From: Minisyncoccia bacterium | GTDB taxonomy: Bacteria > Patescibacteriota > Minisyncoccia > UBA6257 > 2-01-FULL-56-20 | DNA length: 64,000 bases | Reading direction: 5' to 3' | Assembly (NCBI GenBank): GCA_050008535.1 | Contig: JBEKML010000002.1 | Location: forward strand, 148,881-212,880 | Shown: piece after piece, positions 1 through 64,000 of the stretch | How the letters are laid out: each line of letters begins with the position of its first letter | How positions within the stretch are numbered: position 1 is the first letter of the stretch | Position numbers and translations under genes: made by a program | The notes under the pieces: generated by a model | Told to the model about the DNA's origin: nothing | Seen by the model: the letters and a program-made list of their open reading frames with translations, nothing else | Database searches by the model: none

Positions 1-1085
1 ATCAGAGCTTCATGATCGAAAACAAAAAATATTCGGAGGTGGAATATTTCGAGAAGCTCAAAGAATACGACCCGGGAACCTCCCGCGGCATTGAATCCGC
101 AAAGGAAAAATTCGCGGAGGTCTCAAAGAACGCGATCCATAAATTCGCGCGCATAACCAAGGCCGTGAACGCCACGGGGGACAATCTCTATAATGTAAAG
201 GACGTAAAGGCATGCTTTGACCTGCACGACCTTCAAAACGTGCGGTACGCGCTTCGGGGATGGACCGTGAAGGACTCAATGGATATGTACGGCACGGACG
301 ACACCCAGTGGGATTACGAGAGCGTCAATAACGGCTTGTACGCTTCCCATCTCATCTTCACCACGAACTGCCACACGCACTGCATGGACATCCAATATTC
401 CGACTATTGCAGGTCGTCGTCCCATCTCTTCGGCTGCATCTCGGTCAAAAACAAACAATATTGCATTTTCAACAAGCAGTATCAGAAAGAGGAATACGAA
501 GCGCTGGTGCAAAAGATAAAAGCACAGATGGATGCGATGCCCTATGCGGACAAGAACGGGCGGGTGTTCAAATACGGCGAATTCTTCCCGCCGGAGATCT
601 CACCCTTTGTTTATAACGAGGTGGTGGCGCAGGAATATTTTCCCGTCACCGAGGCACAGGCAATAAAAGAGGGTTTTGGGTGGAAGAAAACAGAGGAAAA
701 GAACTATCAAATTACTTTGCCTGCGGAGCAGATCCCGGAACGCGTTACGGAGACGGACGATTTGATATTACAAAAAGTCATCGGTTGTCTTCATGGGGGA
801 CAATGCGATCATCAGTGCTCCACCGCGTTCCGCCTTATTCCGGCAGAATTGCAATTTTACAAACAAACGAACATTCCGATTCCCCGCCTTTGTCCGAACT
901 GCCGCCACTATAAGCGGCTGGGGAAAAGAAACCCCGTTACCCTGTGGCATCGGCGGTGCATGTGCGCTACGAGGCACGACCATCATCTTATGGGGCAATG
1001 CCCCAACGAGTTCGAAACCTCCTACGCCCCCGACCGCCCGGAGATCGTTTATTGCGAGCAGTGCTACCAGGCAGAGGTGGCGTAG
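1..1085 (+). CDS. Cys-rich multi-zinc-ribbon protein, paralog P1 (5'-truncated by window edge; C-terminal ~360 aa)
   Basis: Reading frame is open from the window start to the first listed Met. Shares the CFGCxSxKNKQYCIxNKQY module, the GEFFPxEISPFxYNE block and the C-terminal CPNCRHxKRL...WHRRCMC...ETSYAPDRPEIVYCEQCYxAEVA tail with ORFs 12138-13889, 51271-53130 and 53145-54896. Confidence 0.75.
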   Translation, partial: QSFMIENKKYSEVEYFEKLKEYDPGTSRGIESAKEKFAEVSKNAIHKFARITKAVNATGDNLYNVKDVKACFDLHDLQNVRYALRGWTVKDSMDMYGTDDTQWDYESVNNGLYASHLIFTTNCHTHCMDIQYSDYCRSSSHLFGCISVKNKQYCIFNKQYQKEEYEALVQKIKAQMDAMPYADKNGRVFKYGEFFPPEISPFVYNEVVAQEYFPVTEAQAIKEGFGWKKTEEKNYQITLPAEQIPERVTETDDLILQKVIGCLHGGQCDHQCSTAFRLIPAELQFYKQTNIPIPRLCPNCRHYKRLGKRNPVTLWHRRCMCATRHDHHLMGQCPNEFETSYAPDRPEIVYCEQCYQAEVA

Positions 1086-1094
1086 GGCGCCCCG

Positions 1095-1190
1095 GGCGCC
1101 GTGGAGGCGCCGGGATTTGCACCCGGTTCTCCGCGTTCCAACGACGGTGTCCTAGCTGGTAATAGACGACGCCCCCGCCATCCACGGCGG
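1095..1190 (-). other. tRNA-like / imperfect inverted-repeat structured element (possible degenerate tRNA-Pro-like)
   Basis: On the minus strand: 7-bp acceptor stem GGGGGCG/CGCCTCC plus discriminator A, and a perfect T-arm CCGGG-TGCAAAT-CCCGG, total length 75 nt. The D arm lacks GG, the anticodon stem has a C-C mismatch, and T-loop position 55 is G. An alternative long hairpin fold is also possible. Confidence 0.25.
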
Positions 1191-1443
1191 GTTTACGGTA
1201 GCACAGTAGTGATTAAAACCGCCGAAAATATTTCTAAAGAAAACATAAAACAGCCGCCGAGGCGACCGTTTTATGGGAACGCGGAGATCTAGTTCGTCGC
1301 TATTACAACAAACCGTACCGCCGTGAGACCATTGTACCGCACCACGGAGCGCAGTCAAGAAACATTTTAGAATTTTTTAATGTTTGGCGGCGGCTAGGCG
1401 GTGACGGGCCCTTAAAACGACGCGATTTGCTAGAATTAAGGCA

Positions 1444-3849
1444 ATGCTTGGGTTCTACATTCTTCTCTCGGTCGTCATAGGTGCCGTGGCGGGCATTGCG
1501 GTGTACTTCGGCATTCGCGTCGCGGTGCGGAAGCGGATCGCGTCGTCCTTGAGCACCACGCTCTTTTTGGTGAAGATCCCAAAACCGTCGATGACCGGCC
1601 AGGGGACTCCCGCCGGCGCGAGCGAGCACAGCGACCTCAAAACCGAACTTGCGCACTTTGAACAGCTCCTGGGCAGCATGGCCGCCATCCAGAAGCCGTT
1701 CACCTTCGAGATCGCGGTGCCGCACGTGGGCGAGGAGATCAGTTTTTACCTTGCCGTGCCGAAGCGCTCGTCCGAGGTGGCGGCAAAACAGATCCAGGGG
1801 CTGTGGAGCGGCGCGTCCGTCGAGGCGGCGACGGACGACTTCAATATTTTCAACGTAAACGGCGCTTCAACCGCCGCCTATATGAAACAGAAGGAGCGTT
1901 ACGGCCTGCCTATCCGCACCTATATCGAGCTTGGCACGGATTCGTTTGAGTCCATCCTCGGCGCGCTCGCGAAAATAGACGAGATCGGCGAGGGAGCGGC
2001 GCTGCAGGTCGTGATGCGGCCGGCGCCTTCGGGCGTGAAGGATGAGGTGCGGCACGTAATAGAACGGCTTAAGAAAGGCGAGACCTTCAAAAAAGCGTTC
2101 CACGGGGATTTCCACCGGTCGTTTTCCGACGCGGGCGAAGTTTTCAATCCAAAAACAAAAGAAAAGAAAGCGGAAGAAAAGCAGGAACACGTGGTGGACG
2201 AGGAAGCGGTGAAAGCACTGCAATCAAAGATCACGAAGCCGCTCTTTTTTGTGAACGTGCGGATAGTGGCGTCGGCCGGGTCGCCGTTCCAGGCGAACGA
2301 CATCCTGGACGGCATCGCGGCCGGCTTCAGTCAGTTCGCAAGCCCCATGCGGAACGAGCTCCGGGTCGTCACGCCGCGGAATCCCAGCAAGCTCATCCGC
2401 CAATTCATCGCCCGCGAGTTTGACGCCGGCCAGGCCATGACCCTCTCAACCGAAGAGATCGCAAGCTTCTACCATTTCCCGATCGCTTCCACCGAGACGC
2501 CGCGCGTGAAGTGGCTGAAGTCAAAAGAAGCCCCGCCGCCGGAAGACCTCCCGCAGAAGGGGACGCTCCTCGGCGACGCCGTCTTCCGCGGGCAGATGAA
2601 GCCGGTCTATCTCACGGATGATGACCGCCGCCGGCATCTCTACGTGATCGGGCAGACGGGCACGGGGAAATCCACATTCCTCGGCAACATGGTGATAGAA
2701 GACATCCGGGCGGGCAAGGGCGTGGCGATCATTGACCCACACGGCGACCTTGTGGAGAACGCCCTGGGCTTCGTGCCGAAGGAGCGCCTGGACGACGTGA
2801 TCTATTTCGATCCGGGCGACCTCGCGCGGCCGCTCGGCCTGAACATGCTTGATTACAATATAAACCGGCCGGAGGAAAAGACGTTCATCGTGAACGAGAT
2901 GCAAAGCATCTTCAACAAGCTCTTCCCGCCGGAAACGATGGGGCCGATGTTTGAGCAGTACATGCGGAATGCGCTCCTTTTGATGATGGAGGACATGCCG
3001 AACGAACCAACGACCCTGATCGAAGTGCCGCGCATTTTCACGGATTCCGCGTACCGCGCGCGCAAACTGGAGCGCATCCACAATCCGGTCGTTGTTGATT
3101 TCTGGCAGAAGGAAGCGGTGAAGGCGGGCGGCGAGGCGTCGCTTGCGAACATGACGCCCTATATCACCTCCAAGTTCAACAACTTCATTTCCAACGACTA
3201 TATGCGGCCGATCATCGGCCAGCCGAAGTCGGCGTTCAATTTCCGCGAGGTGATGGATTCGGGGAAAATTTTATTGATCAATCTTTCCAAGGGGAAAATA
3301 GGGGATATCAACGCGGGGCTCCTTGGGATGGTCTTTACGGGGAAGATCCTCATGGCCGCGCTCTCGCGCATTGACGTGGCGGATGCGGCGCAGCGGCGGG
3401 ACTTCAATCTTTACATAGACGAGTTCCAGAACTTTACGACGGATTCTATCGCGACGATTTTGTCCGAGGCGCGGAAGTACCGCCTGAACCTGACGATGGC
3501 GCACCAGTTCATCGGCCAGCTGACAGACAAGATCAAAGATGCGGTCTTTGGGAACGTGGGATCTATGCTTGTGTTCCGGGTTGGCGTGCAGGATGCGGAG
3601 TTTCTTGTGAAGCAATTTGAGCCGGTGTTCAACCAGAATGATTTGCTTAATATTGATAATCTGAATGCGTATGCGAAGATTCTTATTAATGGGCAGACGT
3701 CGAGGCCGTTCAATATGAAGGTGGGGACGATGTCGTGGGGAGGGGGGAATAAAGAACTTGCTGGGAAGCTTAAGGAATATTCAAGGATGAAATACGGAGC
3801 TGATCGGCAGGCTATAGAAGACGAAATTTATCGGCGGCTTCGGGAATAG
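1444..3849 (+). CDS. T4CP-like ATPase (VirD4/TraG/TraD/TrwB-type) with N-terminal TM helix and a large N-terminal domain
   Basis: Walker A HLYVIGQTGTGKST is followed by the AIIDPHGD motif, which matches TrwB HLLIVGATGTGKS...VIVDPNGD. Walker B is NLYIDEFQNF (the DEF type typical of coupling proteins). There is one N-terminal TM segment. The gene is paralogous to the partial ORF at 62778-64000. Confidence 0.6.
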   Translation: MLGFYILLSVVIGAVAGIAVYFGIRVAVRKRIASSLSTTLFLVKIPKPSMTGQGTPAGASEHSDLKTELAHFEQLLGSMAAIQKPFTFEIAVPHVGEEISFYLAVPKRSSEVAAKQIQGLWSGASVEAATDDFNIFNVNGASTAAYMKQKERYGLPIRTYIELGTDSFESILGALAKIDEIGEGAALQVVMRPAPSGVKDEVRHVIERLKKGETFKKAFHGDFHRSFSDAGEVFNPKTKEKKAEEKQEHVVDEEAVKALQSKITKPLFFVNVRIVASAGSPFQANDILDGIAAGFSQFASPMRNELRVVTPRNPSKLIRQFIAREFDAGQAMTLSTEEIASFYHFPIASTETPRVKWLKSKEAPPPEDLPQKGTLLGDAVFRGQMKPVYLTDDDRRRHLYVIGQTGTGKSTFLGNMVIEDIRAGKGVAIIDPHGDLVENALGFVPKERLDDVIYFDPGDLARPLGLNMLDYNINRPEEKTFIVNEMQSIFNKLFPPETMGPMFEQYMRNALLLMMEDMPNEPTTLIEVPRIFTDSAYRARKLERIHNPVVVDFWQKEAVKAGGEASLANMTPYITSKFNNFISNDYMRPIIGQPKSAFNFREVMDSGKILLINLSKGKIGDINAGLLGMVFTGKILMAALSRIDVADAAQRRDFNLYIDEFQNFTTDSIATILSEARKYRLNLTMAHQFIGQLTDKIKDAVFGNVGSMLVFRVGVQDAEFLVKQFEPVFNQNDLLNIDNLNAYAKILINGQTSRPFNMKVGTMSWGGGNKELAGKLKEYSRMKYGADRQAIEDEIYRRLRE

Positions 3850-4074
3850 GCCTCTGCCTGCGGCCTTGCCTTTGCGGGTACGGGCGTTCTCGCGCTCCAG
3901 CGGCGCGAGCCACCCTGCTCTCTCGCCCCGATTGCCGAAATGCACCCAATGGCATTTCGGACCAAGCCAATCGGGGCTCCGAGAGCCCCCGCCAAGGCAA
4001 GGGCGCAGGCGGAGTTCCATCCATTGAAAAGAATGGCAAAAAATCGTAAAATTTGAGAAAGTTCTAAGAAGAAA

Positions 4075-4953
4075 ATGGCCAAGAGAAAACTTATAAAGAA
4101 GTCAAGGAAGACTTTAGGAAAATTTAATGCCCGGGAGCGTAAGATAATGGAAAATCTTATGCCAGCATATTACAAACAAGGTAGCTTTGCCTTGTATCAC
4201 GGAAACTCTTTGGATGTTTTGGCCGAATTCCCCGAGAACTCGGTGGATATGATATTTGCCGATCCTCCATACAATCTTTCCAATGGTGGATTTTCAGTAC
4301 ATGCAGGGAAAATGGTAAGTGTAAATAAGGGAGATTGGGATAAAAGTAGAGGATTTAAAGGCGATTACGATTTCCATTACAAATGGCTGGAAGCAGTAAG
4401 GCGCATACTGAAGCCAGGTGGTTCATTGTGGGTGAGTGGGACTTATCATTCAATATATCAGTGCGGACACGCAATTCAGGCTTTGGGTTACCATATTCTA
4501 AACGATATTGCATGGTTCAAACCAAATGCATCGCCAAATTTAAGTTGCCGATTCTTTACAGCAAGCCATGAAACATTAATATGGGCCCGTAAAGATACGA
4601 AAGGGAAGCACGTTTTTAATTATGCGGCGATGAAAAATGGTATCTGGAACAGCGATTTTCTAAAAAAACCGAATGTGCAAATGCGATCAGTGTGGGCTAT
4701 TGGAACACCAAAATCAGAGGAAAAGAAGTTTGGCAAACACCCAACTCAAAAACCACACGAGCTATTAAAGCGTATCGTTCTTGCAAGCACCAACAAGGGA
4801 GACTTGATAGTGGATCCCTTTACGGGGAGTTCAACAACGGGCGTTGCGGCTAATCTTTATGGCAGAAAATTTATCGGCATCGATACGGAAAAAAAATTCC
4901 TCGACCTCTCCATCAAACGGTTTGAAGATATGATCAGGAATCAATTGGTATAG
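4075..4953 (+). CDS. Type II DNA methyltransferase, beta-class, probably N6-adenine (or N4-cytosine)
   Basis: Motif IV DPPY (FADPPYNL) lies N-terminal to motif I FxGxG (DPFTGSSTTG), which is the beta-class order. The gene sits in an AT-rich island. Confidence 0.8.
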   Translation: MAKRKLIKKSRKTLGKFNARERKIMENLMPAYYKQGSFALYHGNSLDVLAEFPENSVDMIFADPPYNLSNGGFSVHAGKMVSVNKGDWDKSRGFKGDYDFHYKWLEAVRRILKPGGSLWVSGTYHSIYQCGHAIQALGYHILNDIAWFKPNASPNLSCRFFTASHETLIWARKDTKGKHVFNYAAMKNGIWNSDFLKKPNVQMRSVWAIGTPKSEEKKFGKHPTQKPHELLKRIVLASTNKGDLIVDPFTGSSTTGVAANLYGRKFIGIDTEKKFLDLSIKRFEDMIRNQLV

Positions 4954-4954
4954 T

Positions 4955-5533
4955 CTACCTTTTTGTATAGCCTGGTAGGGCGGCCTGAAGAACTTCCGTG
5001 TAGTGAAGCTTATTATCAATATAGTCGCGAAGTGCTGTGAGGAGATCGTGAAACATATAGGCACCCGCGCGGAGCTTTTCGTTTTTCGAGAATAATTCGA
5101 TAACCGTTGCAACGTAATCAAGCGAGAGGGTATAAGGTTGATCTATGTGGGCATATTTTGATGTAATTTCTTCCACGGTTTCGAGTTGATAATTATTCCG
5201 TTCTTCAACTGAGAAAAATGGTTTGCTGCGATCGTAAAATTTGATGTAATATTCAATAATTTCCCGTACTTCGGCGCGGTATTGCGGAATTTTTAGAAGA
5301 AGATCAACTACCCAAAACGTATGTGTCGGCGGTCTGAGTCGTTTGTCTCCGCCAGGGATTAAGATTTTAATGACGAAGTCCAATTCAGGGTTTGCTCCGC
5401 GACTTCCTTGGAAAAGACCAATTAGTGTTCCATCCCGCGTTGTGTAGGTCTTAAAAGCAGAGACGTTTGGACGAATTTGTTTCAAATTCGTCCCGTCATA
5501 ATATTTGGGGTTGTAAACCAATGGCGCTGGCAT
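4955..5533 (-). CDS. Restriction endonuclease second part (C-terminal or specificity portion) or separate subunit
   Basis: Its start lies 4 nt after the stop of 5538-6062, in the +1 frame, on the same strand and in the same AT-rich island. No independent motifs were recognised. Confidence 0.4.
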   Translation of the reverse strand: MPAPLVYNPKYYDGTNLKQIRPNVSAFKTYTTRDGTLIGLFQGSRGANPELDFVIKILIPGGDKRLRPPTHTFWVVDLLLKIPQYRAEVREIIEYYIKFYDRSKPFFSVEERNNYQLETVEEITSKYAHIDQPYTLSLDYVATVIELFSKNEKLRAGAYMFHDLLTALRDYIDNKLHYTEVLQAALPGYTKR

Positions 5534-5537
5534 GTTG

Positions 5538-6062
5538 CTAAGTTTGAGGCTTTGGGAGACCTAAAAAATCAAGGGGAAGACTTTGAAAATAATAATGGCA
5601 ACCAACTGCTTTTATGAAGTCCAGTGTGTCTTTATATTCTGGCTTTTGGAACCAATCACTTAAAATATAAATAAACTCAGTCTCGATCCCGAGCGGCTTA
5701 AACAATTTTTGATATTGCCTCTTTTTAAAATCGCATGTTTGTAGCTTCTCGTCTACGGATCCAGCGACCGCCTGGAATTTTATTTCTATAATAAAAACTT
5801 TTTTCTGGCTTGGAACATAGAGCGCTTCGTCTGGGAGTAGCTTCTTTGAAAGTACGGTTTTATAATCTACCTCGCGCTCTTCAAGAAATCGATAAAGCTT
5901 GTTCTTGCCGATACTTTGTGCTACTACCTTTCCGGTATGCAGAATCAAGTCGCCATCTACGGAGTATCCTGGCGTTTTGGCAAAGACCAACAGTAAATTA
6001 ACCCGACCCTCAAAATCAAGCCCGACTCGCGTCCTTGCGCCACCAATCCCGTGCTTTATCAT
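5538..6062 (-). CDS. Restriction endonuclease, PD-(D/E)xK nuclease fold (N-terminal part or catalytic subunit)
   Basis: LLPDE...VFIIEIKFQ gives a PD...ExK arrangement. Convergent with the methyltransferase and AT-rich like it. Confidence 0.5.
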   Translation of the reverse strand: MIKHGIGGARTRVGLDFEGRVNLLLVFAKTPGYSVDGDLILHTGKVVAQSIGKNKLYRFLEEREVDYKTVLSKKLLPDEALYVPSQKKVFIIEIKFQAVAGSVDEKLQTCDFKKRQYQKLFKPLGIETEFIYILSDWFQKPEYKDTLDFIKAVGCHYYFQSLPLDFLGLPKPQT

Positions 6063-6155
6063 GGGCGTTTAACCAAATTTTAATCATTTTTTAATGAATT
6101 GTACAAGTTCCACGTTCCAGTGTGCTCGTCATTATCAACATGGTATAATAAACAC

Positions 6156-6470
6156 ATGAAAAGGGTGGTGGTTTTTGGAGCGCTGCTTCTCGTGGGAATC
6201 GGTTTGATCGCTGTGGCGATGCATCCTGCCTATGCTTACGTAAGTGTTCGCGGCTATTATCGGAGCAATGGGACATACGTCCAACCCTATGTGCGCTCCA
6301 GTCCGAACAGCTTGAAATATGACAACTACAATTATTCTGGAGGAAGCTTATACAACAATTCCTATTACGCACCGACAAAGAATTACAGTCCGAGCTGGTA
6401 TACACCTTCATATGTAACTGATCCATATTATTATCAGGGGAAAAGCATCTATAACTCACGTCGTTTTTAA
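6156..6470 (+). CDS. Small secreted Tyr/Asn/Ser-rich protein with signal peptide
   Basis: MKRVVVFGALLLVGIGLIAVAMHPAYA looks like a signal peptide; the mature part is rich in Y, N and S. The six-frame track start at 6099 is probably an upstream extension. Confidence 0.4.
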   Translation: MKRVVVFGALLLVGIGLIAVAMHPAYAYVSVRGYYRSNGTYVQPYVRSSPNSLKYDNYNYSGGSLYNNSYYAPTKNYSPSWYTPSYVTDPYYYQGKSIYNSRRF

Positions 6471-6585
6471 TCAAAATTTAATGATTAGTATGTTATATTT
6501 GGATTTGACGTATGATTTATAAAATGTTAAAATCCGTCATCAGCAACTTTGTCGGAGTTGTTTGTGTATAATAAAGACAACCCTT

Positions 6586-7461
6586 ATGGGGAAGAAAATA
6601 ACTAAGAAAAGAGTTCACCAAAACGAGTCACTAATAGGAGAGTTGATTGAATTGCGGACCGAAGTCTGCAAGTTGCCAAGATTGTCGCCGATCGAAAAAG
6701 AACTTCATGAGGCAGAGGTCCGTTTTGAAGCAACCTATCATTCCAATAAACTAGAGGGGAATAAGCTTTCTGAGGATGAAGCGAGAAGCGCGATAATGAT
6801 ATAAGTTTTTATGGCGTTTCCGCAGAATAAAAAAGATTTGGATATCTTAGAAGAAAGAGGCTATTGGAAGGCCTCTTCTTTTTTAAGTAATACAGTGCAC
6901 AAGCTGATTCGTAAAAATTTGCCGTTTGAACTTGGATATGTTAAGCAGGCCCACAAGATTACTTTCGATGCCGCTAATCAATCAGGCATAGCTGGCAAAT
7001 ATCGTCGTGACAATCCGGAGCTGAAGAGAATTGATGGATCATTGCTTGTTATTACGCATTGGCACAATGTTCCGAACGAAATGGCAAAATTGGATACAGA
7101 AGTACGTTTAGCCACGAGGGGATTGAGGAAGGTGAGGACGAAGGGACAGTATAGAAACATTATTGAAAAGGCTGCGCGTCTTTCTCATCGATTAGCATGT
7201 ATTCATCCTTTTGAAAACGGAAACGGACGCGCTTCACGCTTGCTCCTAAATGCTATTCTTATGCGAGCCGGATTGCACGAAGTAGCTATTAAGGTAGATA
7301 AAGATAGATACCTACGAAGTATGCGGCAGGCAGACGACGGAGACTTCTCGATGCTCAAAAAAATAATATTAGAAAGTTTGGTTGAGAATGAAAAAAAATT
7401 GTACAAGTTAGTCAAAAGGAAGCAAGCGGAACAAGGCAAGCATAAAAAGTGCCGTTCTTAG
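6586..7461 (+). pseudogene. Fic/DOC family protein (AMPylator-like) interrupted by an in-frame TAA at 6802-6804
   Basis: The upstream piece carries the Fic N-terminal YHSNKLEGNKLSEDE motif. The downstream piece, in the same frame, carries the catalytic HPFENGNGRASR (HPFx[DE]GNGR) motif. A TATAAT box lies at 6566-6571. Confidence 0.55.
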
Positions 7462-7574
7462 CGGTTTCAATATGAACTGTCGTGATCCGGTGGGGCCAGA
7501 TTCCCTACCTTACTGACTGATGGTGGTGGCGGGTGGCCCACGCTTGTTTGTGCTATACTGAACCTACAACTGAA

Positions 7575-7710
7575 TGGGTTATCCAGAGTGCGGGGAGGGA
7601 ACTGGCCCTACGATCCGCCGGCAACTTGCGAGGGCAAAGTGCTAATTCCAGCCCGAAAGGGGAAGATAAAGGTCGTAGCGCTTTTTCTTTCGGGAATGGC
7701 GTTTTTTATT
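7575..7710 (+). ncRNA. SAM-I (S-box) riboswitch with terminator-like expression platform
   Basis: GGTTATCCAGAGTGCGGGGAGGGAACTGGCCCTACGATCCGCCGGCAACT and AAAGTGCTAATTCCAGCCCGAAAGGGGAAGATAAAGG match the S-box consensus (GAGGGA.UGGCCC.AUGA..CCGGCAACC, GGUGCUAAUUCCAGC, and a P1 pairing TTATC/GATAA). A hairpin cccgaaag/ctttcggg plus a T-run follows, directly upstream of metK. Confidence 0.8.
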
Positions 7711-7738
7711 TGGTAATAAACAAAATAAAATTAAAATT

Positions 7739-8686
7739 ATGAACACAAAAATACGAACGGCGGAATTTGTTTCGCCAAGGCATCCGGACAAAATGTGCGA
7801 CCTTATCGCGGACACGCTTCTTGATGCGTTCCTTGCGGGGGATAAAAAGAGCCGCGTCGCGGCGGAGGTGATGGGCGGCCACGGGCACATCACTGTTTCG
7901 GGGGAGATCACGAGCCGGACGGACGTGGATATGGAAAAGATCGTGAAGGGCGTGGTGGGCGAGGAGTACAACGTTCACGTTTACCTTACGAAGCAGAGCC
8001 CGGAGATCGCGCAGGGCGTGGACACGGGCGGCGCGGGCGACCAGGGGATCATGATGGGGTATGCTACGCGGGAAGCCGAGAATTTTATGCCCCTGGAATA
8101 CGAGCTTGCGCGGGATCTCTGCCGGAAGATATATGCAAAATATCCGCATGACGGGAAAACGCAGGTGACGGTGGAGGGCACGAAGGTACGCACGGTCGTC
8201 GCGAGCTTTCAGGGTACAAAGACCCCGGAACTTATGGCGCTCGTGCGGGGGCTTATAAAAGCCGACGAGTATCTTGTGAATCCTGCGGGTGAGTGGATGA
8301 TGGGCGGCTTTGACGCCGATTCGGGAATTTCCGGCCGGAAGATCGTCATTGATAACTACGGCCCGGAGGTGGGCGTGGGCGGGGGATCCTTCTCCGGCAA
8401 GGATTACACAAAGGTGGACCGGAGCGGCGCCTACATGGCGCGCCGCATCGCGGTGGACTATTTGAAACAGCACGCGGACGTGGAAACGGTGCGCGTGAAG
8501 CTCGCGTACGCGATAGGGAAGGCGGAGCCCGTGATGGCGGTTTTGGACGCGGACGGCGTGGAGGTTGCCATTCAGGGATATGACCTCTCGCCTGCGGGGA
8601 TCTTCAAGTTTCTGGAGTTGGACAAGGTCCGGTGGGCGGAGACGTCGAGCTGGGGGCACTTCGGACGTGAGTTCAGTTGGGGATAG
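7739..8686 (+). CDS. metK: S-adenosylmethionine synthetase (short form)
   Basis: SPRHPDKMCDLIAD and GAGDQGIMMGYA are MetK signatures, and the C-terminal GHFGRE block is present. Confidence 0.9.
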   Translation: MNTKIRTAEFVSPRHPDKMCDLIADTLLDAFLAGDKKSRVAAEVMGGHGHITVSGEITSRTDVDMEKIVKGVVGEEYNVHVYLTKQSPEIAQGVDTGGAGDQGIMMGYATREAENFMPLEYELARDLCRKIYAKYPHDGKTQVTVEGTKVRTVVASFQGTKTPELMALVRGLIKADEYLVNPAGEWMMGGFDADSGISGRKIVIDNYGPEVGVGGGSFSGKDYTKVDRSGAYMARRIAVDYLKQHADVETVRVKLAYAIGKAEPVMAVLDADGVEVAIQGYDLSPAGIFKFLELDKVRWAETSSWGHFGREFSWG

Positions 8687-8711
8687 GGAAGAGATGCGTT
8701 AGAATAGTTGT

Positions 8712-9176
8712 ATGAAGCTGAACTACTTCGTGATTCCGCTCGTCGCGTTCCTCACGGCGTTCATCGGCGGCTTGATCACAAGCGGGGGGATGGCGTGGTA
8801 CAAGACAATAAGACTTCCCTCGTGGACGCCGCCCGGCGGCGTGATCGGCGCCGTCTGGACCGTGCTTTTTGTTTTGAGCGCCATCTCTGCGCTCATGGTT
8901 TGGAACGGAGCGCCGCATGATGCGCGCTTTTGGCTCATCATCGCCCTTTTCGTCTTGAACGCGTGCGCGAACGTTTTCTGGTCATATCTTTTCTTTGGTG
9001 CGCATTTTATGTACGCGGCATTCTGGGAAGCAATTTTTCTTGACCTCACCGTGCTCGGCCTTATTGCGCTCATCTGGCCTTTGTCGCTCACGGCGGCGCT
9101 TCTTCTCGTGCCATACGCCGTATGGGTGGCGTTCGCATCGTATCTTACGTACAGCGTTTGGCTACTGAATCATTAG
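8712..9176 (+). CDS. tspO: TspO/MBR family tryptophan-rich sensory protein
   Basis: Five TM helices and the LPSWTPPGGVIGAVWTVLF motif. Confidence 0.75.
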   Translation: MKLNYFVIPLVAFLTAFIGGLITSGGMAWYKTIRLPSWTPPGGVIGAVWTVLFVLSAISALMVWNGAPHDARFWLIIALFVLNACANVFWSYLFFGAHFMYAAFWEAIFLDLTVLGLIALIWPLSLTAALLLVPYAVWVAFASYLTYSVWLLNH

Positions 9177-9179
9177 GGG

Positions 9180-9443
9180 ATGAGGATTTTCGTAAGGGCA
9201 AAACCGGGCGCAAAAAGGGAAAGCATTCAGAAACTGCAGGAACCGGACGGTCTTTTTCCTAAAGCCGGGGCCGGAGCCACCATGCCGCAGTTCGTGGTGG
9301 CGGTCAAAGAACGGCCCACGGACGGGAAAGCGAACCGCGCTATTGAAAAAGCCATTGCGGGATATTTTAAGGTGCCGCTCGCGCGGGTGCGGATCGTTTC
9401 CGGCCACGCTTCACGCGAGAAGGTGATTTGGGTTAAAATCTAA
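9180..9443 (+). CDS. DUF167 (YggU/UPF0235) family protein
   Basis: KPGAKRESI...GKANRAIEKAIAGYFKV...VRIVSGHASREKVI pattern. Confidence 0.6.
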   Translation: MRIFVRAKPGAKRESIQKLQEPDGLFPKAGAGATMPQFVVAVKERPTDGKANRAIEKAIAGYFKVPLARVRIVSGHASREKVIWVKI

Positions 9444-9446
9444 ATA

Positions 9447-10544
9447 ATGGTCCGTTTTTTGAGCAAGGCAAAATCAACGTCGCTGCGCGGAACGGCGCTT
9501 TTGCGGCTTGATTTCAATACGAAAGACGACTGGCGGATGCGCGCGGTGCTTCCGACCATTACGCTTTTGTTGAAGAACTCTAGTAAGGTCGTGATCGTGA
9601 GCCACCGGGGCCGGCCGGCGGGATTTGACAAGAAATTGAGCTTGCGGAAAGATGCGGCGGACCTTTCGAGGCTCATTAGAAAGAAGGTGGTCTTCGTGCC
9701 GCATTTTCGTTTCGGGGAGATAAAAAGCATGGTGGCCGCCGCACCGCGCGGCGCGGTCTTCCTTTTGGAAAATCTGCGATTTTTGAAAGGCGAAGAAAAG
9801 AACGGTCCGGCGCTCGCGCGTTCGCTTGCGTCGCTCGCCGATTTTTACGTGAACGATGCCTTCGCGGTCTCACACCGGGCGAACGCATCAGTCGCCGCGG
9901 TCACGAAATTCCTGCCAGGCTACGCCGGGCTGGAATTGGAACGGGAGATCGCGTCGCTCTCGCGCGTCATGCAGCACCCGAAACACCCGCTCGTCGTCGT
10001 TCTCGGCGGGGCGAAGGCGGGAGACAAATTGGGCGTCATCAAATATTTCAAAAAGAAGACCGATTGGTTCCTGCTCGGCGGCGGTCCTGCGAACACGATT
10101 CTCTTCCTGAAAGGCGCCGACGTCAAAAAATCCGTGCGCGACCGCGATCCGCGCGATCTTAAGGCGCTCAAAAGCGTCGCGGGCTACAAAAATCTCGTGT
10201 TGCCGGATGATATTGTCTGGTGCGACAGCATGATCTGGGACATTGGCCCGAAGGCGATCAGGGTTTTCAAGAAAAAGATCGGGGAAGCGAGGACCATTTT
10301 ATGGAGCGGGCCGCTCGGCCTTATTGAGAAGAAAAAATATGCGCGCGGGAGCATTGCGGTCGCGCGCGCCGTCACACGGAACCGCCGGGCGTTCTCTGTG
10401 GCAGGCGGCGGCGAGACCGTGATGTTTCTCAAGAAATACAAGCTTGATAAAAAATTCAGCTTCATTTCCACCGGCGGGGGAGCGATGGTGGACTTTTTGG
10501 CGGGAAAGAAATTGCCGGGGATAGCGGCGCTCGAAAAAGCATGA
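9447..10544 (+). CDS. pgk: Phosphoglycerate kinase
   Basis: RLDFN, SHRGRP, LENLRFxxxEE, VNDAFAVSHRANAS, GGAKAGDK and STGGGAMVDFLAGKKLPG motifs. Confidence 0.9.
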   Translation: MVRFLSKAKSTSLRGTALLRLDFNTKDDWRMRAVLPTITLLLKNSSKVVIVSHRGRPAGFDKKLSLRKDAADLSRLIRKKVVFVPHFRFGEIKSMVAAAPRGAVFLLENLRFLKGEEKNGPALARSLASLADFYVNDAFAVSHRANASVAAVTKFLPGYAGLELEREIASLSRVMQHPKHPLVVVLGGAKAGDKLGVIKYFKKKTDWFLLGGGPANTILFLKGADVKKSVRDRDPRDLKALKSVAGYKNLVLPDDIVWCDSMIWDIGPKAIRVFKKKIGEARTILWSGPLGLIEKKKYARGSIAVARAVTRNRRAFSVAGGGETVMFLKKYKLDKKFSFISTGGGAMVDFLAGKKLPGIAALEKA

Positions 10545-11488
10545 AGTACGATATTTATTTTCATAACGATTTCGACGGGCGGGCATCGGCGGCGGTGATG
10601 CTCGCTTTTTTGCGCAGCCGCGGGGACGATATCGCGCACTACGTTCCCGTGACCTACGGTTACGAAAAACCGTGGCTCAAGGAAGACCTGGCAAAGAAGA
10701 AAAATCCGGCCATCGTCGTTGATTTTCTCTACCATCCGAAGGCCGCCTGGTGGTTTGACCATCACCGCACGACCTTCCGGGAGGAAAAATGGAAACGCGC
10801 ATTCAAGCCGGACCGGTTCCATCGTTACGATTATTCTTACAGGTCCGCCTGCCACCTGGTCTATGATTCGCTCAAAAAAGATTTTGGATGGAAGCCGCCG
10901 CGGCATTTCAAAGAGCTCGTGCGCTGGCTGGATGTTGTGGATAGCGCCCGCTACCGTTCGGCGCGGGAAACGATCGAGATGAAGCATCCTGCGCTTGAGA
11001 TAAATGCGTTCATTGAAACACTGGAGCGTACCACGAACGAGGAGAATCGCTTTCTTATCGGATTGCTTGCGAAATATCCGCTTGCCCGCGTCGTCGCGGC
11101 GCCCCGCGTTGCCCGCGCGGTCCGTGCGTTGCACAAGAAAGTCGCCCGGAGCATGGCGTTTCTCAAAAAGAACCTTTTGGTTTTCAAACGGACGACCTTC
11201 GTTGACGTGACAAAAGACCCGCTGGATGGATTGTTGCGTTATGCACCGTACTATCTCTATCCAAAGAGCATCTACAACATACGGTTGAGGCCAAAAGGAA
11301 AAGGGGTGTGGTACCTCGGTGTCGGCGCGAGCCCGTGGCGGCGCTCGGCGAATAAATTGGAATTAGGGAAGCTTATGCGCCGTCGTTATGGCGGCGGGGG
11401 ACACAAAGCCATTGGTGCGACTGAATTTTTGACGAGGGCGGACGCAATGAAAGCGTTTAAAAAAATAAACGAGCTTCTCAATCGTTAA
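10541..11488 (+). CDS. DHH family phosphoesterase (NrnA-like)
   Basis: IYFHNDFDGRASAAV covers DHH motifs I and II; WFDHHRT is the DHH motif. The start overlaps the pgk stop (ATGA). Confidence 0.7.
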   Translation: MKYDIYFHNDFDGRASAAVMLAFLRSRGDDIAHYVPVTYGYEKPWLKEDLAKKKNPAIVVDFLYHPKAAWWFDHHRTTFREEKWKRAFKPDRFHRYDYSYRSACHLVYDSLKKDFGWKPPRHFKELVRWLDVVDSARYRSARETIEMKHPALEINAFIETLERTTNEENRFLIGLLAKYPLARVVAAPRVARAVRALHKKVARSMAFLKKNLLVFKRTTFVDVTKDPLDGLLRYAPYYLYPKSIYNIRLRPKGKGVWYLGVGASPWRRSANKLELGKLMRRRYGGGGHKAIGATEFLTRADAMKAFKKINELLNR

Positions 11489-12106
11489 ATGGCGACGAAG
11501 AAAAAATATTACGCGTATTTCGTGCCGGGCGAGAATCGCGCGGGGATCACCGACGACTGGGGCGAATGCGAAAAGATCGTTTCGGGGAAGGTGGGTGCGC
11601 GGTACAAAGCGTTTGAAACAAGGGAAGACGCGGAGCGGTGGCTCGCGCGCGGCGCGGTCTATGAGGCAAAAGCGCCGCCGCCGCGATTGGCGCGCGGGAT
11701 CTATTTTGACGCGGGGACGGGCAGGGGTCTTGGCGTGGAGATCAGCGTGACCGACGAGAAAGGGAAAAATCTGCTCCATAGGGCGCTTTCGACGCGCGAG
11801 CTGAATCGTTTCGGAAAGCATCTTTTGAAAAACGCCGCGGCGACCAACAACTACGGCGAGCTGCTTGCTTTGAAATATGCTCTGAAGATCGCGCGAAAAG
11901 AAAAAGTAAAAAAGATCTTCGGCGACAGCCGGCTTGTGATAGATTATTGGTCGCAGTGGCACGTGAAACGGAAAGAACTGCCGCGCGCGACCGTGGCGCT
12001 CGCGGACGAAGTGGCGGAATTGCGGGAAGCGTTTGAGAAAAAAGGCGGCACCGTGGCGCGCATTGCGGGCGCGCACAATCCGGCGGACCTTGGGTTCCAT
12101 CGGTGA
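11489..12106 (+). CDS. RNase H family protein with N-terminal RNase H1-type hybrid-binding (Cauli_VI-like) domain
   Basis: N-terminal YYAYFVPGENRAGITDDWGECEKIVSGKVGARYKAFETREDAERWL, then catalytic-like blocks DAGTG...TNNYGELLALKYAL...GDSRLVIDYW. Confidence 0.55.
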   Translation: MATKKKYYAYFVPGENRAGITDDWGECEKIVSGKVGARYKAFETREDAERWLARGAVYEAKAPPPRLARGIYFDAGTGRGLGVEISVTDEKGKNLLHRALSTRELNRFGKHLLKNAAATNNYGELLALKYALKIARKEKVKKIFGDSRLVIDYWSQWHVKRKELPRATVALADEVAELREAFEKKGGTVARIAGAHNPADLGFHR

Positions 12107-12137
12107 GCAGGGGAAGCCAAAAGGTATAATTCAATAA

Positions 12138-13889
12138 ATGGATGCCGAAAGCCGCAACTGCGCAAAATGTAAAAGCCAGTTTGTTGTTGAGCCGGAGGAT
12201 TTTGATTTTTACGCGAAGATAAGCGTTCCGCCGCCCACGTGGTGCCCGGAGTGCCGCAATCAAAGGAGGATGGCGTGGCGCGAGGAACGCGTGCTCTACC
12301 GCGGGACCTGCGCGTTGTGCGGAAAAGCGGTGGTTACCATGCACGCGCCCGGCGGTCCCTTCACGATCTATTGCCGGGAGTGTTACAAATCCGACAAGTG
12401 GGACTCGACGAGCTACGGGCGCGACTACGATTTCAAGAAACCGTTCTTTACGCAATACCGCGAACTTATGGAAGCCGTCCCGCGGCCGGCGCTCACGGGC
12501 AATAATTTGGTCAATAGCGATTTCACGCACGGATGCGAAAGCGTAAAAAATTGTTACTACCTTTTCTGGAGCTATTTTTCGGAAAACGCGGGGAACTGCT
12601 ACGGACTGCTTCTTTCCAAAAACGCCTACGATTGCTACGTGGTGGACAATTCCGACCATGTGTACGAGTCGTTGCATTCCAACCGTATGTACAAGATCAG
12701 GTTCGGCTATTTTTCCGACGAGTGCCTCGATTCATCGTTCCTTTACAATTGCCTCGGGTGCTCTGATTGTTTTGGGTGCATCAACCTAAGGAAACAAAAA
12801 TACTGCCTTTTCAACGAAAAATTGTCCAAAGAAGAATACTCCGCGAGGATCAAGGAGTGGGACTTGGGAAGTTATAAAAAACTGCAGGAGGCGAAGGAGA
12901 AATTCCGGGCTTTGTATATGTCCGTCCCGCACCGCTTCGCCCATGTCGTAAGCAGCCAAAACGTCACGGGGGATATCATACGGGACACGAAAGATTGCAA
13001 AATATGTTTTTGCGCATTGGATGGCGTGCAAAACTGCAAGTATCTGTACGCCGGCGGCCTCAATCTCAAAGACAGCATGGATGTAAGCGCCGGCGGCGAT
13101 ACGGCGGAGTTGCTTTATGAAGTGCACGGGGTGACCGGGCATGCATCGCGGTGTTTTTTCTCGGTGGGAGGAGGGAACAGCAGGGATACCTGGTATTCCG
13201 ATTGGGCGGATAATTCATCGGATGTATTCGGCTGCGTTTCTTTAAGGAACAAGCAGTATTGCATCTTGAACAAACAATATTCCCGCGAGGAGTATGAAAA
13301 ACTTGTCCCAAAGATCAAACAGCACATGGACGCCATGCCGTTCGTGGACAAGAAGGGGCGCGCGTACAAATTCGGGGAATTTTTCCCGACGGAACTTTCC
13401 GCGTATGCCTATAACGAAACATTCGCCTTTACCTGGTATCCAAAGGTGTTAACGAAGGACGAGGTGCTTGCCGAAGGTTGGCGGTGGCAGGACCCGTCGA
13501 CACGCTCTTACGAGGTCACCATGAAGGCGGAAGGTCTTCCCGACCATATTCGTGACGCAAGCGATTCAATTTCAAAAGAGACCATCGGCTGCCTGCACGC
13601 CGGAGCGTGCAATGAACTATGCACGACCGCGTTCCGCATTTCGCCCGAGGAGCTCGCTTTCTATCGAAAGATGAATGTTGCCCTGCCGCGGTTGTGCCCA
13701 AATTGCCGGCACGTGCAACGATTGAAATGGCGGAATATTTTCCATTTGTGGCATCGGCGTTGCATGTGCATCCATGCAGGTCATTCCCATGCCGGGCAAC
13801 CGTGCCCAAATACTTTTGAGACCACTTTCTCGCCGGAAAAACCGGAGGTTGTTTATTGCGACCAGTGTTACAAAGCCGAATTCCTATGA
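12138..13889 (+). CDS. Cys-rich multi-zinc-ribbon protein, paralog P2
   Basis: N-terminal CxxCxxxFxVEPEDFxFYxKIxVPPPTWCPECR zinc ribbon. Two internal CFGCxxLRxxKYC modules. C-terminal CxTAFRIxPEELxFYRKxNxALPRLCPNCRH...WHRRCMC and a tail PEVVYCDQCYKAEFL. A TATAAT box lies at 12125-12130. Confidence 0.8.
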   Translation: MDAESRNCAKCKSQFVVEPEDFDFYAKISVPPPTWCPECRNQRRMAWREERVLYRGTCALCGKAVVTMHAPGGPFTIYCRECYKSDKWDSTSYGRDYDFKKPFFTQYRELMEAVPRPALTGNNLVNSDFTHGCESVKNCYYLFWSYFSENAGNCYGLLLSKNAYDCYVVDNSDHVYESLHSNRMYKIRFGYFSDECLDSSFLYNCLGCSDCFGCINLRKQKYCLFNEKLSKEEYSARIKEWDLGSYKKLQEAKEKFRALYMSVPHRFAHVVSSQNVTGDIIRDTKDCKICFCALDGVQNCKYLYAGGLNLKDSMDVSAGGDTAELLYEVHGVTGHASRCFFSVGGGNSRDTWYSDWADNSSDVFGCVSLRNKQYCILNKQYSREEYEKLVPKIKQHMDAMPFVDKKGRAYKFGEFFPTELSAYAYNETFAFTWYPKVLTKDEVLAEGWRWQDPSTRSYEVTMKAEGLPDHIRDASDSISKETIGCLHAGACNELCTTAFRISPEELAFYRKMNVALPRLCPNCRHVQRLKWRNIFHLWHRRCMCIHAGHSHAGQPCPNTFETTFSPEKPEVVYCDQCYKAEFL

Positions 13890-14089
13890 ACTTCTGGAAG
13901 CTTAAAAGATACAAATACATGCTCAAGACGCTGTGGCAGAGCTTTTGGTTTAAAGTAAAAATATTTGTGCGGAAATTTCACCATACGACGATTTGACTTA
14001 ATCATCGCTTTTCTCTATAACGTAGTCAGCAATCCAGAGGGAAAATAAGCCCTAATATCAACCAGACAGGCAGGGAGGAGAAACGTCCT

Positions 14090-14887
14090 ATGCTGCTTCT
14101 ACAAGAAGCCCAGGTCCATACGGGGATGATCGTCGCCTTGGCTCTCGCCGGCAATACCGAGCCCGAGGTCGACGAACATGGTCCGTTACTACTCATAGCG
14201 CTCATGGGCGGCGTCGCCCCAATGCGCAAACGATTGTACGCCCTCAAGGGTCGTCCGCCTCTGTTTCAGAAAACGCCTGAGGGCTGGGTGGCGCAGCCCC
14301 TCACCGACGAACCGCTCCACCCCGATGTCACGGACGGCATGGAAGGCTTCGCCGAGCAGGTCCGCTTCATGCCGATCTACACCTTTACGCCGACCAACGC
14401 GCCGCACAACATGGAGTTCGTGGTCTACGTGAACGGTGAGCGGCTGAAGTACCCGAGTGGCCAGCGCTATGTCTACGTCCGCACCACCGTGGACGGCAAG
14501 ATCTTGTCGCACAACGGCTATGAGTACGATTTCTGGGAACAGGAATATGCGTTGCCGGAAAACGCCGTGCTTGTCCCCATCGGCAGGATTGAGATCACCG
14601 AAACCCCGCACGACCCGGCCATCATCTATCACGGGCCCGTGGTCGAGTGGGTGGGCGTCATGGCTCTGCTTTCCGAGCTCGCTGTGCGCGTCGGCCTGCG
14701 GATAACGGATGTGCATCACGACCACCACGTCGGCGACTTCCTGCACATCGGCCTCACGGGCGGAACCGAAGAAGACCGCCGCGAGTTTGCGGAACACGTC
14801 GTGAAGGACATCAGCCTGGCGAAGGGGTCGTTCGCCACCCACTGCCCGCACTGTTGGAAGACTATCGCGCGCGAACACAGTCTGTAG
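14090..14887 (+). CDS. Hypothetical protein (C-terminal HCPHCW)
   Basis: GGAGGAG ribosome-binding site 8 nt upstream. Amino-acid composition is more protein-like than the antisense ORF 14189-14935. A 10-bp perfect inverted repeat lies downstream. Confidence 0.5.
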   Translation: MLLLQEAQVHTGMIVALALAGNTEPEVDEHGPLLLIALMGGVAPMRKRLYALKGRPPLFQKTPEGWVAQPLTDEPLHPDVTDGMEGFAEQVRFMPIYTFTPTNAPHNMEFVVYVNGERLKYPSGQRYVYVRTTVDGKILSHNGYEYDFWEQEYALPENAVLVPIGRIEITETPHDPAIIYHGPVVEWVGVMALLSELAVRVGLRITDVHHDHHVGDFLHIGLTGGTEEDRREFAEHVVKDISLAKGSFATHCPHCWKTIAREHSL

Positions 14888-15022
14888 CTGTTCGCGCAAA
14901 ATCCCGGCGACGAGCCGGTGGAGAAGTGGCAGCACTTCTCCCTCTACCTGAATTCAGAAATTTGCTCCGGATTCAGGTAGGGTAAAAGTTTCATTTTTCC
15001 ATAATATGTGGTATAATGCTCA

Positions 15023-15422
15023 AGCTGGCAATCCAGACGGTCGCTCGGTCGCGTTGCGCAAGCAATGCCGGCCGGGAGGAAAGTCCGGACACCCACTCGT
15101 TTGCCTTCGGGCAAGCGGTTAAACAAGTAGCGGCTAACAGCCGCACGGCGCAAGCCGAGAGGTGCGATCAGTGACGCCCGCGTTTGAAAAGGCGCGGGGA
15201 GCCCGATCCCAAGCTAGACGGCTCAACTCCGTGATAGGGATAAAAAAACGGAGGTGAAACGGCAAAATCCTTACTGGGTGCAAGGCCGTGCCCCGGCGCA
15301 AGCCGGGGAGTGCCGCGCGAGCCCGCGAGCAATCAAGGGCCCAGATAAATGACCGTCCCTCGTCGCGTTCCGCAAGGAGCGCGGCGGGCGACAGAATCCG
15401 GCTTACGGATTGCCAACTGAAG
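15023..15422 (+). ncRNA. rnpB: RNase P RNA (bacterial type A)
   Basis: The P1 helix pairs AAGCTGGCAATCC with GGATTGCCAACT. The universal GGGAGGAAAGTCCGGAC block (P4 5' strand) and ACAGAATCCGGCTTAC (P4 3' strand) are both present. A TATAAT box at 15012-15017 precedes it and an intrinsic terminator follows. Confidence 0.85.
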
Positions 15423-15452
15423 ACCCCGCGCAAGCGGGGTCTTCTATTTGTT
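15418..15452 (+). terminator. Intrinsic terminator after rnpB
   Basis: aagaccccgc-gcaa-gcggggtctt hairpin followed by a CTATTTGTT T-rich tract. Confidence 0.7.
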
Positions 15453-15464
15453 AGAATAAAACCA

Positions 15465-17909
15465 ATGGACGATCTTTCTCAAACCAAGAAGGGGCTCACG
15501 CAGGCGGAGGCGGCGCGGCGCCTGAAGATCTACGGTCCGAACGAGCTCGCGGCGAAGAAAAAACTGCGGCCTCTTTTGATTTTCTTTTCAAAGTTCAAAA
15601 ATCCTCTCCTTGTTTTATTGATCGTCGCCGCGCTCGTCTCGGGCGCGCTCGGTTCCCGTTTTGAGGCGGGCGTGATCCTTGTGATCGTGCTTGCGAGCGC
15701 GCTTATTGATTTCGTGAATACCTATAAATCCGCGAAGGCGGCGGAAGAATTGCAGGAAAAAGTGAATATCACGGCGGCGGTGTTCCGCAACGGGGAATTG
15801 AAAGAGCGGAATATCCGCGAGGTGGTGCCGGGCGACGTATTCGCGCTTGAGGCGGGCGACCTCGTCCCGGCGGACGGAACTCTGCTTGAGGCCAAAGATT
15901 TTTTCGTGAACGAAAGCGTGCTTACGGGGGAATCGCTGCCGGTGGAAAAAGAACTTGTGACGCCGCCGAAGGCAACAATGCTCTTCTTGGGCACGAGCGT
16001 GGTATCGGGCAAAGGCCTTGCGGTTGCGACGGCCACAGGGTCCAAAACGAAGATGGGGAGCATCGCGGACAAGCTGAAGCAGCCCGAGGTCCCGACGGAA
16101 TTTGAAAAAAACCTGAAGGATTTCAGTTTGTTCATTTTCCGCACCACCCTTTTCCTCGTGCTTGCCGTGATCCTTTTGAACATCTTCGTGATCAAACAGG
16201 ACATGCTCCAGATTTTCCTTTTCGCGGTCGCGATCGCCGTAGGGCTGACGCCGGAACTGCTGCCCTTGATCGTCACGAGCAATCTTGCGAAAGGCGCGAT
16301 CAGGATGTCCGAGAACGGCGTCATCGTGAAAAAACTTGCCGCACTGCATAATTTCGGGAGCATTGATGTCTTGTGCACCGACAAGACCGGCACGCTTACG
16401 GAAGACCGCATCACGCTTATCAAGTGCGTGGACGGCTCCGGGCGCGAAAGCGAGGAAGTGTTCTTCTGGGGCTATTTGAGCAGCAGGCATCTTACCGGCG
16501 TCCGCGGCGTGCTGGACCATGCAATTGAAGCGTACAAGCGTGCGGACGTAAGCGGCTGGGAAAAAGTTGACGAAGTGCCTTTTGATGCCCTGCGGCGGCT
16601 GGAATCGGTGGTGATGAAGAAGGGCGAAGAGGTGGTGCTCATTGCGAAAGGCGCGCCGGAAAACATCATAAAAAATTCCGAAGGGCTCACCGGGGCGGCC
16701 AAGGAAAAGATCATGAAAGAATATGAGACGCTTTCAAGCGACGGTTTCCGCGTGTTGGGACTTGGCACCAAGAAAGTTCCTTTGAAAAAAATCTCTTACA
16801 GCAAGGCGGACGAACAGCAGCTCTCCTTTGTGGGTTTTTTGGCGTTCCTTGATCCGCCGAAGCGGACCGTGAAAGATACCTTGAAAAAAATGGCCGAGCA
16901 TAATGTGGCGATCAAAGTTATCACTGGAGATAATTTCCTTGTGACAAAAAAGATCGCCGAGGAGATCGGGCTTCCGATCACAGGCGCGCTCACGGGAGAC
17001 GAACTTCTCGCGATGGATGAACATGGGCTCCGGGCGAAGGTGGAGTCGGCGAACGTTTTCACGCGCGTTACGCCGGAGCAGAAAGAGTCCATCATCCGGG
17101 CGCTCCGCGCAAACGGGCACGTGGTGGCCTACATGGGCGACGGCGTGAACGACGTGCTTTCCCTCAGGGAGGCGGATGTGGGTATCTCGGTCCAGAACGC
17201 GGTGGACATCGCAAAAGGAACGGCGGACATCATTTTGATGAAAAAAGGACTTCACGAAATAATTGAGGGCGTAGTGGAAGGGCGGCGCACCTTCGCGAAC
17301 ACATTCAAATATTTGATGATGGCGCTCTCGTCCAACTTCGGCAACATGTTCAGCATGCCCGTCGCGTCCATCTTCCTGCCGTTCCTGCCGATGACGGCGC
17401 CCCAGATCCTTTTGAACAACCTTCTCTACGATTCCTCGCAGCTTGCGATCCCGTTCGATAATGTGGAAAAAGAATTCCTTGTACGTCCGAAAAAGTTCGA
17501 TATCCGCTTCATGAAACGCTTTATGATGATCTTCGGGCCGTTAAGCTCGTGCTTTGACTTCATCACCTTCGGCACGTTGTTTCTCGCGTTTCACATGGCG
17601 GGAGGGGCGTTCCAGACGGGATGGTTCCTGGAATCCATCGCCACGCAAACGTTCGTCGTGGGCATCATCCGCAATCGCGGCAGTTTTTGGAAGACAAAGC
17701 CGAGCTGGGAACTCGCTTTGAGCACTGTCCTCGCGGTCGCCGCGGCATGGATCATTCCGTATTCCTTGCTCGGCGCTCCGCTCGGCTTTGTAAAATTCGG
17801 CTGGTTGCCGCTCGTCGTCATCGCATGCATCGTTGCGGTATATCTTGCAGCCGTGGAATTTGCAAAAAAATATTTCTACCGGGCATACGGGGGACTGATT
17901 GAGAAATAA
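15465..17909 (+). CDS. Cation-transporting P-type ATPase (MgtA/PMCA-like)
   Basis: DKTGTLTEDRI phosphorylation motif, TGES, TGDN, GDGVNDVLSLREADVGIS, and about 10 TM segments. The ORF-track start at 15288 lies inside rnpB; the first Met after rnpB is at 15465 (MDDLSQ...). Confidence 0.85.
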   Translation: MDDLSQTKKGLTQAEAARRLKIYGPNELAAKKKLRPLLIFFSKFKNPLLVLLIVAALVSGALGSRFEAGVILVIVLASALIDFVNTYKSAKAAEELQEKVNITAAVFRNGELKERNIREVVPGDVFALEAGDLVPADGTLLEAKDFFVNESVLTGESLPVEKELVTPPKATMLFLGTSVVSGKGLAVATATGSKTKMGSIADKLKQPEVPTEFEKNLKDFSLFIFRTTLFLVLAVILLNIFVIKQDMLQIFLFAVAIAVGLTPELLPLIVTSNLAKGAIRMSENGVIVKKLAALHNFGSIDVLCTDKTGTLTEDRITLIKCVDGSGRESEEVFFWGYLSSRHLTGVRGVLDHAIEAYKRADVSGWEKVDEVPFDALRRLESVVMKKGEEVVLIAKGAPENIIKNSEGLTGAAKEKIMKEYETLSSDGFRVLGLGTKKVPLKKISYSKADEQQLSFVGFLAFLDPPKRTVKDTLKKMAEHNVAIKVITGDNFLVTKKIAEEIGLPITGALTGDELLAMDEHGLRAKVESANVFTRVTPEQKESIIRALRANGHVVAYMGDGVNDVLSLREADVGISVQNAVDIAKGTADIILMKKGLHEIIEGVVEGRRTFANTFKYLMMALSSNFGNMFSMPVASIFLPFLPMTAPQILLNNLLYDSSQLAIPFDNVEKEFLVRPKKFDIRFMKRFMMIFGPLSSCFDFITFGTLFLAFHMAGGAFQTGWFLESIATQTFVVGIIRNRGSFWKTKPSWELALSTVLAVAAAWIIPYSLLGAPLGFVKFGWLPLVVIACIVAVYLAAVEFAKKYFYRAYGGLIEK

Positions 17910-17957
17910 GGGCATTTATGTTCCAATGAATACAAAGGTCGCAACAAACTATTTACC

Positions 17958-18158
17958 ATGAAGAAACTTATTGTATTGTCGGCGGTTGCGATGTTCGTTG
18001 TGATGGCATTCGCCTTCAATTGGGCGAAGGCGGTTCCCGTTGGCTCTCCGCGGTGCGCCGCTGGAACGTCATATGTTCAACTGTATGTCAGTAGCACCCT
18101 TTCCGGCGTGTGGTGCGCCACGCCTTTCCAGATAGCAACAGCAAAAGCCAACCTCTAG
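17958..18158 (+). CDS. Small secreted peptide (signal peptide plus a 2-Cys mature region)
   Basis: MKKLIVLSAVAMFVVMAFAFNWAKA looks like a signal peptide; two Cys in the short mature part. No strong ribosome-binding site. Confidence 0.3.
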   Translation: MKKLIVLSAVAMFVVMAFAFNWAKAVPVGSPRCAAGTSYVQLYVSSTLSGVWCATPFQIATAKANL

Positions 18159-18171
18159 AATTCAAGATAAA

Positions 18172-19329
18172 ATGTTGATTGGAGGAATATCGCCCGCGCG
18201 CATCGCGGAAAAATTCGGGTCGCCTTTGTATGTGTATGACGGCGACGCTATTCGAAAAAAGTGCAAAGAGTTAAAGAAAAGCTTTCCGGGGATGAATCTG
18301 TATTATGCCTGCAAAGCGAACACGAACCCCGAGGTCATAAAAATAATTTTTAGCGAAGGTTTTGGGATTGAAACCGTAAGCCCGGGAGAGATCAGGGTTG
18401 CAAGGAAAGCGGGCGTACCGGCTTCAAAAATAACCTTTACGTGCGGGAGCATTGATGAGGGCGAGCTTGTGGCGGTCGCAAAGCAAAATATCCGCATTTA
18501 CCTTGACTCTTTGCATCAGGTGGAGATTTTCGGAAAACATTTTCCCGGAAAAGAAATCTCGGTGCGGCTGAATCAGGGGATCGGGGCCGGTCACCACGCG
18601 CACGTCGTGACCGGTGGGCCTGATAGTAAGTTCGGCATCGATAGAGCCCACATTGTGCAGCTCAAGAAACTGGCTAAGAAATATCGATTGCGCATAACGG
18701 GGCTTCATCAGCACATCGGATCAAATATTCTGGATATACCCATCTTTTTAAAGGCCATGAGTGCTTTGTTTGATACGGCCTTTCAGTTTCCCGGTCTTGC
18801 CCATCTTGATTTTGGCGGGGGACTCGGGGTTCCTTATAAGCCCGGTGAGCATGCATTGAATATGAAAATGCTCGGGCAGAAAGTGAAAAGCGTAACTTCG
18901 CATTTTATGAAGCGGTACGGGAAGTCCGTCGAAATGTCATTTGAACCGGGCAGGTATCTTGTCGCCCAAGCCGGGCATCTGATCGTTCAGGTGAACGATA
19001 TAAAACGCAATCCGACGAAAACGTTTGTCGGCGTAAATTCCGGTTTTAACCATCTTATTCGTCCGGCAATGTACGGATCGTACCATGAGATCGTGAACGT
19101 GACGCATCCCAAAAACAAACGCGAAAAAGTCACGGTCGCCGGAAATTTATGCGAGTCAGGGGACATATTTGCGCGGGATCGCATACTCCCGGCTCCGGAA
19201 TTGGGAGATATTCTTGTCGTTAAAAACGCGGGCGCATACGGCTACACTATGAGTTCCGATTATAATCTACGCCCCAAGCCCCGCGAGATTCTTATTTCAA
19301 AAAATAAAACCAAAATGATCCGAAAATGA
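18172..19329 (+). CDS. lysA: Diaminopimelate decarboxylase (PLP-dependent, fold type III)
   Basis: YACKANTNPEV, EPGRYLVAQAG, CESGD and GAYGYTMSSDYN motifs. Confidence 0.7.
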   Translation: MLIGGISPARIAEKFGSPLYVYDGDAIRKKCKELKKSFPGMNLYYACKANTNPEVIKIIFSEGFGIETVSPGEIRVARKAGVPASKITFTCGSIDEGELVAVAKQNIRIYLDSLHQVEIFGKHFPGKEISVRLNQGIGAGHHAHVVTGGPDSKFGIDRAHIVQLKKLAKKYRLRITGLHQHIGSNILDIPIFLKAMSALFDTAFQFPGLAHLDFGGGLGVPYKPGEHALNMKMLGQKVKSVTSHFMKRYGKSVEMSFEPGRYLVAQAGHLIVQVNDIKRNPTKTFVGVNSGFNHLIRPAMYGSYHEIVNVTHPKNKREKVTVAGNLCESGDIFARDRILPAPELGDILVVKNAGAYGYTMSSDYNLRPKPREILISKNKTKMIRK

Positions 19330-19365
19330 TTAGTTGCAGGGCCACGATATGTTATAATTAAGCCT

Positions 19366-19785
19366 ATGAATAAATTCATATGGGAGGACAAATATAGCGT
19401 GGGCATTTCCTCGCTTGACGAGCAACACAAACATTTCTTTGAAATCGCCGACGACATTGTTGATTTGCTCGGGCGCGGAGATTTCAATAAAGATGAGCTT
19501 TCCGCGCTGATAGTGAAATTGGCGAATCATGCTTTTGTCCACCTTAAAACAGAGGAAGATTATTTCGACAACCTTCATTATTTAAGCGCACCCCTTCATG
19601 TTGAAGCACACAAATTGTACAGAAAGAAAGTTGAGGATTATCTTCAGATGATACAAAGCCCGAACGCGGACATTAAAACGCTTGCCGACGAAGTCGCTAC
19701 TTTCGCAATATATTGGCTTTCAGACCATATTCTACTCATGGACAAGCAATATACGGTTTTTTTCAAAGAACACGGAGTTAAGTAA
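19366..19785 (+). CDS. Hemerythrin-like (bacteriohemerythrin) protein
   Basis: WEDKYSVGISSLDEQHKHFF and the later His/Glu/Asp ligand pattern. The gene is AT-rich relative to its flanks. Confidence 0.7.
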   Translation: MNKFIWEDKYSVGISSLDEQHKHFFEIADDIVDLLGRGDFNKDELSALIVKLANHAFVHLKTEEDYFDNLHYLSAPLHVEAHKLYRKKVEDYLQMIQSPNADIKTLADEVATFAIYWLSDHILLMDKQYTVFFKEHGVK

Positions 19786-19790
19786 GATTA

Positions 19791-20456
19791 ATGAACTATA
19801 AGCGGGTTGTTTTGATGATCGTGGTGGTTATCGCTGGAATCGCGGGATATATGTTGTTCGCGCAAAAAGCGCCAACCCAAACCTCCCCAGTTCCAAGCGA
19901 AACATATGGCATGAGCCAATATACCGACCCGATATACGGTTTCTCGTTTTGGTACCCAAGTGCATTGCGGGTAACGGCGACAACCACAGATAACGACGTG
20001 AATTTTCCGGGAGGCGTTGCTGTGGAAACTTTGCAGGTCGGCCCCGTCGGAGGCACGTCGGTCGTTGTGGTGAATTCCCCGACAGGCTCCATAACCGATG
20101 AACCGGCAAATCACGCAAGCCCGATCAACCAGACAGAATATTTCTACGATAGTGCTTCGGGGCAATGGATGGTAGCTTTTCCACAAGGCACAAATGGCGA
20201 AGGCTCGAGCGCGACGACAACAGCAAATGTTTCCAAGACCACCATTTCCGGCTTGATCATGTTGCCGAGCGGGCGCCGCTTTGACACAACCATCATTCCC
20301 TTGAGCACGATGCGATTCCTGGTTGTGAGTGATGGAGGAGGGAGCGCCTTCACCTCCCAGTTAGCACGGACGGTTGCGCAAGCGGGCGCATTGATTGACC
20401 CTTCAATACAAGCGACTGCCCTGCAGGAAGAGGAAGCTGCGTACTCCAAGGAATAA
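19791..20456 (+). CDS. Membrane-anchored hypothetical protein
   Basis: N-terminal TM helix, then a Thr/Ser/Gly-rich extracellular region. Confidence 0.45.
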   Translation: MNYKRVVLMIVVVIAGIAGYMLFAQKAPTQTSPVPSETYGMSQYTDPIYGFSFWYPSALRVTATTTDNDVNFPGGVAVETLQVGPVGGTSVVVVNSPTGSITDEPANHASPINQTEYFYDSASGQWMVAFPQGTNGEGSSATTTANVSKTTISGLIMLPSGRRFDTTIIPLSTMRFLVVSDGGGSAFTSQLARTVAQAGALIDPSIQATALQEEEAAYSKE

Positions 20457-20570
20457 TGTGGCAAAGACCTGAAGCTGCAAATTCTCTGCCTGGTCTCCCC
20501 GTTAAAAGCGAAAGCGGCACGTCCCGTGGGATGGTGCCGCTAATCGATTCGGTCTTGTGCGCGGATGTCT

Positions 20571-21065
20571 TCAGAAAGCGACTCCGCACTGAAGCTCGGC
20601 GAAGTACGGGTTGGCGGTGGTCCGCTCGGCGAGCCATCGCGGCGCTTCGTCAATCCCACCAATGAGCATCAATTCGAGGAGAAGCATCGCTACTTCATCC
20701 TGTTCTTCCTTGGAGCCAGAGGAGAAGGACAAGATGAATTTCCTCCCTCGAATTGCGCTGCCGTAGCGCTTCGGCACGGCGTCCATATCGCGGTTCTCGA
20801 ACGAGGTGAAGTGAAGGGGATTCTCCGCGAGCCGCCTAGCCTTTTCGAGGGCGAATCCCATGCACGCTTCGTGCTCTTCGATGGTGATGCATCCGAACAC
20901 GCAGGTGAGCAGGGGAAGCCCGGTTGAGTTGTCGGCGACACAGAGAACGCCACCGTGTTGATGACCCTCGTATCCGGGGAAACATTCGAGGATCAGTCCC
21001 GCAAGTTCCAGAACTCGCATGAGTTCCTCTGTATTGATTGTCGGCGGGCCAGCAATCAGTGCCAT
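20571..21065 (-). CDS. Hypothetical protein
   Basis: AAGGAGG ribosome-binding site 7 nt upstream of ATG. The plus-strand alternative (20565-20927) has antisense-like composition. Confidence 0.45.
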   Translation of the reverse strand: MALIAGPPTINTEELMRVLELAGLILECFPGYEGHQHGGVLCVADNSTGLPLLTCVFGCITIEEHEACMGFALEKARRLAENPLHFTSFENRDMDAVPKRYGSAIRGRKFILSFSSGSKEEQDEVAMLLLELMLIGGIDEAPRWLAERTTANPYFAELQCGVAF

Positions 21066-21118
21066 GGCTGCGCCTCCTTTCAGAACTACTGAAGATAGGA
21101 TAGCACAAAACTTACTGT

Positions 21119-21235
21119 AAACACCTGAAGTTGCGATTTGCTGAATCGTAAACTCAGGTGTTTGGGGTGGTGCTACGCATACTGCGTTCCTGCCCCTTGC
21201 GCCTACCCGGCATCGTCAGGGTAGGGATTTGAATA
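21119..21235. repeat. 115-bp structured intergenic repeat, copy A
   Basis: About 96% identical to 22487-22602. Contains nested hairpins: AACACCTGA...TCAGGTGTT, ACGCA-GTA-TGCGT and CCTACCC-ggcatcgtca-GGGTAGG. Confidence 0.8.
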
Positions 21236-21260
21236 TTGGTTGTTGCTCACGCGGGGTGAT

Positions 21261-22070
21261 TTATTCCGGCTGGAATTCGAACGAGCAGGACAGCCGGAGG
21301 TGTTCCTGATGCGAAAGGTACGTGCCGTTCGGCGTCCCGAAGAGGAGGCCGTCGCCCATCGTCGGCTCGACGCAGAAGTACTCCGGGCTGTCGGACCAGG
21401 CCACGGCTTGCCTGTAGCCATGCTCCAACTTCATGACGACTTTCCCTATGCCGTTCAGACGGATGCCGATGACGGGTCCCGTTGTGAGAACCTCCGCCGA
21501 CATCGGATGAAATTCGCGACGTCCATCAGGGAACTCCACGCACCCGCCATTCGGGGTATTGAAGAACGAGTGCAATGCGCAGCACACCGGCATGCGTTTT
21601 CCCGGGATGAACGACGTGCACACCAGGTCGGTTTCGTAGCGGAAGCCGTTCGGCAACGCTGCGATCTCGATTGAGCCGTAGAGATTCCATGGGAACGCAT
21701 TCCTGCTCCCGGGAATCTCGAATCTCATCGAGGCACCACCGTGGGTTTGCCGGTTCGGATTGGGATCTTTGAGCAGGATGCCGGAGCAGAGCGTGTTGCG
21801 CAAAGGTCCGTGTTGGGGGAGCCCGTAGCTCGCGACCGTATCAGGCAGGACCCCGAGGTTCGGCAGGCATTGGTGCATCCCGCCGCTGATTCTGAGCTTA
21901 TTCCCGGCGAGAGCGTTTCCTCGCGGAAAGAAGACCTCCGTGTTGCCGTGCTGCCATCGCTCGACATTGCCTCCCACCGGGGAGACAACAAGCATGGTCT
22001 TCTCGTTTTGTAGGAGCAAGTTTGTACCGCCTTTCTGTTTGCGAATGACTCTAAAGATGTTATAGAACAA
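21261..22070 (-). CDS. Aldose 1-epimerase family protein (mutarotase-like)
   Basis: FCVEP active-site-like motif, HG...GG pattern, beta-sandwich-type composition. Confidence 0.45.
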   Translation of the reverse strand: MFYNIFRVIRKQKGGTNLLLQNEKTMLVVSPVGGNVERWQHGNTEVFFPRGNALAGNKLRISGGMHQCLPNLGVLPDTVASYGLPQHGPLRNTLCSGILLKDPNPNRQTHGGASMRFEIPGSRNAFPWNLYGSIEIAALPNGFRYETDLVCTSFIPGKRMPVCCALHSFFNTPNGGCVEFPDGRREFHPMSAEVLTTGPVIGIRLNGIGKVVMKLEHGYRQAVAWSDSPEYFCVEPTMGDGLLFGTPNGTYLSHQEHLRLSCSFEFQPE

Positions 22071-22232
22071 AAGGCTGTTTGTTTCAAGTTTAGGTCTGAT
22101 TGAGAAATAAAAAAGGGAACGGGGCGAAACGGAAATCCGCCTCGCCCCGATTTGCCTTAGAGACCGCGCGCGCCGGGCGGTCTCGGGCTGATGGAAAGCC
22201 CAATGCCGATGTTCCGTCGATGGCTCGTTCTC

Positions 22233-22352
22233 TCAGCCGCGGAGGATTGCCCCTAGGATCGTGAGCGCGATTGCGAGCAACCCGCCGAGGGCAAGTTTTC
22301 CAGCAGGACTGATCTGCGGGCCACTTAAGTACTGGGGTCGCGGTTGTATCAT
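22233..22352 (-). CDS. 39-aa hydrophobic membrane peptide (MIQPRPQYLSGPQISPAGKLALGGLLAIALTILGAILRG)
   Basis: Own promoter TTGATT-17-TATGAT on the minus strand, GAGGGGG ribosome-binding site, and a downstream minus-strand intrinsic terminator (ggggcga...tcgcccc plus T-run) before the next gene. Below the 60-aa cutoff of the ORF track. Confidence 0.4.
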   Translation of the reverse strand: MIQPRPQYLSGPQISPAGKLALGGLLAIALTILGAILRG

Positions 22353-22486
22353 GTCTTCCCCCTCTGATTAAATCATACCACAGAACGTGCGTTAAATCAA
22401 CTTTAACTTTTTCTTCGTGAAAAGCGTGTGCCAAACTATTGTTGGCTGGCTGGCTTGAGCGATGTTCGAACGATTTTGAAACTAAA

Positions 22487-22602
22487 AACACCTGAAATTG
22501 CGATTTGCTAGATCGTAAACTCAGGTGTTTGGGGTGGTGCTACGCATACTGCGTTCCTGCCCCTCGCGCCTACCCGGCATCGTCAGGGTAGGGATTCGAA
22601 TA
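22487..22602. repeat. 115-bp structured intergenic repeat, copy B
   Basis: Near-identical to copy A. Lies immediately 3' of the PEP-CTERM gene stop. Confidence 0.8.
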
Positions 22603-22603
22603 C

Positions 22604-23413
22604 TTACGCCATCTGCTTCCGGCTGTGCAACCTGTACGCAAGGCCGAGGAGCCCAATGACGAGGAGTGCGGTGTTTGGCTCGGGAATAGTACCGCCGCCG
22701 GTCGTTGCTTCGCAACCCGACACGACATTCGTATCCATCGTCACGGCGCCGTTGCGCGCCAGGGCTCTACCGCACGGAATGTTCGCGCCGGTGTTCAACG
22801 TGATACTCGTGAGCGCCAGGATATTTCCTGCGAAATTGGTGTGGGTCCCGAGAGTTGCCGAACTACCCACCAGCCAAAAGAGGTTACCGCCCGTGCCACC
22901 GTCGGCAAAAAGAACAGACGCGCCACTTGCGGTCGTGAGCGTGCTCCCCATCCGGAAAAGGAAGACCGCATTCGGATCACCCTCGGCGTCGAGCGTGAGC
23001 GTTCCAGTCAACTGAGCCGACGACGCAAAGCAATAGACTCCTGGCGTGAGCGTCATGCCGCCAAGGTCTTGACCGGTCAAGGCGCTCGAGCACTCTTCAC
23101 CTGCGGCAAAATTGTATGCCGAGGTCAGATCGCTCTGGGCCTGCCTCGCGACGTTATCCGCGGAGTGTATCGTTCCTCCGCTCACAATCCCAGGAGGAAA
23201 TCCTGTGATTGCGGTACCCAGCCATACCCCCAGATTTCCATTGATGCTGGTCGCGCCGGTATTGGTCACTGTTGATCCGCCGAGAACAGCAAAAGAGTCC
23301 GCTGTCCCAAGATCGACGTTGATAGCGCCAGCATAAACGCCTGCTGGCAGCAAAAACGAGAGAATCACCAAGCAAATGCCACGCATACTTTCCACCCTCA
23401 GCTCCCATCTCAA
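22604..23413 (-). CDS. PEP-CTERM sorting-domain protein with ice-binding-like (DUF3494) domain
   Basis: Signal peptide. DUF3494-like block SFAVLGGSTVTNTGATSINGNLGVWLGTAITGFPPG. C-terminal IPEPNTALLVIGLLGLAYRLHSRKQ fits PEP + TM helix + basic tail. Confidence 0.7.
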   Translation of the reverse strand: MRWELRVESMRGICLVILSFLLPAGVYAGAINVDLGTADSFAVLGGSTVTNTGATSINGNLGVWLGTAITGFPPGIVSGGTIHSADNVARQAQSDLTSAYNFAAGEECSSALTGQDLGGMTLTPGVYCFASSAQLTGTLTLDAEGDPNAVFLFRMGSTLTTASGASVLFADGGTGGNLFWLVGSSATLGTHTNFAGNILALTSITLNTGANIPCGRALARNGAVTMDTNVVSGCEATTGGGTIPEPNTALLVIGLLGLAYRLHSRKQMA

Positions 23414-23617
23414 CGTCCCATCCTACTGCGTAAAATACTCGGGGATTTCCGGGGAGCAAACTGATTACGTTTTTTCATAAGCAGTTCTCTCCCCAGAATC
23501 TATTCATGATTCAATGTTCCATTTTATTTCTACCATAATTTTTGCAATTTCGTCAAATATCGCTTCGCGAGTTCAAGCTTGAAATGCAACACGGGTTAGT
23601 TCACAGAAGAGGCGATG

Positions 23618-23688
23618 CTGCCGGGCTTGGATTCGAACCAAGATGACATGATTCAGAGTCATGGATCCTACCATTAGATGACCCGGCA
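23618..23688 (-). tRNA. tRNA-Gln (anticodon CTG)
   Basis: Cloverleaf with acceptor TGCCGGG/CCCGGCA (U1-A72, as in tRNA-Gln), D arm ATCT-AATGGTA-GGAT, anticodon arm CATGA-CTCTGAA-TCATG, and T arm CTTGG-TTCGAAT-CCAAG. Confidence 0.85.
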
Positions 23689-23761
23689 ATTTAGCGTAGC
23701 AGTTACTATTATAGGGATTCTGCGGATTTTATCAATCCTGATAGTGGTATAATAAACGCAT

Positions 23762-24994
23762 ATGGCCGACAAATCATTTTTGAAAGCGGAGATTGAAAAG
23801 GTTTTGGCGCAGCCAGCGGAAAAGATCTCCGTCGTGCAGCTCGTGGACCTTTTTGTGGAATATGCGTATTTGTTGCGGGCGTCGGACGTGCACATCCAAC
23901 CCGAGGAAAAAATAGTCCGCATTCGTTTTCGCATTGACGGGGTTTTGCACGACGTTTTTGAAAAGATCGGCATCAATAAGACGGTCCACACTGAAATGAT
24001 CAGCCGCATTAAAGTTCTCACGGGTCTGCGTACGGATGAGCACCTGACGCCGCAGGACGGGAGGTTCAAGGTGGGGACGAAGGACTTCGGCGATCTAAAC
24101 GTCCGGGTTTCCATCATCCCCACTTATCATGGCGAGAACGCGATCCTCCGGATCCTTGCGGAAACGCAGCAGTTTACGGTGGAGACGCTCGGATTTGCGC
24201 CCGCCGACCTTAAAAAATTGCAGAATGCGATCGGGAAACCGTACGGCATGATCTTAGCGAATGGGCCGACCGGGTCAGGGAAAACGACCACCCTTTATAC
24301 GATTTTGCGGCAACTGAACGAACCGGGCGTTTCCATTATCACGATTGAGGATCCGATCGAATATGCGCTGGACGGCACGACGCAGATCCAAACAAACATG
24401 GACACGGGACTTACCTTTGCGAGCGGACTGCGGTCCATTTTGCGGCAGGACCCGAATATCATCATGGTCGGCGAGATCCGCGACGAAGAAACCGCAGCGA
24501 TTGCAGTGAACGCGGCACTCACCGGGCACCTCATGCTTTCCACGCTCCACACGAATGACGCCGCCACCACCTTCCCGCGGCTCCTTGATATGGGAGTGCC
24601 GCCGTTTCTCGTCGCCTCAACGGTGAATCTTGTGATCGGGCAGCGGCTGATACGGAAGCTGTGCGAACACTGCAAGATCGAGCGGAAATTGACCGCGGAC
24701 GAATTCAAAGGCCTGAAGGAAATCATCCCCGAAGTTGACGAAAAGATGCACTTCCACGCCGCAAAGGGATGCGATATCTGCCACCAGAGCGGTTACGAAA
24801 GCCGGGTTGCGGTGCGCGAGATCATTGAAGTGAAAGATGATATTCGCGAACTCATCACGAACCGGGCGAGCGCCCAGGCGATCAAAGAAGCGGCGATCCG
24901 CGGGGGGATGACGACGATGATCCGCCAGGCGCTCATCAAGGCCTCGGAAGGGCAGACGAGTATCGAAGAGATACTCCGCGTCGTCAATGAGTAG
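23762..24994 (+). CDS. pilB: Type IV pilus assembly ATPase (PilB/GspE family, short)
   Basis: Walker A GPTGSGKTTT, Asp/His boxes, and a tetracysteine CEHCK...CDIC. Confidence 0.85.
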   Translation: MADKSFLKAEIEKVLAQPAEKISVVQLVDLFVEYAYLLRASDVHIQPEEKIVRIRFRIDGVLHDVFEKIGINKTVHTEMISRIKVLTGLRTDEHLTPQDGRFKVGTKDFGDLNVRVSIIPTYHGENAILRILAETQQFTVETLGFAPADLKKLQNAIGKPYGMILANGPTGSGKTTTLYTILRQLNEPGVSIITIEDPIEYALDGTTQIQTNMDTGLTFASGLRSILRQDPNIIMVGEIRDEETAAIAVNAALTGHLMLSTLHTNDAATTFPRLLDMGVPPFLVASTVNLVIGQRLIRKLCEHCKIERKLTADEFKGLKEIIPEVDEKMHFHAAKGCDICHQSGYESRVAVREIIEVKDDIRELITNRASAQAIKEAAIRGGMTTMIRQALIKASEGQTSIEEILRVVNE

Positions 24995-26072
24995 CAACAA
25001 ACCGCCGGGAATTTTTTCCAAGCTTTTTGATCGGATCTCCGTCCAGGACCGGATCAATTTTGCGCGGCACCTTTCGCTTGTCGTCAAAGCCGGGCTGCCG
25101 GTATTTGAAGGATTGAAGATCATTGAAGAACAGACTGAGTCGCGGTTCTTGAAGCGCGTCCTTGAGAGTTTGATCCAGGACGTCAACGACGGAAAGTCCC
25201 TTGCCGACGGGCTTCAGAAATACGAGCATCTTTTCGGATCTTTTTTTATTAACATCGTGCGGGTGGGGGAGGCCTCCGGAACACTTTCAAAGAATTTGCT
25301 GTATCTTGCGGACGAGATGGGCCGCGAGAAGGCGCTGCAGACAAAAGTGCGGTCGGCGATGGTGTATCCGCTTGTCATCCTTACGATGACGATCGGGGTT
25401 GCGGGATTCCTTACCTTCTACGTTTTTCCGAAACTGGTCCCGGTCTTCGCCAGCATGAACGTGCAGCTTCCTGCGACGACGCAGGCCCTTTTGACAACAC
25501 TGAACTTTCTGCGCAGTTACGGCCTTTACACGCTCGGCGGATTGATCGTATTCATCATCATCACGCAGATCATCCTTAAGAAAGTAACGCCCGTGCGCTA
25601 TTTCTTCAACGAGCTTTTGATCTTTATCCCCGTCGTCGAAGACCTTACCGTGAACGTAAATATGGTGAATTTCACGCGGGTCCTTGCACTACTTCTGAAA
25701 AGCGGCACGAAGATCGTGGAAGCGCTCACTATTACGAAAAATACTTTTAGCAATCTTGTTTACGTACGCATCATTGGGAACGCGGCGGACGAGATCAAGA
25801 AAGGCGGGCAGCTCGGCGTTTACCTTGCAACGAAAAGGCGTTTTTTTCCGCCGCTTGTTTCGGGAATGGTGCGGATCGGAGAAAGCACGGGAAACCTTGA
25901 AGAAAATCTGGAGTATCTTGCCGGTTATTACGACGAGGAAGTGGACACCAAGCTTCACTCGCTCACTTCGCTTATCGAGCCCTTGATGCTCCTTTTCATG
26001 GGCTTGCTCGTCGGATTTGTCGCGCTCTCGATCATCACGCCGATCTATTCGATTGGGCAGGGCATCAAATGA
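24987..26072 (+). CDS. pilC: Type IV pilus inner-membrane platform protein (PilC/GspF family)
   Basis: GspF-like duplicated domains with three TM segments. Overlaps the pilB stop. Confidence 0.8.
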   Translation: MSSNKPPGIFSKLFDRISVQDRINFARHLSLVVKAGLPVFEGLKIIEEQTESRFLKRVLESLIQDVNDGKSLADGLQKYEHLFGSFFINIVRVGEASGTLSKNLLYLADEMGREKALQTKVRSAMVYPLVILTMTIGVAGFLTFYVFPKLVPVFASMNVQLPATTQALLTTLNFLRSYGLYTLGGLIVFIIITQIILKKVTPVRYFFNELLIFIPVVEDLTVNVNMVNFTRVLALLLKSGTKIVEALTITKNTFSNLVYVRIIGNAADEIKKGGQLGVYLATKRRFFPPLVSGMVRIGESTGNLEENLEYLAGYYDEEVDTKLHSLTSLIEPLMLLFMGLLVGFVALSIITPIYSIGQGIK

Positions 26073-27799
26073 AGCACCGCGGGACGAGCTTAATAGATCT
26101 TTTGATCAGCATGGCGATCGTCGCGGTGCTCTTCGGCGGCATTTATCTCGTCTATTTTTCCCTTGTTACCGCGATCACGAATATCGGCGTACGGACCGCG
26201 GCCGCAAGCGCGGTCCAGGCCGAGATCGAAACGATACGCAATTTGCCGTACGCGAGCGTGGGCACCGTAAACGGCATCCCGCCGGGCATCATCCCGCAAT
26301 CCCAGACGGTTTCTGAGGGTTCCTATTCGTTCACGCTTACAACCACCATGCGGAACATCGACGATCCTTTTGACGGTTCGGTGACCGGTACAGTGCCGGT
26401 GGATACCGCGCCGGCGGACTACAAACTGGTAGAAATAGAGGCGACCTGCCCGCTCTGCAACAATTTTACTTCGGTGAGCGTTACGACGACTGTTGCGCCG
26501 AAAAATTTGGAAAGCGCGACGCAAAACGGTTCGCTTTTCGTTTACGCGCTTGATGCGAATGGCAATCCGGTCGCGGACGCCACGGTCCAGGTAACGAATA
26601 CACTTGTCGCGCCCTCCATTAACCTTATTGATACGACGAACGCGAGCGGCGTATTGCAGCTCGTGGGAGTTCCTACGAGCACGCAGGGATATCAGATCAC
26701 CGTGACCAAACCCGGCTACTCCACCGACAAGACCTATCCCTACGGCGCGCCCGCGAACCCAAACCCCGTAAAGCCCCACGCGACGGTGGCCGCGCAGACG
26801 GTCACCGCCATCACCTTTTCGATCGACGCGTTAAGTTCGTTTACGGTGTCGGCCTCCAATAACCGTTGCGTGCCGATTGGCGGCGAATCGTTCTCCGTCC
26901 AAGGTACGAAGCTCGTCGGTACGAACCCGGACGTGCTCAAATTCTCTACGACATCGTTTACCAGCGCGACAGGATCTTTCGCGTTTCCCGCAATTGAATG
27001 GGGCACCTACGCGCTTCTTCCGAATGATGTGGCGAGGGACATCGTAGGGACGATTCCTTTGGGCCCATTCATTATCGATCCGAGCTCAACGGCCGGTTTT
27101 CGGTTCGTGATGCAGCTGGCGGCGGATCCATCTCTTCTTGTAACTGCGGTCAATAACGCATCCATCACTCTTACAAAGACCGGATTTTCGCAAACGCTTA
27201 CTGCGGGCCATGCGTTTGTGACGCAAGACGATTGGTCCGCAGGACAATATGCGGCGCAGAGCGGCGGGCTCAACACGGGTCCTCCCGAAAGGATCACGCT
27301 GCTCGTGAACGCTTCAGGAACCTACAACACCGGTACGAACGACTGGCTTATTTCAAACACCTTTGACCTGGGCGGTTCGAGCTCAACGTTCTATTCGGTT
27401 TCATGGGACCCCGTGTCGCAGCCGCCCGGCACAACCATTGGATTCCAAATTGCGGCGAACAACGACAATGCCACGTGGAACTTTATCGGTCCCGATGGCA
27501 CCTCGGGTACCACGTTCACAAGCGCTCCCGCATCCCTGCCCGCCTCCCTCGCCGGCAACCGCTACTTCCGCTATAAGGTTTTCCTGAACACGGCCGATGA
27601 GAATGTCGCGCCGGAAATTAATGATGTAACCGTTGAATTTTCGGCCAACTGCGTCCCGCCGGCACAGGCGCTTTTCACGAACCTTCCCCAGGGAACTTAT
27701 CTGGTTGATGCGACCGCGGAGAACTATGTGGAAGCAACGACGGCCGTGTCGGTCGGTCCGGGCGCCCAGGCGGTCCAAATTCCCCTTACACACTTATGA
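26069..27799 (+). CDS. Large prepilin-type (class III signal) pseudopilin / minor pilin
   Basis: N-terminal RG-TSLIDLLISMAIVAVLF has the prepilin cleavage/methylation architecture, with D at +5. Confidence 0.65.
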   Translation: MKHRGTSLIDLLISMAIVAVLFGGIYLVYFSLVTAITNIGVRTAAASAVQAEIETIRNLPYASVGTVNGIPPGIIPQSQTVSEGSYSFTLTTTMRNIDDPFDGSVTGTVPVDTAPADYKLVEIEATCPLCNNFTSVSVTTTVAPKNLESATQNGSLFVYALDANGNPVADATVQVTNTLVAPSINLIDTTNASGVLQLVGVPTSTQGYQITVTKPGYSTDKTYPYGAPANPNPVKPHATVAAQTVTAITFSIDALSSFTVSASNNRCVPIGGESFSVQGTKLVGTNPDVLKFSTTSFTSATGSFAFPAIEWGTYALLPNDVARDIVGTIPLGPFIIDPSSTAGFRFVMQLAADPSLLVTAVNNASITLTKTGFSQTLTAGHAFVTQDDWSAGQYAAQSGGLNTGPPERITLLVNASGTYNTGTNDWLISNTFDLGGSSSTFYSVSWDPVSQPPGTTIGFQIAANNDNATWNFIGPDGTSGTTFTSAPASLPASLAGNRYFRYKVFLNTADENVAPEINDVTVEFSANCVPPAQALFTNLPQGTYLVDATAENYVEATTAVSVGPGAQAVQIPLTHL

Positions 27800-28392
27800 G
27801 GAACGGATTCTCGCTCGTTGAAATATTGATCGTCATTGCGATCGCCACATCGCTTGTTCTTGTGGTGAGCAGTTTGAGCGGCAACGTAAACGTGCTGAAC
27901 AATCTCGTAAGCCAGGAACTTCAATCAAAATCCGACATCAATCAGACATTGCAGATCGTAACGGGCGATATTCGTTCGGCAGGCCCCTCGGCGAACGGCG
28001 CATATCCCATTGACGCGGCGGGGACGAGCTCGTTCGCCTTTTACAGCGACTCGGACGCCGACGGCGCCATCGAGCGCGTGCGCTACTTTTTTGCATCATC
28101 AAGCATCTATCGCGGCGTGATCCAGCCGACCGGCACGCCTCCGGCCTACCCGACCGCAACCGAGGTCTTAACGGACCTCATAGACAACGTCATCATTCCT
28201 ACTTCCACGTCCCTCTTCAACTACTACGATGCCTCCTATACCGGCACGCAACCGGCGATGACCTCCACCGCGAACATCGCCACGATCCGGCTCGTCGGCG
28301 TTTCGTTCTCTTCCGACGTGCAGCCGAGACAATCGCCCGGACCGCAACATTTTTCGATCCTGGTGGACATAAGAAATTTGCGAAGCAACTGA
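27796..28392 (+). CDS. Prepilin-type minor pilin / pseudopilin
   Basis: N-terminal NG-FSLVEILIVIAIA (G-F...E5). Confidence 0.7.
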   Translation: MRNGFSLVEILIVIAIATSLVLVVSSLSGNVNVLNNLVSQELQSKSDINQTLQIVTGDIRSAGPSANGAYPIDAAGTSSFAFYSDSDADGAIERVRYFFASSSIYRGVIQPTGTPPAYPTATEVLTDLIDNVIIPTSTSLFNYYDASYTGTQPAMTSTANIATIRLVGVSFSSDVQPRQSPGPQHFSILVDIRNLRSN

Positions 28393-28393
28393 C

Positions 28394-29809
28394 ATGAAGC
28401 ATTTTGTGAAAAAGGGACAGATTGCCGTTGAACTTCTTTTCCTTTCGGCCGTGGTGGTTGCCATGATCGCGGGTTTTGTCTCGCTCGCGGCATCGCTCCT
28501 TCAGGTTTCCGTCCGAAACCAGAACAAACTGCAGGCGTTCACGATCGCCGAGGCGGGCGTTGAGTATTATCGGTGGCATCTCGCGCACGCCTCGCAGGAT
28601 TTTACCGACGGCACGGGCCATGCAGGGCCCTACGTCCATGCCTATTATGACAAGGATGGCGTGGAGATTGGCCAGTTCTCTTTGGATATCACGCCGCCGC
28701 CGCCGGGTTCCACGATCGTTATGATCACGAGCACCGGCAGCGTGCTTGCGGATGCAAGCGTGAAAAAAATCATTCAGGTGCGCATGGGCATCCCGTCTTT
28801 CGCGAAATATGCGTGGGTATTGAACGATTTTGTGGCATTCGGGACGGCCGCGCAGGTCTACGGCGCCATTAATTCAAATGCCGGCATCCATTTTGACGGC
28901 GTCGCGCACAATCTGGTCGCAAGTGCGCTTGCGACGACGACCGACCCGGATACGAGCAGCACCGAGTGGGCGGTCTTCACGCACGCAGGCGCGGACGATC
29001 CGCATCCTCCGACGCCCGTGAATTCCCGTCCGGATGTCTTTATGGCGGGAAGGACAACGGGGGTGCCCGCCATCGATTTCGCCGGCATCACCCAGGATCT
29101 TGCGACGATCAAGAACAGGGCGCAGGCAAGCGGCACGTACTTCGCGTCCAGCTCTGTTTTTGGCTATGACCTTGTGCTCGCCACAACCTCCTTTACGGTC
29201 TATAAGGTAACCGCCCTTATGGCGCCTCCTGCCAACTGCACAAATACCCAAAATCAACCCGGATGGGGACTCTGGACCATCCAAACCGAGTCATCTACGG
29301 CATATGCGACGGGTACGATCCCGCAGAATGGCAACATGTTCTTTGAGGATAACGTTTGGGTGAAGGGCCACGTGAACGGCGCGCGCGTGACGATCGCTTC
29401 GGGGCGTTTCCCCGACAATCCCACGACGCGATCCAGCATCATCGTGAACAACAGCTTGACCTACGCGAGCCAGAACGGCTCCGATACGATCGCGCTCATC
29501 GCGCAGAACAATATCAATGTGGGATATGCAAGCGACAACAATCTGACGATCGATGCGGCGCTCATCGCGCAGAACGGGTGGATCGGACGGTATTATTACG
29601 GTTCCGCATGCGGTTCTTCGTATACCCGCAACCAATTGACGACGCTCGGCATTATGGGAACCAATCTCCGCTCGGCGTTCTATTACGGCTCAAGCGGCTA
29701 CGATAGCCGCACCTATAATTACGATGTAAATTTATTGTATGCGCCGCCGCCGAGCTTCCCTTTGACCACCGACCAGTATTCGCTCATTTCCTGGCAGGAG
29801 CTACAATAA
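28394..29809 (+). CDS. Prepilin-type minor pilin (PilX-like, large)
   Basis: N-terminal KG-QIAVELLFLSAVVV with E at +5. Confidence 0.65.
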   Translation: MKHFVKKGQIAVELLFLSAVVVAMIAGFVSLAASLLQVSVRNQNKLQAFTIAEAGVEYYRWHLAHASQDFTDGTGHAGPYVHAYYDKDGVEIGQFSLDITPPPPGSTIVMITSTGSVLADASVKKIIQVRMGIPSFAKYAWVLNDFVAFGTAAQVYGAINSNAGIHFDGVAHNLVASALATTTDPDTSSTEWAVFTHAGADDPHPPTPVNSRPDVFMAGRTTGVPAIDFAGITQDLATIKNRAQASGTYFASSSVFGYDLVLATTSFTVYKVTALMAPPANCTNTQNQPGWGLWTIQTESSTAYATGTIPQNGNMFFEDNVWVKGHVNGARVTIASGRFPDNPTTRSSIIVNNSLTYASQNGSDTIALIAQNNINVGYASDNNLTIDAALIAQNGWIGRYYYGSACGSSYTRNQLTTLGIMGTNLRSAFYYGSSGYDSRTYNYDVNLLYAPPPSFPLTTDQYSLISWQELQ

Positions 29810-29816
29810 AAGGACG

Positions 29817-30284
29817 ATGCGGAAAGGGATGACCATCATTGAAATTGTGATCGTGATCGCGCTGATGGCGATTTTGACCGGCGTCTATTTTGTCGTGGCG
29901 AATCCGGCGGGGCAGCTTGCCTCGTCGCGGAACAGCGAGCGGAAATCTCACCTTCAGACAATCCTCAATGCGGTGAGGCAGAACATGGCCGACAATCGCG
30001 GGCAATTCCAGTGCTCCTCCGGGCCCATGCCAACATCGACAAAGCGGATGACCAGTGTCGCAGGGGTGGGGAACTACAATATTGCGCCGTGCCTCCTTGC
30101 ACCGGGCGGCATTCTTTTTACTATGCCATTTGATCCTTCGGCATCAAGTTCGCGCTATAATTCCGTCACCGATTACGATACTGCTTACACCATCATGATC
30201 AATGCTTCCGGCACCGTTACCCTGTTTGCGCCGTACACGGAAACCTCCACGAGGGTGACGAGCACTGTTACTGTTTCGGGATAA
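29817..30284 (+). CDS. Type IV pilin (candidate major pilin, PilA-like)
   Basis: N-terminal KG-MTIIEIVIVIALMAIL. 155 aa with a Cys pair in the C-terminal region. Confidence 0.7.
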   Translation: MRKGMTIIEIVIVIALMAILTGVYFVVANPAGQLASSRNSERKSHLQTILNAVRQNMADNRGQFQCSSGPMPTSTKRMTSVAGVGNYNIAPCLLAPGGILFTMPFDPSASSSRYNSVTDYDTAYTIMINASGTVTLFAPYTETSTRVTSTVTVSG

Positions 30285-31254
30285 ATGGCGGAAGGGTCAC
30301 TGGCCCGTATGTGGCGAGCGTTGTGCTGCCCGCAAGCGCGTTCAATTCGTAATAATATGTTTGTCCGAGGGTATTATCGACGATCTGGATGGAATACGAC
30401 TCACTTGGGTTTTCCTCTGCGAGGACGGTAGACCAAGAATCGCTCTGGTTTTGCGACCGGAGGACGAGAACACCCGTCGTTTGCGACGGCAAATTCTGCC
30501 ATCCTATTTCTATTTTTTGATCGATGTGTTGGACCCAAAAACTTCCCGCTTGCGAAGAGCCGTAACCCGAGATCTGCACTTGTGGCGTGTAATAGGGGAT
30601 GCCCTGCGGCGCCGGAGGGGGAGTTGAGGTCGGGGTGGTAGTGGGCGGCGTTCCCGTCTCGGGAGGGGGGCTATTTCCCGGATTTGGCGGGGAAGAAGAC
30701 GGCGTGGATGGCGGGGTTTCACCCGGCGGGTTCGACGCAGGAGGCGCAGAAGGAGTCGAAGTAGTGACGACGGGGGTCGTGGAAGATGAGATCCAGAGAA
30801 TGGTCTCGCCGAGCCCGTTTGTGGGATTTCCGTTGCCGTTCCCCGAGCCGTTATTCACCGCCTCTATATAAAAAGAATAATTGTTGAACGTGGCATTTCC
30901 TATATTGAACCCAATGCTTCCACTGCCGAACTCGCCGGCCGCGAGAGGGATCGTTTTCCAAAGCGACCAGTTATTTTTTCCTTTTGTGCTGCGGAAAATA
31001 TCCAGCGCGGCGGTATTTTCGGGAAGATTTTCCCATTGCACAGTGAGCGTATTCCCGCCCGCCGATTTTTGTATTGTGAGCGTTACGCTTGGCACTTTGG
31101 GAACTATGGGGGACGGCGCTGCGGCCGGCACGCCGTTCTCTGAAAAAAAGTCGTTGAAGAGCGGTACTTGGCTGCCCCAGCGGAGCATGGCAAAAAATGC
31201 GCCGCCGATGAGGATAAAGCATCCGAGAAGAAAAGCCATGAACCGCCTGCTCAT
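30268..31254 (-). CDS. Membrane-anchored surface protein with Pro/Thr/Ser-rich linker and duplicated domain
   Basis: N-terminal TM helix. PTS-rich linker (TPPTTTPTSTPPP). Two related WxNLP-containing domains. Tightly follows dnaX. Confidence 0.45.
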   Translation of the reverse strand: MSRRFMAFLLGCFILIGGAFFAMLRWGSQVPLFNDFFSENGVPAAAPSPIVPKVPSVTLTIQKSAGGNTLTVQWENLPENTAALDIFRSTKGKNNWSLWKTIPLAAGEFGSGSIGFNIGNATFNNYSFYIEAVNNGSGNGNGNPTNGLGETILWISSSTTPVVTTSTPSAPPASNPPGETPPSTPSSSPPNPGNSPPPETGTPPTTTPTSTPPPAPQGIPYYTPQVQISGYGSSQAGSFWVQHIDQKIEIGWQNLPSQTTGVLVLRSQNQSDSWSTVLAEENPSESYSIQIVDNTLGQTYYYELNALAGSTTLATYGPVTLPPFIPKQ

Positions 31255-31260
31255 CGTGTT

Positions 31261-32364
31261 TTATGAAAGATTTTCCACAAGCGCGATTTCAAACGGCACT
31301 ACGGCAAAGGGCGAGTAGCGCATTTCGGTGTAAGCGCGGATGAACGATTTGATGAGCTTTACGAGGAACGCGACGTCGGCTGCGGCGGCCAGTTTTTTTG
31401 CGGCAGCGATCTCGTCGCGCGTAAGTTCTTTTTCGAACGTCTTTTCGAGCGACGGATTCACCTTGAGCGAGAGCACTTTGCGGAGATAGTGAATAAGGTC
31501 TTTCACGAATTGAACGAGGTTATATCCTTCGTCGTTCAAAAGGGAAAGGTATTCCAAGGCGTTCTTCAGGTCCTTTGCGAGAAGGAGGGCGCTGAGTTCG
31601 TGGATCTTTTTGAACCCCGTGCGGCCGGTCAGGCGCTCCGCGATTGCAAGGTCAATGTGCGCCGCAAGCGAGGACATCTGGTCCAGGAGCGATTCGGCGT
31701 CGCGGAAGCTGCCCTCGGCGGCGGCGGCAATGAGTTCCAGCGCCGGCTCTTCTATTTTTATTTTCTCCGCTTTCGCGATCGTGGCGAGCTTTCCCATGAT
31801 GACCGTCTTTGACAGTTTTTTGAAGGTGAATCGTTGTGCGCGCGAGGTGATCGTCGCGGGCAGTTTTTCGTATTCCGTCGTCGCGAGCACGATCACTGCG
31901 TGGCGCGGCGGTTCTTCGAGTGTCTTTAAAAGGGCGTTGAACGCGGCGCCGGTCAGCATGTGCGCTTCATCAATGATATACACCTTGTGCGCGGCGGCGG
32001 CAGGGGAAGTTTTTATGCTTTCTTTCAGATTGCGGATCTCGTCAATGCCGCGGTTGGAAGCGGCGTCTATCTCGATCACGTCAAAAGAGTTCTGCGCATC
32101 TATCTCGCGGCACTCGCGGCATTCGTTGCAGGGCTCGCCGAGTTTTGCGAACTCGGGGTCGCTGCGCCGCTTTTCGCAGTTGAGGAGCTTTGCCAGGAGC
32201 CGGGCCGTCGTTGTTTTCCCCGTCCCGCGGGGGCCGTGGAATATATAGGCCTGCCCCAGCCGCCCGGATTTTGCGGCATTTTTCAATATCAGAACATTCG
32301 TTTCCTGCCCCAGAACCTCCTCCAGCTTTTTGGGCCGATACTTCCGGTAAAGCGCTTGCGCCAT
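31261..32364 (-). CDS. dnaX: DNA polymerase III subunit gamma/tau (short)
   Basis: YRPKKLEEVLGQE, GPRGTGKTT, the zinc module CNECRECREI, and TITSRAQRF. The ORF-track start at 32637 is an upstream extension; the conserved N-terminus MAQALYRKYRP begins at 32364. Confidence 0.85.
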   Translation of the reverse strand: MAQALYRKYRPKKLEEVLGQETNVLILKNAAKSGRLGQAYIFHGPRGTGKTTTARLLAKLLNCEKRRSDPEFAKLGEPCNECRECREIDAQNSFDVIEIDAASNRGIDEIRNLKESIKTSPAAAAHKVYIIDEAHMLTGAAFNALLKTLEEPPRHAVIVLATTEYEKLPATITSRAQRFTFKKLSKTVIMGKLATIAKAEKIKIEEPALELIAAAAEGSFRDAESLLDQMSSLAAHIDLAIAERLTGRTGFKKIHELSALLLAKDLKNALEYLSLLNDEGYNLVQFVKDLIHYLRKVLSLKVNPSLEKTFEKELTRDEIAAAKKLAAAADVAFLVKLIKSFIRAYTEMRYSPFAVVPFEIALVENLS

Positions 32365-32424
32365 TACGAAAATTATAGGCAATATCGTTGATTTCGGCAA
32401 TTTTTTCCCGTATGATGGAAATAT

Positions 32425-33774
32425 ATGAAGTTCGTCTTCGGCGTCATAGTGGTTGTTCTCGTCTTGGCCGCCGGGACTTTTTTGTTTTCGCGCGAAAATA
32501 ACGTTGTGATCGTTCCGGCCGGCGGCGCGAGCGCCAGCACGGGTACCACGACAGAAGCCGCGACGAATACTGCTTCGTCCACGCTCCCTGCGGTACCAGA
32601 GGCACCATTGCCAACGTCCACCAGCATTTCGATACATAGCACGAACGACTTGCCGCCCCAGCCGCAGCTCGCGAACCCGCCCGCGATCGTAAAAGGGATC
32701 TATCTTACTGGTTGGTCTGCGGGATCTGCATCAAAAGTGGCATCTACCATCAATTTGATAAAAAGCACCGAATTGAATTCCGTCGTCGTGGATATCAAGG
32801 ATTATTCCGGCTACGTGTCGTATGTGATGGATGTGCCGGAGGCGAGGGCGTCCGGTGCGGAGGGCGAGTTGCGCATCGCGCGCCCGAACGCGCTCATCAA
32901 GGAGCTGCACGACAACGGCATCTATGTGATCGGCCGCATCACGTGCTTCCAGGATCCGATCCTCGCGAAAGCGCATCCTGAGTGGGCGTTGCAGAATAAG
33001 AAAACAGGCGCGGTGTGGACCGACAACAAGGGGCTTGCGTGGATGGATCCCGCCGCGCAGCCAGTGCGGGATTATCTCGCTGCGATTACAAAAGACGCTT
33101 TTGCGCGCGGCTTTGATGAAATACAATATGACTATACCCGCTTCGCTTCCGACGGCTCGCTCGGCAACATCTCGTATCCATACTGGGACGGGAAAACGCC
33201 GATGGCGACGGTGATCGCAAGCTATTTCAAATTCCTGCGGGAACAATTCCCCACCCAGAAGCTCTCTGCCGATCTCTTTGGTCTTGCCACTATAAATAAC
33301 GACGACCTGGGCATCGGGCAGGTCATTCAAAGCGCATATGAATATTTTGATTACGTTTCGCCAATGGTGTATCCATCGCACTATGCTACGGGCTTCCTGG
33401 GTTATAAAAATCCTGCGAGCTATCCTTATGAAGTAATCGATTATTCGCTCACGCATGCAGTGGCGAAGCTCGTTGCTATGGGGAACAGCAATTCTACGGC
33501 GCCTGTGGCGAGCGGCACCGCGAACGCCTCGGGTACCGTCCCTGCCGTGAAGTATTCTCCATTCAATCTCGGCTACATTCCCAATAGCAAGCTCCGCCCG
33601 TGGCTCCAGGATTTTGATCTGAACGGCGTGCCCTACACGGCCGCGATGGTGCGCAAGGAAAAACAGGCGGTCTACGATGTTTTAAATACTACGAGTTCAA
33701 GCCAATATTACGGTGGCTGGCTCTTATGGGATGCGGCAAATACCTATACCACGGGAGCGCTGGACCCTAAATAA
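32425..33774 (+). CDS. Putative glycoside hydrolase-like protein (DUF4015/GHL10-like), membrane-anchored
   Basis: N-terminal TM helix and the KGIYLTGWSAGS...VVDIKDYSGYVSY pattern. Confidence 0.4.
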   Translation: MKFVFGVIVVVLVLAAGTFLFSRENNVVIVPAGGASASTGTTTEAATNTASSTLPAVPEAPLPTSTSISIHSTNDLPPQPQLANPPAIVKGIYLTGWSAGSASKVASTINLIKSTELNSVVVDIKDYSGYVSYVMDVPEARASGAEGELRIARPNALIKELHDNGIYVIGRITCFQDPILAKAHPEWALQNKKTGAVWTDNKGLAWMDPAAQPVRDYLAAITKDAFARGFDEIQYDYTRFASDGSLGNISYPYWDGKTPMATVIASYFKFLREQFPTQKLSADLFGLATINNDDLGIGQVIQSAYEYFDYVSPMVYPSHYATGFLGYKNPASYPYEVIDYSLTHAVAKLVAMGNSNSTAPVASGTANASGTVPAVKYSPFNLGYIPNSKLRPWLQDFDLNGVPYTAAMVRKEKQAVYDVLNTTSSSQYYGGWLLWDAANTYTTGALDPK

Positions 33775-33776
33775 AC

Positions 33777-34538
33777 ATGCCCTACGAGATCAAGACCGAA
33801 CAATTCAGCGGGCCGCTTGAAAAATTGCTTGAGTTGATCGAGGCGGAGAAACTCGGCGTGAACGAGGTGAGCTTGGCGAAGGTCACCGACGGCTTTTTGA
33901 AATATTTAGAAAAATTCCGCACGGGCGGGGGAGGGGAGGAAAGGTTCCGCGTGGACATGCGCATTCTCGCGGATTTCATCGCCATCGCAAGCCGCCTTAT
34001 TTTCTTGAAGTCAAAGCATCTTTTGCCCGGCCTTGCGCTCACAGGCGAAGAGGAAGCGGACATCAAGGACCTTGAAGAACGCCTCGCGCGGTACCAGGCC
34101 CTGAAACCGGCGATAAAGCATCTCCGCGCGCTCTGGCGGGAAAATCATCGCTCGTACAGCCGGCCGTACTTTTTGGGGCGCGGCGGGGGGTTCGCGGCAG
34201 GGCAGGCAGTATTCTACCCTGGAAAAAATATAGATATTGCGGGCCTTCGGAGCGCATTGGAGAAAATCTTTGAAACCGTGACCGCCTATGCGTTCGAGAC
34301 CGAGACGATCAAGGAAAAAATCATTTCGCTTGAGGAGAAGATTTCGGAGGTTTTGAACCGCCTCCGGGACGAAGGCAATCTGCAATTCAGGCGCCTCTCC
34401 AGCGAGAAGTCGCGCTCAGAGGCCATCGTTGTTTTCCTTGCGATCCTCCATCTTGCCCGCGAGCAGCTTATCCTCTTGGAGCAAATGGAGAATTTTTCTG
34501 ATATAATGGTCAAGAAAAATGAGCGAAGCTCCGTCTGA
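33777..34538 (+). CDS. scpA: Segregation and condensation protein A
   Basis: FSGPLEKLLELIEAEKLGVNEVSLAKVTDGFLKYL and LIFLKSKHLLP blocks. Confidence 0.8.
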   Translation: MPYEIKTEQFSGPLEKLLELIEAEKLGVNEVSLAKVTDGFLKYLEKFRTGGGGEERFRVDMRILADFIAIASRLIFLKSKHLLPGLALTGEEEADIKDLEERLARYQALKPAIKHLRALWRENHRSYSRPYFLGRGGGFAAGQAVFYPGKNIDIAGLRSALEKIFETVTAYAFETETIKEKIISLEEKISEVLNRLRDEGNLQFRRLSSEKSRSEAIVVFLAILHLAREQLILLEQMENFSDIMVKKNERSSV

Positions 34539-35157
34539 TAAAAAACTGGCATCCTTTGAGGCACTCCTCTTCATCCACGGGGAGCCATTGTCATACAAAA
34601 AAATAGAGTCGGTTTTGGGGTTGAAAAAAGGGGAAGCGGAAGTGCTTGCCGCCGGGTTCAAAAAGCATCTGGAGGAAGCGGGACGCGGCCTGCAGCTCAT
34701 CTCCGACAAGGAAAAAGTCCAGCTCGCGACGAAGCCGGAATTCAATAAGATCGTGGAGGACTTCGTGAAAGACGAGCTTACGGAGGATCTCTCGCCGGCC
34801 TCGCTTGAGGCGCTCGCGATCGTCGCGTACCTCGGTCCCATCTCGCGCGCGAAGCTTGAATATCTCCGCGGCGTGAATTCTATCGTCATTTTGCGGAGCT
34901 TGATGATCCGCGGCCTTGTTGAACGGCTTCCCGATCCGGAGCATCCCTCTGGGTTCCTCTATCGGCCGACGTTTGAATTGATGAAGCATTTGGGGCTCGC
35001 TACGAAAGAAGACATGCCCGAATACGAAAAATTCCAGGAGCTCCTGAAAGTGTTTGAGGCACAGAACGTGCCGGAGGCGTCTGCCGCGCCGTCTGCGGGG
35101 GCGATGCCCGGGACGGCGGACGGAGCGCCTTCCGCAGGGCAAGAAACAACCCAATGA
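34519..35157 (+). CDS. scpB: Segregation and condensation protein B
   Basis: ALLFIHGEPLSYKKIESVL and SPASLEALAIVAYLGPISRAKLEYLRGVNS blocks. Confidence 0.8.
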   Translation: MSEAPSDKKLASFEALLFIHGEPLSYKKIESVLGLKKGEAEVLAAGFKKHLEEAGRGLQLISDKEKVQLATKPEFNKIVEDFVKDELTEDLSPASLEALAIVAYLGPISRAKLEYLRGVNSIVILRSLMIRGLVERLPDPEHPSGFLYRPTFELMKHLGLATKEDMPEYEKFQELLKVFEAQNVPEASAAPSAGAMPGTADGAPSAGQETTQ

Positions 35158-36128
35158 ACAATTATTTTCCGAAATTTGCGTTCTTGATAGTGATGATCGG
35201 CGCGGTTTTGTTTTCCCGCATGGCCTATCCGGCGGCTGCTCCCACAACGCTTGCTGAAATGAATAGCGCAAAGCCTAGCGCACAAAGCGGAGAAGTGCCG
35301 CTGTTCGTCCTGCCGCAAGTTGTGGTCTCTGCGCAAGGCGGTGCAGGGGACGCGAGCAGTGCTGATGCGAATGTTCCCGCGCCGCTCTCCACGCGAATCG
35401 CTCCGCCGCCTGCGCTTCAGGATGCCGCAGTTCTTGCCGCGGACCTTAAAACGGGAACTGCGTATGATGCAGTGAATACCGATCGGCGTTGGCCGACCGC
35501 CTCGCTCACAAAACTGATGTCGGCCACCATTATTGAAGACAAGCTTGATCCGAGCACAAGGATCACCATTACCGAAAATATGTTCGCCGCCGATCCGCAG
35601 GAGCAGACACTCGTCGTGGGAGGGACCTACACCGTTTCCGATCTTTTGCGCTTCATGCTTCTGCCCTCTTCGAACGTCGCTGCGGAGGCGGTTGCCGCAT
35701 TTTACGGAAGGGATGCATTTCTTGCGGAAATGAACGCGCGTGCTGCGGCATGGGGGATGGAAGATGCTCATTTCGACGATCCTTCCGGCATTTCCGCCGG
35801 CGACCAATCCACGGCGAACGATTTTTTGAAGCTCGCGCAAAAAATTTATGCCGATTATCCGCAAATATTCCAAATAAGCCGGACGCCGCAAGTTTCCATC
35901 ACCGAGGAGAATTCGGGGAAGAAGATCGTAATAAAAAGCATCAACAGTTTCGCGGGCGAACCGGACTTCGTGGGCGGTAAGACCGGCCGTACCGACCAGG
36001 CTGGCGGCAACCTTCTCTCCGTGTTCCGCAACGGAAGCAAAACGTTTTTCATAGTGGTTTTGGGCAGCGACGACCGCTTCGGCGACACGCAAAAGCTGCA
36101 TGATTGGCTTATGGCAAATTTCAAATAA
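35154..36128 (+). CDS. D-alanyl-D-alanine carboxypeptidase (S11, PBP5/6-like)
   Basis: SxxK (ASLTK), SxN (SSN) and KTG (GGKTGRT) motifs, with a signal/anchor at the N-terminus. Confidence 0.75.
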   Translation: MNNYFPKFAFLIVMIGAVLFSRMAYPAAAPTTLAEMNSAKPSAQSGEVPLFVLPQVVVSAQGGAGDASSADANVPAPLSTRIAPPPALQDAAVLAADLKTGTAYDAVNTDRRWPTASLTKLMSATIIEDKLDPSTRITITENMFAADPQEQTLVVGGTYTVSDLLRFMLLPSSNVAAEAVAAFYGRDAFLAEMNARAAAWGMEDAHFDDPSGISAGDQSTANDFLKLAQKIYADYPQIFQISRTPQVSITEENSGKKIVIKSINSFAGEPDFVGGKTGRTDQAGGNLLSVFRNGSKTFFIVVLGSDDRFGDTQKLHDWLMANFK

Positions 36129-36134
36129 ACCAAC

Positions 36135-37190
36135 ATGGACCTTCTCGCGCAAACGATACGGGTGATGGTGCTTACGACGATAGCGTTCTTTGTGGCGCTC
36201 TTTGTCACACCGCTTTGGTACCGATTTTTAAAAAAGAAACACTTTGATAAGCAGCTTCGCGAAGAATCCGCCGCGCCGGTATTTTATGAACTGCACAAAA
36301 AGAAAGTGGGAACCCCGACCGGCGGCGGCGTCATTATCTGGTCCACGGTCATCGGGCTCGCTGCCATTTTCGGCATCTTGAACAGGATCTTTGACGGTCG
36401 GGTGTGGCACTACCTCAACTTCATCAATCGCGCGGAGACCTATCTTCCGCTCGCGGCGCTTTTGGGAGCGGCGCTCCTCGGCCTTCTGGATGATTGGCTG
36501 GGGGCTTTGAAGGTCGGCGGCGCCCCCGGCGGGGGACTGAAAGTCCGGCAAAAATCCATCCTTTATCTTGCGATCGCCTTTATCGGCGCCTGGTGGTTCT
36601 ACTTCCGCTTGGGCTGGGACGTGATCAACGTACCGTTTTTCGGCAGTTTTCAGATCGGCTGGTGGTATATCCCCATTTTCATTTTTATTATTTTCGCAAG
36701 CGCCTTCTCGGCGAACGAAACGGACGGTTTGGACGGTCTCCTTGGCGGCGTATCGCTCTTTGCGTTCGTCGCCTTGACGACCGTTGCCTTCGTCCTTCAT
36801 CGTTATGACCTCGCCGTCTTCGGCGGCGCCATGGTCGGGGCACTGCTTGCGTTCCTTTGGAACAATATCTATCCGGCGAAATTTTTCATGGGCGATACCG
36901 GCTCAATGTCCCTGGGCATCACGATCGGCATCGTTGCGATGCTCACGAACACCACGCTCCTCCTCCCGTTCTTCGTGATCATCCTCGTCGTTGAATCGCT
37001 TTCCGTCATTATCCAGATAGCTTCAAAAAAATTGCGGGGCGGCAAGAAGATCTTCCGTTCCACGCCTATCCACCATCACTTTGAGGCGTTGGGCTGGCCC
37101 GAATCGCAGGTCACCATGCGCTTTTGGATCGTTTCCGCCATCTTTTGCACGCTCGGCCTCGTCATCTTTTTCCTCTCGCTCGCGCCGTAG
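36135..37190 (+). CDS. mraY: Phospho-N-acetylmuramoyl-pentapeptide transferase
   Basis: NETDGLDGL, GDTGSMSLG and PIHHHFE motifs. Confidence 0.9.
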   Translation: MDLLAQTIRVMVLTTIAFFVALFVTPLWYRFLKKKHFDKQLREESAAPVFYELHKKKVGTPTGGGVIIWSTVIGLAAIFGILNRIFDGRVWHYLNFINRAETYLPLAALLGAALLGLLDDWLGALKVGGAPGGGLKVRQKSILYLAIAFIGAWWFYFRLGWDVINVPFFGSFQIGWWYIPIFIFIIFASAFSANETDGLDGLLGGVSLFAFVALTTVAFVLHRYDLAVFGGAMVGALLAFLWNNIYPAKFFMGDTGSMSLGITIGIVAMLTNTTLLLPFFVIILVVESLSVIIQIASKKLRGGKKIFRSTPIHHHFEALGWPESQVTMRFWIVSAIFCTLGLVIFFLSLAP

Positions 37191-37244
37191 GAGCAGGGTA
37201 TGCAGCTTGCTCCTTAAGAAATAGTTTGCTATACTGCGTCTCGT

Positions 37245-38021
37245 ATGCCAGAAGAAGCTTTGATGTACCCAACGGAGGCTTCCCGCGAAATGATCGACGC
37301 GGGAGTTTTCTATGGCCGGAAAAAGAGCAAGACGAATCCGAAGATGCGGCAGTTCGTTCTCACGAATCGCGGCGGCATTGAGATCATCAATTTGCAAAAG
37401 ACCGGAGAAGCATTGGAGCAGGCGCTCGGCTTTATCAAAGAAAAAGTGCGGCAGAACGCCCTCGTGCTTCTTGTGGGCACCGAGCCGGCCGCCGAGGCGT
37501 CCGTTACGCGGCTCGCAAAAAAGTTCAATGTTCCCTATGTTGTTTCCCGCTGGGTGGGTGGCACGATCACGAATTTCAAGATCATTGCGAAGCGCATAGA
37601 GTACCTGAAGAAGCTGCGAAGCGATTTCGCATCGGGCGCGTTGGAAAAGTATACTAAGAAAGAGCGGCTTGAGCTTGAGCGCGAGATGAAACGGCTCACG
37701 GAGCTCATGGGCGGCCTTGAAAATTTTTCCCGCGAACCCGATATCGTCATTATGGTAAATCCTACGTTGCATCACACCGCATTGCGCGAAGCACGCCATA
37801 AGCATATTCCGATCGTCGCGCTGGGGAATGTGGATGCCGATCCCGACGACATTGATTATCTTGTTCCGGGGAACGATAAGGCGAAGAAAGGCATCGATTG
37901 GTTTTTTGAGAAGGTGGAGAAGGCGATCGACGAAGGGATTGCGACGCGCGCGGCAGCGCCAGCGGCACCGGCGGCGGATCAGGAAGGCACAGAGAAGGGG
38001 CCGAAAGCGGAGGAGAAGTAA
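37245..38021 (+). CDS. rpsB: 30S ribosomal protein S2
   Basis: AGVFYGRKKSKTNPKM...GGIEIINLQKT and WVGGTITNF blocks. Confidence 0.85.
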   Translation: MPEEALMYPTEASREMIDAGVFYGRKKSKTNPKMRQFVLTNRGGIEIINLQKTGEALEQALGFIKEKVRQNALVLLVGTEPAAEASVTRLAKKFNVPYVVSRWVGGTITNFKIIAKRIEYLKKLRSDFASGALEKYTKKERLELEREMKRLTELMGGLENFSREPDIVIMVNPTLHHTALREARHKHIPIVALGNVDADPDDIDYLVPGNDKAKKGIDWFFEKVEKAIDEGIATRAAAPAAPAADQEGTEKGPKAEEK

Positions 38022-38037
38022 TAAGTAAATTAAAAAC

Positions 38038-38499
38038 ATGAAAAGCAAAAATGAAGTGACGGCGGAAGCGGTGCAAACGCTGCGCGAGGCGACGGGCGCC
38101 GGCGTCATGGATTGCCGGAAGGCGCTTCTTGAGGCGAAGGGCGATTTCGAGGAAGCGAAGAAGATCATCCACGAAAAAGGGCTTTCCAAGGTGGAAAAAC
38201 GCGCCGGACGCGAAACGGGCGCGGGGCTCGTGCACTCTTACGTGCACAACGAGCGCATCGGGGTTCTCTTGGATCTCCGCGCGGAGACGGATTTTGTGGT
38301 CCGTTCGGAACCGTTCCAAAAATTGGCGCACGAGCTCGCCATGCAGATCGCTGCGGCGAATCCCGCGGACGTAACCGCGCTTTTGGCGCAGCCTTACATC
38401 AAAGACGAATCCCGCACGGTGAAAGACATCGTAAACGACGTCATCGCGAAAGTGGGGGAGAACATCTCCGTGAACAAGTTTTCGCGAATTGAAGTATAA
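38038..38499 (+). CDS. tsf: Elongation factor Ts (short form)
   Basis: VTAEAVQTLREATGAGVMDCRKAL and TDFVVRSE blocks. Confidence 0.85.
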   Translation: MKSKNEVTAEAVQTLREATGAGVMDCRKALLEAKGDFEEAKKIIHEKGLSKVEKRAGRETGAGLVHSYVHNERIGVLLDLRAETDFVVRSEPFQKLAHELAMQIAAANPADVTALLAQPYIKDESRTVKDIVNDVIAKVGENISVNKFSRIEV

Positions 38500-38507
38500 T
38501 AGAAGCC

Positions 38508-38855
38508 ATGGCAATGTTCGTTTTCACTACCGTCCTTATGGTTTCGCTTTCGGCGGTGCTTTATCTTATGGTCCGCGCGTTGCCGCGGATCGCCGAGGAA
38601 CCGCCCGCGGAGGGGCATGGCTTGCTTGATCGCTGGACGCATTCGCAGATCCCCGAAAAAGTGGATACGGTCCTTAATGGATTTCTCTTCAAGTTTTTGC
38701 GGAAGCTCAAAGTCCTTGTTCTGAAGATCGACAACGGCTTAAGCAGGCGCTTGGAGAAAGTGAAACCTGCCGGAGAGAACGGCAAAAAGCCCCCCATTGA
38801 TTTTAAGGAAATGGCGGGGCAGAATAAGGGGAGTGAAAGCGAAGGCGGACAATAA
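38508..38855 (+). CDS. Small membrane protein, hypothetical
   Basis: N-terminal TM helix. Follows tsf in the same orientation. Confidence 0.4.
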   Translation: MAMFVFTTVLMVSLSAVLYLMVRALPRIAEEPPAEGHGLLDRWTHSQIPEKVDTVLNGFLFKFLRKLKVLVLKIDNGLSRRLEKVKPAGENGKKPPIDFKEMAGQNKGSESEGGQ

Positions 38856-38858
38856 AAA

Positions 38859-38943
38859 GCGCAGGTGGCGGAGCGGCCAATCGCAACAGACTGTAAATCT
38901 GTCGCCCTTTCGGGCTACGCAGGTTCGAATCCTGCCCTGCGCA
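38859..38943 (+). tRNA. tRNA-Tyr (anticodon GTA) with long variable arm
   Basis: Acceptor GCGCAGG/CCTGCGC, anticodon arm ACAGA-CTGTAAA-TCTGT, long variable arm, and T arm GCAGG-TTCGAAT-CCTGC. Confidence 0.85.
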
Positions 38944-39080
38944 CTTAATTTTATAATCACGAAAAAGCCCCGGAATCGTATGGGGGCCTTTCGGTCCCTA
39001 CAATTTCGGGGCAATGTTGCAGATTGCTAAACGCGTGTGGGGTTGCTGGATTGTTGTGGCGCCAGGGCTTCCCTGCGAGG

Positions 39081-39416
39081 CTACTCGTACTCGCCAGGCG
39101 AGCGGCGGCGGTGCGAAGAGTGAGGAAGGCGTGCCATCTCCTCCTCGCTCGGGAAGAACGCGCCAATAAAGCTCCAGAACGGTTTCACCTGCGGCCAGAG
39201 CAGGATATTGGCCACGGTGAAAAGGATGAGTGCGGTGATGGCCAGCACCTGTGTCGCCGGATCCGGTATGGCCTGTGGTGTGCCAGAGAGTACCCGTCCG
39301 GCCTGGAACGGATCCTCGCGGGACCCATCATCCCAGCTCGGCGGGAAAGCGAACATTCCGCAGAATGCCGCAAGGAACAGAAGGGCTGCTAAGCCCCCGC
39401 AAATCTTTCGTGCCAT
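39081..39416 (-). CDS. Small membrane protein, hypothetical
   Basis: Minus-strand promoter TTGACA-16-TATAAT and AGGAG ribosome-binding site. Two TM segments. Confidence 0.5.
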   Translation of the reverse strand: MARKICGGLAALLFLAAFCGMFAFPPSWDDGSREDPFQAGRVLSGTPQAIPDPATQVLAITALILFTVANILLWPQVKPFWSFIGAFFPSEEEMARLPHSSHRRRSPGEYE

Positions 39417-39481
39417 GGCGGAAAGTCTCCTGTGAACAATTATAGCATATCTATAACTCCTGTCAAGTCAAACAACGCCAT

Positions 39482-39519
39482 TTCCGCTTAATTGTCAGGA
39501 TTATTCGAACATCGTCCAG
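39482..39519 (+). promoter_or_regulatory. 38-bp promoter-associated motif, copy 1 (ttgtcaggattattcgaacatcgtccaggcctgtgcac)
   Basis: 33/38 identical to 39961-39998. Contains palindromes TTCGAA, CAGGCCTG and GTGCAC. Lies upstream of the -35 of minus-strand gene 39081-39416. Confidence 0.5.
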
Positions 39520-39606
39520 GCCTGTGCACTTTGTAACAAAATCCGGTTTGATTAATAGGAAAGCGCAGCCCTGGGGGGGCTGCGCGATGCTGTTCTTGAC
39601 GCTGGG

Positions 39607-39909
39607 CTAGTCGTCAAGAAAATTCTGGTAGAGAGCGATCTGCTGCTCGATATCAAGGGCGATGCCGTGCTGAGCGCAGAGCGCCCACAGCCCGTCGAGG
39701 AGGGAAACGTTGTCCTGGGCCGCTTTCTGCACCTTCGCGATCCGCTCCAGCGCGCCGCGGCGCCGCTGGGCTTGGGCGAGAACCCACTCCGTGACGACGT
39801 GATTCATCTTGAGCCCGTCGATAACGGAGAAGCCGCGACTTTCAAGCTCTGCCTTTGCTTTGATCGCGCTGATTATACGATCCTCAACATTCTTAATCGT
39901 GTGCCGCAT
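39607..39909 (-). CDS. Hypothetical protein (possible ribbon-helix-helix N-terminus)
   Basis: GGAGGA ribosome-binding site. HTIKNVEDRIISAIKAKAELESRG resembles an RHH strand-helix. Both promoter sides carry the 38-bp motif. Confidence 0.4.
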   Translation of the reverse strand: MRHTIKNVEDRIISAIKAKAELESRGFSVIDGLKMNHVVTEWVLAQAQRRRGALERIAKVQKAAQDNVSLLDGLWALCAQHGIALDIEQQIALYQNFLDD

Positions 39910-39960
39910 CTGATCCTCCAGACGTGATTTCTAAAGAAAGGCTAGCGCAGCGTTCTCTCA

Positions 39961-39998
39961 TTGTCAAAATCGTTCGAACATTGTCCAGGCCTGTGCAC
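39961..39998 (+). promoter_or_regulatory. 38-bp promoter-associated motif, copy 2
   Basis: Sits in the divergent promoter region between 39607-39909 (-) and the NUDIX gene 40028-40459 (+). Read on the minus strand, its ttgtca supplies the TTGACA -35. Confidence 0.5.
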
Positions 39999-40027
39999 AC
40001 TACCGAGTTAAGTTACAATTAAGAGCG

Positions 40028-40459
40028 ATGATCAAACCCTTGCCGAGAAAGGTGTTTCTCGCAACGTTCAAACATGTTCCGCGCCTTGCGGTCAGTTTGG
40101 TCATTGAAAACAAGAGAGGCCACGTATTGCTGACCCGGCGGGCGATTTCTCCCGAGAAAGGACGGTGGCATATGCCCGGGAGCTTCATTTTGAAAGGCGA
40201 ACCGATTGCGGCATGCATTAAAAGGATCGCGAAACGTGAGCTCGGAATCAAAATTGATCCAAAGAAAGCCCGATTGCGGGGAGCCTTTGATGATCTCGGT
40301 GGAGATCCGCGCGGTCACGTTGTCGATCTTGTTTATGGGATCAAAACGAATATTCCAATCAAAGAAACAGACGAAACGAAAGAGGCAAAGTTTTTCAGCG
40401 TTCTCCCTCGCAACATCGGATTTAATCACAAAGAAACGCTTCGCAAATTAGGGCATTAG
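40028..40459 (+). CDS. NUDIX hydrolase
   Basis: Nudix box GEPIAACIKRIAKRELGI. Confidence 0.65.
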   Translation: MIKPLPRKVFLATFKHVPRLAVSLVIENKRGHVLLTRRAISPEKGRWHMPGSFILKGEPIAACIKRIAKRELGIKIDPKKARLRGAFDDLGGDPRGHVVDLVYGIKTNIPIKETDETKEAKFFSVLPRNIGFNHKETLRKLGH

Positions 40460-40460
40460 C

Positions 40461-41078
40461 ATGAAGCGGAAGATATTTTTGGGTACTCGGAACGAAGGCA
40501 AGATCGAGCGATTTAAAAACCTCATCGCGAGCACCGGTTTGGATGTTGAAATTCATACCCCGAAAGATTTTGACCTTCAAAATATTGAAACTGAAGAAAA
40601 GGGGAAAACGCTTGCCGAAAATGCGGAGATAAAAGCGCGGGCGTATTTCGGGAAAGTGGACATGCCCATTCTTGCCAATGACACCGGCTTCTGGGTCCAA
40701 GGAGAGGGGTTGGTGGATGCGCCAAAAAGGAAGGCCCTGGGTGAGACCGACGAGAAGAATTTAACAAAGGAAGAGATTGCGAAGACCCTCTTGGAATTTT
40801 GGAAGGGCATCGCGAGAAAACACGGAGGAAGCGTTGATGCCGCGTGGGTTGAGGCGTTCGTACTTCTTGATCCTGACGGGCGGATGCACGTCGCCGAATC
40901 AAGAAGAGAGGTTGTTTTGAAAGATAAAGAATTCGGAACGGCCCATATCCAAATGCCCGTGCGGGCCCTATATATTTCCAAAGCGACCAATAAGCCGGCG
41001 ATACAGCACACGAAGGAAGAAGAGCTTTTTGAGTTGAAGCCGATCGTTGATGCGTTATTGAAGGTTTTGTTATACTGA
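40461..41078 (+). CDS. Putative Ham1/RdgB-like non-canonical NTP pyrophosphatase
   Basis: IFLGTRNEGKIERF resembles the ITPase T-x-N-x-G-K motif. Weak assignment. Confidence 0.35.
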   Translation: MKRKIFLGTRNEGKIERFKNLIASTGLDVEIHTPKDFDLQNIETEEKGKTLAENAEIKARAYFGKVDMPILANDTGFWVQGEGLVDAPKRKALGETDEKNLTKEEIAKTLLEFWKGIARKHGGSVDAAWVEAFVLLDPDGRMHVAESRREVVLKDKEFGTAHIQMPVRALYISKATNKPAIQHTKEEELFELKPIVDALLKVLLY

Positions 41079-41083
41079 TTAAC

Positions 41084-41533
41084 ATGACAGAAGAAAAAAA
41101 ACGGGTAGGCGCGGGATTCGGGGTGATCTTGGAGCGGGACGGGAAGATTTTGCTTGGAATGCGGCACCCCGATCCCGACAAGGCGGACTCGGCTTTCCGG
41201 AGTGCCGGCGAGTGGTCCTTGCCGGGAGGGAAGCTTGAATGGGGCGAAACGATCGAAGACGGTGCGATCCGCGAAACAAAAGAAGAGACAGGCATTACGA
41301 TCAAGAATCCGCAGGTGATCTCCGTGCACAACTGCAAGAACGAGCACGCGCATTTTATGACCGTGGGACTCCTCACGCACGAGTGGACGGGCGAGGCGAG
41401 CGTGATGGAACCGGATGAGATCATAAAATGGGAATGGTTCGATCTGAAGGACCTGCCGTACCCGCGCTATTTTCCCAGTTTTGAAGTGATTGAGAACTAT
41501 ATGAAAGGCAAGTTCTATATAAAGCGGCCGTAG
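41084..41533 (+). CDS. NUDIX hydrolase
   Basis: Canonical Nudix box GGKLEWGETIEDGAIRETKEETGI. Confidence 0.8.
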   Translation: MTEEKKRVGAGFGVILERDGKILLGMRHPDPDKADSAFRSAGEWSLPGGKLEWGETIEDGAIRETKEETGITIKNPQVISVHNCKNEHAHFMTVGLLTHEWTGEASVMEPDEIIKWEWFDLKDLPYPRYFPSFEVIENYMKGKFYIKRP

Positions 41534-41540
41534 TAACGGT

Positions 41541-42071
41541 ATGCAGGAATATGTGACCGATGCGATCGTGCTGGAGAAAGAGCCGCTCCGGGATTTTGAC
41601 GCCCGCTATTTTTTCTTTACGAAGCGGTTCGGGAAAATGGCAGGAAAGGCGACGAGCGCGCGGAAGATCACGTCAAAGCTTGCGGGACATCTGGAGCCGG
41701 GGAGCGTGGCTAAGGTGCGTTTTGTGCATAGGAGCGGCGGGAACGGCAACGGGAATGGGGCGCCGCAGATCGCGGATGCGTTGAAATACGACAAGCTTGC
41801 GGCGTCCTCCGTCAGCCTTCACTTTTTAAATACGCTGCTCCCGGGAGGGGAAGTGGACGCCGCGCTTTGGAATGAGCTTATGGGCAAGGAGTTTTCCTGG
41901 CTGCGCATTTTGCGGATTCTTGGATGGGATCCGGAAGAAGCGGGTTGCGAGGGATGCGGCAAGAACGAAGTGGCTGCTTTTTACATCCCGAAGCAGGAAT
42001 TTTTTTGTGCTTCCTGTGCTTTAAAATTGGATCGGAATGAGTTACTATTATTAGGAAATGCCGAAGTATAA
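41541..42071 (+). CDS. recO: DNA repair protein RecO (short)
   Basis: N-terminal OB-fold pattern DAIVLEKEPLRDFD...FTKRFGK and C-terminal zinc CEGCG...CASC. Confidence 0.6.
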   Translation: MQEYVTDAIVLEKEPLRDFDARYFFFTKRFGKMAGKATSARKITSKLAGHLEPGSVAKVRFVHRSGGNGNGNGAPQIADALKYDKLAASSVSLHFLNTLLPGGEVDAALWNELMGKEFSWLRILRILGWDPEEAGCEGCGKNEVAAFYIPKQEFFCASCALKLDRNELLLLGNAEV

Positions 42072-43947
42072 TCCGAACTCCATCTGGGGGAGTAAGAAAA
42101 AACCAATTAATTATCAACCGCCGAGCAAGCAAACGCCGCCGGCGCAACGGGCGCCGTCGCCCGCAGAACTCGCACGGGACGCCGCAGATATGGAGCCGCC
42201 CAAAAGTCATGCGCCCCTCTGGTTTTTTATCGTTTTTTTTGTGGTGCTCGCGGGCGGCGGGGCGCTCTACTTTTTTTTCTTGAGGCCGGCTGCCGGCCCG
42301 AGCGTAAGCATTGAGTTCGTAAAGCCCGACAATATCCTTGTGGGCGATCCTTTTCCCTTGAGCATTGCCCTTACCAATTATTCGTCCAACATCTTGAAGG
42401 GTGCCACGCTTTCTATCATGCTTCCCGACAATATTTCCTTTGTGGGGCAATCTCTGGGCCAGCGGGTGATGGAGCAGGTGATCGGCGACCTCGGGCCAGG
42501 CAGTATCTATAAATTCAACGGAGACAGTTCGCCCAACCTTATCGTGACCGGTGATCCGAAAAGCGTTAAGCATATCAATGCGAAGCTTACCTACAGCACG
42601 GATGCGGCATCAAAGACACACTTTGAGACCGACGGCGGGGTGGACCTCATGGTGGGCATTCCGGCGATCACCCTGACCATCAATCCTCCCTCCAATATTT
42701 TCAGCGGTCAGAATTTTGACGTGGTAGTGACGTATACCAATGGCACGGCGCATAGCTTCCCGAACGTCGAGCTTACCGTGCAGTATCCGCCGGCGTTCTC
42801 GTTTGCGAGAAGCAGTATGCCGCCGGACAATACGGGGAAAAATTCATGGAACTTGGGGACCATCCCCGCGGCGGGGAGCGGGAGCTTTACGATTACCGGA
42901 AACGTGGTGGGGCCGGACAAGGCGATCTACGTATTCGACGGGAGCCTTGTTGGTGCCGTGAAGGGGAATACCTACACGCTTACCGAGGGGACGGGGAGCC
43001 TTGCGATCGGCACCTCGCCGCTTGCGCTTGCGATCACACTGAACAACGCTTCCGATTATGTTGCGGATTTGAGCGACACCCTCAATTACGTGCTGACCTA
43101 TACCAACAATTCAAATACGACCTTCCAGAATATTTCCCTCAAAGCGGCGCTTATCGGCGATATGTTCAATTTTTCGACGCTGCAGACGCAGGGTTCCTTT
43201 AATTCCCTCACGAACACGGTTACCTGGAATGCGGCGAACGTGCTTCAGCTTCTGAATCTTGCCCCAGGGCAGTCCGGCTCTGTGAACCTTCAAGTGAGGA
43301 CGAAGTCGGCGTATCCGATACGCTCTTTGGGCGATAAAAATTTTACGCTTAAAATGAACGCGCAAATTTCGTCGCCGACGGTGCCGCCCGGGACGCAGGC
43401 AAGCTCCACGATTTCGGCGGTAAGCGCGGAGAATAAAGTGGGCGGAAAGATATCTCTTTCGGTGCCGGCTTATTGGCGCGATGCGGCTTCCGGCGTTTTG
43501 AATTCCGGTCCGTATCCTCCGAAGGTGAACCAGACGACGCAATATACGATCCACTGGGCGATCACAAACTATTCCACGGACGTAGAGAACGTGACCGTGT
43601 CGGCATCCCTCCAATCAGGAACGACGTGCACCGGCATCGTAAAGAGCAATGTTTCGGCGGTGCCCGCCTGTAACGCGGCGACCGGCTTGGTTACGTGGAC
43701 CATTCCTACCAACATTCCCGCAACGACGGGCATCACGGGGCCTCCTGCCGAAGCGGTCTTCCAGGTGCAAAATACGCCCGCAATAAACCAAACGGGCAAT
43801 GCCGTGACGCTTTTGGGGCCGACCACGCTCCAGGCGACCGATGTTTTTACCGGCGCCGCATATAAGATATCCGCGGACGCAATAACAACCGATTTACCCA
43901 ATGACAAAACAATTTCCAACAGCCAGAACCGGCGCGTGACACAATGA
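42058..43947 (+). CDS. Membrane-anchored surface protein with DUF11-type conserved repeats
   Basis: N-terminal TM helix. Repeats of the form LT...TYTN...N...LPxG. Confidence 0.5.
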   Translation: MPKYNPNSIWGSKKKPINYQPPSKQTPPAQRAPSPAELARDAADMEPPKSHAPLWFFIVFFVVLAGGGALYFFFLRPAAGPSVSIEFVKPDNILVGDPFPLSIALTNYSSNILKGATLSIMLPDNISFVGQSLGQRVMEQVIGDLGPGSIYKFNGDSSPNLIVTGDPKSVKHINAKLTYSTDAASKTHFETDGGVDLMVGIPAITLTINPPSNIFSGQNFDVVVTYTNGTAHSFPNVELTVQYPPAFSFARSSMPPDNTGKNSWNLGTIPAAGSGSFTITGNVVGPDKAIYVFDGSLVGAVKGNTYTLTEGTGSLAIGTSPLALAITLNNASDYVADLSDTLNYVLTYTNNSNTTFQNISLKAALIGDMFNFSTLQTQGSFNSLTNTVTWNAANVLQLLNLAPGQSGSVNLQVRTKSAYPIRSLGDKNFTLKMNAQISSPTVPPGTQASSTISAVSAENKVGGKISLSVPAYWRDAASGVLNSGPYPPKVNQTTQYTIHWAITNYSTDVENVTVSASLQSGTTCTGIVKSNVSAVPACNAATGLVTWTIPTNIPATTGITGPPAEAVFQVQNTPAINQTGNAVTLLGPTTLQATDVFTGAAYKISADAITTDLPNDKTISNSQNRRVTQ

Positions 43948-43951
43948 TCTT

Positions 43952-45286
43952 TTGAGCACCATGGCACAAAAACAGGAAAACCTTATGGAAAAGATCGTCT
44001 CGCTCTGCAAGCGTCGCGGGTTCGTGTTCCCCGGATCGGAGATCTACGGGGGACTTGCGAATTCCTGGGATTACGGCCCGCTCGGTGTTGAGCTGAAGAA
44101 TAATATCCAGCAACTTTGGTGGGATCGGTTTGTGCACCGGCGCGACGACATGGTGGGCATTGACGCGGCACTTATCATGAACCCGAAAGTGTGGGAGGTG
44201 AGCGGGCACCTTAAGAATTTCACGGATCCGCTTGTTGAATGCAAAGAATGCCACGAGAGATTTCGTGCGGACCAGATTGATCTTGCAAAACCATGCGAGG
44301 CATGCGGCGCGAAGGCCAATTTCACCCAGGCGCGCCAGTTCAACATGATGTTCAAGACCTTTATCGGTCCCGCAGAAGAACAGGCGAACATCGCCTATCT
44401 CCGTCCGGAGATCGCGCAGGCGATGTTCGTTGATTTCAAGAATGTTTTGCAAACTACCCGCAAAACCCTGCCGTTCGGCATTGCGGCGCAGGGCAAAGCG
44501 TTTCGCAACGAGATCACGCCAGGGAATTTTATATTCCGGACTCGCGAATTCAACCTTATGGAGTTCGAATATTTCTGTCGGCCGGAAGAGTGGAAAAAAC
44601 ATTTTGAATATTGGCAGGGCGAAATGCGGGCGTGGCTTGAATCGCTCGGCGTGGACTTGAAGCATATTCATGAAGTGGAAATATCCGCCGAGGAGCGAGC
44701 GCACTACTCAAGCCGGACGGTGGATTTTGAATACGATTATCCTTTTGGGCAGAAAGAGCTCTACGGTCTGGCGTACCGCGGGGATTTTGACCTGAAGAAT
44801 CACATGGAAAAGACCAGTGAAGATATTCGTTACGCTGATCCCGTGACTGGGGATAAATTCATTCCGCACGTGATCGAACCGACCTTTGGATTGGACCGGT
44901 CAGTGCTCGTGGCATTGCTTGAAGCATATAAAGAGGACGGCGACCGCGTGCTTTTGAAGCTCCCGCCGCGCATCGCACCCTACAAAGCAGCGGTCTTCCC
45001 GCTCCTTGCGAACAAGCCGCAGCTTGTAGAGCTTGCGCAAAAGATATGCGACGACCTTCGCAAGAAATTTATGGTCGCATGGGATGACCGCGGAAACATC
45101 GGCAAGCGTTACTACGCGCAGGACGAGATCGGGACGCCGTACTGCATCACGGTTGACTTTGACACGCTGGGGGACGGCGAGGATAAGAAGCTCAAAGATA
45201 CCGTAACGGTGCGCGACCGCGATACCGGGAAGCAGGAACGGATTGCGATCAAAAAACTCGCCGAATACATCGCGGAAAAGTTTTGA
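43952..45286 (+). CDS. glyQS: Glycine--tRNA ligase (dimeric alpha2 type)
   Basis: RRGFVFPGSEIYGGLANSWDYGPLGVELKNN and class II motifs. Confidence 0.85.
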   Translation: MSTMAQKQENLMEKIVSLCKRRGFVFPGSEIYGGLANSWDYGPLGVELKNNIQQLWWDRFVHRRDDMVGIDAALIMNPKVWEVSGHLKNFTDPLVECKECHERFRADQIDLAKPCEACGAKANFTQARQFNMMFKTFIGPAEEQANIAYLRPEIAQAMFVDFKNVLQTTRKTLPFGIAAQGKAFRNEITPGNFIFRTREFNLMEFEYFCRPEEWKKHFEYWQGEMRAWLESLGVDLKHIHEVEISAEERAHYSSRTVDFEYDYPFGQKELYGLAYRGDFDLKNHMEKTSEDIRYADPVTGDKFIPHVIEPTFGLDRSVLVALLEAYKEDGDRVLLKLPPRIAPYKAAVFPLLANKPQLVELAQKICDDLRKKFMVAWDDRGNIGKRYYAQDEIGTPYCITVDFDTLGDGEDKKLKDTVTVRDRDTGKQERIAIKKLAEYIAEKF

Positions 45287-45305
45287 TCTCCGCGCAAAAA
45301 TCTCC

Positions 45306-46604
45306 ATGGCCGAAAAATTCGTGATCAAAGGAGGCAAGCCGCTTTTTGGCGAGGCGAGGCTCGCCGGCGCAAAGAACGCAGTATCAAAAATGATGGTTGC
45401 GTCGCTTTTGACCGATGAGCCGTGCATTCTGGAGAATGTGCCGGCGATAGGAGATGTCGCGATCGTCGCGGAACTTTTGAAGACCATCGGGGGCGAGGTG
45501 GAGATCGTTGGCACGACGGCGAAATTGCAGACGCCCGCGATCAAAAATTGCCGCGTGCTCACGCTTACGCGTCGGAACAGGATCCCCATCCTTGCGATCG
45601 GCCCGCTCCTCGCGCGCGCGGGCGAGGCGGAAGTGCCGGTTCTGGGTGGCGACAAGATCGGCGCGCGGCCGGTGGACATTCATCTTGAAGCGCTTTCAAA
45701 ATTGGGCGTTCAGTTGCAGATCACGAAAGAAAGCTATCACGCCTGGGCGAAGCACGGCTTGCACGGCGCGGAAATTGAATTGAGATTTCCGAGCATCGGC
45801 GCCACCGAGAACGCGATCCTCACTGCCGTACTTGCGGAAGGGAAAACGGTCATCAAAAACGCCGCGCTTGAGCCGGAACTTATGGACCTTGTGAAAATGC
45901 TCCAAAAAATGGGCGCGATCATAGAGCTTGCGCCGCCGCGGACGATCACGGTGGAGGGAGTGAAGAAATTACACGGCACCACGCATCGTATCCTGCCGGA
46001 CCGGAACGAGGCGATCTCATTCGCTTGCCTCGCGATCGCAACGAACGGAAGGATCCTTGCAAAGGAGGCGCGACAGGACGACCTCATCACCTTCCTGAAT
46101 GTTGTGCGGCGGCTCGGTGCGGAATACGAAGTGACAAATGACGGCATCGCATTCTGGCGCCCCAATTCGCTCAGGGCGATCTCGGTAGAGACCGCATCTC
46201 ACCCCGGGTTCATGACCGATTGGCAGCAACCGCTCTGTGTGCTCCTTACCCAGGCAGACGGAATATCGAATATTCACGAAACGATCTACGAAGAACGCTT
46301 TGGGTACACCAACGATTTGAACGAAATGGGAGCGAAAATCCGCGTTTCAACCGACTGCCCAAAAGGGAAAGAATGCCGCTTTGCCGGCAAGGGATTTAGC
46401 CACTATGCGACGATTGAGGGGCCGACGCCGCTCCGCAGTATGAAATGTACGGTGCGCGACCTGCGTTCCGGCATGGTGGACATCCTGGCTGCGCTTGTCG
46501 CTGACGGCGTTTCCGAGGTGGAAGGCGTGGAGGAAATCGACCGCGGGTACGAATACATAGACGGCCGTCTGCGCCAGCTCGGGGCGGACATCAAACGAGT
46601 GTAA
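45306..46604 (+). CDS. murA: UDP-N-acetylglucosamine 1-carboxyvinyltransferase
   Basis: KFVIKGGKPLFGEARLAGAKNAVSKMMVASLLTDEPCILENVPAIGDV. The ORF-track start at 45243 is an extension; the first Met in a good context is at 45306. Confidence 0.85.
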   Translation: MAEKFVIKGGKPLFGEARLAGAKNAVSKMMVASLLTDEPCILENVPAIGDVAIVAELLKTIGGEVEIVGTTAKLQTPAIKNCRVLTLTRRNRIPILAIGPLLARAGEAEVPVLGGDKIGARPVDIHLEALSKLGVQLQITKESYHAWAKHGLHGAEIELRFPSIGATENAILTAVLAEGKTVIKNAALEPELMDLVKMLQKMGAIIELAPPRTITVEGVKKLHGTTHRILPDRNEAISFACLAIATNGRILAKEARQDDLITFLNVVRRLGAEYEVTNDGIAFWRPNSLRAISVETASHPGFMTDWQQPLCVLLTQADGISNIHETIYEERFGYTNDLNEMGAKIRVSTDCPKGKECRFAGKGFSHYATIEGPTPLRSMKCTVRDLRSGMVDILAALVADGVSEVEGVEEIDRGYEYIDGRLRQLGADIKRV

Positions 46605-46652
46605 GAAGCCAGATTATTTGTCTTTTCGTCTTTTTTCGCCTAAAATACAGCT

Positions 46653-47660
46653 ATGTTTGGCAAGAAGATCGGCATTGATTTGGGCACCGCAAATACGGTG
46701 GTTTTCGTGCCGGGAAAGGGTTTTATCATCAACGAGCCGACGATCGTAGCGCTCACGAGGCCGGACAACACCGTGCTTGCCGTAGGACTCGAGGCGAAGG
46801 AAATGATCGGCCGCACGCCGGACGAGATCGTTGCCTACCGGCCGCTCAAGGACGGCGTGATCGCCGATTATTACATCACGAAGGCGATGCTCACCTATTT
46901 TATTTCCAAAGCGACGGGATGGCTGAACCTGGTGAAGCCCGATGTCGTGATCTCCGTACCGGCGGGCATTACGCAGACCGAGCGCCGCGCGGTGATGAAC
47001 GCCGCACGCGAGGCGGGAGCGGGGAGTGCGTTCATTGTGCGCGAACCGATCTTGGCGGCCTTGGGCGCGGGGATTCCCATCAACGCCCGTTCGGGGAACA
47101 TGATCATCAACATTGGCGGCGGGACGTCGGAACAGGCGGTGATCGCCCTCGGGAACATTGTTTCGTGGAACAGCTTGCGCATTGCAGGCAATAAGTTCGA
47201 CCAGGCGATCATGGATTACGTGAAAAAGAAATACGGGCTTGCAATCGGCGAGCAGACGGCGGAAAACGTGAAGATCGAGATCGGCTCGGCGATACCGACG
47301 AAGGAAAAAATGGAATATCAGATCCGCGGGCGTGATCTCACGACCGGCCTGCCAAAGGACATCACGATCAATTCGAACGAGATCGCGGAGGCCCTGAACC
47401 CGTACCTTGTCGAGATCGCAAGCGCCATTCAGAGCGTCTTCAACGTAACGCCGCCGGAGCTCGTGGCGGATATCATGGAAAAGGGGATCATCCTTTCGGG
47501 TGGCAGCGTGCAGCTCCATCATATGCCGGAATTTTTTGAACGATTTCTCGGCGTGCAGGCCTATGTGGCGGAAGATCCGTTGTTCTGCGTGGCCAAGGGT
47601 ACCGGCCTCATTTTGAGCCACTTGGATACCTATAAGCGGACGCTTTTGAACAAGCGGTAA
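46653..47660 (+). CDS. mreB: Rod shape-determining protein MreB
   Basis: IGIDLGTANTVVF and actin-fold motifs. Confidence 0.85.
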   Translation: MFGKKIGIDLGTANTVVFVPGKGFIINEPTIVALTRPDNTVLAVGLEAKEMIGRTPDEIVAYRPLKDGVIADYYITKAMLTYFISKATGWLNLVKPDVVISVPAGITQTERRAVMNAAREAGAGSAFIVREPILAALGAGIPINARSGNMIINIGGGTSEQAVIALGNIVSWNSLRIAGNKFDQAIMDYVKKKYGLAIGEQTAENVKIEIGSAIPTKEKMEYQIRGRDLTTGLPKDITINSNEIAEALNPYLVEIASAIQSVFNVTPPELVADIMEKGIILSGGSVQLHHMPEFFERFLGVQAYVAEDPLFCVAKGTGLILSHLDTYKRTLLNKR

Positions 47661-47671
47661 TTCTTTCCACT

Positions 47672-48535
47672 TTGGTGATCGGCCACAAAAAGATTATTGA
47701 GGATTTTAAGAAGCTCGCCGCCCGGAACGAGCTTTCCCACGGCTATATTTTTTACGGGCCGGCGATGGTGGGGAAGCGGACGACAGCGCTCGCCTTCGCA
47801 CGGTTTTTGGAAAAAGGCGAGTTTGAGCCGCCGGCAGAAGGCGAGGTGCTCCAGGACGCGAAGCTTATTGACCTTGCGTTTGCGAAGCAATTGGATCCCA
47901 ACCTGAAGGACTCTATTAGTATTGACGCTGTGCGCGAGATCAAGAATTTTCTCTGGCAAAAACCGAACGTGAGCGTGCGGAGGACGCTCATACTTGATGA
48001 CGCCGAACTTTTAACGACCGAGGCGCAGAACGCGCTTTTGAAAGTTACCGAGGAGCCGCCCGCTTCGTCACTCCTTCTTGTCATTGCTTCCGACCTTGAA
48101 AGCGTGATGGGCACGATCCGGTCGCGCCTGCAGGGTATTTATTTCGGTCCGGTCGCGGAGGCGGAGATCGCGCGGTGGCTTTCAGAGGAGAAGGGGATGA
48201 CGGCAGCAAAAGTGGCGCCCTTTGCCAAACAGGCACTGGGAAAGCCCGGGCTTGCCTCGCGATTGCTGCACGATAAGAACTTTACAAAGACGCTTGAGCT
48301 CGCGGCGAAGTTTTTGAAGACCGCGCCCGCCGCGCGCCGCGATTTCATCAAAAAATTGATCGAACCGGACGAGTTCGTCTTACGAAATTTTCTTAATGCT
48401 GTTATAATGACCCTTGCGTGGGAGAAGCCGTCAAAAGCTAAGGCGGCGCTCTGGCACAAGGTGCTCGCGCTGCAGCAAAACGCCACGAATTTCGGCCTGA
48501 ATCCGCGTCTGCAGCTGGAAGGTTTACTTATGTAA
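47672..48535 (+). CDS. holB: DNA polymerase III subunit delta prime
   Basis: HGYIFYGPAMVGKRT and TIRSRLQ (SRC-like) motifs. Confidence 0.7.
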   Translation: MVIGHKKIIEDFKKLAARNELSHGYIFYGPAMVGKRTTALAFARFLEKGEFEPPAEGEVLQDAKLIDLAFAKQLDPNLKDSISIDAVREIKNFLWQKPNVSVRRTLILDDAELLTTEAQNALLKVTEEPPASSLLLVIASDLESVMGTIRSRLQGIYFGPVAEAEIARWLSEEKGMTAAKVAPFAKQALGKPGLASRLLHDKNFTKTLELAAKFLKTAPAARRDFIKKLIEPDEFVLRNFLNAVIMTLAWEKPSKAKAALWHKVLALQQNATNFGLNPRLQLEGLLM

Positions 48536-48549
48536 AAAAGTAAAATTCA

Positions 48550-49110
48550 ATGACCACTTCTGAACAATTTATAAAAGACCTTGAAACCGGGCTTTCCGGC
48601 GCCGTACAGAAGCTGAAACAGGATTTCGGACAGATCCGCGGCAACCGGCCGTCGGCCGAACTGATACAGGATATTAAAGTGAATCTCTATGACCAGATGC
48701 TTTCCGTCCGCGAGCTCGGCTCTTTGAGCGTGTTGCCGCCGCGGACGATCCAGATCTCTGTGTGGGACAAAAATGCCGTAGGTGCCGTTATGAATGCCAT
48801 CACGAATGCCCATCTCGGGCTTTCTACCAATAACGACGGCAATAATATCCGCGCGACGCTTTCGCCCCTGGGCGACGAACGACGCGAAGAGTTGACGAAG
48901 CTCGTCAAGAAGACCGCCGAAGCGGTGCGGATCCAGATCCGCGCCAAGCGCGACGAAACTATGAAGCGCCTGAAGGACGCCGAGACCAAAAAAGAGATCA
49001 CCGAGGACGAAGCGTTCAAGTCAAAAGAAAAAGTGCAAAAAGCAGTGGACAAGGCGAACGGGGAGGTGGAAACGCTTGTCAGCGTTAAATTACAAGAACT
49101 CGGGGAATGA
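48550..49110 (+). CDS. frr: Ribosome recycling factor
   Basis: QIRGNRPSAELIQDIKV...SVWDKNAVGAVMNAI...LGLSTNNDGNNIRATLSPLGDERREEL. Confidence 0.85.
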   Translation: MTTSEQFIKDLETGLSGAVQKLKQDFGQIRGNRPSAELIQDIKVNLYDQMLSVRELGSLSVLPPRTIQISVWDKNAVGAVMNAITNAHLGLSTNNDGNNIRATLSPLGDERREELTKLVKKTAEAVRIQIRAKRDETMKRLKDAETKKEITEDEAFKSKEKVQKAVDKANGEVETLVSVKLQELGE

Positions 49111-50171
49111 TCATCGCAATTCTTGTCATCATCGGGCTTTCGCTTCTTATCCTCGGCCACGAGGCGGGGCATTTTTTTGCAGCGAAAATATTCGGGTTGA
49201 AAGTGGACGAATTCGGCTTCGGCTTCCCGCCGCGAATCACGGCGTGGAAAAAAGGGGAGACGGAATACAGCGTGAACTGGCTGCCGTTCGGCGGGTTCGT
49301 AAAGATCGGCGGGGAGCGCGGCGAGTTTGAAATGGTAAACCCCAACGATGCAGAAAAAAGCGAAGGGGAAAAGAAGGCGGCAGACAAAACACGGCTACTC
49401 TACGCACAGCCGGCGTGGAAAAAAAGCGTGATTATGCTCGCGGGGGTTTTTATGAACTTTCTCTTAGGATGGTTCTTTCTTTCGCTTATCTTGATGATCG
49501 GTGCGCCGCAGGCGCTCGTCGTCGGCGGCGTTCAGCCGAACTCGCCTGCGTTGCAGGCGGGGATAATGGCGGGGGATATTGTAAAGGGCTTTACGAGCGC
49601 GCAGGGTTTTATTGATTTTGTGAACGTTCACCGCGGTGAGCAGACCGCGATCACTGTTATCCGCAATAACAAGGAAATAAGCTTCACTGTTGTCCCGCGT
49701 GTGCATACGGCTCCGAACGAGGGCGCGCTAGGCGTGGGACTTGCGGAAACCGGTACGCCGCGCGAAGGATTCTTTGCGGCGGTCAAGGACGGCTTTGTGA
49801 ATGCCGGCATCATCCTGTGGCTTACGATCGGCGCCCTTTATCAATTGATCATCCAGCTTTTCGCGCATGCCTCGCTTTTGCCGGGCGTTGTGGGGCCGGT
49901 GGGCATTTTCGGCCTCGCGGAGGAAACCGGAAAAATCGGGCTGGTTTATCTTTTGCAATTGATGGGGATCATATCGCTCAACCTTACCATCGTGAACCTC
50001 ATCCCGTTCCCGGCGCTTGACGGCGGCCGGTTCGTGATGGCGATCATAGAAAAAATAAAGGGTGGAGCGTTGTCGTATAAAGTGGAGGCGTGGGTAAACG
50101 GTCTCGGTTTCGCATTGCTTCTTCTTTTGATGGTGTTGCTTACGATCCGCGATGTAAGTGGATTGATATAG
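49107..50171 (+). CDS. rseP: RIP metalloprotease RseP (M50 site-2 protease)
   Basis: HEAGHFFAAK (HExxH) and TM segments. The PDZ region is reduced. Confidence 0.75.
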   Translation: MIIAILVIIGLSLLILGHEAGHFFAAKIFGLKVDEFGFGFPPRITAWKKGETEYSVNWLPFGGFVKIGGERGEFEMVNPNDAEKSEGEKKAADKTRLLYAQPAWKKSVIMLAGVFMNFLLGWFFLSLILMIGAPQALVVGGVQPNSPALQAGIMAGDIVKGFTSAQGFIDFVNVHRGEQTAITVIRNNKEISFTVVPRVHTAPNEGALGVGLAETGTPREGFFAAVKDGFVNAGIILWLTIGALYQLIIQLFAHASLLPGVVGPVGIFGLAEETGKIGLVYLLQLMGIISLNLTIVNLIPFPALDGGRFVMAIIEKIKGGALSYKVEAWVNGLGFALLLLLMVLLTIRDVSGLI

Positions 50172-50189
50172 ACGGGGTATAATTGAAGC

Positions 50190-51380
50190 ATGATCCAGCG
50201 TGGCATCGCTTCTTTCGGGCTTGATTACGGCCGCTGTCCACCGTGGCTTTTTGAACGGATGGTGAAGCTCGGCCGCGAGATGGCATATGTGCTCGTCGCC
50301 GAGTACGGCCCGGATGAATTCATAAAGCGGATCGCGGATCCGGCATGGTTCCAGTCGCTCGGCACGGTACTGGCGTTTGATTGGAATGCATCGGGGCTCA
50401 CGACCATTCTGACCGCGGCGCTGAAAGAAGCTATCCGCGGCCGCGAGCGCGAGTTGGGGATTTTTATCTGCGGCGGAAAAGGGAAAACCTCGCGCAAAAC
50501 GCCGGAGGAGATCATGCAATGGGGCGAGAAGCTCTCGCTTCCCGCGCCTGCAACGAACAACCTTGTCTACAATTCGAAAATGAGCGCAAAGGTGGATAGC
50601 GCGCTCGTGCAGGACGGGTTCCAGCTTTATCACCATTCGTTTTTCTTTTCGCGCGGCGGCGCGTGGGCGGTCGTCCAGCAGGGGATGAACAAGGAAAAAC
50701 GCTCGGCACGACGGTATCACTGGTTTTCAGAAAATATCAACGACCTTGTTTCAGAGCCGCATTCCGGTATCTCTTCGCCCGTGGTTTTGAACCGCGTTTT
50801 AAATCTTACGGCGAAACAGAGTACGCAAACGCGCGAGATTTCCACCGAGCTTGTGCAGGCGGGCTACGCAACGCTCATGAAAGACATCCAACTTTTGCGC
50901 AAGTATTCCTCGCCGCTTTCGCAGATGGCGCAATTTGAGAACGCGCGCGGGGAGCAGCTTTCGCTTTTGAACCTTGAAACGCGCGAGTTCAAATCCCACC
51001 CGGTGGTATACGAGGATTTTTCAAAGAGCAAATATCTGGAAAAGGTGCTCGCGAAAGTAACCGACCGGAAGCCGGAGAATTATGAAAAACTGATCGCCAT
51101 TGAGGGCGTGGGGCCGAAGACCGTGCGTGCCCTCGCGCTCGTAGGCGAAGTGATCTATGGTGCAAAGCCCTCCTATGAAGATCCTGCGCGTTACAGCTTT
51201 GCGCATGGCGGTAAGGATGCCACGCCGTATCCCGTGGACCGCATAACCTACGACCAGACGATCACGATCCTTGGCGAAGCGGTGCGCAAAACGCGACTCT
51301 CGCCGGACGAAAAACGCCGCGCGCTCGGACGGCTGCAGGTCGGGAGAAGCGGTCAGCAAGGCGCCGGACGGGTGCTATAA
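50190..51380 (+). CDS. DUF763-like protein
   Basis: Large conserved hypothetical protein with an IEGVGPKTVRAL helix-hairpin-helix-like motif. Confidence 0.4.
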   Translation: MIQRGIASFGLDYGRCPPWLFERMVKLGREMAYVLVAEYGPDEFIKRIADPAWFQSLGTVLAFDWNASGLTTILTAALKEAIRGRERELGIFICGGKGKTSRKTPEEIMQWGEKLSLPAPATNNLVYNSKMSAKVDSALVQDGFQLYHHSFFFSRGGAWAVVQQGMNKEKRSARRYHWFSENINDLVSEPHSGISSPVVLNRVLNLTAKQSTQTREISTELVQAGYATLMKDIQLLRKYSSPLSQMAQFENARGEQLSLLNLETREFKSHPVVYEDFSKSKYLEKVLAKVTDRKPENYEKLIAIEGVGPKTVRALALVGEVIYGAKPSYEDPARYSFAHGGKDATPYPVDRITYDQTITILGEAVRKTRLSPDEKRRALGRLQVGRSGQQGAGRVL

Positions 51381-53130
51381 TTGGAGTATTCCCGGGCTAG
51401 AAACCAAAACCTGCCAAAACTGCAAACAACCGTTCGTCATTGAGCCGGACGATTTTGCGTTTTATCAAAAGATTGATGTCCCGCCGCCGACGCTTTGCCC
51501 GGAGTGCCGTATGCAGCGTAGGCTCGCGTGGAGGAATGAGCGATCTATTCACAAACGCGCCTGTGATCTATGCGGAGCTAGTGTTATTGGAATGTATCCT
51601 GCCACTACGAAATTTCCGGTTTACTGCCATTCTTGTTGGTGGTCGGATAAATGGGACCCCATCGTGTATGGAAGGGAGTATGATCCGAGCCGGTCCTTTT
51701 TTGAACAATGGAAGGAGCTGCAAAATGTGGTGCCTCGTCCGGAACATAATAACAGCGGAAACATTGTGAACAGTGCGTATACAAACTGCGCCGCGGACAT
51801 GAAGAATTGCTACCTGGTTTTTGGGGCACAGAAAGACGAGAATTCCATGTATTCGCATTATTTAAATCAATCAAACGAATGCTTAGACCTTCTGCACGTT
51901 TTTTCTTCTGAAAAATGCTACGACTGCTTTGATGCTGAGCAATGCCACTCGGTTCGATATTCGCAATCGTCGATGAATTGTCGAAACTCGTTTTTTCTAT
52001 ATGACTGTAAAAACTGTTCCGACTGCATCGCGTGTATCGGGTTACGGAACAAGCGATTTCACATCTTTAACGTTCCTTATGCAAAGGAAGAGTATCTGAG
52101 AAAGAGGGACGAATTTCGACTAGACTCCAGACGTGGCATCGAAGATCTAAGGAAAAGATTTCTGAGTAACGAGCTGTATCGTGCTTTTCCGCGCAGATTC
52201 TTTCACGGCCAGTTGAACACAGCGAGTACGGGTGATTACATTAGTGAAAGTGAAAACGCGTTAAGCTGTTTTTACGCAAAGGGTTTGCGGGGCTGTAAAT
52301 ACGTTTTCTGGGCGCACAACATGAAGGATTCATATGACTACTTTGCTTTTGCAGATCCCGATGAGCTTGCTTACGAAAGAGTGTCGGGCGGGTACGGGGA
52401 TTATAATTGCAAATTTACTGAAGCATCATGGATAGGTAATCGCGACCTCGAATATTGCGGGCTTTGCTATAACACTAGATCTCTTTTTGGGTGTATCGGT
52501 CTCAGGAAAAAAGAGTTTTGTATTTTGAACAGGCGGTATGCGGAGGCGGAATACCATGAACTCGTTGTACGGATTCGCAAGCAGATGACGGAAACGGGGG
52601 AATACGGAGAATTTTTCCCAATATCGCTTTCGCCGTTTCCATATTGGGATTCGGTTGCACAGGAGCATTTCCCATTGACAAAAGAACAGGTCTTGGAGAA
52701 GGGGTATGGATGGCGCGAGCCGGATCCCCGCACTCAGAAAATTACGAGAACGCCAAGCGAACTGCCGGATACGATTGCCGAGGTGTCGGACGATATTTTG
52801 AACGAAACGATCGGCTGTGAGCATGGCGGGGTGTGCGCCCATCAATGCACGGTCGCATTTCGGATCACTCCTGAGGAGTTAAAATTCTATAGAGAACAGA
52901 ATATTCCGCTTCCAACGCTCTGTTTTCAGTGCCGCCATGCATCTCGCATCGCCCTTCGAAGCCCGCTTAAGCTCTGGCACCGCAAATGCATGTGCGATGG
53001 GAAGGTATACCAGAACACCGCCACCCACCAGCATCAGGATGTATGCCCCACCGGATTCGAAACCTCCTACGCCCCCGACCGGCCGGAGATCGTCTACTGC
53101 GAACAGTGCTACAACGCGGAGGTGGCGTAA
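51271..53130 (+). CDS. Cys-rich multi-zinc-ribbon protein, paralog P3 (start uncertain)
   Basis: TCQNCKQPFVIEPDDFAFYQKIDVPPPTLCPECR matches the P2 and P4 N-termini from about residue 40. Two CIGLRNK/CIGLRKK modules. C-terminal CTVAFRITPEELKFYREQNIPLPTLCFQCRH...WHRKCMC...ETSYAPDRPEIVYCEQCYNAEVA. The only in-frame ATG/GTG/TTG lies 110 nt inside the upstream gene; a TATAAT box lies at 51375-51380. Confidence 0.75.
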   Translation: MAKRCAKRDSRRTKNAARSDGCRSGEAVSKAPDGCYNWSIPGLETKTCQNCKQPFVIEPDDFAFYQKIDVPPPTLCPECRMQRRLAWRNERSIHKRACDLCGASVIGMYPATTKFPVYCHSCWWSDKWDPIVYGREYDPSRSFFEQWKELQNVVPRPEHNNSGNIVNSAYTNCAADMKNCYLVFGAQKDENSMYSHYLNQSNECLDLLHVFSSEKCYDCFDAEQCHSVRYSQSSMNCRNSFFLYDCKNCSDCIACIGLRNKRFHIFNVPYAKEEYLRKRDEFRLDSRRGIEDLRKRFLSNELYRAFPRRFFHGQLNTASTGDYISESENALSCFYAKGLRGCKYVFWAHNMKDSYDYFAFADPDELAYERVSGGYGDYNCKFTEASWIGNRDLEYCGLCYNTRSLFGCIGLRKKEFCILNRRYAEAEYHELVVRIRKQMTETGEYGEFFPISLSPFPYWDSVAQEHFPLTKEQVLEKGYGWREPDPRTQKITRTPSELPDTIAEVSDDILNETIGCEHGGVCAHQCTVAFRITPEELKFYREQNIPLPTLCFQCRHASRIALRSPLKLWHRKCMCDGKVYQNTATHQHQDVCPTGFETSYAPDRPEIVYCEQCYNAEVA

Positions 53131-53144
53131 GGTAGAATAGAGTT

Positions 53145-54896
53145 ATGGATACCAAAACGAAGACCTGTGCGAATTGTAAAACGCGGTTTACTATAGAACC
53201 TGACGACTTCTCGTTCTACCAAAAGATTGATGTTCCGCCGCCGACGTTTTGCCCGGGGTGCCGCTACATCCGGCGGCTTTTGGATCGCAACGAATATAAT
53301 TTTTATCGCCGCAAGTGCAATGCGACGGGAGAAAACATCATTTCAATCTATCGTCCCGACGCGCCGTTCCCGGTGTACAAGCAGGACTATTGGAAATCGG
53401 ATGCGTTCGACGGGCTTGCCTATGGCCGGGATTTTGATTTCAGCCGCCCATTCTTTGAGCAATACGAGGAGCTCCGCCGCGTAGTACCGCACCTCGCACT
53501 TGTGAATGCAAGCAGCGAGAACAGCGAATATACCAATCAATCCCAGGATAACAAGGATTGTTACATGCTCGTTACGAGCAATACGAGCGAAAAATGCATG
53601 TACGGGAGCTGGTGCCAGAATAAATGTTTTTTCTTGTCAGATTGCTATATGGTGGAAGGAAGCGAGTTCTGCTATGAATGCATGAACCTTACGAAATGTT
53701 CCCGTTGCAGATGGTGCCGCGATTGTTCCGACTGCATTGATATTTGTTTTTCAGTTGATTGTCGCGGATGTACAAATTGCTTCGGCTGTGTGGGCCTGCG
53801 AAACAAGCAGAACTGCTGGGGCAACGAACAGTTGGATAAGATTGAGTACGGGCGCAGACTGAAAGAATTCCCATGGACAAATGGGGCCATAGCACGTGCG
53901 CAGGAAGAACTCTCAAAGTTACGAGTAAAGATTCCGGTGAAATACTATCATGGTTCACAAACGCAAAATTCCTCCGGCGACTATCTGGAAAACACACAGC
54001 GGGTGCGCATGGCTTTTAACTGTCGCGACAACAAGGATACGGCGTATATGCAGGACGCGTGGAATCAGACGGAGGATTGCTTGGATTGTACGGAGATTAT
54101 TATTGCGCAGTTGTCGTATGAGATACAAGGCGTTGATACTCCGCATCGGACCATCGTGGCGCGAAGTTGTTTTGATACCGTAGTCGATTCTTGCTATTGC
54201 GATATGTGCTTCAATGCGAACAATTGTTTCGGGTGCTTTGGATTAAAACAGAAACAATACTGTATTTTGAACAAGCAATATTCCAAAGCAGAATATCTCG
54301 CGCTGAAAGAAAAGATAATTGATCATATGAAGCAAGCGGGGGAGTGGGGCGAATATTTCCCGCCGAACGTGTCACCCTTCGCCTATAACGAATCCATGGC
54401 ACAGGATTACTTTCCGCTCATGCGGGAAGAGGCGGTTAAGCGGGGATATTCTTGGTATGATCGCCCCGCCACGCAGTATGACATTACTTTGACCTCGGAT
54501 AAACTGCCGAGAACCATTTCCGAAACCACCGACGATATTTTGAACCAGACGATCCAGTGCAAGACACAGGAGAGCGAAGAAGAAAAAAAGAAAAATCCCT
54601 TGTGTGTTACCGCGTTCAAGATAGTTCCCTTAGAGCTTACGCTGTACCGAAAGATCGGGATTCCCGTTCCCGAGTACTGTTTCCCGTGCAGGCGCACAAA
54701 ACGTTTTGCGTTCCGCAATCCACGTACGCTCTATAAAGGAGTATGCCAATGTAACGGGCCGAAGGCGACATGCAAAAACACCGCGGAACACTTTCATGGC
54801 GCAAGCCATTGTCCCAATGGATTCGAAACTTCCTATGCCCCCGACCGGCCCGAGATCGTCTACTGCGAACAGTGCTATAACGCGGAGGTGGCGTAA
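53145..54896 (+). CDS. Cys-rich multi-zinc-ribbon protein, paralog P4
   Basis: In tandem with P3, 14 nt after its stop. Same N-terminal, internal and C-terminal modules. The last ~85 nt are about 92% identical to P3. Confidence 0.8.
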   Translation: MDTKTKTCANCKTRFTIEPDDFSFYQKIDVPPPTFCPGCRYIRRLLDRNEYNFYRRKCNATGENIISIYRPDAPFPVYKQDYWKSDAFDGLAYGRDFDFSRPFFEQYEELRRVVPHLALVNASSENSEYTNQSQDNKDCYMLVTSNTSEKCMYGSWCQNKCFFLSDCYMVEGSEFCYECMNLTKCSRCRWCRDCSDCIDICFSVDCRGCTNCFGCVGLRNKQNCWGNEQLDKIEYGRRLKEFPWTNGAIARAQEELSKLRVKIPVKYYHGSQTQNSSGDYLENTQRVRMAFNCRDNKDTAYMQDAWNQTEDCLDCTEIIIAQLSYEIQGVDTPHRTIVARSCFDTVVDSCYCDMCFNANNCFGCFGLKQKQYCILNKQYSKAEYLALKEKIIDHMKQAGEWGEYFPPNVSPFAYNESMAQDYFPLMREEAVKRGYSWYDRPATQYDITLTSDKLPRTISETTDDILNQTIQCKTQESEEEKKKNPLCVTAFKIVPLELTLYRKIGIPVPEYCFPCRRTKRFAFRNPRTLYKGVCQCNGPKATCKNTAEHFHGASHCPNGFETSYAPDRPEIVYCEQCYNAEVA

Positions 54897-54925
54897 CCGC
54901 GATGGGGGAGGTATAATGAATCCAC

Positions 54926-55207
54926 ATGGACTCACTGATCCACGCCGACATCTTCTTTTTTGTGACGACGATCGTGGTGGTGATCGTCGGGGCGGCACTT
55001 ACGGCGGTGCTCGTTTATCTGGCAAGGGTGCTTTCCGACATCAAAAAGATCACGGCACAGGTGCACGAAGAGACGGTCCTTTTCCGCGAGGATATCCGCG
55101 GTTTGCGGCAAGATATGCAGCGGGAAGGGTTCAAGATCGCTCGTTTCATCGATTTTTTCAAAAAACTGTTAAAACATAAGAAAACGTCAAGGTCGAAAAA
55201 TTCATAA
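54926..55207 (+). CDS. Small membrane protein with coiled-coil (DUF948-like)
   Basis: GGGGGAGG ribosome-binding site. N-terminal TM helix, then an amphipathic helix. Confidence 0.45.
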   Translation: MDSLIHADIFFFVTTIVVVIVGAALTAVLVYLARVLSDIKKITAQVHEETVLFREDIRGLRQDMQREGFKIARFIDFFKKLLKHKKTSRSKNS

Positions 55208-55215
55208 TAAAAAAC

Positions 55216-55617
55216 ATGAAAAAAATGTCCAAAAAGACGAAACGGATGGCGACGGAGATCGGCGCGGGAGTTCTCACCGCTGCGGCACTTGCGGCCGCTG
55301 GGGCATATTTGCTTTCAGACAAAAAGCGCCGCGCGAAAGCGAAGGCGTGGGCGGTAAAAGCGCGCCGCGAAGTGGCGAAGAACGTGAAAACTGCGCGCCG
55401 GATGGGCGAAGCGGAGTACAAGCGCGTGGTGGAGCGGGCAACGAAGCGTTATGGATCACTGCACAAAGTGAACGTGGCGGAGGTGATGAGGACCGCACGT
55501 GATCTGAAGGCAGAATGGCAGCGGATGAAGAAAGATGCGAGAATAATCGCGAAAATGATGCCGAAGCGGAAGCCTGCACGCCGGGCAAAAAAGCGGACCA
55601 CAAAGAAGCGCAAATAG
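55216..55617 (+). CDS. Small highly basic membrane-associated protein
   Basis: TM segment IGAGVLTAAALAAAGAYLL, then a Lys/Arg-rich helical region. Confidence 0.45.
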   Translation: MKKMSKKTKRMATEIGAGVLTAAALAAAGAYLLSDKKRRAKAKAWAVKARREVAKNVKTARRMGEAEYKRVVERATKRYGSLHKVNVAEVMRTARDLKAEWQRMKKDARIIAKMMPKRKPARRAKKRTTKKRK

Positions 55618-55657
55618 AGACACTAAGATACAAGTAGGCAGACAGCATAGCAAAAGA

Positions 55658-55716
55658 GGTTTTGAAAAGAGCCCTTCTGAGTACTCTTTTCAAAACATCT
55701 TCCTGCTGCTTTTTTG
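55658..55716. terminator. Bidirectional intrinsic terminator between convergent genes
   Basis: 13-bp inverted repeat GTTTTGAAAAGAG/CTCTTTTCAAAAC with T-runs on both sides. Confidence 0.6.
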
Positions 55717-55717
55717 T

Positions 55718-56956
55718 TTATTCGTATCGCAGCGCTTCTATCGGGCTCTTTTTTGCAGCTTGGCGTGCGGGATAGATGCCGAAGATGAGCCCTATGCCGG
55801 ATGAGACGCCGAGCCCGAGCGCTACGGCGCTCCAGGGCAGTACGAACTGCCAATTGAGCCCGTAGGCGTGGCTGAGCACGAAGGCGACCAAGAACGAGAC
55901 GAACCCGCCAAGCGCGATGCCGATCACGCCGCCAATGGCGGTCAGGATAACGGCTTCAAGAAGGAATTGCGAAAGAATATTGCTATCCGTTGCGCCCAGT
56001 GCTTTCCGCAAGCCGATCTCGCGCGTGCGTTCGGTGACGGAAACAAGCATGATATTCATGATGCCGATGCCGCCCACAACAAGGGAAACCGCAGCGACCG
56101 ACGCAAGGAAGAGCGTGAGGACGTTCAAGATCGTGCTCACGGTTTGCATGGCGCTCTCCTGGGTTTGAATGAAGAAATCGTCTTTTGAGGGATCAATGAT
56201 GCCGTGGTCGTTGCGGAGCGTCGCCTTGATGTCGTCCGCGGTTTCGTTTACCGTGCTTACGCTGTCCGCTTCCACGACCATGCGGTTGAAATAATTGATG
56301 CCGAAGATATAGGTTTGCGCCGTCGTGTAGGGCATGAAGACAGCCTCATCGAAGTTCAGGAATGAAAGCTGGCCGGTGCTTTTAAGGACGCCCACGACAC
56401 GGAACGTATGGTTTTTGATGCGTACTTTCTCGCCGATCGCCGAGCCGCCGTCGAAAAGCTTCTGTTCCACCGTTTTCCCGATAACAACGACGCTCGCCAA
56501 CCCCGTCACGTCATCCGCTCCGAACATTTCTCCCTCATCGGTCGTGACGTTGTAAACGTCGCCGAAAAGCTCCGTGGTACCGAGCAGGGTCGCCTGGTAC
56601 GTATTCGTCTGCCACGAAGCCGCTTCACTGCCGAAGACGACGGGCATCACCGTCGCCCCATGGGGGACGTTGCTTTTGTTTTGCAATGCGACAAGATCAC
56701 TCTTCTTCAGCGAATCGGTGAAGGTGGAGAGGAAGTCGGTGGGGCTGGTCGGCTGTCGGCCCGGCACGATCCCGATCACGCGCGAGCCGATGCTCTGGAT
56801 CTCCCCAAGGATGAGCCCCTGCGCGCCCTGGCCCAAGGACATCACGATGATGATGGCCGTGATGCCGATCACGATGCCCAAAATAGTAAGGAACGAGCGC
56901 GAACGGTTCGTGGCGAGGCCGGCCGTGGCAGTTTTGGCGAGTTGGCGGAGCTTCAT
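55718..56956 (-). CDS. ABC transporter permease, MacB/FtsX family
   Basis: N-terminal TM helix, periplasmic MacB-type domain, C-terminal FtsX 3-TM bundle. Confidence 0.8.
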   Translation of the reverse strand: MKLRQLAKTATAGLATNRSRSFLTILGIVIGITAIIIVMSLGQGAQGLILGEIQSIGSRVIGIVPGRQPTSPTDFLSTFTDSLKKSDLVALQNKSNVPHGATVMPVVFGSEAASWQTNTYQATLLGTTELFGDVYNVTTDEGEMFGADDVTGLASVVVIGKTVEQKLFDGGSAIGEKVRIKNHTFRVVGVLKSTGQLSFLNFDEAVFMPYTTAQTYIFGINYFNRMVVEADSVSTVNETADDIKATLRNDHGIIDPSKDDFFIQTQESAMQTVSTILNVLTLFLASVAAVSLVVGGIGIMNIMLVSVTERTREIGLRKALGATDSNILSQFLLEAVILTAIGGVIGIALGGFVSFLVAFVLSHAYGLNWQFVLPWSAVALGLGVSSGIGLIFGIYPARQAAKKSPIEALRYE

Positions 56957-56962
56957 GGCGGT

Positions 56963-57682
56963 TTATTTTTCAAACACGTCGGTCGTCCGGCGGCGTTGTG
57001 CGACTTTTTTGTTGGAATCGATGCGGCCGTCCAAGATGGTGAGGATCCGCTCCGCGTGTTCGGCAGTATGCAATTCGTGGGTGATCAGAATGATCGTGTG
57101 GCCTTGCTCTTCGTTCAGCCGCTGGATCGTTTCCATGACCGCTTGCCCTGATTTTGAATCAAGGTTACCGGTCGGTTCATCGGCAAAAATAACCTGCGGC
57201 GAGAGGATGAGCGCGCGGGCGATCGCCACCCGCTGTTTTTCGCCGCCGGAGAGCTGGTAGGCTTGGTGATTGGTCCGGTGGCCGAGCTTAACGGTCTGGA
57301 TCGCCTTTATTGCCATGTCGCTCCACTGTTCTTCGGGAATATCCGAATAAAGAAGGGGAAGCTTCACGTTGTCCAGCACGGTCGCGCGCGGCAGCAGATT
57401 GAACGCCTGGAACACGAACCCCATTTTATTGTTGCGGATATGCGCGAGCTCGTCCTCGGAATATTCCGACATTTCTTTTCCGTCAAAGATATACGTGCCG
57501 CTCGTATAGCGGTCCAGGAAGCCGAGAATATGGAGGAGGGTGGACTTGCCGGAACCGGACGGCCCCATGATCGCCACGAATTCGCCCGCATTGATCTCGA
57601 GCGAAACATCTTCTACGGCGATGGTTTCCGCACCCTCATCGCCATAAACCTTACGGAGCGATTTTGCTTCAATAAGCGCCAT
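56963..57682 (-). CDS. ABC transporter ATP-binding protein (MacB/LolD-type)
   Basis: Walker A GPSGSGKST, signature LSGGEKQRVAIARAL, Walker B IFADEPTGNLD. Confidence 0.85.
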   Translation of the reverse strand: MALIEAKSLRKVYGDEGAETIAVEDVSLEINAGEFVAIMGPSGSGKSTLLHILGFLDRYTSGTYIFDGKEMSEYSEDELAHIRNNKMGFVFQAFNLLPRATVLDNVKLPLLYSDIPEEQWSDMAIKAIQTVKLGHRTNHQAYQLSGGEKQRVAIARALILSPQVIFADEPTGNLDSKSGQAVMETIQRLNEEQGHTIILITHELHTAEHAERILTILDGRIDSNKKVAQRRRTTDVFEK

Positions 57683-57696
57683 AGCGTGCGTGCTTA

Positions 57697-59262
57697 CTAT
57701 GACGATGGACGGGCGACGATCTCCCCTTCGTCCAATCCGGAAATGATCTCTATATTGCCCTCCGTATCGCGGATACCCACGGCCACCTTTCGCGCTTCAA
57801 GCGGCTGGTTTGCGCCATGATACACCTGGACGGTGCGGGTGCCGTCTGTGTTCGTCGTAACCGCCCGCTGGGGGATATAGATGACGTTTCTGTGTTCGGC
57901 GGTCGTGATATCAATGTTCGCCGTCATGCCCGGTTTCACGTCGGGGCCGAGATTGTCAAATTGGAAAGTGGTTTTATAGGTCGGCACGCCTTCGATCACC
58001 GTCTCGCCAGGATCAATATAGGTAACCCTGCCGGAGAACGTTTGACCCTGGAAAGCATCGAGTGTCATTGAGGCGGGATTGCCCTTGCTTACCTTGCCGA
58101 TGTCGGCCTCCGAGATTTGGGCGTCCACCTCCAGGCCTTGATCGGAAATAAGAGAAACCAGCGCAACGCCCGGCGCCGCTATCTCGCCGACCTTGGCATT
58201 TTGCATCGTTACTACGCCCGAAAGAGGGGCGACAAGAGATGCCTTTGTGATCTTTACCTGGATGCTTTGCATGCTCGCCTGCGCCTGTTCTACTTGTGCT
58301 TCTTGTGCCTGAATGTCATTTGCAGTCGGACCCGCGATTGCTTTGTTCGCATCAGCCTGCAATCCTTGGATCGTGATCTTCTGGGAAACGATGTTCTGTG
58401 CCGCACCGCTCACGTTCGTCGTTGCGCTGTTTATCTCCGTGAGCGCCGTGGTCACCGCCGTCTTATACGCATTCACGGTTGCGGCAGGGAGGCCGGTTTG
58501 TTCAACGAGTGCTTCTGCGGCGGTAATGAAAAGTGCATTGATCACCGAAAGATGCGCCGCGCCTTTTTGCAAAGCGAGGTCAAGCGTGGAGGTGGGGGAA
58601 GATGCGCTCAGGCCCACCAGCTCACCTTGCCAGTTGTTGAACTCCGTACTTACTTGCCCTCTTTCAAATTGAATATTGTTGAGCGTTTGTGAGTTACTAA
58701 GCATGAAGGTGAGTTGGGGATTGGAGGTTTCCGCTCCGGAAAAGAACGGCGAAAGCTGGTTCCTGACTGCGTCGTTCGCCTTTGCATACGCATCGGAAAG
58801 CGTAGCGTCCACGTTGGCGTACATATTGGTAAGGTCCTGCTGGGCTTTCCCGAGCGCCGCTTGTGCGGCCTGGATATCCTCCGGCCGGGATCCCGCCTGG
58901 AGCGAGCGGAGTTTTGCGGTTTGTGCATCCACATTGGCTTGGGCTTCGGCCAATTGTGCCCTGAGGTCGCCTACATTCAAGCTGGCAATGACGGCGCCCG
59001 CATTCACGTGGTCGCCGACCTCATAATTGACCGCCGCAACGGTTCCGCCGTTCTCAAAAGCGAGGTCCACGTCGTGCACTGGCTTGGTATTGCCGGTAAC
59101 ACTTACTATTTGCGTGATCGTCCCGCGCGCCGCGGTCGCAAGTTGATAATTGACGCTTTTCGGCGCGAACCAAAGGCGGTAAGCACCCCATCCCAGAAGG
59201 AGTATGATGATGCCGAGCGAAACTTTCTTTGTGGTGCTTAAACGAACCAAAAATGTTTTCAT
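57697..59262 (-). CDS. HlyD/MacA-family periplasmic adaptor (membrane fusion protein)
   Basis: N-terminal TM helix, long coiled-coil (Ala/Gln-rich) and beta-barrel/lipoyl-like segments. First gene of a minus-strand adaptor-ATPase-permease operon. Confidence 0.7.
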   Translation of the reverse strand: MKTFLVRLSTTKKVSLGIIILLLGWGAYRLWFAPKSVNYQLATAARGTITQIVSVTGNTKPVHDVDLAFENGGTVAAVNYEVGDHVNAGAVIASLNVGDLRAQLAEAQANVDAQTAKLRSLQAGSRPEDIQAAQAALGKAQQDLTNMYANVDATLSDAYAKANDAVRNQLSPFFSGAETSNPQLTFMLSNSQTLNNIQFERGQVSTEFNNWQGELVGLSASSPTSTLDLALQKGAAHLSVINALFITAAEALVEQTGLPAATVNAYKTAVTTALTEINSATTNVSGAAQNIVSQKITIQGLQADANKAIAGPTANDIQAQEAQVEQAQASMQSIQVKITKASLVAPLSGVVTMQNAKVGEIAAPGVALVSLISDQGLEVDAQISEADIGKVSKGNPASMTLDAFQGQTFSGRVTYIDPGETVIEGVPTYKTTFQFDNLGPDVKPGMTANIDITTAEHRNVIYIPQRAVTTNTDGTRTVQVYHGANQPLEARKVAVGIRDTEGNIEIISGLDEGEIVARPSS

Positions 59263-59335
59263 GTTCTTATTATACTATAAGGGGCAGTTGACGCGCAATG
59301 GGAAGGCGTAATATAATTAAGCTTATTAACTATTT

Positions 59336-60130
59336 ATGGATAAAATAATCGAGGTTAACGCGCTCGTCAAGCGATTCGGCGATTTCACGGCGGTGGATGG
59401 CGTCTCTTTTGCGGTGGAGAGAGGAAGCATTTTTGCCTTTTTGGGACCGAACGGTGCGGGAAAAACGACGACCATCAAGATGCTTACAACCTTATTGCTC
59501 CCCACGCGAGGGACGGTATCGCTGGACGGCATTGATATCATGAAGAATCCCCAAAGAGCACGGCATTCCTTCGGTATCGTGTTCCAGGACCCGAGCCTGG
59601 ACGATGAACTCACTGCTTGGGAAAATATGGAATTTCATGGAGTGTTGTATCACATGCAGAAAGAGATAAGAAGAAAGCGCATTGAAGAACTTATGCATTT
59701 TGTGGAATTGTGGGACCGGAAGGACAGTCTGGTCAAAGAATTTTCGGGAGGCATGAAGCGCCGCCTGGAGATCGCGCGCGGCCTTTTGCACCATCCAAAG
59801 ATCCTTTTCTTGGATGAGCCGACGATCGGGCTCGATCCGCAAACGCGGAACCACGTGTGGAATTACGTCAAAAATCTTAATAAAACCGAAAAGATCACGG
59901 TATTCTTTACAACGCACTATATCGAAGAGGCGGACCGCGCTGCGGAACAAGTGGCCGTTATGGATCACGGGAAGATCGTCGCGCATGGGACGCCGGAGGA
60001 ATTGAAGCGCCGGACCGAAACGAAAAACCTGGAAGATGCCTTCATCAAGCTCACGGGATATGATCTAAGAAAGGACTCCGCCGGCGGCGTCGACCGCATG
60101 CGTATGCATAACCGTGTGTGGCGGAGATAA
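59336..60130 (+). CDS. ABC transporter ATP-binding protein (ABC-2/DrrA-type)
   Basis: Walker A GPNGAGKTT, signature FSGGMKRRLEIARGL, Walker B LFLDEPTIGLD. Confidence 0.85.
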   Translation: MDKIIEVNALVKRFGDFTAVDGVSFAVERGSIFAFLGPNGAGKTTTIKMLTTLLLPTRGTVSLDGIDIMKNPQRARHSFGIVFQDPSLDDELTAWENMEFHGVLYHMQKEIRRKRIEELMHFVELWDRKDSLVKEFSGGMKRRLEIARGLLHHPKILFLDEPTIGLDPQTRNHVWNYVKNLNKTEKITVFFTTHYIEEADRAAEQVAVMDHGKIVAHGTPEELKRRTETKNLEDAFIKLTGYDLRKDSAGGVDRMRMHNRVWRR

Positions 60131-60138
60131 GCACCAGC

Positions 60139-60885
60139 ATGAACGCGATTTACATTCTTTGGCTGAGACAATTGAAAAGATATTTTCGTTCCAAGGCAAG
60201 GATGATCGGTTCCGTCGGCCAGCCGATTTTGTTTTTGGTGGCGCTTGGCTTCGGATTCGGCCCCATCTTCCAAAAAGCGGGAGGAGGGGATTACATCCAG
60301 TTTTTGGCGCCGGGCGTGGTCGCGATGGGCATTCTTTTCACCGCTATGTTCATGGGCATCGAGATCATCTGGGACAAGCAGTTCGGGTTTCTGAAGGAAA
60401 CGCTCGTCGCGCCCGTATCGCGCTTTTCGATCATGCTTGGCCGGACGCTCGGGGGCGCCACGGTCGCCCTCATGCAGGGGGTGATCGTGTTCCTCATTGC
60501 ATGGGCCGTAGGATTCCATCCGAGCTTCGCGCTTTTTGGCGTCGCATTTATTTTCATGATCCTCATTGCGATGTTTTTTACGGGCCTGGGGACCGCTATC
60601 GCATCCGTCGTGGACGACATGCAAGGGTTCCCGCTTATCATGAATTTCATTGTGATGCCGACCTTTTTCCTTTCTGGCGCGCTTTTTCCGCTCACGGGAC
60701 TGCCAGGCTTCATCGAGATCATTGCGCGCCTCAATCCGTTGTCTTACGGCATTGACGGTTTGCGCGCGGCTTTGACCGCGCAGCCGGCGCATTTCGGTCT
60801 TTGGATGGATTTCGGCGTGCTCGGCGCCATTGCGCTCATCGTTCTCGGCGTCGGCGCATATCTTTTTTCAAAGATCGAGATATAA
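60139..60885 (+). CDS. ABC-2 type transporter permease
   Basis: Six TM segments typical of ABC-2. ATG at 60139 lies just after the ATPase stop; the ORF-track GTG start at 60118 overlaps that stop. Confidence 0.75.
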   Translation: MNAIYILWLRQLKRYFRSKARMIGSVGQPILFLVALGFGFGPIFQKAGGGDYIQFLAPGVVAMGILFTAMFMGIEIIWDKQFGFLKETLVAPVSRFSIMLGRTLGGATVALMQGVIVFLIAWAVGFHPSFALFGVAFIFMILIAMFFTGLGTAIASVVDDMQGFPLIMNFIVMPTFFLSGALFPLTGLPGFIEIIARLNPLSYGIDGLRAALTAQPAHFGLWMDFGVLGAIALIVLGVGAYLFSKIEI

Positions 60886-60895
60886 GATCACAATA

Positions 60896-60926
60896 CCAAA
60901 AACCCCCGCCAAAACGGGGGTTTTTG
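60896..60926. terminator. Bidirectional intrinsic terminator
   Basis: aacccccg-ccaaaa-cgggggtt hairpin flanked by an A-run and a T-run, between convergent genes. Confidence 0.7.
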
Positions 60927-60929
60927 CCC

Positions 60930-62636
60930 TTATTCCGCGCTACAAAGGGTGTTCAGCTGGGCTCGAGTGCTGGCTCCCACATAGCCGTTTCCGGAGGTGA
61001 GACCTATGGGTTTCAAGATCTCATCCGCGAAAATGTTTTGGAAAATAATGACTGCTTTCTTTGTCGCAAAGCCAAAATAGGTTGATTCGTTGCCGGGCGA
61101 ACCGATGCCCGATGCGGCAACCTGCGTGAGATTGCTGTAATTCAGAACTTGCTGAAGGTATTTCACCTGGCTGTCGTTCATGCCCAGGGACAGGTTCTTT
61201 GTGAAGTTAGGAGAACAGCCCGCTTGCTGGAACTGTACCGTGATGAGCTCCTTTTCAAGCGCGATAAGTTGCTGCGTCAAGCTCTGAAGAAGGGCGAATG
61301 GATTCGTGGTGCTTGCACCCAAGACCTGTCCGCCGGTTGAGGTCGAATTGTAGTAGTAATAGTCTCCTCCTCCGCCACCACCGCTTTCGGCGCCGCCCCC
61401 TCCACCACCATTGTTAGATACTGGCGCAGGATTCACGTAGATCGTGTAAGCCTGTGTTGTTGAGGCGTTCGGATCGGTGATGCTCGCCGCCGTTATTGAA
61501 AAGGTTGAGGTTCCTTCGGTCGTCGGTGTTCCCTCTATCGTCGCCGAAAGGTTGCCGCTTGCGGTGTTTAAAGCAAGACCGTTAGGTAATGATCCTACTG
61601 TGACCGTGAAGGTGAATGTGTCCGTGGCGATCGCGCTGTTCGTCGCCGTAAAGTGTGGCGGAACATATGCCGCGCCGACTTGGCCGTCGTCGAGGGCGCC
61701 CGCCGGTGGGTTTAGCGTGACCGTGCTTGAAGGTGTGGAGGTCGGCGCGCTCACGTCATTGATCGTGAGCGTGAAGCTCTTCGTCGTCGATGCCGAGCTG
61801 TCGCCGTTTGCAACGCCTACTGCAAAAGCGAAGGTGCCGGTCGCGTTCGGGGTTCCCGAGAGCAGGCCGGTTCCTGCGTTGAGCGTGAGCGCATCAGGCA
61901 GGGTGCCCGAGGCGAGGCTCCACGTAAGGGTGTCTGTCGCGTTCGTTGAGGTCGCGTAGATATTCGTTGAATAGACCTGGCCAAGAATGCCGTCGGGCAA
62001 AGGTGAATCGGTGCTTATGGTGACCGTCGGAGCAGTGGTTGCGACGCCGCTCAAGATCGTCATGGCATTGCCCGATGCACCAGCAATACTACTAATGGTA
62101 GCTGCCTGGTTCGAGCTCGCTCCTATCGCCGTTATCGACGTTGTGGAATTGATCAAAAACGAAAAAGTGGTATTCGCCGCTTCGGGTAGAGAAGCATAGG
62201 GCATCACGTCGCCTTTTAAGGTCAGCGATACCGATCCTGCCTGTGGGATCGTGACGGGGTGCAGGAGGTGGAACAAATAACTGAAACCACCCGAAGCCGC
62301 CGATGATCCGCCCGATGTTCCAACAAGGGTCGAACCGTTCCAAAGCTCGACGTTCGCGAATGGAGTCACCGAAGCGCTTGAGCTCGCAAAGACCGCAAGA
62401 TCGGTGACCCTCACACTCTCAACATTCGAGGTTTCCGTGAAGCGATAGATCGCCAGAGTGTTCGCGGGGGAACCCATCAGGATTGTGCCTGCCGGAGGTT
62501 GCGCCAGGTCAGCGTCTACCGTGATCGTTGCATTGCTTACGGCGATGGGCACGGCGTTCACCGCAGCCCCGGGGAGTCCGGAGAACGCTACAATTCCTAC
62601 AACAAGCAATATCGGGATCCAGTGGCGTTTACACAT
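60930..62636 (-). CDS. Secreted surface protein with putative Ig-like (He_PIG-type) repeats and C-terminal peptidoglycan-binding domain
   Basis: Signal peptide. Repeats LPDxLxLNxxTGxLSGTP. Gly/Tyr-rich linker. C-terminal PG_binding_1-like SQVKYLQQVLN...GNESTYFGFATKKAVIIFQ. Confidence 0.55.
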   Translation of the reverse strand: MCKRHWIPILLVVGIVAFSGLPGAAVNAVPIAVSNATITVDADLAQPPAGTILMGSPANTLAIYRFTETSNVESVRVTDLAVFASSSASVTPFANVELWNGSTLVGTSGGSSAASGGFSYLFHLLHPVTIPQAGSVSLTLKGDVMPYASLPEAANTTFSFLINSTTSITAIGASSNQAATISSIAGASGNAMTILSGVATTAPTVTISTDSPLPDGILGQVYSTNIYATSTNATDTLTWSLASGTLPDALTLNAGTGLLSGTPNATGTFAFAVGVANGDSSASTTKSFTLTINDVSAPTSTPSSTVTLNPPAGALDDGQVGAAYVPPHFTATNSAIATDTFTFTVTVGSLPNGLALNTASGNLSATIEGTPTTEGTSTFSITAASITDPNASTTQAYTIYVNPAPVSNNGGGGGGAESGGGGGGDYYYYNSTSTGGQVLGASTTNPFALLQSLTQQLIALEKELITVQFQQAGCSPNFTKNLSLGMNDSQVKYLQQVLNYSNLTQVAASGIGSPGNESTYFGFATKKAVIIFQNIFADEILKPIGLTSGNGYVGASTRAQLNTLCSAE

Positions 62637-62777
62637 GTCCAGTTTATACCTATGACACTAGTGTATGCTTTGTTTGCCGTCAAGCGGCGCGATTTCCTGC
62701 GGCCGTTCCGGCGGTCATTAACGAAGTAGGGCCTCTTTTGTTATGCTCGCGATGGGTTATAATAAGGATAATTAACT

Positions 62778-64000
62778 ATGGACGCAGTACAGGGAATCCT
62801 ACAGAGCGCGTGGCAAGTTTTTACGTACGCGTGGTGGATCTGGCTCCCCATCATTTTGTGGCCTCTTTTCAGGTCCACGTGGCTTTTTTGGCGGCAATCG
62901 CTCTATAAACGTGATCTGCAGACAAAGTATATCCTTTTGGAACTTCGCATTCCACGCGAAATAAAAAAGAACCCGCGGGCGATGGAGCAGGTGCTTATAG
63001 CGATCCACGCCCTTCGGAACGCCGCGATGGACATGCGCGAAATATGGTGGGACGGCGAGGTGACGGTGTGGTATGCGATGGAGATCGTAAGCTTGGGCGG
63101 TGAAATACATTTTTACTTACGGACGATCAAAAAACAAAAAGATCTTATCCAGGCGGCGTTCTTTTCGTATTATCCCGACGTGGAAGTTGTTGAAGTTGAA
63201 GATTACATGGATCGCCTGCCATCCAACATGGGAGAGGTGCATAAAAGCGGCTACAACCTCTGGGGCACCGAACTTTTACTTGCAAAAGAAGACGCTTATC
63301 CTATACGGAGCTATCTGGACTTTGAGTCGCCGGACGAGGATAAACAATACGACGCCATGTCCACCTTCCTTGAGATTTTGGGTAAAGTAAAAAAAGAAGA
63401 AACGGTCGGCATTCAGATCCTCATCGCGCCAGCGGCGCCCGACTGGGGCGCGAAGTGGAAAGATTTTGTGGAGAAAATGCGGGTGAGAGAACAGGGGAAG
63501 AAGAAAGTCGGAGGAGGATCGACTCATGCGCTGGGAATGGAATTCCCGCACATCCTTCCTGTTTTTCCGGTAAAGAAAATCGGAGAGGACAAAAAAGATG
63601 AATATGCCCCACTCATGAAATCCTTCATGCGGACGCCCGGCGAGACCGATGTATTGAAGGCCGTGGAGGAGAATCTTTCAAGGCCCGGTTTTGATACCCT
63701 GGTCCGCTTTTTTTACCTTTCCCCCAAAGAGCTTTTCGGCGACACGTTCCCGAGAAGGGGTGTCATTGGGGCCTTTAACCAATATGGATCGTTGGATCTG
63801 AATTATTTCACGCAGAACTTTGCCGTGGGCACAAGGATCAAGTTCTGGCGGGGACCGTGGCAAATACCGAACTTTTTTGCCAAGAGCCGCATCGCTCGGA
63901 GGCAGGAGCGGATCCTCTCGTCCTATCGCACGCGGGAGGTCCCTCCGGAAACCTTAATGGGAAGGGTGATCCTTACCAAAACCTTTAACATTCATCAGTC
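62778..64000 (+). CDS. T4CP-like ATPase paralog (3'-truncated by window end; N-terminal domain only)
   Basis: The ORF is open from ATG 62778 (AAGGA ribosome-binding site) to the window end, so it is absent from the ORF track. It has an N-terminal TM helix. Its blocks YAMEIVSLGGEIHFYLRTIK and YPIRSYLDFESPDE align to FTFEIAVPHVGEEISFYLAVPK and LPIRTYIELGTDSFE of 1444-3849. Confidence 0.55.
   Translation, partial: MDAVQGILQSAWQVFTYAWWIWLPIILWPLFRSTWLFWRQSLYKRDLQTKYILLELRIPREIKKNPRAMEQVLIAIHALRNAAMDMREIWWDGEVTVWYAMEIVSLGGEIHFYLRTIKKQKDLIQAAFFSYYPDVEVVEVEDYMDRLPSNMGEVHKSGYNLWGTELLLAKEDAYPIRSYLDFESPDEDKQYDAMSTFLEILGKVKKEETVGIQILIAPAAPDWGAKWKDFVEKMRVREQGKKKVGGGSTHALGMEFPHILPVFPVKKIGEDKKDEYAPLMKSFMRTPGETDVLKAVEENLSRPGFDTLVRFFYLSPKELFGDTFPRRGVIGAFNQYGSLDLNYFTQNFAVGTRIKFWRGPWQIPNFFAKSRIARRQERILSSYRTREVPPETLMGRVILTKTFNIHQ

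Follow-up and report, generated by a model that had tools for sequence, protein, structure and literature searches.

The four cysteine-rich genes P1 to P4, found in the window (the whole 64-kb stretch of DNA analysed here), are members of an ancient multigene family restricted to Parcubacteria (Paceibacteria), and homologous recombination uses their conserved ends. We consider it likely that this recombination, together with the age of the family and constraint on the ends as protein, makes up the whole explanation of the pattern. Short conversion tracts make neighbouring paralogs alike in the 5' ribbon block or the 3' tail (here the tails of P1, P3 and P4), and a whole core is occasionally swapped between crossovers lying in both ends. 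There is direct evidence that the finger-coding ends double as recombination handles, by which entire cores can pass from one array position to another, and probably from one lineage to another.

A Parcubacteria family and its four copies in the window

The family proteins are soluble and about 586 aa long. They open with a zf_Tbcl finger, followed by one of the CxxC-x17-CxxC (zf_Tbcl_2-type) kind; next come two duplicated Cys-rich beta-solenoid modules, an alpha/beta region and another zf_Tbcl finger, and the protein ends in a zf_Tbcl_2-like finger. AF2 models of family members gave pLDDT values of 83 and 79.5, and pTM values of 0.84 and 0.82. We identified more than 4,711 family matches, every one annotated as hypothetical and from Parcubacteria lineages; at E<=1e-30 the family amounts to about 2,074 clusters at 50% identity. 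Four copies lie in the window; elsewhere, tandem arrays reach up to 9 copies per 13.7 kb and are often co-directional. The sampled loci of one genome contain no fewer than 12 full-length copies, and a complete 888-kb chromosome carries at least nine. Genomes of the ultra-small Parcubacteria measure only about 0.6-0.9 Mb, yet devote an appreciable share to this one unnamed family.

In line with the original note, no characterised family accounts for these proteins: there is no name or Pfam model for them, and our literature search (Parcubacteria/Patescibacteria zinc-finger proteins, Cys-rich paralogs, DUF8128) returned no relevant paper. Full proteins searched against Pfam, NCBIfam, PADLOC and PHROGs gave only sub-threshold finger matches (PF23477, 19.5 bits, cutoff 27; PF13451, 17.8-18.8 bits, cutoff 24; TIGR04272, 16.6 bits, cutoff 36). 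A large family whose orthologs are 58-76% identical across orders, and which has no Pfam model, represents a clear knowledge gap, for which the domain map and confident structure models provide a new base for further work.

The copies in the window, and the domain map of the solitary complete member, are as follows.

3-1085, + strand: P1, with the 5' part cut off by the window start; frame from nt 3, covering profile positions 220-590
12138-13889, + strand: P2, solitary complete member of 583 aa
12138-12278, + strand: P2 ribbon 1 (zf_Tbcl-like)
12279-12413, + strand: P2 ribbon 2 (zf_Tbcl_2-like)
12489-12923, + strand: P2 solenoid module 1
12924-13343, + strand: P2 solenoid module 2
13590-13772, + strand: P2 ribbon 3
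13773-13886, + strand: P2 finger-like tail
51271-53130, + strand: P3 open reading frame, with family-conserved sequence from 51400
53145-54896, + strand: P4, in tandem with P3

All four predicted open reading frames are present on the + strand, and a family HMM run against every six-frame ORF of at least 25 aa in the window matched exactly P1 to P4, with no degraded family remnants or fragments among them. Their common modular plan was confirmed at 38-45% pairwise identity, as were the internal duplication (module 1 against module 2 by hhalign, 99.9%, E 6e-36) and the recurrence of the N-terminal ribbon near the C-terminus (ribbon 1 against ribbon 3, 99.1%, E 1.3e-18). Cysteine makes up 4.4-7.4% of P1 to P4, and the expected absence of a TM segment or signal peptide agrees with a maximum KD19 of 1.08. 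P3 and P4 are indeed tandem, separated by a 14-nt spacer. The supposed lower GC content applies to P3 and P4 (0.483 and 0.486; GC3 0.54 and 0.58) but is only marginal in P1 and P2, relative to 17 other genes (0.551 +/- 0.026; GC3 0.685 +/- 0.05). No canonical start (ATG/GTG/TTG) was found in P3 near the family N-terminus at 51400; the codon ATT at 51388-51390, which follows the stop codon of a DUF763 gene by 7 nt, is a candidate start. Of the TATAAT-like boxes considered as candidate leaderless promoters, the one before P3 includes the DUF763 stop codon and was rejected.

Sequence comparison shows the family cores to be ancient lineages of paralogs, whose orthologs are clearly recognisable in other genomes. 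The full-length set comprises P1 to P4 and 203 relatives, 189 of which have their own N-terminal ATG. Among 189 members compared for their relatives, the best one in another genome (median 61%) exceeds the best paralog in the same genome (46%) in 99% of cases. P4 falls within a clean orthologous group of 24 members from 24 genomes (58-76% aa identity), and the closest relative of P1 is the first gene of the array at locus L025 (72% aa identity).

Protein constraint and recombination at the conserved ends

The ends of the family are conserved mainly as protein and family-wide, because they encode putative zinc-binding finger domains under strong purifying selection. Across the 203 members, the putative zinc ligands C8, C11, C36 and C39 of ribbon 1 are conserved at 98-99%, and C542, C556, C574 and C577 of the tail at 100%. 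Identity within and between groups is 0.65 and 0.63 in ribbon 1, 0.64 and 0.59 in the tail, and 0.43-0.48 and 0.37-0.39 in the modules, and the same tail protein sequence is found in many genomes.

The following features bear on nucleotide-level similarity and on the variable slot occupied by P3 and P4.

1008-1085, + strand: P1 tail block, 87% nt identity to the P3 tail, 20/25 same codons
50190-51380, + strand: DUF763 gene, conserved left border of the slot, syntenic in loci L004 and L066
51400-51540, + strand: P3 5' conserved block (ribbon 1 coding), containing the 5' crossover; informative sites are a-like before and c-like after about 51445-51470
51470-53050, + strand: P3 replaced core, 83-98% nt identity to paralog c of L004, 33-58% to paralog a
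53053-53130, + strand: P3 tail block with the 3' crossover; a-like and c-like sites form a mosaic
54819-54896, + strand: P4 tail block, 95% nt identity to the P3 tail; same-codon tract at residues 547-583, p 0.007
55718-56956, - strand: MacB/FtsX permease gene, conserved right flank of the slot, 79% nt identity to L004 and 73% to L066

The last 85 nt had been described as 87-92% identical among P1, P3 and P4, which holds for P1-P3 (0.87) and P3-P4 (0.92) but not for P1-P4 (0.81). The block does end abruptly upstream, with identity falling to 0.27-0.34 in the preceding 85 nt; it halts exactly at the stop codon, and is not found in P2 (0.58-0.62). Identical residues in the last 28 codons are encoded by the same codon in 20/25 cases for P1-P3 and 22/27 for P3-P4, against 44% and 43% in the remainder of the genes (Fisher p 0.0009 and 0.0001), with 26-nt exact matches between the P3 tail and those of P1 and P4. 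The P3-P4 tail tract is significant in a position-free test (p = 0.007); P1-P4, with 15/26 same codons, is not significant at the synonymous level. The P4 tail block is best read as a short gene-conversion tract. A conserved 5' block is also present (44 nt at 51466-51509; P3-P4 41/44, P2 32/44), although its codon sharing between P3 and P4 (12/22) is not significant.

The clearest case of exchange concerns P3, which is a cassette-like replacement, with a c-type core at an a-type position, probably imported later than the divergence of the surrounding genes. Its flanks, first 60 or so nt and the spacer past its stop codon are orthologous to the 'a' locus of L004, although its 1.5-kb core is 90% identical to L004 paralog c. 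Identity at 4-fold sites between P3 and paralog c is 142/190 (0.75), against 171/352 (0.49) pooled over the flanking genes (p 2e-9), single flanking genes ranging from 0.41 to 0.62. The DUF763 slot carries different paralogs in three related genomes; as the event is reconstructed from these three, either lineage may have changed, and the donor may have been the same or another genome. Five independent assemblies from different samples agree on the P3-P4 locus at 99.5-100% identity, and the locus is therefore not an assembly chimera.

Across the family, significant same-codon tracts (p<=0.01, in a permutation that controls for each pair's own codon bias) were found in 5.4% of same-genome paralog pairs and 1.2% of different-genome pairs, a four- to five-fold excess over a null that is well calibrated. 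Nineteen of the 22 significant tracts lie in the N-terminal ribbon or C-tail, and the rate declines with distance, from 10% of adjacent pairs to 6.5% within the same array and 1.8% at other loci. Only 5-10% of neighbouring paralog pairs carry a significant tract, and conversion is therefore sporadic; the average same-genome tail excess is small (0.511 vs 0.455), and the longest exact matches between paralogs, at 26 nt, are marginal for RecA-type recombination. P1 is collinear with its L025 ortholog at about 70% nt identity, with no mosaic signal. Of the original proposal of gene conversion or cassette recombination, the use of the ends by recombination stands on the excess tracts and the P3 mosaic; the ends are conserved mainly as protein, however, and the cores are not hypervariable cassettes.

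ATPase neighbours and possible function

Genes for VirD4-like ATPases recur beside family arrays, and the window contains one directly 3' of P1.

1174-1194, + strand: terminator-like hairpin CCCGCC-ATCCAC-GGCGGG-TTT, between P1 and the ATPase gene
1444-3849, + strand: type I VirD4/TraG-like ATPase, 801 aa, with an N-terminal TM segment and Walker A at residue 403

Of 78 array loci, 30 have ATPase genes adjoining the array; these amount to 35 ORFs where 1.7 would be expected (about 20 times), and all are co-directional. The type II ATPase carries a zf_Tbcl_2 finger (55 bits, cutoff 27), which in profile comparisons matches family ribbon 2 (95.8% probability, E 6.6e-9) and the family tail (90.6%, E 1.3e-6), the tail matching both ribbon 2 and the ATPase finger at 91-96%. 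The reading of the tail as a partner-recognition element gains some support because a neighbouring ATPase type has the same finger. The reverse test found family genes near only 2/80 loci of the window-type ATPase, ruling out a tight operon link with it, and near 2/8 loci of type II. In the window, the hairpin downstream of P1 suggests that P1 and the ATPase gene are transcribed separately. At locus L166 the arrays look as if inserted into a conserved backbone at two points between genes, so the proximity of ATPase genes may stem from a region prone to insertion. We found no recurrent small neighbour genes of the arrays besides CutA1. The link is statistically strong but facultative, and a functional connection is only a lead.

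As a tentative suggestion, well short of an even chance, the family proteins may be modular binders that dock through shared zinc-finger ends, differ in their solenoid cores, and work with or are handled by orphan VirD4-like ATPases. The T4CP homologues of Patescibacteria are mostly orphans from T4SS clusters, with unknown role (2025 survey, PMC12102498), and the question of these orphan ATPases would become testable if the link proved functional. More speculatively, and somewhat less probably, the family might be their missing client set: dozens of proteins docking by terminal fingers on soluble and membrane-bound ATPases, either to be carried into the host cell themselves or to act as adaptors for cargo sent there, with a repertoire reshuffled by cassette exchange through the finger-coding ends.

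It is likewise doubtful that these are secreted effectors, in which the terminal fingers would be a signal for VirD4-like coupling ATPases and type IV secretion into host cells. The proteins lack a Sec signal, form a large family with an invariant C-terminus, and come from reduced and host-dependent bacteria; the 20-fold enrichment of co-directional ATPase genes, the finger of type II, the orphan T4CP homologues (PMC12102498) and the XVIPCD-VirD4 precedent (PMC8740702) point the same way. However, the reverse tests returned only 2/80 and 2/8, the array-flanking ATPases of types II and III are soluble and have no membrane anchor, 58-76% identity between orthologs across orders is slow for effectors, and proteins with several zinc sites are poorly suited to unfolding. 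No virB4 cluster is apparent in the window, and neither immunity genes nor toxin or defence matches were found for the family (Pfam, NCBIfam, PADLOC, PHROGs).

Other explanations of the ends and comparison with known systems

Could invariant zinc-finger residues and shared codon bias conserve the ends at the nucleotide level, without recombination? The tail and ribbon 1 are kept as protein in every sampled genome, the mean same-genome tail excess is small, and neither P2 nor the P1-P4 pair has a synonymous excess, all of which agree with such a reading. We nevertheless regard it as largely refuted and improbable, as the distance-dependent excess of same-genome tracts persists after codon-bias permutation against a calibrated different-genome null, and constraint alone could not produce the P3 mosaic, its discordance at synonymous sites (0.75 vs 0.41-0.62) or the non-orthologous slot occupants.

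Programmed switching resembling antigenic variation, in which a single expressed copy is rewritten from silent donors through conserved ends, would likewise explain conserved ends around divergent cores, tandem copies, the differing occupants of one slot in related genomes and the one documented whole-core replacement. It is nevertheless very unlikely: all copies are full-length ORFs, nearly all with their own ATG, in no expression-site/silent-cassette layout; the paralogs are ancient, with 1:1 orthologs; and the products have neither signal peptide nor TM segment. The agreement of the five assemblies from different samples means that no population-level variants were seen, and therefore that no ongoing switching is visible at assembly level.

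Least credible of all, and rejected, is the original RNA-level alternative, that the tail is kept by mRNA structure or as a ribosome-binding site for the next array gene, for although its GAG-GTG codons form GGAGGTG in P1, P3 and P4, folding of the four tails gives z-scores of -0.57, +0.32, +0.04 and -1.27, SD-like tails are no commoner ahead of a paralog start at most 30 nt away (0.23 vs 0.32, p 0.2), Glu codons are used in the tail just as in the gene body, and tail similarity stops at the stop codon.

Recombination through protein-constrained ends remains our preferred explanation, and the family may be set beside several known systems. The Cys spacing and motifs of its four ribbons are those of the treble-clef fingers zf_Tbcl (PF13451) and zf_Tbcl_2 (PF23477, TIGR04272). 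[quoted passage not shown] Left-handed beta-helix proteins (hexapeptide acyltransferases, gamma-carbonic anhydrases, budworm antifreeze protein, bactofilin) score weakly against the family, at 3-10% sequence identity. A Foldseek search with the family model gave no match with E < 0.06, and the family proteins contain no hexapeptide motif and no catalytic residues.

The X-Tfe toxins of Xanthomonadales carry an XVIPCD that is recognised by the VirD4 of an antibacterial T4SS (PMC8740702). They resemble the family in having many paralogs that differ in their cores but share a conserved domain at the C-terminus, and in being linked to a VirD4-type ATPase, a likeness of mechanism being only a lead. 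The XVIPCD, of about 120 residues and with a Gln-rich tail, is not a zinc finger, and the family tail, which is one, is unrelated to it. X-Tfes further have toxin domains, immunity genes, a complete T4SS and a membrane-anchored coupling protein, none of which was seen for the family, where ATPase adjacency is facultative.

In Neisseria pilE/pilS, Borrelia vlsE and Anaplasma msp2, conserved ends are the crossover points that move divergent central segments, within an arrangement of one expression site, truncated silent cassettes, surface-exposed products and high-frequency switching. The conserved ends of the family likewise serve as crossover points for divergent cores; unlike in those systems, its copies are complete genes with ancient orthologs, its product is predicted to be cytoplasmic, and the events are rare.

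Architecture and extent of the family

The window is ordinary CPR chromosomal DNA, with genes for PGK, RNase H, MreB, RRF, an M50 protease, aminoacyl-tRNA synthetases and the type IV pilus. Four paralogous ORFs were found where they had been predicted, aligning with each other over their full lengths at 38-45% identity. A family HMM, run on all ORFs of at least 25 aa in the six frames of the window, matched exactly these four and no family remnants.

Features of the window discussed in the text
1-1085, plus strand: P1, cut by the window start
1444-3849: type I VirD4-like ATPase, about 800 aa, with an N-terminal TM segment
4075-4953: N6/N4 DNA methylase, in a low-GC island
5538-6062, minus strand: PD-(D/E)XK-like ORF, in the same island
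6811-7461: Fic-domain ORF, in the same island
12138-13889, plus strand: P2
51271 or 51400 to 53130, plus strand: P3
53145-54896, plus strand: P4

The modular plan of the original prediction was borne out: the internal Cys-rich modules are a genuine duplication (hhalign 99.9%, E 6e-36), the N-terminal ribbon is repeated near the C-terminus (ribbon 1 against ribbon 3: 99.1%, E 1.3e-18), and the paralogs contain no hydrophobic segment of TM strength. AF2 models of P2 (pLDDT 83, pTM 0.84) and P4 (pLDDT 79.5, pTM 0.82) were confident and mutually consistent, placing in order two N-terminal ribbons, a helix, two beta-rich solenoid-like modules with helices after each, an alpha/beta region and two C-terminal ribbons. 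Pfam and NCBIfam yielded treble-clef fingers only, all of them sub-threshold, and PADLOC and PHROGs no further annotation of the family proteins. These form a soluble multi-zinc-finger/solenoid family, in which each chain would be predicted to hold three to six zinc ions.

This family is large and uncharacterised, and literature searches found no publication describing it. More than 4,711 proteins, all annotated as hypothetical, were matched by a search with P2, nearly all of them Parcubacteria-labelled (Liptonbacteria, Wolfebacteria, Nomurabacteria, Jorgensenbacteria and Paceibacterota/Minisyncoccia). An exhaustive profile search identified 2,074 clusters (50% identity) at E<=1e-30 and 4,858 at E<=1e-3, of strikingly even lengths; 203 members had a median length of 586 aa and a Cys content of 4-7.6%. 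A sizeable subfamily of ~550 aa (e.g. P0215-P0267 of the profile hits) aligns to the profile only up to approximately position 540, and thus lacks the canonical finger tail.

At the family N-terminus (51378-51400), P3 has none of the start codons ATG, GTG and TTG, and ATG is the first codon in 189 of 203 other members. An in-frame ATT, 7 nt past the TAA stop of the DUF763 gene, is kept in both other genomes with a family gene after DUF763 (L004 ~300-345; L066 ~5975-6010), and gene calls on identical P3 DNA give 539 or 269 aa. From this sequence context, P3 may use a non-canonical start, or may be coupled to DUF763 by termination-reinitiation.

Elsewhere in the window, a SAM synthetase gene (7739-8686) is preceded by a SAM riboswitch (7576-7672; Rfam RF00162, 59 bits), and a type IV pilus-like cluster (23762-30284) comprises a T2SSE ATPase (23762-24994), then ORFs, one of which has a class III signal peptide. 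The low-GC island beside the type I ATPase gene (4000-7500) has 41-44% GC and the window 53%; the island probably represents a mobile restriction-modification/toxin element.

Conserved ends and ancient cores

Nucleotide-conserved ends around divergent cores had been read as gene conversion or cassette recombination, or else as a constraint from RNA or from partner recognition. The observation itself was confirmed, and its interpretation was borne out in part. Identity over the last 85 nt is 0.87 for P1-P3 and 0.92 for P3-P4, although P1-P4 reach only 0.81, short of the predicted level, and P2 (0.58-0.62) stands outside the block; similarity ends at the stop codon, and identity is ~0.3 in the 85 nt upstream, making the predicted edge indeed abrupt. 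Both of the longest exact matches among the window paralogs (26 nt) lie in the tail, and the 44-nt 5' block agrees at 41/44 positions between P3 and P4. Identical residues in the last 28 codons share the same codon at 20/25 positions for P1-P3 (p 0.0009) and 22/27 for P3-P4 (p 0.0001), against 43-44% in the rest of the genes, indicating that the tail signal exceeds protein conservation.

The ends are nevertheless conserved across the family as protein. Most members, in all genomes, share the same tail, VYCEQCYNAEV[VA] and stop, and none of its four cysteines varies among 203 sequences. Identity within and between subfamilies is about equal for ribbon 1 (0.65/0.63) and the tail (0.64/0.59), with the solenoid modules least conserved (0.43-0.48 within, 0.37-0.39 between). 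Thus, the ends are conserved mainly through protein-level constraint, with purifying selection acting on these fingers. The tail matches family ribbon 2 with a probability of 92.8% and the CxxC-x17-CxxC finger of a neighbouring ATPase, itself above the Pfam cutoff, with one of 90.6%, by which it is a predicted finger in its own right. Small Methanosarcina proteins with a domain of CxxC-x17-CxxC type bind zinc (PMC12704099). The RNA-level reading of the tail was tested both as mRNA structure and as a ribosome-binding role of the tail codons, and rejected in each form.

Across species-representative genomes, 251 ORFs were identified by HMM in 78 loci, arranged co-directionally and in tandem, with as many as nine copies per 13.7 kb. 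The number of separate loci reached three or four in several genomes. Of 189 members, 99% had a relative in another genome (median 61%) that was closer than any same-genome paralog (46%). The P4 group comprises 24 members from 24 genomes, and P4 orthologs share 58-76% identity across many lineages, against at most 50% for the next relatives. With their nearest relatives in other genomes, the divergent cores represent old paralog lineages, not freshly diversified cassettes.

Recombination on top of protein constraint

Recombination via the conserved ends is nonetheless real, and three lines of evidence show that it occurs on top of protein constraint. At the slot between DUF763 and MacB, the related genome L004 carries DUF763-a-b-c-...-X-MacB (a, b and c being its array paralogs), syntenic with DUF763-P3-P4-X-MacB in the window, and the flanking genes and b/P4 share 70-79% nucleotide identity. 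The upstream flank of P3, the first ~60 nt of the gene and the spacer 3' of its stop resemble the a locus, whereas the 1.5-kb core matches c at 83-98% identity and a at only 33-58%; informative sites change from a-like to c-like ~45-70 nt into the gene, within the EPDDFAFY block, and over the last 80 nt the two kinds of site form a mosaic. P3 and c have an identity of 0.75 at 4-fold degenerate sites, above that of P4-b (0.41), MacB (0.51) and DUF763 (0.62; p 2e-9), so the P3 core arrived after the genomes diverged. In L066, a second related genome, the slot is occupied by another paralog, d; identity among the occupants a, c/P3 and d is 45-47%, against 82-90% for the flanking proteins. Five assemblies from different samples agree on the window arrangement at 99.5-100% identity, excluding a chimeric contig as its source. 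At least one whole-core exchange has taken place.

The lower GC content predicted for the genes is clear in GC and GC3 for P3 and P4, but only for these two: GC3 is 0.54 and 0.58 (51400-54896), against 0.685 +/- 0.05 in neighbouring genes, and normal in P1 (0.67) and P2 (0.65). These values are consistent with slot content imported from a relative of lower GC, for instance L004 (0.49).

In a Fisher test predefined on the last 28 codons, outliers (p<0.001) made up 1.2% of same-genome pairs against 0.12% of different-genome pairs, the latter a well-calibrated null. A position-agnostic scan, with per-pair permutation taking out shared codon bias, identified a significant same-codon tract in 5.4% of same-genome and 1.2% of different-genome pairs. 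The same-genome tracts fell in residues 1-50 (n=15), the tail (n=4), ribbon 3 (n=2) and the core (n=1), at rates of 10% for adjacent genes, 6.5% within arrays and 1.8% between loci; for the P3-P4 tail, p = 0.007. Conversion at the ends thus occurs sporadically between neighbouring paralogs, and the way in which the family recombines is a variant of known multigene-family dynamics. Additionally, two genes of one array (L014 4205-5954 and 7729-9451, <55% identical overall) share a same-codon run over residues 131-428, which resembles a large tract of conversion within the core, away from the ends.

VirD4-like ATPases and a possible role

The commonest array neighbour is a VirD4/TraG-like ATPase (Pfam DUF87, TrwB_AAD_bind, T4SS-DNA_transf, TraG-D_C), with 35 co-directional ORFs in 30/78 loci against 1.7 expected from background density, often <100 bp from the arrays and sometimes on both sides. 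Beside type I we distinguished the soluble types II (~620 aa, with a C-terminal zf_Tbcl_2 finger) and III (~500 aa, ending in EPLI). A 2025 survey counted 5,713 VirD4-like genes in 2,918 Patescibacteria genomes, just 148 of them near virB4, and its authors noted that such genes may have been exapted (PMC12102498).

The link was weak in the reverse direction, with family genes within 8 kb of type I orthologs in only 2/80 metagenome loci, and in only 2/8 type II loci; the adjacency is thus enriched but facultative. It may be partly due to an insertion-prone region. The usual setting of type II is a conserved Parcubacteria backbone of DUF8128, a small ORF (~177 aa), type III, type II, efp (opposite strand), mnmA and comEC (L159-L166; e.g. 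L166 104-17357), and in L166 family arrays look like insertions at two intergenic sites of the DUF8128-comEC backbone. Between P1 and the ATPase gene of the window lies a terminator-like hairpin. Of the signs of a functional tie, the finger common to family and ATPase sequences is the strongest.

Another array neighbour is a CutA1 (divalent-ion tolerance) gene, directly adjoining arrays in 8/78 loci (e.g. L047 10059-10391), and at L166 3748-4053. In one Brennerbacteria genome, an RVT_1 reverse-transcriptase gene is inserted between efp and the type II ATPase gene (L163 10492-11610).

The common fingers might serve for docking, possibly with the VirD4-like ATPases as partners, and the divergent solenoids might provide specificity surfaces; we consider this tentative proposal rather unlikely. 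That the proteins are classical effectors is countered by the slow evolution of their orthologs and by the lack of toxin or immunity features. The proposed docking fingers would be analogous to the XVIPCD domains of X-Tfe effectors, which present diverse effectors to VirD4 (PMC8740702).

Follow-up and report, generated by a model that had tools for sequence, protein, structure and literature searches.

Fused and split versions of a coupling protein-like ATPase module with a DUF8128 domain on the chromosome of a Paceibacteria-type bacterium

Patescibacteria, which account for a large part of bacterial diversity, are epibionts of other microbes. Among the described ATPases that come closest to the ones considered here, the coupling proteins (T4CPs) of the VirD4 type, represented by TrwB of R388 (PDB 1E9R), carry a two-helix transmembrane domain (TMD), and the VirB4 ATPases, represented by TrwK of R388 (PDB 7O42, 7O43 and 8RTD; C-terminal domain, CTD, 4AG5), carry an N-terminal domain (NTD). 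A precedent for an N-terminal piece and an ATPase encoded by neighbouring genes is given by TrsD and TrsE of pSK41/pGO1, where TrsD stands alone as a protein with a remote relationship to the N-terminus of VirB4 and TrsE is the VirB4 ATPase. According to PMC12102498, homologues of TrsD outnumber every other T4SS component in Patescibacteria, orphan T4CP homologues number about two per genome and lie mostly distant from virB4, exaptation being suspected, and the single CPR organism examined by genetics could dispense with its T4CP homologue whereas its T4SS was essential. The "T4CP homologues" of that study (Quinonero-Coronel et al., 2025) are almost certainly the same proteins as those analysed here; their N-terminal domain, the fused, split and zinc-ribbon paralogue types and the linked Cys-rich arrays are not described in the accessible text. 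The term "DUF8128" was not found in the literature searched.

We analysed a 64-kb stretch of DNA (the window) from a host that is a Paceibacteria-type CPR bacterium, in which a preliminary description had placed two paralogous ATPases, one at each end. The paralogy is real, but only the first gene, ORF A (1444-3849, forward strand), encodes an ATPase. It is an intact frame of 801 aa, identical to the NCBI entry "DUF87 domain-containing protein [Minisyncoccia bacterium]", in which a transmembrane (TM) helix, a DUF8128 domain and a T4CP-like ATPase are fused. The N-terminal TM helix (1444-1530, forward strand; aa 1-29; Kyte-Doolittle 2.49) is the single hydrophobic helix of the protein, spanning residues 2-36 in the AF2 model (pLDDT 76.5), and is followed by RVAVRKR, so that the remainder is predicted by the positive-inside rule to be cytoplasmic. 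The DUF8128 domain (PF26449; 1540-2559, forward strand; aa ~33-372, ~340 aa), whose predicted fold resembles that of the VirB4 NTD, ends in the junction motif LS.EEIASFYHFP...SKEAPPPEDLP and contains the sequence motifs quoted in the preliminary description, which had placed a TM helix and a large domain ahead of the ATPase motifs. The RecA-type P-loop ATPase domain (2584-3723, forward strand; aa ~381-760) has the Walker A motif GQTGTGKS (aa 403-410, nt 2650-2673), the motif AIIDPHGD (aa 428-435; IIDPHGD at nt 2728-2748) and the Walker B motif LYIDEFQNF (aa 656-664; YIDEF at nt 3412-3426), all as first described, and a helical insertion at aa ~476-582.

At the other end, ORF B (62778-64000, forward strand) is indeed open to the window end, with the first 407 of its 462 aa inside, and its stop codon ends at window-equivalent position 64166, 166 nt beyond the window. 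The full-length form (P0121, 100% identical) is a standalone DUF8128 protein of 462 aa with no ATPase domain; its N-terminal helix is Trp-rich and its AF2 model has pLDDT 77.3 and pTM 0.77. The genes 3′ of ORF B were taken from a contig identical to the window across 11,223 overlapping bases, and the gene order there is DUF8128 (ORF B), p158, ATPase, p58. Directly after ORF B lies p158, a TM protein of 158 aa, and two genes downstream of ORF B, outside the window, a separate gene encodes a T4CP-like ATPase of 489 aa, which has no TM segment and is 34% identical to ORF A residues 361-794 (E 1.8e-81). The two loci are thus a fused gene and a split operon of the same module. A p158 HMM gave no matches in the window or at ORF A-type loci, and p158 was therefore discarded as a partner of the fused protein; the window also lacks a ~133-aa protein that in other genomes is conserved upstream of ORF A-type genes.

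The claim that ORF B carries the N-terminal domain of ORF A held under proper alignment. Direct BLASTP between the two domains was weak (20% identity over 249 aa, E 5e-4), and profile-profile comparison by hhalign aligned ORF A 33-372 with ORF B 44-453 over 319 columns with 99.0% probability (E 5.1e-18). In the precomputed annotation PF26449/DUF8128 is recorded on proteins identical to ORF A (P0001) and ORF B (P0121), and 13 columns of the domain are invariant in 57 sequences spanning the fused and split types. As had been suspected, this domain is atypical of coupling proteins, being missing in canonical VirD4-type T4CPs. Its modelled fold matches the VirB4 NTD, although the AF2 models used are only moderately confident (pLDDT ~77) and the TM-scores from Foldseek reach only ~0.3. 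At the sequence level, by contrast, profile and HMM comparisons linked DUF8128 neither to any VirB4 NTD nor to TrsD, and no PDB entry matched the family profile in hmmsearch at E≤10. Homology with TrsD was rejected as a claim (hhalign 0.2% probability; DUF8128 HMM -1.0 bits on TrsD), and the likeness of the two is an analogy.

The assignment of the ORF A ATPase as T4CP/VirD4-like, already proposed in the preliminary description, is supported as the best one. ORF A reached 31.4 bits with Pfam T4SS-DNA_transf (cut-off 20.1; aa 381-696) and 22.9 bits with TrwB_AAD_bind (cut-off 20.5); TraG-D_C, at 20.1 bits, stayed slightly under its cut-off of 22, and DUF87/HerA, at 33.4 bits, was marginally above T4SS-DNA_transf. 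The split ATPase scored 38.7 with TrwB_AAD_bind, 28.6 with T4SS-DNA_transf and 22.2 with TraG-D_C. TrwB was the only solved structure retrieved by sequence. The NCBIfam T4CP models remained far under their cut-offs (52.9 vs 366 bits), and since neither equivalog nor subfamily cut-offs were reached, the membership is in the broad T4CP family and in no named subfamily. In each of five plasmids compared, an HMM of the CPR nucleotide-binding domain (NBD) gave the T4CP a higher score than the VirB4: TrwB over TrwK (32.4 vs 3.6 bits), the Bacillus pair (143.5 vs -1.6), the Embleya pair (287.8 vs 17.6) and, by small margins, TrsK over TrsE of pSK41 (25.7 vs 22.6) and TraD over TraC of F (9.4 vs 6.4). 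A single-sequence hhalign comparison of pSK41 TrsK and TrsE with the ORF A profile (11% over 110 columns vs 80% over 42 columns) was too insensitive to be informative. By structure alone, the VirB4 CTD (23.2) and DptH (21.4) both came above TrwB (20.4). ORF A differs from TrwB in having one TM helix and the ~340-aa cytoplasmic DUF8128 domain in place of the typical two-helix TMD directly ahead of the NBD, and the split ATPase has no helix at all; ORF A is also chromosomal and vertically inherited, with no relaxase or MPF genes nearby.

Full-length homologues outside CPR occupy the coupling-protein position on Gram-positive conjugative plasmids. On plasmids of Bacillus, Embleya and haloarchaea with a VirB4 of their own, the same two-domain protein, fused or split, takes this position beside relaxase-type genes. 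In B. subtilis NRS6116_2 (WP_144625398) and Embleya (WP_331738717) a DUF8128-like N-domain is fused to the ATPase, as in ORF A, which aligns with the Embleya protein across 734 aa; in Halobacterium pSTJ001 the DUF8128-like domain and the ATPase are split into two adjacent genes (WP_059058557 and WP_157534011). The three plasmid homologues scored 288 (Embleya), 144 and 143 bits with the NBD HMM and 24, 78 and 60 bits with that of DUF8128. This two-domain protein was not found in the plasmid coupling-protein position in the literature searched. The plasmid copies adjoin Replic_Relax or relaxase-type genes, the separate VirB4, PrgI and TcpC/D/E, whereas the CPR copies have lost this conjugation context and, unlike their plasmid homologues, have multiplied into three paralogous forms. 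The lineage-specific expansion put forward in the preliminary description is only half right, in that about two T4CP homologues per genome are the Patescibacterial norm (PMC12102498) and the architecture occurs also outside CPR.

In 40 of 52 related loci, arrays of genes for Cys-rich zinc-ribbon proteins come after the split module, a linkage that was not found in the literature searched. The window holds paralogues of this family, all on the forward strand, at 12138-13889 (583 aa), 51271-53130 and 53145-54896 (583 aa). The second is listed as a 619-aa ORF from TTG, and its true start is probably near 51397, because similarity to the paralogues begins only at aa 44. Directly upstream of ORF A, and running off the left window end, 3-1085 (forward strand) encodes the C-terminal part of a member of the same family, 39-45% identical to the other paralogues by blastp. 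As Cys-rich proteins were not seen beside ORF A-type genes in three other genomes, they were rejected as conserved neighbours of the fused type and this adjacency is probably local. The Cys-rich proteins have no signal peptide and no TM segment, and synteny alone could account for their linkage to the split module.

These contexts bear on what the proteins might do. The preliminary description had suggested two conjugation-type modules, and functional coupling proteins belonging to one or two mobile elements, conjugative or integrated, which bring a relaxase-DNA complex to a T4SS for DNA transfer, would agree with the T4CP Pfam models exceeding their cut-offs and with the closest non-CPR homologues adjoining relaxase-type genes in conjugation clusters. 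We nevertheless consider this very unlikely: relaxase, VirB4, VirB6 and VirB8 were not found in 74 kb around the loci (the 64-kb window and the 10 kb beyond it, the side that the preliminary description had proposed to inspect), VirB3, VirB6 and VirB8 channel genes were absent from window and flanks, no Replic_Relax occurred in 1.43 Mb of 83 CPR loci, and relaxases are rare among Patescibacteria according to PMC12102498. Moreover, both loci lie within core-chromosome housekeeping synteny conserved over many species, with 71-84% identity across >100 clusters, values typical of vertical core genes and not of mobile elements. Divergent VirB4-type assembly ATPases, built of an N-terminal domain and a RecA C-terminal domain with a VirB3-like anchor fused or adjacent and energising the assembly of a pilus or channel, appear unlikely, if less so than conjugation. 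Here the best match is to VirB4 in fold and not in sequence: ORF A had no AAA_10 or CagE match at E≤1 in Pfam and 19.1 bits against the VirB4 model TIGR00929 (cut-off 643), the NBD HMM ranked VirB4s below T4CPs in every plasmid pair, and the homologues of the Bacillus and Embleya plasmids hold the T4CP slot beside a bona fide VirB4 (AAA_10, 285 and 45 bits, respectively). In Patescibacteria, too, a separate VirB4 lies near oriC (PMC12102498).

Another reading is that of HerA/DptH/MADS-type defence or DNA-repair ATPases, with ORF B, p158, in which there is a HEPN-like RNxxxH motif, and the ATPase as an anti-phage module. We give this as little credence as the conjugative element, given that NCBIfam HerA scored 16 bits against a cut-off of 970, that there is no nuclease, SIR2 or NurA partner, and that the near-universal syntenic presence (80/80 and 69/70 loci, at 80% identity) is unlike that of defence islands. 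A known defence system was likewise rejected with PADLOC, which gave only superfamily-level matches for the ATPase and none for DUF8128, p158 or the Cys-rich proteins. Least probable of all is that ORF A is an FtsK-like septal chromosome or DNA pump, or a type IV pilus DNA-uptake motor. In favour, the protein is anchored in the membrane and its ATPase belongs to the FtsK/HerA superfamily, three other genomes have ORF A-type genes adjoining mreBCD-PBP2 or mraZ-mraW-PBP-Mur clusters, and the window includes a pilus cluster (23762-30284). However, an FtsK_SpoIIIE motor-domain model match or fold with a multi-TM N-terminus, as expected of FtsK/SpoIIIE, was not found, and the pilus cluster lies some 20 kb away from the ORF A locus and some 32 kb away from that of ORF B and showed no co-conservation with them, leaving the DNA-uptake role raised in the preliminary description unsupported.

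We favour, as rather probable, that ORF A and the ORF B operon are fused and split versions of one chromosomally domesticated, membrane-anchored ATPase of the VirD4/TrwB lineage with a DUF8128 domain of VirB4-NTD fold. Both are conserved vertically in Paceibacteria core-chromosome contexts, and the split module has a conserved linkage to small TM proteins and Cys-rich zinc-ribbon arrays. By likeness to its relatives, the ATPase would assemble into a hexameric ring on the cytoplasmic side of the membrane, and DUF8128 would serve as a membrane-proximal docking and oligomerisation platform, the part played by the VirB4 NTD. In ORF A this platform would be tethered by its own TM helix, and in the split version by p158 and p58, akin to VirB3 anchoring VirB4. 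DUF8128 may dock NTD-to-NTD on the VirB4 of the chromosomal Patescibacterial T4SS, which lacks VirB10, the binding partner of canonical T4CPs. What the motor recruits and feeds would be substrates different from a conjugative relaxosome, with the adjacent Cys-rich zinc-ribbon proteins as the best candidate substrates or adaptors of the split module; ORF A, a solitary gene with much stronger conservation, would serve a housekeeping version of the same reaction. Since no T4SS channel genes are within reach of either locus, the coupling of either to the Patescibacterial T4SS is a conjecture.

A broader and rather improbable scenario would be that the DUF8128-type coupling proteins of CPR chromosomes and of Firmicute, Actinobacterial and haloarchaeal plasmids retain a VirB4-type NTD; that VirB4 and VirD4 arose from a two-domain ancestor and the textbook proteobacterial T4CP swapped this domain for a TMD; that the lineage was domesticated and triplicated in CPR; and that DUF8128 lets the split module and its small TM partners dock on the essential chromosomal T4SS, so as to deliver the adjacent, rapidly diversifying Cys-rich zinc-ribbon proteins as effectors to the host cell of these epibionts.

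The chromosomal T4SS of Patescibacteria is, according to PMC12857230 and PMC12102498, the first T4SS demonstrated to be essential to the cell that carries it. The T4CP homologues fall into defined architectural types, fused, split and zinc-ribbon-tailed, and one type is consistently linked to arrays of a CPR-wide Cys-rich family, which offers a candidate set of substrates or adaptors. If the extra domain is structurally a VirB4 NTD, as the models indicate, this would suggest a mode of docking and bear on the divergence of VirB4 and VirD4, and the versions on Bacillus, Streptomycetaceae and haloarchaeal plasmids provide tractable organisms in which to study the domain.

The fused gene at 1444-3849 on the forward strand (ORF A: a TM helix, DUF8128 and an ATPase resembling type IV coupling proteins, T4CPs) is intact, encodes 801 aa and contains the motifs quoted for it in the preliminary description, and the frame open from 62778 (ORF B) does run to the end of the window. 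ORF B is not, however, the second ATPase that had been proposed: a 100%-identical entry is a 462-aa protein with DUF8128 only, and a public contig (L001), which matches the window without a difference along an overlap of 11,223 bases, places its stop 166 nt beyond the window end. On this contig ORF B is followed by p158 (158 aa, one TM helix), a 489-aa ATPase, p58 (a 58-aa TM protein) and at least five tandem Cys-rich paralogues. The 489-aa ATPase shares 34% identity with residues 361-794 of ORF A (E 1.8e-81). ORF A has a junction motif, SKEAPPPEDLPQKG, that occurs twice in the split version: the C-terminus of ORF B has it as SKKTGPPAGLAIYG, the N-terminus of the 489-aa ATPase as YAPPPPELPIYG. 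Since the ATPase is paralogous to one half of ORF A and the motif marks both split-gene ends, one module is represented in the window by a fused gene and by the first gene of a split operon. Related loci do lie at both window ends, as had been claimed, but the second ATPase was wrongly placed within the window.

Direct BLASTP aligned no more than 249 residues of ORF A and ORF B, at 20% identity (E 5e-4). PF26449 (DUF8128) is a precomputed Pfam domain of the exact proteins of both, the profiles of the two types align with 99.0% probability (E 5.1e-18, 319 columns; ORF A 33-372, ORF B 44-453), and 13 columns are invariant in 57 sequences covering both types; the common N-terminal domain suggested earlier is therefore real. 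When the AF2 model of ORF B (pLDDT 77.3, pTM 0.77) was searched against the PDB, no RecA-type ATPase appeared among the 60 fold matches listed. In an independent Foldseek search, TrwK chains took all of the first 12 places (probability 0.91-1.00, best E 2.8e-4), with low TM-scores of about 0.3. Because the VirB4 N-terminal domain (residues 15-400 of TrwK) is present only in full-length TrwK (PMC9259494), the match is assigned to that domain, and the predicted fold of DUF8128 is VirB4-N-domain-like. By sequence, the DUF8128 profile had no match in the PDB, and neither TrsD nor the N-terminal half of any of four VirB4s scored above 2.3 bits with it. In R388, VirB4 molecules dimerise through their N-terminal domain, which also binds VirB3 and VirB8, the membrane anchors (PMC9259494); by analogy, DUF8128 may have a comparable role.

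ORF A and the split module are most likely a membrane-tethered ATPase of T4CP lineage domesticated in the CPR chromosome. The Pfam scores of ORF A are weak but over the cut-offs (T4SS-DNA_transf, 31.4 bits, aa 381-696; TrwB_AAD_bind, 22.9; DUF87, 33.4, in the P-loop region only), TrwB_AAD_bind reaches 38.7 bits on the split ATPase (aa 55-366), the NCBIfam matches are T4CP models, far under their cut-offs, and TrwB is the sole PDB protein reached by sequence. The fold belongs to the VirB4/VirD4/HerA branch and does not by itself separate VirB4 from VirD4; therefore an HMM built from 60 CPR ATPase domains was scored on T4CP/VirB4 pairs of five plasmids. The T4CP outscored the VirB4 of the same plasmid in all five pairs (R388, 32.4 vs 3.6 bits; pSK41, 25.7 vs 22.6; F, 9.4 vs 6.4; Bacillus, 143.5 vs -1.6; Embleya, 287.8 vs 17.6). 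A divergent VirB4, with which the predicted fold of DUF8128 would agree, is a less likely reading, as is a HerA-type defence or repair system, which shares the fold branch and the DUF87 match; the observation made in the preliminary description is real, and its T4CP/VirD4-like assignment broadly right.

An FtsK-like or competence DNA pump also appears less likely. FtsK_SpoIIIE stayed under its Pfam cut-off on ORF A, and the type IV pilus cluster of the window (23762-30284), which includes a PilB-like ATPase (T2SSE, 392 bits), PilC (T2SSF), a protein of 576 aa with a CarboxypepD_reg domain and three further proteins bearing N-terminal methylation or class III signal motifs, is unlinked to either DUF8128 locus. 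Active conjugation, to which the plasmid relatives described below might point, is likewise the less likely explanation here: the window is ordinary chromosome, with genes for PGK, a DHH-family protein, RNase H, a P-type ATPase, MetK, DnaX, ScpAB, S2/EF-Ts, RecO, MurA, MreB, HolB, RRF and RseP, and the conjugation genes that were to be sought past position 64000 did not appear, no VirB4, VirB6, VirB8 or relaxase being found in the 64 kb or in the next 10 kb. At 7576-8686 the MetK gene is preceded by a SAM riboswitch (59.2 bits with Rfam RF00162), and the S-adenosylmethionine synthetase is unusually short (315 aa), its central domain being a partial Pfam match only. An Ice_binding-like protein (PF11999, 211 bits) is encoded at 22604-23413 on the reverse strand, adjoining tRNA-Gln.

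Relatives outside CPR were sought among 72,556 plasmids, with ORF A as the tblastn query. Twelve records cover at least 80% of the protein, N-terminal domain included (Streptomyces, Embleya, several Bacillus, Peribacillus, Shouchella, Natrinema), and matches in Priestia (72%) and Halobacterium (78%) fall slightly under this line. The Embleya homologue aligns with ORF A in one piece (734 residues, 27% identity, E 5e-68) and is flanked by VirB4 (AAA_10/TraC_F_IV) and a Replic_Relax protein (126 bits), in a cluster that also has PrgI/VirB3, TrbL-like and NlpC/P60 genes. On a 63.6-kb B. subtilis plasmid the homologue precedes a 'replication-relaxation family' gene, and the cluster contains TcpC, TcpD, TcpE and VirB4 (AAA_10, 285 bits). 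The match on pSTJ001 of Halobacterium hubeiense (L093 5758-10154) spans two adjacent genes, for a 387-aa 'hypothetical protein' (DUF8128 HMM, 60.1 bits) and a 1030-aa T4CP-family ATPase (142.5 with the ATPase-domain HMM), an independent case of the arrangement of ORF B and its ATPase. Given these contexts and alignments, the DUF8128-ATPase protein is the ATPase in coupling-protein position of a class of conjugative elements from monoderms and archaea. The published derivation of the Patescibacterial T4SS from monoderm conjugation machinery (PMC12102498) is in line with this.

Both versions behave as vertically inherited core genes, as judged from their conserved syntenic contexts and identities. 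ORF A-type proteins share 71-84% identity across more than 100 clusters, and in three other genomes the gene has cell-wall genes (mreBCD-PBP2 or mraZ-mraW-PBP-Mur) on one side and PGK-DHH-RNase H on the other. ORF A of the window is separated from PGK by a low-GC (41-44%) island at 4075-7461, which encodes an N6/N4 DNA methylase (4075-4953), an unknown 192-aa protein (4955-5533, reverse strand), a PD-(D/E)XK nuclease-like protein (5538-6062, reverse strand) and a Fic/DOC protein (6811-7461). It looks like an inserted restriction-modification/Fic island, because in a related genome (L007) PGK comes immediately after the homologue of ORF A. Directly upstream of ORF A-type genes of other Paceibacteria lies a gene for a conserved soluble protein of about 133 aa (…SPEVKLEIEYL…FVQDAFHDALAGKLYP…; L007 7551-7955, L008 7169-7567), which is absent from the window and the next 10 kb.

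The split type was surveyed in 80 loci of GTDB species representatives, all Patescibacteria. p158 adjoins the DUF8128 gene in every locus, and the ATPase comes next in 69 of the 70 with long enough sequence; median identities to the window proteins are 80% (ATPase), 51% (DUF8128) and 41% (p158). DnaJ, SecD/F and a sigma-region-4-like protein precede the module in 66-74 of the 80 loci. Encoded between the DUF8128 gene and the split ATPase (L001 11386-11862, window-equivalent 64163-64639), p158 has an N-terminal TM helix followed by a helical domain, keeps the motif W.AH..RN.LVH (HEPN-like RNxxxH) in at least 80% of 81 sequences and has no match in Pfam or PADLOC.

At least one Cys-rich paralogue follows the split module in 40/52 loci, most often four copies, and one or more precede it in 2/55. 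Members of this family occur in the window at 3-1085, 12138-13889, about 51397-53130 and 53145-54896, and past its end at L001 13545-21389, at least nine in these 74 kb. They are about 580 aa long, with 5-7% Cys, 9-12 CxxC, 12 invariant Cys, treble-clef zinc ribbons at both ends and a conserved C-terminus (...ETSYAPxRPEIVYCEQCYNAEVV); neither signal peptide nor TM segment was found, and the more than 4,700 homologues, essentially all from CPR, include none characterised. The same ribbon type (zf_Tbcl_2, 53.5 bits) ends a third ATPase paralogue, present in 18/52 loci and often directly after the Cys-rich arrays (for example L025 15533-17626, L022 8909-10759, L030 18763-20928). It lacks DUF8128 and a TM segment, has a long disordered tail, shares 43-46% identity with the split ATPase and carries the ribbon motif C..CG....PFEP..GRPVYC..C.

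The domesticated ATPase would assemble into a hexamer on the cytoplasmic side of the membrane, with DUF8128 as a docking and oligomerisation platform like the VirB4 N-terminal domain. The membrane anchor would be the protein's own helix for ORF A, and p158 together with p58 for the split form. The ATPase may contact VirB4 of the chromosomal T4SS, and the substrates that it recruits would be other than relaxosomes; the Cys-rich zinc-ribbon proteins linked to the split module are the best candidates for its substrates or adaptors. Two loci in one genome, to which the preliminary description had drawn attention, are indeed present but are not unusual, this being the known norm for the phylum: two copies per genome are expected because the 2025 survey counts 5,713 VirD4-type homologues in 2,918 Patescibacteria genomes, only 148 of them near virB4 (PMC12102498). 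The survey also reports such a homologue as dispensable in Southlakia epibionticum, its authors suggesting exaptation.

No paper using the term 'DUF8128' was found in the literature searched, and a large N-terminal cytoplasmic domain is absent among the T4CP architectures of a 2020 review, which lists VirD4-type, TMD-less, FtsK-type and archaeal types. What is added here is the relation between fused and split forms, the VirB4-N-domain-like predicted fold, the coupling-protein position of the plasmid relatives and a conserved linkage with the Cys-rich arrays. According to Guglielmini et al., VirB4 and VirD4 are sister clades and T4CPs gained an N-terminal membrane domain; a T4CP lineage with a putative VirB4-like N-domain bears on this scenario.

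Follow-up and report, generated by a model that had tools for sequence, protein, structure and literature searches.

The DNA analyzed here, a 64,000-nt window from a metagenome-assembled genome (MAG) of a Minisyncoccia (Patescibacteria) bacterium, contains a low-GC island of ∼3.45 to 3.48 kb (positions 4020..7465, no strand), situated between the gene for a predicted membrane ATPase and a SAM riboswitch (7576-7672) followed by metK, the right-hand neighbor that had also been named in the initial annotation. The GC content is 0.38 to 0.44 inside the island and 0.54 to 0.64 outside, and the block as a whole (0.41, versus ∼54% for the host) represents the global GC minimum, considering that the other 3.5-kb segments of the 64 kb averaged 0.540 ± 0.018 with a minimum of 0.483. 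The sharp fall to about 40% GC noticed initially is thus confirmed, and the codon-usage check proposed with it gave the same contrast, with GC3 values of 0.41 to 0.48 in the six island genes versus 0.61 to 0.76 in eight flanking genes. The left edge lies at ∼4015-4025 and the right edge just past the Fic stop codon at 7461, while from 7547 on the sequence is of host type and common to the metK leaders of relatives. Adjoining the left edge is a GC-rich, highly structured element of 179 nt (3846..4024, plus strand) with host-type composition and 27-nt inverted-repeat arms (minimum free energy of -112.5 kcal/mol, z = -9.7), which had no match in Rfam and is a single-copy element seen only within the same species.

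The island is made up of three self-contained modules, namely, a type II restriction-modification (RM) cassette, a secreted Tyr-rich protein, and a Fic pair. Promoter-like sites were located before the methyltransferase gene (TTGAAA-17-TAAAAT; 4024..4052, plus strand), before the orf174-orf192 operon (6077..6105, minus strand), and before the Fic pair (TTGACG-17-TAAAAT, with TG; 6505..6533, plus strand), all of them consensus matches only, the total count of which was not above chance. The second module consists of one gene (6156..6470, plus strand) for a 104-aa predicted secreted or membrane-anchored protein rich in Tyr, Ser, and Asn, in which a hydrophobic N terminus (MKRVVVFGALLLVGIGLIAVAMHPAYA) is followed by 77 mature residues including 18 Tyr, in agreement with the initial description of a small Tyr-rich secreted protein. 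Its sole family match was PHROG 29674 (E = 1.3e-4), and no homologues were detected in phages or in the loci collected for comparison.

The first gene of the RM cassette (4075..4953, plus strand) encodes an N6-adenine DNA methyltransferase of 292 aa (PF01555, E = 7e-57; PADLOC MTase_II, 7e-97), which carries both the catalytic and the SAM-binding motif. Because the DPPY motif (residues 63-66) precedes the FxGxG motif (FTGSSTTG near residue 250), the enzyme belongs to the beta class, as first proposed. It could be aligned to CcrM (PDB 6pbd; E = 2.8e-60) solely over CcrM residues 9-257 of 366, with ∼45 to 50% identity to the catalytic domain over 250 residues and an alignable recognition region. 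The CcrM/M.HinfI-type C-terminal DNA-binding segment of 80 residues is missing, the protein ending at 292 aa, and the score against the CcrM equivalog model NF050803 (NCBIfam) was 243 bits, below the 830-bit cutoff. Judged from sequence, the architecture is HhaII-like, that is, resembling CcrM and M.HinfI minus this segment, and M.HhaII, which recognizes GANTC, is also without it (PMC7672430). Given this degree of similarity to the catalytic domain of CcrM, which extends to the recognition region, the methyltransferase probably methylates GANTC. This site was not depleted in the host (Markov observed/expected ratio of 0.92), a value that speaks neither for nor against such a specificity, and a search of the literature for a named Neisseria GANTC system returned nothing usable.

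On the opposite strand, two genes separated by 4 nt, orf174 first and orf192 second, converge on the methyltransferase gene, with stop codons 1 nt apart. The product of orf174 (5538..6062, minus strand) is a candidate PD-ExK type II restriction endonuclease with an invariant D...ExK motif and a predicted restriction-enzyme fold similar to BstEII and NgoMIV, while searches against the PADLOC, Pfam, and NCBIfam restriction-enzyme families gave no match except a subthreshold hit to PF20472. Methyltransferase-orf174 pairs recur in other CPR genomes, so that an adjacent nuclease with intact catalytic residues is conserved together with the methyltransferase. Moreover, a Liptonbacteria contig carries the whole methyltransferase-orf192-orf174 block (73% DNA identity; 77 to 81% protein identity), likewise as a low-GC insert (0.37 to 0.38 versus 0.47). 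We also considered orf174 and orf192 as halves of one frameshifted gene, which was rejected since full-length homologues standing alone number in the hundreds to thousands for each of them. The initial annotation had reported convergent PD-(D/E)xK nuclease ORFs; this assignment holds for orf174 and not demonstrably for orf192, and the two ORFs are codirectional, converging on the methyltransferase gene instead. In the proposed mechanism, orf174 would act as a homodimer-type PD-ExK endonuclease of the cassette, with the methyltransferase protecting host DNA from it and most likely from orf192 too.

The role of orf192 (4955..5533, minus strand), an uncharacterized RM-linked protein that is a candidate second restriction nuclease by its conserved context, is the most debatable part of the cassette. 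Profile and fold comparisons assigned it to no known family and no recognizable fold, revealing neither the PD-(D/E)XK core (alpha-beta-beta-beta-alpha-beta with D...(D/E)xK) nor any profile or fold similarity to it, and the predicted model is largely helical. Among 1.84 billion representative proteins, the family forms ∼135 clusters (50% identity), and residues D52, H71, D77, K81, E152, and K153 are kept down to 18% identity. Seven kinds of context were found (the window, L086, L087/88, L090-92/L183, L184/85, L186, and L089), in all of which orf192 stands tail to tail with an RM gene and accompanies the same methyltransferase family (70 to 79% identity), with varying companions: orf174, a MutH-like nuclease in its stead (L184), or no further nuclease (L186). 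Across other CPR genomes it thus goes with this methyltransferase whichever nuclease is present, and once, in the compact low-GC two-gene insert of L186, it is the sole methyltransferase partner. For these reasons orf192 is quite possibly, if not quite probably, a second cognate restriction nuclease. Alternatively, it might be a non-nuclease accessory of the methyltransferase or the RM system, such as a timing regulator of restriction and modification, a methyltransferase cofactor, or an endonuclease inhibitor, a reading that is conceivable though somewhat improbable. Such a role would suit the helical model without a nuclease-like fold, a family that follows the methyltransferase and not any single nuclease, a distant member fused to a D12 methyltransferase, and the occurrence of two-gene methyltransferase-orf174 systems lacking orf192. 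However, the known RM controllers are small, of the HTH type, and encoded ahead of the restriction gene, whereas orf192 lies downstream of that gene or convergent to the RM genes and gave no HTH match; moreover, the L186 insert has the canonical R-M layout, and the His/Asp/Glu/Lys set is conserved in remote members. If orf192 is indeed a nuclease, the RM system of the island would consist of one methyltransferase and two unrelated nucleases, spreading as a cassette among CPR bacteria.

The Fic pair at the right end comprises an antitoxin-like ORF (6586..6804, plus strand) of 72 aa from ATG, or 80 aa from TTG at 6562, and a stand-alone Fic-domain protein of 216 aa (6811..7461, plus strand; PF02661, E = 1.2e-15; motif HPFENGNGRASR), which matched the PADLOC profiles PDC-S04 (3.8e-18) and SoFic (2e-12). 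The upstream ORF contains SNKLEG, corresponding to the (S/T)xxxE(G/N) inhibitory motif, and a separate motif-bearing ORF upstream of Fic, as found in the window and in L097-L100, is the class I arrangement under the published class definitions (PMC3667792). The initial annotation regarded this locus as a disrupted Fic gene. In favor of a class II gene newly killed by a nonsense mutation, it is true that the 80-aa and 216-aa ORFs share one frame with one TAA and 6 nt between them, that a fused homologue of 331 aa exists (P0284; 49% identity, 92% coverage) along with more distant relatives of 311 to 325 aa bearing the inhibitory motif in cis, and that the PADLOC PDC-S04 profiles cover both ORFs. 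Such a pseudogene is nevertheless improbable, as ∼110 homologues with 40 to 86% identity are only 200 to 225 aa long (median, 219) and match the 216-aa part only, and both window ORFs are intact with all motif residues present. In addition, separate ORFs of 63 to 67 aa, homologous to the 72-aa ORF and bearing YxSNKLEGNxLS, immediately precede Fic in L097/L098 and L099/L100; the former pair has the stop at the same place as the window locus with a DNA identity of only 68%, and in the latter the two ORFs are in different frames. Programmed read-through of the TAA is unsupported for this same reason. Since the two-ORF layout is the norm among homologues, the gene is not disrupted, and the bicistronic antitoxin/toxin arrangement is a conserved one.

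The motif of the Fic protein departs from the canonical signature HxFx(D/E)GNGRxxR by an Asn at the D/E position, the other positions being conserved. The same replacement of the Mg-binding acid (HPFxNGNGRxSR) occurs in 112 of the 117 family members showing a Fic motif, making AMPylation by this protein uncertain. Functionally, the 72-aa protein would supply the inhibitory helix in trans, its glutamate blocking the ATP site of the 216-aa Fic protein, and loss of this antitoxin would free a presumptive toxin to modify a cellular target, leading to post-segregational or abortive-infection-like growth arrest.

The 801-aa ATPase encoded upstream of the island (DUF8128 and DUF87) had been read as a conjugation-type protein marking the first part of the window as a mobile region. 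On that reading the island would be cargo at one end of a conjugative or integrative element with the ATPase as its coupling protein, and the ATPase does exceed the Pfam cutoffs, scoring 31.4 bits for T4SS-DNA_transf and 22.9 bits for TrwB_AAD_bind, and matches the TraD/VirD4 NCBIfam models weakly. Nevertheless, its gene has host composition (GC, 0.57; GC3, 0.76), more than 597 homologues were found in Patescibacteria genomes, its neighbors are galT and, on the upstream side, mreB, mreC, PBP2, and rplU, and relatives retain it without the island, with pgk coming directly next. Within ±10 kb of the island there was no relaxase, T4SS gene, VirB4, or tRNA (the nearest tRNAs are at 23.6 and 38.9 kb) and, among the called genes, no integrase, transposase, or recombinase; hence, neither the co-location with a relaxase and T4SS nor the patchy, element-bound distribution of a type IV coupling protein was observed. 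As for an integrative island or ICE, the foreign composition and the syntenic absence were found, while an integrase or transposase, a tRNA or att site, and flanking direct repeats were not, the search for repeats, direct or inverted, that could serve as att sites yielding only short chance-level matches. The conjugative explanation is thus largely refuted and very unlikely; the "T4CP-like" gene belongs to the conserved core of Patescibacteria and stands amid housekeeping genes, and the island does not form part of a conjugative element.

The distribution of the island was consistent with acquisition from outside. At least four assemblies of this species, obtained independently (four samples, different assemblers), carried it in identical form, L001 and L002 agreeing at both junctions and L003 and L004 at the left one. 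The carriers found all belonged to this species (neighboring protein 100% identical), so that the refuting condition named initially, related genomes with the same genes in the same place, applied only in a trivial sense. In the synteny comparison suggested initially, the island was absent from relatives at 84 to 44% identity, and its genes occurred in 0 of the 160 loci anchored on flanking genes, all from relatives: homologues of the ATPase at 72 to 75% identity are directly followed by pgk-orf315-RNaseH (L008-L010), and the 84% relative has xseA at that position. Searches of sequence collections with the flanking genes revealed no exact empty-site allele because the ATPase-metK adjacency is unique to this species, the nearest equivalent being the ATPase-pgk junction of relatives. 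Low-GC inserts containing the same RM cassette or the same Fic pair were also found in other CPR genomes, where they occupy unrelated positions. That the block is native DNA or a chimera of metagenome assembly is scarcely credible, despite its MAG origin and a Logan contig (L005) ending 100 nt before the island, given the identical junctions in four independent assemblies, the position of the L005 break inside the 27-nt inverted repeat and away from the island edge, the GC3 contrast of 0.25 to 0.35, and the recurrence of the modules elsewhere as portable low-GC units.

Thus, the composition contrast, the absence at the syntenic positions of relatives, and the portable low-GC modules elsewhere support the initial view of horizontally acquired defense or addiction cargo, and we are fairly confident that this is a composite island of three autonomous modules, i.e., an RM cassette, a secreted protein, and a class-I-type Fic pair. 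A Minisyncoccia lineage with ∼54% GC would have taken it from lower-GC CPR bacteria into a variable interval 3′ of the conserved membrane ATPase gene, and it may have been inserted by homologous replacement after natural transformation. Ultra-small CPR bacteria depend on DNA uptake and episymbiosis, and a portable RM cassette is documented here as circulating among them. In itself, this is an ordinary, textbook defense island in a tiny-genome bacterium, and its description sets right two earlier interpretations, that of a "conjugation ATPase" and that of a "broken Fic." Moreover, orf192, as a compact and well-conserved RM-linked family without a known fold, offers a tractable candidate for a novel restriction-enzyme type, and the Fic pair points to a subfamily in which Asn systematically takes the place of the acidic active-site residue. 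It is a tentative proposal, and one that may well fail, that both hold together, with orf192 founding a novel family, of restriction nucleases or of some other methylation-gated effector, whose fold is unlike solved structures and the Asn-variant Fic pair possibly catalyzing a reaction other than Mg-dependent AMPylation.

Compared with known systems, the cassette shares its DPPY beta-class methyltransferase with CcrM and the HhaII/HinfI-type GANTC RM systems, and orf174 is of the PD-(D/E)XK type, as predicted for R.HhaII and R.HinfI (PMC2441816), whereas these systems are without a third conserved gene such as orf192. In contrast to the 280- to 310-aa NgoMIV/Cfr10I/Bse634I/BstEII-like PD-(D/E)XK enzymes, orf174 has only 174 aa and 7 to 17% identity to them. 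The Fic pair is similar to the class I Fic toxin-antitoxin systems VbhA/VbhT and FicA/FicT in having a small inhibitory-motif ORF just upstream of an HxFxxGNGRxxR Fic protein (PMC3667792), while it differs in the Asn at the canonical D/E position (HPFxNGNGRxSR) and in the existence of fused class-II-like relatives; the similarity to VbhT itself is marginal (E = 1.3e-4), with PDC-S04 and TIGR02613 ("mobile mystery protein B") matching better. As a whole, the island differs from defense islands and mobile RM units between housekeeping genes in that neither a target-site duplication nor an empty-site allele was detected, and it resembles them in being compact and of foreign composition, in combining RM and toxin-antitoxin genes without a recombinase of its own, and in the occurrence of the same cassette at different chromosomal sites, e.g., between rpsG and fusA in L093.

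A block of 3.48 kb at positions ∼4020 to 7465, containing six genes, differed sharply in composition from its surroundings, with GC content falling abruptly from a range of 0.54–0.64 to one of 0.38–0.44 in both 500-nt and 1-kb windows. At a GC content of 0.41, this island was the lowest in the entire 64-kb window, the remaining 3.5-kb windows averaging 0.540 ± 0.018 and never falling below 0.483, and the contrast was greatest at third codon positions (GC3 of 0.41 to 0.48 in the six island genes versus 0.61 to 0.76 in eight flanking genes). The composition drop reported in the initial annotation was thus borne out far beyond chance by GC and GC3 profiles. A second, milder low-GC stretch (18172 to 19785; GC 0.44 to 0.50) carries genes for a PLP decarboxylase of the Orn/DAP type and a protein with a hemerythrin domain. 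The island proteins are filed in GenBank under Minisyncoccia bacterium, Minisyncoccia being a class of Minisyncoccota, i.e., Patescibacteria/CPR. Considering that the island and both junctions were identical in two same-species contigs (L001 and L002) and the left junction in two others (L003 and L004), from four independently assembled samples, the island is not a chimera.

The island genes were detected in none of 80 genome loci anchored on the upstream "T4CP-like" ATPase gene and none of 80 metagenome loci anchored on metK, and only same-species genomes carried the island at this place, so the island came through the comparison that the initial annotation had proposed as its test. Its modules recur at unrelated sites in other genomes, also as low-GC inserts. 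The block formed by a methyltransferase gene (M), orf192, and the PD-ExK restriction endonuclease gene orf174 shared 73% DNA identity and 77 to 81% protein identity with a block on a Liptonbacteria contig, where it has a GC content of 0.37 to 0.38 within a 0.47-GC locus; a two-gene M+orf192 unit (GC 0.36 to 0.37) lies between rseP/proS and frr/holB, with flanks of 0.47 to 0.50 GC, and a two-gene M-to-orf174 unit sits within the str operon of a Levyibacteria genome (L093, 4154 to 5522), with rpsG on one side and fusA on the other. DUF2188 genes repeatedly occurred beside such cassettes (L093, L094, and L186). Given the low GC, the absence from relatives' loci, and the portability of the modules, the earlier reading as horizontally acquired defense or addiction cargo stands.

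The same annotation had suggested a mobile region with a conjugation ATPase, which was not supported. The 801-aa ATPase encoded directly upstream contains DUF8128 and DUF87 and scores above the Pfam thresholds for T4SS-DNA_transf and TrwB_AAD_bind; its gene has host-type composition, is preceded by mreB, mreC, PBP2, galT, and rplU, and has >597 homologues in Patescibacteria genomes. It is a core gene, and its presence does not point to a conjugative element. Among called genes within ±10 kb, there was no integrase, transposase, or relaxase; a repeat search yielded no convincing flanking repeats, and the only tRNAs are at 23.6 and 38.9 kb. In three genomes with an ATPase homologue 72 to 75% identical (L008 to L010), the ATPase is directly followed by pgk, orf315, and an RNase H-like gene, located at 9447 to 12106 in the window, while xseA follows in an 84% relative and an ndh-like gene in a 79% relative; the backbone is thus conserved, whereas the interval downstream of the ATPase varies among relatives. 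On the right flank, a SAM-I riboswitch (7576 to 7672; 59 bits) and then metK open a host-GC block continuing with tspO and DUF167 (7576 to 9443), which is likewise missing between ATPase and pgk in L008 to L010, so the whole 5.6-kb interval is lineage specific and the island only one part of it. metK adjoined the ATPase in 0 of 80 metK-anchored loci.

On the left, a GC-rich 179-nt element (3846 to 4024) immediately follows the stop codon of the ATPase gene and borders directly on the island, with 27-nt inverted-repeat arms and a three-way-junction fold (MFE, −112.5 kcal/mol; z = −9.7). It had no match in Rfam, occurs in one copy, and is confined to this species. One Logan contig (L005) ends inside it, and in L011, a Liptonbacteria relative, a distinct long inverted repeat occupies the corresponding position. 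Four Cys-rich paralogues of ∼580 to 620 aa (38 to 45% identity), with internal repeats and no match in Pfam, are located at 12 to 1085, 12138 to 13883, 51271 to 53130, and 53145 to 54896, where GC content is locally lower in every case. The block from the ATPase to RNase H lies between two of them, and L002 has one more copy in tandem, upstream of the ATPase, indicating strain-level copy-number variation.

The orf192 gene (4955 to 5533, − strand) lies 4 nt downstream of orf174 (5538 to 6062, − strand), its stop 1 nt from that of M. In all contexts seen, it is arranged tail to tail with a gene of an RM locus holding the M family (70 to 79% identity), together with orf174 (the window, L086, L087/88, and L090/L183), with a MutH-like nuclease replacing orf174 (L184/185), or with no other nuclease (L186), and so the family tracks the methyltransferase rather than the nuclease. 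It can thus be the sole partner of M, in a compact convergent pair. One distant member is a C-terminal fusion on a D12 methyltransferase, and residues D52, H71, W74, D77, K81, E152, and K153 are kept down to 18% identity. The most economical reading, adopted tentatively, is that orf192 encodes a second nuclease of unrecognized fold, restrained by the same methylation; its main rival, a non-nuclease accessory, is a real possibility but a rather doubtful one. The idea of half a split gene was rejected, the family comprising ∼190-aa proteins of its own with 76% mean identity.

The Fic gene, described initially as disrupted, proved not to be so. An 80-aa ORF (6586 to 6804, + strand, when read from its ATG as 72 aa) and the 216-aa Fic ORF (6811 to 7461, + strand) share one frame with a TAA between them. 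However, ∼110 homologues at 40 to 86% identity are 200 to 225 aa long (median, 219) and cover only the 216-aa part, a fused 331-aa relative being an exception, and a separate 63- to 67-aa ORF with YxSNKLEGNxLS lies directly upstream of Fic in two other locus pairs, with the stop at the same place (L097/98) or the ORFs in different frames (L099/100). SNKLEG matches (S/T)xxxE(G/N), the motif of the inhibitory helix by which Fic antitoxins are defined and which is supplied in trans in class I (PMC3667792). Judged from sequence, the locus is a bicistronic antitoxin/toxin pair. In the Fic signature HPFENGNGRASR, Asn replaces the Mg-coordinating D/E, as in 112 of the 117 family members showing a motif; deviating motifs tend to accompany other activities (PMC3667792). 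The best curated matches were the PADLOC candidate PDC-S04 and TIGR02613.

Between the two modules, a 104-aa Tyr-rich protein (6156 to 6470, + strand) has a KR-hydrophobic-AYA N terminus and 77 mature residues, including 18 Tyr, 13 Ser, and 8 Asn, its sole family match being a marginal one to a PHROG of unknown function. The gene is bracketed by a direct repeat of 26 nt with 81% identity (6078 to 6103 and 6465 to 6490; TTTTAATCA...TTTAATGA..GTA), which hints at a separate insert. The similarity of the two copies could be accidental, the DNA being AT-rich.

Promoter-like sites, as consensus matches only, precede each module (4024 to 4052, +; 6105 to 6077, −; 6505 to 6533, +). The methyltransferase would mark host DNA, and unmarked incoming DNA would be cut by orf174 and probably also by orf192. 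The transcription units of M and of R-orf192 converge and abut, which may allow them to interfere with each other. The 72-aa antitoxin would keep Fic inactive via its glutamate; once the antitoxin is lost, the enzyme would be set free. Both modules would also confer addiction, which would account for fixation of the island in each of the four populations sampled.

The methyltransferase (4075 to 4953, + strand; PF01555, E = 7e-57) has DPPY preceding the SAM motif, the beta-class order, and its alignment with the catalytic domain of CcrM (PDB 6pbd; E = 2.8e-60) extends through the recognition region; VQMRSxWxI and HPTQKP are kept. In two other CPR genomes (L184, 5197 to 6687; L186, 4573 to 6018), members of the M family carry a fused, full LexA (DNA-binding domain plus S24 peptidase), suggesting an SOS- or self-cleavage-regulated RM methyltransferase. 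A decayed M-to-orf174 system, both genes frameshifted and adjoined by a DpnI-like gene, occurs in Neisseria gonorrhoeae (L181; NZ_CP119140.1, 10.2 to 11.5 kb), a PLSDB plasmid entry that is actually a 2.17-Mb chromosome. In the host part (1 to 4020 plus 7501 to 64000), AGNCT and CTNAG were strongly underrepresented (41 each versus ∼232 expected at zero order; Markov observed/expected, 0.51 and 0.72, respectively), which may be due to avoidance of CTAG/AG-CT or to a different RM specificity; GANTC frequency in the host was unremarkable. In architecture, M resembles M.HhaII, both being without the C-terminal segment of CcrM, and M.HhaII recognizes GANTC without it (PMC7672430); we infer the same specificity for M. 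The island is an ordinary horizontally acquired defense island of a sort already known, and what deserves further attention in it is the orf192 family, together with the Fic subfamily that has the Asn variant.
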